DNA from: an uncultured Deinococcales bacterium
GTDB taxonomy: Bacteria > Deinococcota > Deinococci > Deinococcales > JAAFIG01
Reading direction: 5' to 3'
Length of the DNA stretch: 13,986 nt
Assembly (NCBI GenBank): GCA_964244895.1
Contig: CAXTKV010000143.1
Location: forward strand, 1-13,986
The first letter of the stretch is position 1; every line of letters begins with the position of its first letter. The translations under genes and the position numbers were made by a program. Below, one piece after another: positions 1-13,986 of this stretch. Below the pieces are notes generated by a model. It searched no databases, was not told the origin of the DNA, and was given only the letters and a program-made list of their open reading frames with translations.

Positions 1-26
1 GACGGTCTTCTCGTCCGTGCTCGAGT

Positions 27-32
27 TAAACT
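27..32 (+). promoter_or_regulatory. -10 element TAAACT of a probable leaderless promoter
   Basis: TAAACT lies 6 nt before ATG 39 and there is no Shine-Dalgarno sequence. Confidence 0.65.
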
Positions 33-38
33 CAGCCC

Positions 39-950
39 ATGCCAGACTTTGCCCTGAAAGAATTGCGACCGAACGCGTACTGCCTGCCCGGAGCCGTCAA
101 CGTCGGCGTGATCGGCGCGCCGGACGGTGGCGCGATCCTGATCGATTCCGGCGGCGACAAGGATCACGGCAAGCGCATCCTGAACGCCTGCCGCGCGGCC
201 AATCTGGAACCGAGGGCGATTCTCAACACGCATTCCCATGCTGATCACTACGGCGGCAACGCGTACTTGCAGGCGCAACTCGAGATTCCCGCCTACTGCC
301 CGATCTTCGAGGAAGCCATCCTGAGGTACCCGATTCTCGAGCCGATTTACCTGTATTCCGGCGCGAGACCTCCGAAGGCGCTCCAATCGAAATGGTTGAT
401 GGCGCAGGCATCCGGCACGAAAATCCTCAACGAACCCGGCCTGAAAACCATCGCGGGCGTCGAGTTGGAATTGATTGAAACCTCAGGGCACGCCCACATG
501 ATGTTCAGCGTGCGCTTCGGTGAGGTTTTATACGCGTCCGACGCCGTGTTCGGTTCGGCGCTCTTGCAAAAATACCCGCTGCAATTTGCGGTCGATATCC
601 AGCGCCAGCGCGAGGCCGTGGAAGCCGTGCGGGATTCGGCTCGAGCCTGCGGCGTGCGGGTCGTGCTGCCCGGCCACGGCGATCCGACCGAGGATCTGGA
701 GGGCTTGTGCGGCGCGAACCTGACGGCCATCGAACGCGCGTCCCAGGCGATTTTCTCCGCCTGCCACGACCCCGGAACCCTGCCTGAAATCCTGGAGCGC
801 GTCTGCGCCATGCTCGAGATCGCGATGACCGACATGGCGCGCTACCACCTCAACCAGACGACCGTTCTGGCGCACTTGACGGATCTTCTAGAACACGAAC
901 GGGTCGCGGCAGAAATCTTTAACAATCGCTTGCTGTGGCGCGCGATCTGA
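39..950 (+). CDS. MBL-fold metallo-hydrolase
   Basis: 303-aa ORF with ILIDSG, THSHADHYGGN (HxHxDH), GH, ASD and LPGHG metal-ligand motifs; the C-terminus may be a helical or winged-helix extension. Confidence 0.9.
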   Translation: MPDFALKELRPNAYCLPGAVNVGVIGAPDGGAILIDSGGDKDHGKRILNACRAANLEPRAILNTHSHADHYGGNAYLQAQLEIPAYCPIFEEAILRYPILEPIYLYSGARPPKALQSKWLMAQASGTKILNEPGLKTIAGVELELIETSGHAHMMFSVRFGEVLYASDAVFGSALLQKYPLQFAVDIQRQREAVEAVRDSARACGVRVVLPGHGDPTEDLEGLCGANLTAIERASQAIFSACHDPGTLPEILERVCAMLEIAMTDMARYHLNQTTVLAHLTDLLEHERVAAEIFNNRLLWRAI

Positions 951-1056
951 ACGCGGTACCGAGCCTGAAACCAGCGCCGTTTACGGGTCTTTCGGGGTCT
1001 GGGCGGCTGCACACTTGAGCCCGGCGGTCTGGGCCTTCACACTTCATCTCGGGCAA

Positions 1057-1085
1057 TTGCCGAGAATCGCTTCGGGTGTCATACT
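1057..1085 (+). promoter_or_regulatory. Putative sigma70-type promoter, TTGCCG-17 bp-CATACT with extended TG
   Basis: TTGCCG at 1057-1062, TG at 1077-1078, CATACT at 1080-1085; ATG at 1096 has no SD. Confidence 0.5.
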
Positions 1086-1095
1086 TTTGTGGTAC

Positions 1096-1818
1096 ATGGC
1101 GCACAAGCGAATCCTGGTGGTGGCCGACATGGTTCACCCCTTCATCTACCGGGACGCGTTCCCAGGCGGCCTCGAGCCGATAGACCTGATCCTGTGCGCC
1201 GGGGATTTGCCTGGGTACTACATGGAATTCCTGGCGACCCGCGTTCCCGCGCCGGTCGTGTACGTTCACGGCAACCACGGCGAGGAAAAAGTCAAGGATT
1301 ACCTGGGGAAAGAAGCGCCACCGTCCGGCGTGGAAAACGCGCACGGTCGCGTGGTTCGAGCCGCCGGGTTGATCATCGCGGGCTGGGGTGGCGCACCCCG
1401 GTACCGAGAGGGCGGTGAAGGCCAGTACACGGGTTTCGAGGCGCGCGTGGGCCTGGGCAAGCTCAAGCTGCCCCTGTGGTGGAGTCAACGCCGCGAGGGT
1501 CGGGCATTGGACATCTTCTTGACGCACGCGCCGCCGCCGGGGCCGCACGCGGGCTCCGATTTCGCGCACCGTCCGTGCCGCGCGCTCGGCGAGTTCGACG
1601 CGCGATACAAGCCCGCGCTGCACGTCCACGGGCACGTTCACGCCTACGAGGGCAAGAAGGTCGAGTACACCACGCCCGAAGGCACGCGCGTGATCAACGC
1701 CTACGGTTACAAGTTGCTCGAGGTCGACCTGCCCGTCCTGACCAAAAAATCGCGCGTCTCGCAAACCGAAGCGCGCCAGAGCGACGTGTCGCTGGCCGCC
1801 AGCGCCAACCGACGCTGA
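1096..1818 (+). CDS. Calcineurin-like metallophosphoesterase (Icc-related)
   Basis: Motifs VVAD, AGDL, VHGNH, LTHAPP and HGHVH. Start moved to ATG 1096 (MAHKRILVVAD) because family-like sequence begins there. Confidence 0.88.
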   Translation: MAHKRILVVADMVHPFIYRDAFPGGLEPIDLILCAGDLPGYYMEFLATRVPAPVVYVHGNHGEEKVKDYLGKEAPPSGVENAHGRVVRAAGLIIAGWGGAPRYREGGEGQYTGFEARVGLGKLKLPLWWSQRREGRALDIFLTHAPPPGPHAGSDFAHRPCRALGEFDARYKPALHVHGHVHAYEGKKVEYTTPEGTRVINAYGYKLLEVDLPVLTKKSRVSQTEARQSDVSLAASANRR

Positions 1819-1840
1819 AAAGACTCTCCAGCAGGGAACT

Positions 1841-1864
1841 GAAATCTCGCGTCCAGGACGGTCT
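1841..1864. repeat. REP-like unit (single copy)
   Basis: gaaatctcgcgtccaggacggtct is a 23/24 inverted match to 2955-2978 and is followed by CTCGAG at 1866. Confidence 0.75.
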
Positions 1865-1970
1865 ACTCGAGTCGCGCGCTCAGGGTGTCTGACGATTCAC
1901 AGATGCGAGACGGGTATCATCTATGCTCAGTGAGACGGACGGGGTTCCGTCCTGAGCACCGGAGGTGAAC

Positions 1971-2885
1971 GTGTCCATCCAACACCAACAGGCCGAACGC
2001 GATGCAGAAACGGCCATGCGTCGGGCCTTCATTCACGATATCCTGCACGTTCTGCGCGGCGAACCGAACGAACTCCTGCCGTTCGAGGCGGTCAAGACGC
2101 TCCGTCCGCGCGGCGAGCATTACAAGGGCATGCAGACGATCCCCCTGGAAAACATCATCGGTAGCGTGGATCGCTACCGCGATTTCGACGAGACCTTCCT
2201 GCCCAAAACTGAGCACCTGGTGGATCGCTGGGTCAACATTCGCCGCTTGAAGCTCGAGGGCAAGGAATTGCCGCCGATTCAGGTCTACAAGGTCGGCGAG
2301 ACGTATTTTGTGAAGGACGGCAACCACCGCGTCAGCGTGGCCCAGGCCGAAGGCCAGAAGTACATCGACGCCGAGGTGATCGAACTCGACGTGGCCGTGC
2401 CGCCCGTGCCGGGCGACGAACTCAAGGACCTGATCATCAAGGGCGAGTACGCCTGGTTTCTCGAGCAGACGCACCTGGACGCGGAGCGCGTCGGTCATTA
2501 CGAGATCCTGTTCAGCACGCCGGGCCGCTACGACATCCTCCTGGAGCACATCCGCACCCGCCAGTACTACCTGGGCGAAAACTTTCAACGCGCCGTCCCC
2601 TGGGAGGAAGCCGTCGGCAGCTGGTACGACCGCCTGTACCAGCGCATGGTCGACGAGATGCGAGCCACCAACACCCTGCGTTCCTTCCCGAGCCGCACGG
2701 AAGCCGATCTGTACCTCTGGATGATGGATCACCGCTACTACCTGACTGAGCAATACGGTCACGATGTCGGATCGAAAATCACGGTCGTGGATTTCACCCG
2801 CAACCACCGCCCGCCGTGGCATTCCAGATTCTTGAAACGGCTCTCCTCGTGGTGGAACCGCACCACGGAGCGCGTCCGGGTCTGA
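1971..2885 (+). CDS. ParB/Srx-like N-terminal domain plus DUF4032-like C-terminal protein
   Basis: LPPIQVYKVGETYFVKDGNHRVSVA is a ParB/Srx-type signature; two related C-terminal segments (EHIRTRQYYLGE and WMMDHRYYLTE). SD GGAGG at 1961-1965 supports GTG 1971 over GTG 1965. Confidence 0.8.
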   Translation: MSIQHQQAERDAETAMRRAFIHDILHVLRGEPNELLPFEAVKTLRPRGEHYKGMQTIPLENIIGSVDRYRDFDETFLPKTEHLVDRWVNIRRLKLEGKELPPIQVYKVGETYFVKDGNHRVSVAQAEGQKYIDAEVIELDVAVPPVPGDELKDLIIKGEYAWFLEQTHLDAERVGHYEILFSTPGRYDILLEHIRTRQYYLGENFQRAVPWEEAVGSWYDRLYQRMVDEMRATNTLRSFPSRTEADLYLWMMDHRYYLTEQYGHDVGSKITVVDFTRNHRPPWHSRFLKRLSSWWNRTTERVRV

Positions 2886-2953
2886 ATTGAGCCGGTCTCG
2901 AGCACCGTCTCGGGTTCGAACGAAACGACGCGTCCGCTTTCCACGTAACCGGG

Positions 2954-3013
2954 AAGACCGTCCAGGACGCGAGATTTCTTTTCTTAAGAATGTTGTCTCG
3001 GACGGTCTTTTTT
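2954..3013 (+). repeat. REP-like inverted doublet followed by a T6 run (possible terminator)
   Basis: aagaccgtcc (2954-2963) and ggacggtctt (3000-3009) form a perfect 10-bp inverted repeat; T run at 3008-3013. Confidence 0.7.
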
Positions 3014-3161
3014 GTGTGCGCTCGATTGTGCGCGTCGGCGCTATGGTGAACTTCACGGGCGCTCTCATGCTCGACGGTTAACGTGTGCCGTCGCTCGAGC
3101 TGTGAACGAGGGTTTCAACACCACGGCTTGACGGGTGTTCGAGAGCACCGAGGAGGTTGTC

Positions 3162-3602
3162 ATGAAACGCGTCCTGCGCGCCCTGATCGTTGTGTTGGCC
3201 TGTTGTTCCGTGGCCGAAGCCAGAGATTACTTCGGCGTCCGTCTGGGGTTTCCGGGTCTCGGGCTGCAAGTCGGCTCGACGGATCTGATCTCTCGGAACC
3301 TCGGCGGGCGTCTGACGGTCGATTTCGTGTACTTCCGCAACGGCGCGGTCGTCGGCGGCGACATCCTGTACACGCTGAACTTCGACACCCGCCGCTCAGC
3401 CCTCGATTTCGCGCTGTACTTCGGGCTGGGCGTCGGCCTGGGCGTGTCCAACAACGCCTTCGATTACGACCTGCACGGGGTGATCGGCTTCGAGTTCCTG
3501 CCGATCCGCGACCTGGGTTTGTTCGTCGAGGTGCGCCCTCTGGGATTCACGACAGGCGGATACTACTTCGGCGGCGCGATCGGGCTGAACTTCGGGCTGT
3601 AA
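3162..3602 (+). CDS. Exported protein, probable small outer-membrane beta-barrel
   Basis: SD AGGAGG at 3151-3156; signal peptide MKRVLRALIVVLACCSVAEA; Gly/aromatic alternating strands ending GLNFGL. Confidence 0.7.
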   Translation: MKRVLRALIVVLACCSVAEARDYFGVRLGFPGLGLQVGSTDLISRNLGGRLTVDFVYFRNGAVVGGDILYTLNFDTRRSALDFALYFGLGVGLGVSNNAFDYDLHGVIGFEFLPIRDLGLFVEVRPLGFTTGGYYFGGAIGLNFGL

Positions 3603-3685
3603 TCGGACGCGAGCCATCGGCGAGCCCGGCAATTTCGAGTCGGGCTGGGCCTCGGAATCCTGGCGTAGCCCGGCCCGAGAAAGTC

Positions 3686-3736
3686 GAATAGACCGTCCTG
3701 GACACACATATTTCTTGCGTTCAGGACGGTCTATTC
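3686..3736. repeat. REP-like inverted doublet
   Basis: gaatagaccgtcctg (3686-3700) and caggacggtctattc (3722-3736) form a perfect 15-bp inverted repeat. Confidence 0.85.
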
Positions 3737-3858
3737 TGGTTTTTGAGTGATATGAAATACGGGCTCGAGAAGCCAGTTCGGATACGTGCCACGCGGATTT
3801 TTTGCCCGGCGGTGGTGAGCCGTGACCGAATCGCCCGTCACCCACGCGAAGCAGGCCG

Positions 3859-3864
3859 TATACT
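3859..3864 (+). promoter_or_regulatory. Putative -10 element TATACT
   Basis: Near-consensus -10 about 17 nt upstream of SD AGGAGG (3881-3886). Confidence 0.5.
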
Positions 3865-3892
3865 GCCACAGACGTTTTCAAGGAGGCATCGG

Positions 3893-4459
3893 ATGACCAC
3901 CTTTTCGAGCACGGCACGCGCCATCGCAGTCGCAGTCGCCGCACTGGCGTTCAGCAATCCGGCCCTGGCCGGGCCGAGCGCGTTCGTGGAACGGGCCGCG
4001 CAGCTCAGTTTCGGCTACAGCGCGATCACCAATCCGGGCGTCGCCTTCGGTGTCGGCATCGAATTGCCCGTGGAACTGCCCTTTCCAATCGATTTCAGCC
4101 TGGGTGCGGACATCAAGTACGCGGGCAGCCTGAGCGGCGACCTGACGGCCAAGGCGCTGATCTTTCCGGCGCTGGGCGGCAACCCGCCGATCGGTCTGGC
4201 GGTGGCGGTCAAACTGAGCGCCTTGCAGGTCTTCAACACCTTCGGTGTGCGATTCGGGCTGGGGCCGGTGGTCAGCTTCGATTTCTCGCCGTTGGTGGTC
4301 AGCGCCAGCCTGATGCCGAGCATCGGCTGGCCCGGAATCTCGCTCGATCTGGGATTGGGCGTGCGCTACTACCTCGACCCGATCGCGATAGAGGCGGCGC
4401 TCGAGTGGGCGACCTGGGGCGATTTGCGCGCCACCGTCGGATTTCGTTACCTGTTCTAG
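3893..4459 (+). CDS. Exported protein, probable outer-membrane beta-barrel
   Basis: SD AGGAGG at 3881-3886; signal peptide ending PALA; amphipathic strands (LDLGLGVRYY); C-terminal beta-signal-like VGFRYLF. Confidence 0.72.
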   Translation: MTTFSSTARAIAVAVAALAFSNPALAGPSAFVERAAQLSFGYSAITNPGVAFGVGIELPVELPFPIDFSLGADIKYAGSLSGDLTAKALIFPALGGNPPIGLAVAVKLSALQVFNTFGVRFGLGPVVSFDFSPLVVSASLMPSIGWPGISLDLGLGVRYYLDPIAIEAALEWATWGDLRATVGFRYLF

Positions 4460-4524
4460 GGCTTTCAAAATTGCACCAGAGGCTCGAGCCGATCCGTTCC
4501 CTCGAGCAGATCGAGGTCTGAGCC

Positions 4525-5406
4525 GTGAATCCCGCCCTTGCCAAACCCACTCCTCGCGGTCGCGTCAGTATTCTGCGCCCGGCCTGGTGGGGCGTGATTC
4601 CGTCATTGACGCTGCTGGTGTTGTTCATCGGTTACCCGCTGGTGCAGGTCATCGGCATCTCGACCCTCAAATGGGACGGTGTGGTGGCCGGTCAGGGCAT
4701 CGGGGCGGGCAACTACCAGCGCTTGCTGACCGACCCGGACCTGGGTCGCAGCTTGTTGATCACGCTGGCCTTCGCGGCGCTGACCCTGCCGATGTTCGTG
4801 TTCCTGTCCGCATTGACGGCGATGGAACTCGAGGGTGGGCGCTTCGAGCGTTCCCTCAAGGCGCTCCTGTTTTTGCCCGGTCTGTGGACGGTCGGGGCGA
4901 GCGCGATCGGCTGGTACACGCTCTACTCGCCAGAGTACGGCTTGCTGGCGAGCGTCACGAACGGGTTTTTGAGCCTGCCGTGGGATTCTCAGGGTTGGGC
5001 GGCGCTGCTCTTAATCGCGGCCTTCACGATCTGGCAGCACGTCGGTTACGGCGTGCTGGTCGTATCTGCGGGTCTGAAGGGCATTCCATCAGAGGTGCTC
5101 GAGGCGGCGCGCGTGGACGGCGCGAGCGAATCCCAGTTGCGCTGGCGGATCGTGCTGCCGTTGCTGCGCCCATCGCTGGTGTTTTTGAGCGTGGTCGGGT
5201 CGCTGTACGCGCTTCAATCCTATACGGCGGTGCTGCTCTTGACGCAGGGCAGACCGTTCGGTTCGACCCGCGTGATCGGGTATTTCCTGTACGAAACTGC
5301 CTTCGTCAAATTCGAGTTCGGCTACGGCGCGGCGCTGTCCGTGATGGCGCTGATCCTGGCCTTCACCGTGGCGGGCGCTCAGGCGCGTCTCCTGAGGGCC
5401 GATTGA
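4525..5406 (+). CDS. Carbohydrate ABC transporter permease (MalF/UgpA-like)
   Basis: Hydrophobic segments; EAA loop EVLEAARVDGAS; LLTQGRP and FGYGAALS motifs. Confidence 0.9.
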   Translation: MNPALAKPTPRGRVSILRPAWWGVIPSLTLLVLFIGYPLVQVIGISTLKWDGVVAGQGIGAGNYQRLLTDPDLGRSLLITLAFAALTLPMFVFLSALTAMELEGGRFERSLKALLFLPGLWTVGASAIGWYTLYSPEYGLLASVTNGFLSLPWDSQGWAALLLIAAFTIWQHVGYGVLVVSAGLKGIPSEVLEAARVDGASESQLRWRIVLPLLRPSLVFLSVVGSLYALQSYTAVLLLTQGRPFGSTRVIGYFLYETAFVKFEFGYGAALSVMALILAFTVAGAQARLLRAD

Positions 5407-6242
5407 TTCCCGTCGCCCGCCCTCACGATCCCAGGGAACGCGTCTCGAGCGGCGCGATCCCGCGCGGCACGTGGTTCGGTCGGGTGGTGGTGGGATTGCT
5501 GGTGATTTTCATCGCCGCACCGATGCTGTGGCTGGCGTACAGCGCCTTCATTCCCAAGGAAGCGCTCTTTTCCGGCGCGACCATTCCCGTCGGCTTCACG
5601 ATGAACAACTTTCTCGAGCTGCCGTTCGCGGAACTGATCCGACCGCTGATCGTCAGCCTGGTGCTGTCCAGCCTGGTGGCCGTGCTGAACGTCGGCATCG
5701 CGCTGCCCGCCGCCTTCGCGATCCGTTCTGGCACGCCGATATTGGGCGCGTACCTGTTCTTGTTGTCCGTGCCGGTGGAATTGCTGTTGATCCCGTTGTA
5801 CGGGCTCTTAAAGGACCTGCACCTGCTGAATTCACCGTTGGCGATGGTGCTGCCGTTTCTGGCCAGCCCGTTCACGGTGTTCTTGATTTACGGCGGTCTG
5901 GTGCGGTTGCCGTGGGCGTACGTCGAGGCGGCCAAGCTAGACGGCGCGAACAACCTTGCGATCATCGTGCGCGTGATCGCACCGTTGCTGCGCCCGGAAC
6001 TGACGGCGGCGGGCGTGCTGGCGTTCGCGGCGCACTGGAATCTGGTGCTGTACCCGGCAGTCGTGATGAACGATCAGCGCTGGTGGACGGTGCAGGTCGC
6101 GCTGACGAATTTATTGCGCAAAGACCCGAACAACTGGGGCGGGCTGGGCGCGGCGGCCATGCTGACCAGCATCCCGATTCTGATTCTGTACGTGATTTTC
6201 GAGCGCCGAATCACGCGCACGATCGAGGGCGGGTTGAAGTAG
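5403..6242 (+). CDS. Carbohydrate ABC transporter permease (MalG/UgpE-like)
   Basis: EAA loop YVEAAKLDGAN, HWN, and C-terminal IEGGLK. Probable TTG start at 5403 overlaps the upstream stop (TTGA); the exact start is uncertain. Confidence 0.85.
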   Translation: MIPVARPHDPRERVSSGAIPRGTWFGRVVVGLLVIFIAAPMLWLAYSAFIPKEALFSGATIPVGFTMNNFLELPFAELIRPLIVSLVLSSLVAVLNVGIALPAAFAIRSGTPILGAYLFLLSVPVELLLIPLYGLLKDLHLLNSPLAMVLPFLASPFTVFLIYGGLVRLPWAYVEAAKLDGANNLAIIVRVIAPLLRPELTAAGVLAFAAHWNLVLYPAVVMNDQRWWTVQVALTNLLRKDPNNWGGLGAAAMLTSIPILILYVIFERRITRTIEGGLK

Positions 6243-6293
6243 AACCAGTCTCGAGCCCGCACGCGAGGGTTCCGGCGTCTCCCGAAACGGCGG

Positions 6294-6299
6294 TAAACT
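6294..6299 (+). promoter_or_regulatory. -10 element TAAACT of a probable leaderless folC promoter
   Basis: Lies 7 nt before ATG 6307; no SD. Confidence 0.65.
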
Positions 6300-6306
6300 C
6301 GTTCGG

Positions 6307-7584
6307 ATGCAGGAACAGATTGATTGGCTGTTCGCGCAACAAGAGCGCGGTATGCACCCTGGACTGGGGCGGATGGAGGGCTTGCTGGAGCGCCTCGGTC
6401 ACCCGGAGCGCGCCTTCAGGTCGGTGCAGGTGGCCGGCACGAACGGCAAGGGTTCGGTCACGCGGATGCTCTCGAGCATGATCGAAGCGGCGAAACTCGA
6501 TCCAAGTTGGGGGCCAGTAGGGGAGTACACCAGCCCGCACCTGCACCGCGTCAACGACCGGATTCGGGTCGGCGGTATCTCGATTGCGGACGCGAAACTC
6601 GAGGGGCTGATCGAGCGTTTTCGGGATCTGAACGCGGACATCGGCGCGACGTTCTTCGAGCTGCTGACGGCCATGGCGCTGGAGCACTTCAAGGATTGCG
6701 GCGTGAAATGGGCGATTCTGGAAGTCGGGCTGGGCGGGCGGCTCGATGCCACGAGCGCCGTGCCAGCCGAGTTGTCCGTCATCACCAACATCGGCCTGGA
6801 TCACACGGAATACCTGGGTGACACGCTGGAATCGATCGCGTTCGAAAAGGCGGGGATTCTTCGAGCGAACGTCCCCGCACTGACGGGCGCGATCGGTGGG
6901 GCGCTCGAGGTCATCCGGGCTCGGGCGACGGCACTGGGTGCGCCGCTGTGGGTGCTGGGCGAGGACATCCGGCTCGAGTACCGCAACCTTTCGCTGGACG
7001 GGCTCGAGATTGACCTGACCACGCCGCTCGGCTCATTCCGGGGTCGCACGCACCTGCGCGGCGACCATCAGGCGAGCAACGCAGCGCTCGCCGTCGCCGC
7101 CGCGCAACGCCTCGGGCTGCCGCCACGAGCCATTCAGGGCGGCCTCGAGAACGCCCGCTGGCCTGGAAGGCTCGACCTGGTTCCGGGCGCGCCACGGACG
7201 CTCGTGGACGCCGCACACAACCCGGACGGGGCGCGCGCGCTGGCGCGGTTCGTGAACGGCCTCCGGATCGAACACGTCACGCTGATCGTGGCGGGCTTGG
7301 CGGACAAGGATCTGGAAGGAATGGCCGCCGAACTCCACGGCATCGCTAAAAACGTGATCGTCACGCGCCCCAGCTTCGCGCCTCGAGCCGCGATGCCCGA
7401 ACAGATTGCGGCCTTCTATCCGGGCTCGCGGATCGCACAGACCGTGCGGGACGCGCTCGAGACCGCCGCAAAGATCACCCCGAAGGATGGCCTGATCGTC
7501 GCCGCCGGAACGATTGCGCTGGCGGCGGAAGTGCTGGAGCATCTTCGGCGTCTCGAGCCCGAGGCAAGAGCGCGCTGGCAGTGA
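6307..7584 (+). CDS. folC: Bifunctional folylpolyglutamate synthase/dihydrofolate synthase
   Basis: Motifs VAGTNGKGS, YTSPHL, EVGLGGRLDAT, IAFEKAGI, WPGRL and DAAHNPDG. Confidence 0.97.
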   Translation: MQEQIDWLFAQQERGMHPGLGRMEGLLERLGHPERAFRSVQVAGTNGKGSVTRMLSSMIEAAKLDPSWGPVGEYTSPHLHRVNDRIRVGGISIADAKLEGLIERFRDLNADIGATFFELLTAMALEHFKDCGVKWAILEVGLGGRLDATSAVPAELSVITNIGLDHTEYLGDTLESIAFEKAGILRANVPALTGAIGGALEVIRARATALGAPLWVLGEDIRLEYRNLSLDGLEIDLTTPLGSFRGRTHLRGDHQASNAALAVAAAQRLGLPPRAIQGGLENARWPGRLDLVPGAPRTLVDAAHNPDGARALARFVNGLRIEHVTLIVAGLADKDLEGMAAELHGIAKNVIVTRPSFAPRAAMPEQIAAFYPGSRIAQTVRDALETAAKITPKDGLIVAAGTIALAAEVLEHLRRLEPEARARWQ

Positions 7585-7587
7585 ACA

Positions 7588-7637
7588 GGAACACCGTCCA
7601 GCACGCAAGTTGAAAGGTGCGTGCTGGACGGTATTCC
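7588..7637. repeat. REP-like inverted doublet
   Basis: accgtccagcacgca (7593-7607) and tgcgtgctggacggt (7618-7632) form a perfect 15-bp inverted repeat with a ggaa/ttcc outer extension. Confidence 0.85.
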
Positions 7638-7667
7638 CGTGTGGCGCACCCCGTCCTGCGGCGGCTC

Positions 7668-7676
7668 TGGTACGAT
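7668..7676 (+). promoter_or_regulatory. Extended -10 (TG-n-TACGAT) of a probable leaderless hisC promoter
   Basis: TACGAT at 7671-7676 lies 6 nt before in-frame GTG 7683. Confidence 0.6.
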
Positions 7677-7682
7677 TCGTGC

Positions 7683-8849
7683 GTGAGCAAAACCCTCCCG
7701 ACCGCCCTCGAGAACGCCGCGCCCGAACGCGCCGCAGTAGAAAGCGCTGCAGTAGAAAGTGCTGCACTGGAACGCGCTGCGCTCGAGCAGGCAGCCCGCA
7801 ACGCCGTCCGCCCCGAGATTCGCAACGCGCCGCATTACCCGTACACCGTCTACGACGCGCCGGTCAAGCTTGATCAGAACGAGAGCCCGCACGATTTCCC
7901 GCAGGAACTCAAGGCGCTGGCGGTGGAGCGCGCGCTGGGCGCGCACTGGAACCGTTACCCGGACATCCACGCGGACGGTTTGCGCGCGAAGCTCGGCGCG
8001 TTCGAGGGCTGGAATCCTGAAGGCGTCGTGATCGCGTCCGGGTCGAACGTGCTGATCTACGCGCTGACCCAGATCGCCGGGATCGGGCAGCGGGTGCTGA
8101 CCCTCGCACCCGCTTTCGCGCTCTACGCGTTGGGCGCGAAATTGCTCGGGTCGCAATTGCAGGAATTGCCGCTGGAACCGGATTTTGAATTGCCGATGGA
8201 CGCGCTGCTGAACGAATTGCGCGCCGGAGGGCCGGGATTGCTGTACCTGGCCGAACCGCACGCGCCATCCGGCAAACTGCACGATATCGCAGAGATCAGG
8301 CGGATTCTCGAGGCCGCGCAGGATGGCTGGATCGTCGTGCTGGACGAGGCGTACCACCAGTTCGCGGGCCGCGATCACCGCGCGTTGGCGCTCGAATTCG
8401 GCAACGTCGCGATCCTGCGCACCTTCTCTAAGGCCTGGGGGCTGGGCGGCGTGCGGCTCGGCTATTTGCTCGCGCACCCCGGCCTGGCGCTCGAGGTGCA
8501 GAAAATGATGCTGCCGTTCAGCATCGGCGCACTCAACCAGGCCGTACTGGATGTGGCGCTCGAGCATCCGGGCTACGTGCAAACCAGGGTCGAGGAGACG
8601 CTCCTCGAGCGCCGACGCGTCTACGAGGCGTTGCTTGAACATCCGTCCTGGACGGTCTATCCATCCCAGGCCAATTTCTTGTTGATCCGCACGCCAAACG
8701 CGGCTCTGGCACACCGCGCGCTGCTGGAACGGGGCGTGCTGGTCAGACGCCAGGACAGCTACGCGGGGCTGGCGGGTTGCATTCGCGTCTCCATCGGGAC
8801 GCGCCAAGAAAACGATGCTTTCTTGAAGGCCGCCTCGGAGATCGCGTGA
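7683..8849 (+). CDS. hisC: Histidinol-phosphate aminotransferase
   Basis: Motifs KLDQNESP, RYPD, LDEAY, LRTFSKAWGLGGVRLGY (PLP lysine), PSQANF and IRVSIGT; adjacent to hisB. Confidence 0.95.
   Translation: MSKTLPTALENAAPERAAVESAAVESAALERAALEQAARNAVRPEIRNAPHYPYTVYDAPVKLDQNESPHDFPQELKALAVERALGAHWNRYPDIHADGLRAKLGAFEGWNPEGVVIASGSNVLIYALTQIAGIGQRVLTLAPAFALYALGAKLLGSQLQELPLEPDFELPMDALLNELRAGGPGLLYLAEPHAPSGKLHDIAEIRRILEAAQDGWIVVLDEAYHQFAGRDHRALALEFGNVAILRTFSKAWGLGGVRLGYLLAHPGLALEVQKMMLPFSIGALNQAVLDVALEHPGYVQTRVEETLLERRRVYEALLEHPSWTVYPSQANFLLIRTPNAALAHRALLERGVLVRRQDSYAGLAGCIRVSIGTRQENDAFLKAASEIA
7701..7790 (+). repeat. Six degenerate 15-bp tandem units encoding about AA(L/V)E(R/S) at the HisC N-terminus
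   Basis: accgccctcgagaac | gccgcgcccgaacgc | gccgcagtagaaagc | gctgcagtagaaagt | gctgcactggaacgc | gctgcgctcgagcag. Confidence 0.8.
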
Positions 8850-9448
8850 GCCGCGCAGCGCCCGACCGGAGTGCGGTCGTGGAACGCGACACCAATGAAA
8901 CGCAGATCAGGCTCTCGCTCGACCTGGATCGCGCCCTTCCCGGCGCGCTCGAGACGAATCACGGCTTCACCACGCACATGCTGGATGCCCTGCGTCGGCA
9001 CGGCAAGATCGGGCTCGAGGTTACGGCCACCGGCGATCTCGGGGTGGACGTGCATCACCTGGTCGAGGATCTGGGCATCACGCTCGGCCAGGCGCTGGCG
9101 CGGGCGCTCGCCGATAAGACGGGCATCGAGCGCTACGCGGACGCCTTCGTCCCGATGGACGAGAGCCTGGCGCAGGTCGTGCTGGATCTGTCCGGACGGG
9201 CGCACCTGGAATTCCGACCCGAGGAATTGCGCGTCCAGGGCGATGTGCAGGGCTTCACCATCTACCACCTGCGCGAATTCCTGCGCGGCTTTTGCAACCA
9301 TTCGGGAACCACCATGCACGTGCGCGTGCTGGCCGGGCGCGAGGTTCACCACGTCAGCGAAGCGATCATCAAGGCCTTCGCTCGAGCCCTCTATGCCGCC
9401 ACCCGTGTCACATCCAACGCGCTGCCCAGCACCAAGGGCAGCCTGTGA
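8846..9448 (+). CDS. hisB: Imidazoleglycerol-phosphate dehydratase
   Basis: Motifs RDTNETQI, HML, DVHHLVEDLGI, PMDE, HHVSEAIIKA and PSTKGSL; GTG start overlaps the hisC stop (GTGA). Confidence 0.97.
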   Translation: MSRAAPDRSAVVERDTNETQIRLSLDLDRALPGALETNHGFTTHMLDALRRHGKIGLEVTATGDLGVDVHHLVEDLGITLGQALARALADKTGIERYADAFVPMDESLAQVVLDLSGRAHLEFRPEELRVQGDVQGFTIYHLREFLRGFCNHSGTTMHVRVLAGREVHHVSEAIIKAFARALYAATRVTSNALPSTKGSL

Positions 9449-9458
9449 GGGAGGTGCC

Positions 9459-9803
9459 GTGAGCCGCACCGAATACGTCAAGCTCGAGATCTTCGTGCCC
9501 GCCACGCACCTGGATGCCCTTCAGGACGCGCTGCACGAGATCGGCGTCGGCAAGATCGGGCTTTACGATCACTGCTTCGCCGTGACCAGCATGACGGGCA
9601 TGTTCAGACCGCTGCCAGGTTCCACCCCGTATTCCGGCACGCCCGGTCAGGTCAGCCGGATGCTGGAATTCAAACTCGAGACGCGCTGCCCCAAACCGCT
9701 CGTGCGGGCCGCGCTGGAGGCCGTCCGGCGCGTGCATCCCTACGAGCAACCCGTGGTGGACGTGATCCCGTTGATGAACCACGAATTCGATACGGACATG
9801 TGA
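9459..9803 (+). CDS. Stand-alone NIF3/YqfO central-domain-like (PII/CutA-like fold) protein
   Basis: SD GGAGGT at 9450-9455; motifs KLEIFVP, GKIGLYDHC, GMFRPLPGSTP and VHPYEQP. Confidence 0.85.
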   Translation: MSRTEYVKLEIFVPATHLDALQDALHEIGVGKIGLYDHCFAVTSMTGMFRPLPGSTPYSGTPGQVSRMLEFKLETRCPKPLVRAALEAVRRVHPYEQPVVDVIPLMNHEFDTDM

Positions 9804-9833
9804 GCTCTGTTTCTCGAGTACCCGTGAGGCGCG

Positions 9834-10451
9834 ATGAAAACCTTATTGATCGATTACGGTTCCGGCAACCTGCGCTCTGCGGCGAAGGCCCTCGAGGTCG
9901 CGGGCTTCGAGGTTCAGGTCTCGAGCGACCCCCGAGACGCGCGACGCGCCGACGCGCTGGTGCTGCCGGGTCAGGGCCACTTCCGGCAGGTCATGGAGAG
10001 CTTCCTGGCGTCCGGCTTCGAGGACGCCGTGCGCGATCACATCGGGGCGCAGAAGCCCTTTTTGGGGATCTGCGTCGGCATGCAAATCTTGTTTGAATCG
10101 AGCGAGGAATCCGACAAGCCCGGCCTGGGCGTTCTGCCGGGTCGCGTCAAACGCTTCGTGAACCTCGAGAAATCGCGCCCCGTGCCGCAGATGCAGTGGA
10201 ATCGCCTGATGCCCGTCGGCGATTCCCCCTTGATGCGCGGGCTGGGCGAAGCGAGCTTCGCGTACTTCGTGCATTCGTACTACGCGCCGCTCGAGGTCGC
10301 TCAGGACGGCGCGGTCACGAATTACGGACTGGATTTCCTGAGCGTGATTTCTCGGGGCCACCTTCACGCCACGCAATTCCACCCGGAGAAATCTCAGCGC
10401 GTCGGGTTGAAACTGCTCGAGAATTTTCGCGTCTGGGCCGAGAACGCCTGA
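9834..10451 (+). CDS. hisH: Imidazole glycerol phosphate synthase, glutaminase subunit
   Basis: Motifs IDYGSGNL, LPGQG, GICVGMQ (catalytic Cys), YFVHSY and QFHPEKS. Confidence 0.97.
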   Translation: MKTLLIDYGSGNLRSAAKALEVAGFEVQVSSDPRDARRADALVLPGQGHFRQVMESFLASGFEDAVRDHIGAQKPFLGICVGMQILFESSEESDKPGLGVLPGRVKRFVNLEKSRPVPQMQWNRLMPVGDSPLMRGLGEASFAYFVHSYYAPLEVAQDGAVTNYGLDFLSVISRGHLHATQFHPEKSQRVGLKLLENFRVWAENA

Positions 10452-10461
10452 GCAGCACGAT

Positions 10462-10517
10462 TCGAGAACACCGTCTGGGGCGCGTTTCGCGATTCGCGTG
10501 CCGGACGGTGTTCTCGA
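10462..10517. repeat. REP-like inverted doublet between convergent genes
   Basis: tcgagaacaccgtc (10462-10475) and gacggtgttctcga (10504-10517) form a perfect 14-bp inverted repeat. Confidence 0.85.
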
Positions 10518-10668
10518 GCCAACCGCTCGTGAGGTCAGATCAAATCGTCTTTGGGCGGTAGCTCCCTGAACGATGCGAGGTCATCTCCTCGTCCGAGACC
10601 GCAATATCGAGAATCAGACACCGACAACATCAATCGCGATCTGATAACCGTCCTCGAGCGATGCAGCC

Positions 10669-11517
10669 TCAGTTCAAGCCGTACTTCGCCGCTCCCTCGC
10701 GCAAGAATTTCATGCCGCCCGCCGCGAGTTCCGCGCCCGTGTGCTTCGGGGCGCGCCACAGGCAGGTGGCCGCCGCCAGCGCCGGGTTGATCGCCGCGAA
10801 GGATTCCAGCGTCAGGTAACCGGAAAAACCCGAGTCCTTGAGCGCCAAAAAAACCTGATCCCAGTTGACCGTGCCCGTGCCGACCATGCCCCGATGGGAT
10901 TCGCTCATGTGGACGTACTCCAGCACGTCTTTGGTGGCCAGGATCGGATCGCGGAAACCTTCCTCCTCGATGTTCATGTGGTACGTGTCCGCGTGCAATT
11001 TCAGGTTCGACGCGCCGACGTGCAAGATGGTTTCTCGGGTGTCCGCGAGCGTGTTGTAGAGGTACGTCTCGTAGCGGTTGCAGGCTTCCAGGCCGAGCGT
11101 GATGCCCATGCCGCGCGCGCGCTCCGCCAGCACCCCGAGCGTGTCCACGACCGTCTGGCGCTCGGCTGGCTTCGGGCCTACTCCAGTCAGGTGCCCGAGG
11201 TGGTACGCGATGCAGCCGCACAGGTAATTCGAGCCGATGGCGTCCACTTTCTCGAGCGCTTTGGTCAGGAACGCCAGGGCTTCCTTCGGGCGATCCGGCA
11301 TGTGCGCGTCCACAGGCAGCACCAGTGACGCCGTGGCAAAAATCTTGTTCTGCTCGAGTTCGCGTTTGTGGCTGGCCGCGTCGAAACCGTCCGGATCGAG
11401 CAAGGGAATCTCGATGAACTCCGCGCCCGCTCTGGCGGCGGCGCGGATGGCCTCGTTGCCGCTTTGCGTGTTCCACTCGCCGATCCAGACGAAGGCGTGT
11501 GCGCCGTATTTGATCAT
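10669..11517 (-). CDS. Ketose 3-epimerase family protein (D-psicose/D-tagatose/L-ribulose 3-epimerase-like TIM barrel)
   Basis: LEACNRYETY, DTYHMNIEE, HMSESHRG and LTLESF give the E-D-H-E metal site; SD GGGAG at 11523-11527 supports ATG 11517. Confidence 0.88.
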   Translation of the reverse strand: MIKYGAHAFVWIGEWNTQSGNEAIRAAARAGAEFIEIPLLDPDGFDAASHKRELEQNKIFATASLVLPVDAHMPDRPKEALAFLTKALEKVDAIGSNYLCGCIAYHLGHLTGVGPKPAERQTVVDTLGVLAERARGMGITLGLEACNRYETYLYNTLADTRETILHVGASNLKLHADTYHMNIEEEGFRDPILATKDVLEYVHMSESHRGMVGTGTVNWDQVFLALKDSGFSGYLTLESFAAINPALAAATCLWRAPKHTGAELAAGGMKFLREGAAKYGLN

Positions 11518-11546
11518 TGTGACTCCCGTGTTGTGGTCATGAATTG

Positions 11547-11552
11547 AGGATA
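11547..11552 (-). promoter_or_regulatory. Putative -10 element TATCCT (internal promoter for the epimerase)
   Basis: TAnnnT hexamer 6 nt upstream of ATG 11540 on the minus strand. Confidence 0.5.
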
Positions 11553-11591
11553 ACGCGACGGGCAAGTTCGGTGCATTTCGGACGCGTGAAC

Positions 11592-11646
11592 CTCGAGAAC
11601 ACCGTCCGGGACGCATATCAAAAACACCGTGTGGAACGGTGCTCTC
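11592..11646. repeat. REP-like inverted doublet (degenerate)
   Basis: ctcgagaacaccgtccgggacgc ... acggtgctctc; 11-bp arms with 1 mismatch. Confidence 0.7.
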
Positions 11647-11649
11647 TCA

Positions 11650-11687
11650 TTCCTTCCCCTCACGCGGTGCTGAGTGAGGGGAAGGAA
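11650..11687. terminator. Strong hairpin downstream of the sugar-binding protein gene (terminator or mRNA stabiliser)
   Basis: ttccttcccctcac (11650-11663) and gtgaggggaaggaa (11674-11687) form a perfect 14-bp stem; there is no clear U-tract. Confidence 0.5.
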
Positions 11688-11748
11688 CGAGGGCTAAGGG
11701 ATCGCCTGGCGTTGCAACGTCTTGAGATCGCGCGGTTCGTCTCGAGCC

Positions 11749-12684
11749 TTACTTGGCGTTCTCTTTGGTGATCAACCCGACCGGGCTCTCCAGGCTGTCA
11801 GGCACGGGGCGGCCCTTGAGAATCTTGAGCATCGCCTCGACCGCGATCTGGGCCATCTCGTCGGGGTTCTGCGCGACCGTGCCCGCCAGATCACCCGCTT
11901 TGACGGCGGCCACGGCTTCACCGGTGCCGTCCACGCTGAAAATCTGGATCTGACCTTTCTTGCCCGCCGCCTGCACCGCTCGCGCCGCGCCGAGGCCCAT
12001 GTCGTCGTTGGCGCAGAAAATCACCTTGACGTTCGGGTTGGCCTGAAGCACGTTGCTGGCGACGTTGAAGGCCTTGTTGCGATCCCAGTCGGCGGGTTGG
12101 CTGGACACGACCTTCAAGCCGCCCGCTTCGACGTTCTTGCGGAAGCCTGAAACCCGATCCGCGCTCGAGGACGTGCCCGCCGCGCCCTCGATGATCGCGG
12201 CCTCGGAACCCTTGGCGACCAGCTTGAGCGCCCGCAGCGCGGCCAGCTTGCCCGCCGTGACGTTGTTGGACGCGACGCGCACGGCGATGTCCACGCCGTC
12301 CTTGGTGGCGGCGTCCTCGGGGATGATCTCGTCGATGTTGATGATCGGGATTTTCTTGGCGGTGGCTTTGGCCAGACCCGAATTCAAGCTGGTGGCGCGA
12401 AACGGTGTGACGATGAAACCGTCGAAACCGCCCTGGTTGAGCCACGTCTCGAGCACCGCGAGCTGTTGATCGGCGGCGTTTTCGGTCGGTGTGGAACCCG
12501 TCACGATGTCCACGTTCATGTCCTTGGCAGCGTCCTGGTAGCCTTTTTTCATCGTCAGGAAGTACGGGTTGGATTCGTTCTTGAATAAGGCCCCGATCTT
12601 GAACTTCTTCGTCTGGGCGCTGCCCGTTGTGGCAGCCACCAGCGCGGCGAGCATGAGTGCTGAAGCGGCGATGCGTGCGTTCAT
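11749..12684 (-). CDS. Sugar ABC transporter substrate-binding protein, RbsB family, AlsB (D-allose-binding)-like
   Basis: Signal peptide; motifs SNPYF, IINIDE, AIIEGAAG, SQPADWDRNKA, IFCANDDM and TVAQNP; SD GAGGAGG upstream. Confidence 0.9.
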   Translation of the reverse strand: MNARIAASALMLAALVAATTGSAQTKKFKIGALFKNESNPYFLTMKKGYQDAAKDMNVDIVTGSTPTENAADQQLAVLETWLNQGGFDGFIVTPFRATSLNSGLAKATAKKIPIINIDEIIPEDAATKDGVDIAVRVASNNVTAGKLAALRALKLVAKGSEAAIIEGAAGTSSSADRVSGFRKNVEAGGLKVVSSQPADWDRNKAFNVASNVLQANPNVKVIFCANDDMGLGAARAVQAAGKKGQIQIFSVDGTGEAVAAVKAGDLAGTVAQNPDEMAQIAVEAMLKILKGRPVPDSLESPVGLITKENAK

Positions 12685-12742
12685 AAGAACCTCCTCGTGT
12701 TCACTCGAGCCATCCGACCCGAGGTCTTTCCGGTTTCAGTGG

Positions 12743-12801
12743 ACACCATCCAGGACGGTGTTTTTGTCATCTCGAGAAATACCGTCTGGGACGGTCTTCT
12801 C
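12743..12801. repeat. REP-like doublet with a central CTCGAG
   Basis: acaccatccaggacggtgt (12743-12761), CTCGAG at 12771, accgtctgggacggt (12781-12795). 12790-12801 is identical to window positions 1-12. Confidence 0.8.
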
Positions 12802-12837
12802 AGTGAATCGCTCACGCCATGCACCACCCCTTTCGCG

Positions 12838-13842
12838 TTAACGCGTTTTGCCCTGACGCCTGCGCCATTGATCCAGCACGGCGGCCAGGATGATCACGCC
12901 ACCGATCACGAGTTGCTGCCAGAAGCTCGGGACGTTCAGGATGTTCATGCCGTTCCTGACCAGGCTGATGATCAACGCGCCCACGACCGTGCCGGAGATG
13001 CTGGCCACGCCACCGGACAGGCTGGTGCCGCCCATGACGGTCGCGGCGATGGCGTCGAGTTCGAAGAATTGCCCCGCGTTGGAATCCGCTGTGGACAACC
13101 GCGCCGTCAGCAACGCCGCCGCCACGCCCGTCAACAGCCCGCACAGGCCGTAGACCAGCACCTTGTAGCGATCCACGTTAATGCCCGCCAGCCGCACGGT
13201 TTCTTCCCTGGAACCGATGGAAAGCGTGTACTTGCCGAAGCGCGTCTGCGTCAATGTGAAAGCGCAAATGACCGCCAGCACCAGCGAGATGATGACTGGA
13301 ACGGGAATCTCGAGGATCGATCCGGCGAAGATCGCGTTGAAGCGCGTGCCGTAATCGTAGACGGGTCGGCCCTCACTGATGACCTGCGCCAGCCCCCTGA
13401 AAATGCCCATCGTGCCCAGCGTCACGATAAACGGTTGCAAACCCAGCCTCGAGACCATCAGGCCGTTCAGCACGCCGCAGACCGCGCCCGTGGCCACGGC
13501 GATCAGGAAGCCCGTCCACGGGTCTACGCCCGCGCGCATGGCGAAGGCCGCTGCAAGCCCGCCCAACGCCACGACCGATCCCACCGACAAATCGATCCCG
13601 CTCGAGGCGATCACGAAGGTCATGCCCAGCGCGATGGTCAGGTTGATGGCGGCCTGCAAGAAGACCTGGCGGGCGTTGTCCAACCGCAAGAAGTATTGCT
13701 CGCCGCGCACCACCGGCGTGATGATCGCCAGCACCACAACCATCACCAGCAGCACCAGGAAAATCCCGTAGCGCGTCACGAAATCGCTGAAGTTCAGTGC
13801 CCCGCCCGGCCTGGCCTGCGCGCGAGTCTGCGGTGCGTTCAT
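12838..13842 (-). CDS. Monosaccharide ABC transporter permease (RbsC/AlsC-like)
   Basis: Motifs GMTFVIASSGIDLSVGS, QPFIVTLGTM, TRFGKY and ELDAIAATVMGGTSLSGG; SD GGAGG upstream. Confidence 0.93.
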   Translation of the reverse strand: MNAPQTRAQARPGGALNFSDFVTRYGIFLVLLVMVVVLAIITPVVRGEQYFLRLDNARQVFLQAAINLTIALGMTFVIASSGIDLSVGSVVALGGLAAAFAMRAGVDPWTGFLIAVATGAVCGVLNGLMVSRLGLQPFIVTLGTMGIFRGLAQVISEGRPVYDYGTRFNAIFAGSILEIPVPVIISLVLAVICAFTLTQTRFGKYTLSIGSREETVRLAGINVDRYKVLVYGLCGLLTGVAAALLTARLSTADSNAGQFFELDAIAATVMGGTSLSGGVASISGTVVGALIISLVRNGMNILNVPSFWQQLVIGGVIILAAVLDQWRRRQGKTR

Positions 13843-13986
13843 TTGTGCCTCCGGCGCGCGCTTCGCGCGCCCGAATCCGACTCGCTCGAGACGGATGGCG
13901 TGGGCGGGGCGCTCGATCCCCTGACCTGAAGCGCAGTCGGCAAGCGCAACTCGGTGATCGGTGCGTCGGGCGTCTGAATGCGCTGC
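13839..13986 (-). CDS. 3' end of a probable LacI-family transcriptional regulator (partial, runs off the window)
   Basis: Open frame QRIQTPDAPITELRLPTALQVRGSS...RRRHK* resembles LacI C-termini (RI..P...L.VRGS); its stop overlaps the permease ATG (ATGA). Confidence 0.7.
   Translation of the reverse strand, partial: QRIQTPDAPITELRLPTALQVRGSSAPPTPSVSSESDSGARSARRRHK

Follow-up and report, generated by a model that had tools for sequence, protein, structure and literature searches.

We find that the hexamer CTCGAG is in excess throughout an uncultured Deinococcales genome (G000) and across its whole family, and that it is protected as a six-letter unit. Our leading explanation, held tentatively, is that a methylation-independent reader maintains it, possibly AddAB acting at a palindromic Chi-like site that is spread by biased repair. 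The window, the 13,986-nucleotide stretch of G000 in which the word was first noticed, holds exactly 61 copies by direct count, with start positions from 20 to 13885, whereas at the measured GC content of 63.5% base composition predicts 4.7 and a first-order Markov model 6.2. The initial annotation, which had guessed about 65% GC and an expectation of about 5, had the count exactly right. With frames assigned on our own gene calls, 36 sites are in-frame Leu-Glu, three are xCT-CGA-Gxx, five are xxC-TCG-AGx and 17 lie outside called genes, where about 15 had been taken as intergenic (Table 1). The earlier frame assignments stand at 640, 7382 and 9381 (xCT-CGA-Gxx) and at 6471, 9920, 13448 and 13601 (xxC-TCG-AGx); site 5444 is xxC-TCG-AGx only if its gene begins upstream of the called start at 5484. 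Distances from stop codons also agree for the five sites singled out earlier. Across the genome, 419 copies fall within 10 nt of a preceding stop and about 320-400 in each of the later 10-nt bins, and hence the post-stop position is not special.

Table 1. Copies of CTCGAG in the window, by reading frame and context
Feature	Position	Strand	Remark
CTCGAG, 61 dispersed copies	20..13890	.	36 Leu-Glu, 8 other frames, 17 outside called genes
Leu-Glu sites, part 1	279, 336, 813, 1171, 1717, 2253, 2460, 4400, 4828, 5098, 5613, 6598		
Leu-Glu sites, part 2	6904, 6973, 7003, 7144, 7456, 7552, 7707, 7782, 8307, 8490, 8559, 8604		
Leu-Glu sites, part 3	8948, 9014, 9483, 9675, 9891, 10164, 10290, 10416, 11251, 11353, 12448, 13309		
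xCT-CGA-Gxx	640..645	.	in MBL-fold gene 39-950
xCT-CGA-Gxx	7382..7387	.	in folC
xCT-CGA-Gxx	9381..9386	.	in hisB, encodes Ala-Arg-Ala
xxC-TCG-AGx	6471..6476	.	in folC
xxC-TCG-AGx	9920..9925	.	in hisH
xxC-TCG-AGx	12164..12169	.	of minus-strand sugar-binding protein gene
xxC-TCG-AGx	13448..13453	.	of minus-strand permease gene
xxC-TCG-AGx	13601..13606	.	of minus-strand permease gene
Intergenic	2897..2902	.	11 nt past stop at 2885
Intergenic	6250..6255	.	7 nt past stop at 6242
Intergenic	9813..9818	.	9 nt past stop at 9803
Intergenic	10653..10658	.	10 nt beyond stop, minus-strand epimerase gene
Intergenic	11741..11746	.	2 nt beyond stop, minus-strand binding-protein gene
Bordering REP-like hairpin repeat	1866..1871	.	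core near 1850
Bordering REP-like hairpin repeat	10513..10518	.	core near 10497
Bordering REP-like hairpin repeat	11592..11597	.	core near 11601
Bordering REP-like hairpin repeat	12771..12776	.	core near 12781

The G000 assembly (5.12 Mb in 328 contigs of at most 66 kb, 91% complete) contains 21,883 copies, and since every one of its contigs carries the word, at 1.6-9.1 per kb, the excess is not confined to the window. CTCGAG is the commonest hexamer of the genome and also ranks first under Markov models of orders 0, 1 and 2, with excesses of 12.7x, 9.1x and 9.8x, while most other palindromes are depleted. Nor does the excess vanish when genes are shuffled with protein and codon usage preserved: 4.2x remains overall and 3.6x, 12.7x and 6.8x by frame, the latter two values belonging to the frames that do not encode Leu-Glu, which bears out the early argument that Leu-Glu codon bias is insufficient. 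The word likewise ranks first after synonymous shuffling in two relatives, G006 and G008, and in the latter, at 47% GC, it reaches 45x under order 1. Its density in G000 peaks between genes; 74% of the coding copies are in the Leu-Glu frame, Leu-Glu is the top dipeptide of the proteins (2.1x), and CTCGAG encodes 59% of these pairs, and 64% in G008, where 1.5% is expected. All 19 genomes of the family (f1, comprising G000 and 18 relatives) carry 4.3-6.8 copies per kb, or about one per 150-230 bases. Elsewhere in the order, which has four other families (f2-f5), genera g13, g22 and g24, lineages with cultured members, carry 1.4-3.5 per kb and f3 carries 0.01-0.46 per kb, its tested sample showing no excess, so that the order as a whole spans a range from none to nearly 7 sites per kb. 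Our literature search found no published description of a CTCGAG excess in the Deinococcota.

Retention and loss were followed among four relatives of genus g5 (G008, G017, G016 and G012). Where Leu-Glu is conserved, the CTCGAG of G008 is absent at 11 of 198 sites in G017, 21 of 241 in G016 and 32 of 197 in G012, compared with 24 of 64, 26 of 66 and 32 of 49 for pooled control codon pairs. Polarised synonymous losses reach 0.35-0.39 of the expected number, and none of the six substitution types exceeds its expectation; polarised gains number two to five events per trio, too few to use. Paired filled Leu-Glu sites within 200 bp in the same gene occur at 0.73, 0.91, 0.96, 0.93 and 0.97 of the permuted value (z from -4.9 to -1.9), and nine control dipeptides have no consistent deficit; this repulsion is weak, and nearly gone beyond 30 bp when non-Leu-Glu sites serve as anchors. 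Spacing is near-Poisson (CV 0.96), and dispersion at 1 kb is 0.98 against 1.2-1.3 for control hexamers, that is, more even. The imprint on proteins is visible in HisB, HisC and HisH, which have 9.0 Leu-Glu per kb against 2.8 in orthologues. At hisB site 9381 the word is present in 7 of 14 f1 orthologues and in 1 of 42 other orthologues covering the position; folC had no orthologue among the loci compared.

We suggest AddAB as the candidate reader. It is found in G000 and f1, and an AddB profile matches, besides G000, 17 of 18 genomes in f1, 70 of 71 in f2, 21 of 23 in f4 and 67 of 68 in f5 (175 of 180 together). In f3 there are weak matches only (E 1e-19 or weaker, in 16 of 70 genomes); judged by these profile searches, AddB is missing from the one family that has no CTCGAG excess, and the apparent tracking of the excess with AddAB across the order offers a lead. 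In Deinococcus, one report states, addAB is not found (PMC9751324). One f2 genome, G120 (96% complete), has neither AddB nor AddA, and its CTCGAG stands at 1.3x, no clear excess, against 2.7-11x in other low-GC f2 samples; it also has no ComEC, and therefore cannot separate AddAB from DNA uptake. About two independent losses underlie the phylogenetic profile, and it would be matched equally well by any further gene that f3 has lost. Nor does every AddAB-bearing genome have the excess: the odds ratio is 0.5 in genus g9, 1.2 in G141 and 1.0-1.6 in several high-GC samples of f2.

The AddAB assignment is based on the best-matching family, the pairing of the two genes and a PDB match, with NCBIfam scores below the Gram-positive cut-offs. 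A 32-sequence AddB profile matches Bacillus subtilis AddB (3u44_B, E 3.4e-10) and retains Walker A, motif II (Asp-Gly) and four Cys. The Chi pocket is conserved at Q42, at W73 (where Y stands in), at F210 (F or Y) and at E217 (E in most cases), and the base-reading T44 and R70 differ from B. subtilis, as would be expected if the Chi sequence differs. Structure prediction for AddB was poor (mean pLDDT 53.8, pTM 0.36), and the mapping onto the B. subtilis protein thus rests on the profile alignment. The pocket residues sort uncleanly with the strength of the excess: g9 has alanine at the R70 equivalent and aspartate at the E217 equivalent in six of six sequences, and G065, G204 and g24 are counter-examples.

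Like the Chi sites of AddAB and RecBCD (AGCGG in B. subtilis, GCTGGTGG in Escherichia coli; PMC4614115, PMC3321194, PMC3384302), CTCGAG is a short word over-represented in the chromosome, its host has an AddAB with a conserved Chi-scanning scaffold, and the excess is absent from f3, where AddAB appears to be lacking. Known Chi sites are described as G-rich (PMC3321194) and skewed to the leading strand (PMC3384302); CTCGAG, being palindromic, is neither, its over-representation is far stronger, and its activity as a Chi site is putative. In G000, with the low power that a weak strand assignment allows, none of its one-mismatch neighbours is skewed, and no rival strand-skewed Chi-like hexamer rises beyond noise (largest residual z 3.8; 67 contigs, same weak assignment). 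We found no literature on a palindromic Chi or on Chi drive.

Stated in full, and with more hesitation than its general form, our proposal is that CTCGAG may be the first palindromic Chi, read by the Deinococcales AddAB, and that biased repair between chromosome copies would have driven the word to one copy every 150-230 bases, changing codons and amino acids on the way and giving self DNA a mark that needs no methylation. Under this scheme AddAB would halt the degradation of a broken chromosome at CTCGAG; an allele carrying the word on the broken copy would be kept, and one on the intact copy would be copied into the broken one. The outcome would be biased gene conversion between chromosome copies or with incoming DNA, which at any position would make gains more frequent and losses rarer, fade as sites crowd and extend into newly acquired genes; CTCGAG would incidentally mark self DNA against degradation from its ends. 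Deinococcus and Thermus have multi-copy chromosomes, and on this we base the assumption of multiple copies here. Of the ideas in the initial annotation, its alternative of a sequence-reading protein in repair or uptake fits best, as a candidate.

A different drive, through uptake, seems rather less probable to us: a putative competence receptor would favour DNA containing CTCGAG, and such alleles would spread. Like the AddAB proposal, this predicts fewer losses, more gains and an imprint on proteins. The competence machinery is at hand, with ComEC in G000 and 17 of the 18 relatives, and G120 has neither ComEC nor the excess. The uptake sequences of Neisseria and the Pasteurellaceae offer a parallel, being also in genome-wide excess, reshaping proteins and residing in competent hosts; they are, however, longer than CTCGAG and non-palindromic. 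HIP1 is reported to boost transformation in cyanobacteria (PMC13756078). Yet ComEC is present in 68 of the 70 genomes of f3 and in all 32 of g9, both groups lacking the excess, and in G228, a one-contig genome with AddB and no ComEC match, the word is still mildly in excess, with an odds ratio of 2.1 over 20 kb.

The closest likeness of CTCGAG is to HIP1 (GCGATCGC) and the alternate cyanobacterial HIPs, which are described as palindromic, as the top over-represented words and as present in all frames and in coding and non-coding DNA (PMC4390886, PMC5861425, PMC13756078), and, like CTCGAG, as conserved beyond codon constraint between genomes and spread by substitution; HIP1 also sits in CRISPR repeats (PMC6604393), as CTCGAG does. 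It is not HIP1 itself but an unrelated hexamer in another phylum; the HIP1 core CGATCG stands at 0.59x in G000 (order 1). Elhai ties HIPs to methylases, S. elongatus being among the exceptions. The HIP-like reading of the initial annotation thus holds for palindromy, frame independence, presence in coding and non-coding DNA, conservation and family-wide reach, whereas its orphan CTCGAG methyltransferase coupled to biased repair is not supported: the f1 searches found no resident methyltransferase of a recognised family that reads part of the word. The order's XhoI-type m6A methylase is sporadic (17 of 251 genomes) and matches in one of 18 f1 relatives, at only 32% identity, and not in G000; TaqI-type enzymes are absent from all 19 f1 genomes; and no family-wide orthologue was apparent among f1 matches to five methylase Pfam families. 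In G000 itself the methylases are limited to BREX PglX, a type I HsdM, two low-GC enzymes (one beta-class, one D12) and a small N6 candidate on C50, none of them common to all of f1. The one-contig genome G006 has no PF01555 match; its enzymes are a single C5 methylase of low GC, several of type I/IIG and two of the D12 family that G000 does not share.

A methyl-directed repair ratchet, in which a family-wide methylase missed by these searches would mark CTCGAG and biased mismatch repair would create and keep it, is accordingly an unlikely explanation in our view. Elhai's model does foresee saturation, which matches the short-range deficit, G000 is just 91% complete, and Meiothermus and Marinithermus have active orphan m6A methylases for CTCGAG on record (PMC4752239), with the same hexamer in the same order; enzymes of that kind are nevertheless sporadic and nearly absent from f1, and a genome-wide excess is not among the results in the available part of that source. 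Moreover, methylase-positive and methylase-negative genomes of g13 share a mean density of 2.15 per kb, and g9, with a TaqI-type methylase in 32 of 32 genomes, avoids TCGA palindromes and has no CTCGAG excess. C5 methylases are present in all 18 f1 relatives but not in G000; base-specific repair of the Vsr type was dropped because the 30 such loci examined belong to several unrelated groups and every substitution type is protected. NucS is also a poor fit, being in an f3 genome and absent from a g13 genome (four of five tested). A XhoI/PaeR7I-type restriction-modification site was rejected, the endonuclease (PF04555) being found in none of the 19 f1 genomes and in 7 of 251 across the order, and the site being enriched, not avoided.

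We also think it improbable that CTCGAG is bound by a putative protein that organises the nucleoid or chromosome and is maintained by weak purifying selection on its sites, as in the HIP1 model of Xu et al. Conservation in excess of codon constraint and the even spread suit such a model, and a palindrome suits a dimeric binder, but pair distances have no helical phasing up to 120 bp and the amino-acid change in HisB, HisC and HisH exceeds the usual effect of weak selection. Less probable again is a functionless, context-dependent bias of mutation or repair: it agrees with near-Poisson spacing, with density being highest where constraint is lowest and with the full density of old low-GC islands, but would require all six positions to be shielded from transitions and transversions alike, plus faster gain, and does not predict short-range repulsion. 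A by-product of Leu-Glu codon usage, REP-like repeats or restriction-site avoidance can be dismissed with near certainty, for although Leu-Glu dominates coding sites, 1,784 of the 21,883 copies have a REP-like core nearby and most other palindromes are depleted, it is refuted by the overall and off-frame excess after synonymous shuffling and by the 5.7 copies per kb in intergenic DNA remote from REP-like cores, and relatives without the repeat carry more sites.

HIP1 has gone unexplained for three decades, regarded as cyanobacterial and linked to methylases; CTCGAG is an independent HIP-like case in another phylum, apparently free of a methylase, and its graded excess within one order makes methylation and reader-protein models separable. 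The excess extends to lineages with cultured members, and Thermus addAB mutants exist (PMC9751324), so the Chi hypothesis is directly testable. If it is correct, it would name the Chi site of the Deinococcota, a repair signal would have reshaped a proteome, and highly iterated palindromes would have a general way of arising without a methylase; adding CTCGAG is predicted to improve gene transfer into these hosts. The same hexamer is reported in Nocardia, there as a local cluster at oriC (PMC4752239).

The excess of the palindromic hexamer CTCGAG is a real, striking and family-wide phenomenon of the highly iterated palindrome (HIP) type. The initial annotation had counted 61 sites in the window, and our recount bears out that number (4.7-6.2 expected) as well as the reading frames and post-stop distances. 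Gene content there is ordinary (MBL-fold hydrolase, sugar ABC parts, folC, hisC, hisB, hisH, epimerase), and the closest relatives of HisB belong to Deinococcales bacterium MAGs. The window makes up contig C143. The whole assembly, 5.12 Mb in 328 contigs and 91% complete, holds 21,883 CTCGAG sites (4.27/kb), nearly twice the count of the next hexamer and 12.7, 9.1 and 9.8 times expectation under Markov orders 0, 1 and 2; the runner-up palindromic hexamer reaches 3.1 (order 1) and most fall below 1. Every contig carries the word (1.6-9.1/kb), and a within-gene synonymous codon shuffle leaves a 4.2-fold excess overall (3.6-, 12.7- and 6.8-fold by frame), so the enrichment is neither window-confined nor explained by codon usage, the two outcomes that would have undone the original proposal. 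Called genes hold 3.75 sites/kb, the DNA outside them 6.1/kb, and short spacers 8.0/kb. A REP-like repeat family lies near 1,784 sites, and intergenic DNA away from it still holds 5.7/kb. Leu-Glu is the most over-represented dipeptide (2.11-fold; reversed Glu-Leu 0.99), with CTC-GAG used for 59% of such pairs.

The lineages of the order were assigned by inference as f1 (the uncultured family of the source genome), f2 (Trueperaceae-like), f3 (Deinococcaceae-like), f4 (Marinithermaceae-like) and f5 (Thermaceae-like), the last containing a Thermus-like genus, g9, and Meiothermus-like genera g13, g22 and g24. The 18 other f1 genomes, whose sampled pieces have roughly 45-60% GC, carry 4.6-6.8 sites/kb and almost no GAGCTC. 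Across the 251 genomes surveyed, densities were 1.4-3.5/kb in g13, g22 and g24, 0.3-2.6 in f2, 0.7-2.9 in f4, 0.01-0.46 in f3 and 0.6-1.6 in g9, the last about equal to the reversed control. After synonymous shuffling CTCGAG ranked first in samples of G006, G008, G042, G103 and pooled low-GC f2 loci, and not in those of g9, f3, G120, G141, G051 and G021. The excess is thus a graded, order-wide trait, maximal in f1. HisB, HisC and HisH orthologues hold 9.0 Leu-Glu pairs and 7.4 sites per kb in f1, against 2.8 and 1.5 in other loci, so proteins have been altered to fit the word.

Site turnover was followed in four genomes of genus g5 aligned to G008 (46-72 kb per genome). Of coding CTCGAG sites, 89% are unchanged in G017 and 76% in G012; the corresponding figures for all hexamers are 71% and 33%. 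Synonymous losses, once polarised, run at 0.35-0.39 of expectation, with a control that slightly favours conserved regions, and no substitution type exceeds expectation. At conserved Leu-Glu positions CTCGAG was lost in 11/198, 21/241 and 32/197 cases and control codon pairs in 24/64, 26/66 and 32/49, while two-state gain rates were 3-5 times those of the controls. In the source genome, two Leu-Glu positions of one gene within 200 bp are both filled at 0.73-0.97 of the permuted frequency, a deficit not shared by nine control dipeptides; this repulsion is weak, and with non-Leu-Glu anchors nearly absent beyond 30 bp. Spacing is near random (CV 0.96) and evener than that of four control hexamers, and a search for helical phasing found none. 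Slow loss, raised gain and slight local saturation together indicate that the whole word is likely recognised by something; retention and gain may reflect either selection or conversion drive.

We tentatively propose that CTCGAG is a Chi-like site read by AddAB and spread by biased repair, though this reading is likelier to fail than to hold. AddAB would degrade from a DNA break inward until Chi; a broken copy with CTCGAG would retain the site, and one without it would be resected past that point and restored using the donor. Repair would thereby be biased toward CTCGAG at all six positions, a bias that would fade as local density rises, and newly acquired genes would be converted over time. 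Low-GC islands hold few sites in some cases and full density in others. The accessible text of PMC9751324 reports addAB missing in Deinococcus, and f3 is the one family without the excess. An AddB profile matches the source genome, 17/18 f1 relatives, 70/71 f2 (69/70 without the unpublished G250, counted in tallies alone), 21/23 f4 and 67/68 f5 genomes, with a few weak matches among them in genomes that are incomplete or have no AddA; in f3 every match is weak. The negative f1 genome, G008, has AddA; the negative f2 genome, G120, lacks AddA and a clear excess, but it lacks ComEC too. At 2.1 Mb and 96% complete, this genome (L369-L373, L431) suggests that its lineage has lost end-resection along with competence. 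Aligned to B. subtilis AddB, the AddB family retains the scaffold positions in the Chi pocket (residues from part of PMC4614115), with base-reading T44 and R70 changed. Against the proposal, known Chi sites are G-rich (PMC3321194, in part) and strand-skewed (PMC3384302, in part), certain AddAB genomes show no excess (G141, some high-GC f2 and g9, in which it may be masked by avoidance of TCGA), and the phylogenetic profile rests on about two independent contrasts. Because a palindrome cannot be strand-skewed, CTCGAG is treated as a candidate Chi site only, and its link to AddAB as a testable hypothesis. NucS was rejected as reader, its distribution not fitting.

A DNA-uptake signal would likewise lower loss and raise gain, but ComEC occurs in 68/70 genomes of excess-free f3, so AddAB matches the pattern better and we regard uptake as unlikely. 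The initial annotation favoured an orphan CTCGAG methyltransferase, and active orphan m6A enzymes are listed for Meiothermus and Marinithermus (Blow et al., 2016, PMC4752239, in part). Our references were Eco57I-family enzymes of G042 (XhoI-type, because a 52% homologue in G031 adjoins a broken PF04555 gene) and G025 (M.TaqI-like); neither matches anything in the source genome. The XhoI-type enzyme occurs in 17/251 genomes, with a single f1 match at 32%; in g13 (6/26) density is 2.15/kb with it and 2.15/kb without. The TaqI-type occurs in 35/251, including 32/32 of g9 and 0/19 of f1, so the lineage that always has the enzyme shows the least excess. Matches in f1 to PF07669, PF01555, PF00145, PF02086 (five genomes searched) and PF02384 are mixed and often low-GC, and among the loci compared all-against-all (30, 0, 30, 9 and 0, respectively) no family-wide orthologue was found; the XhoI endonuclease (PF04555) is in 0/19 f1 genomes. 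The orphan-enzyme idea thus fared poorly, and the excess is probably methylase-independent; a hidden methylase of unrecognised type in f1 is improbable. We give similarly little credence to an architectural DNA binder, a form of the binding protein initially offered as the alternative, and a purely neutral bias is less probable still. CTCGAG resembles HIPs in abundance, frame and conservation, differs in that no cognate methylase was found, and is not HIP1, the cyanobacterial case. No published report of the excess was found in a search of the mainly open-access literature.

Coordinates of repeats, arrays and genes in the source genome and other loci
Feature	Sequence	Position	Remark
REP-like hairpin repeat	window	1850, 2957, 7593-7620, 8644, 10497, 11601-11628, 12781	
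CRISPR-like array	source genome, C36	near 30814	
CRISPR-like array	L128	14152	
CRISPR-like array	L142	2599	
CRISPR-like array	L332	2170	
AddB	source genome, C128	11522-14110	followed by AddA, split by contig end; a short peptide is duplicated in tandem around position 600
AddB	L334 (f1)	3523-6108	f1 AddB: ~30-residue insertion after position 210, not in g9/g13 AddB
BREX-type BrxC and PglX	source genome, C139	8421-14325	at contig end

The dense REP-like hairpin repeat, genome-wide in the source genome and rare in relatives' loci seen, has the core AACACCGTCC (about 5,059 matches at one mismatch, 4,072 of them outside called genes); CTCGAG directly precedes 375/2,913 of its seeds. All four script-detected CRISPR-like arrays (G000, the source genome; G008; G042; G152) have CTCGAG within their repeats, just as the CRISPR1 repeat of Synechocystis contains the HIP1 core (PMC6604393, in part). 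Avoidance of other palindromes is extreme in f1: each of the 18 relatives has 0-161 copies of GAGCTC, and 240 kb of G008 (L124-L135), a genome with many C5 and N6/N4 methylases, lack 15 of the 64 palindromic hexamers. The TaqI-type methylase, also in 2/2 genomes of genus g30 (TaqI-type loci L037, L439-L441), looks like a core, non-mobile gene there and in g9. In G042 (L141-L143), G-rich GGTG-containing hexamers are the next most enriched after CTCGAG and could represent a Chi candidate of the conventional type or a bias in codon pairs. The source genome further carries type I R-M genes (C122), a low-GC beta-class methylase with an adjoining gene in a 2.3 kb stretch without CTCGAG (C114), and, on a single contig (C151), some 24 tRNA genes in an array, four of these genes containing the word.
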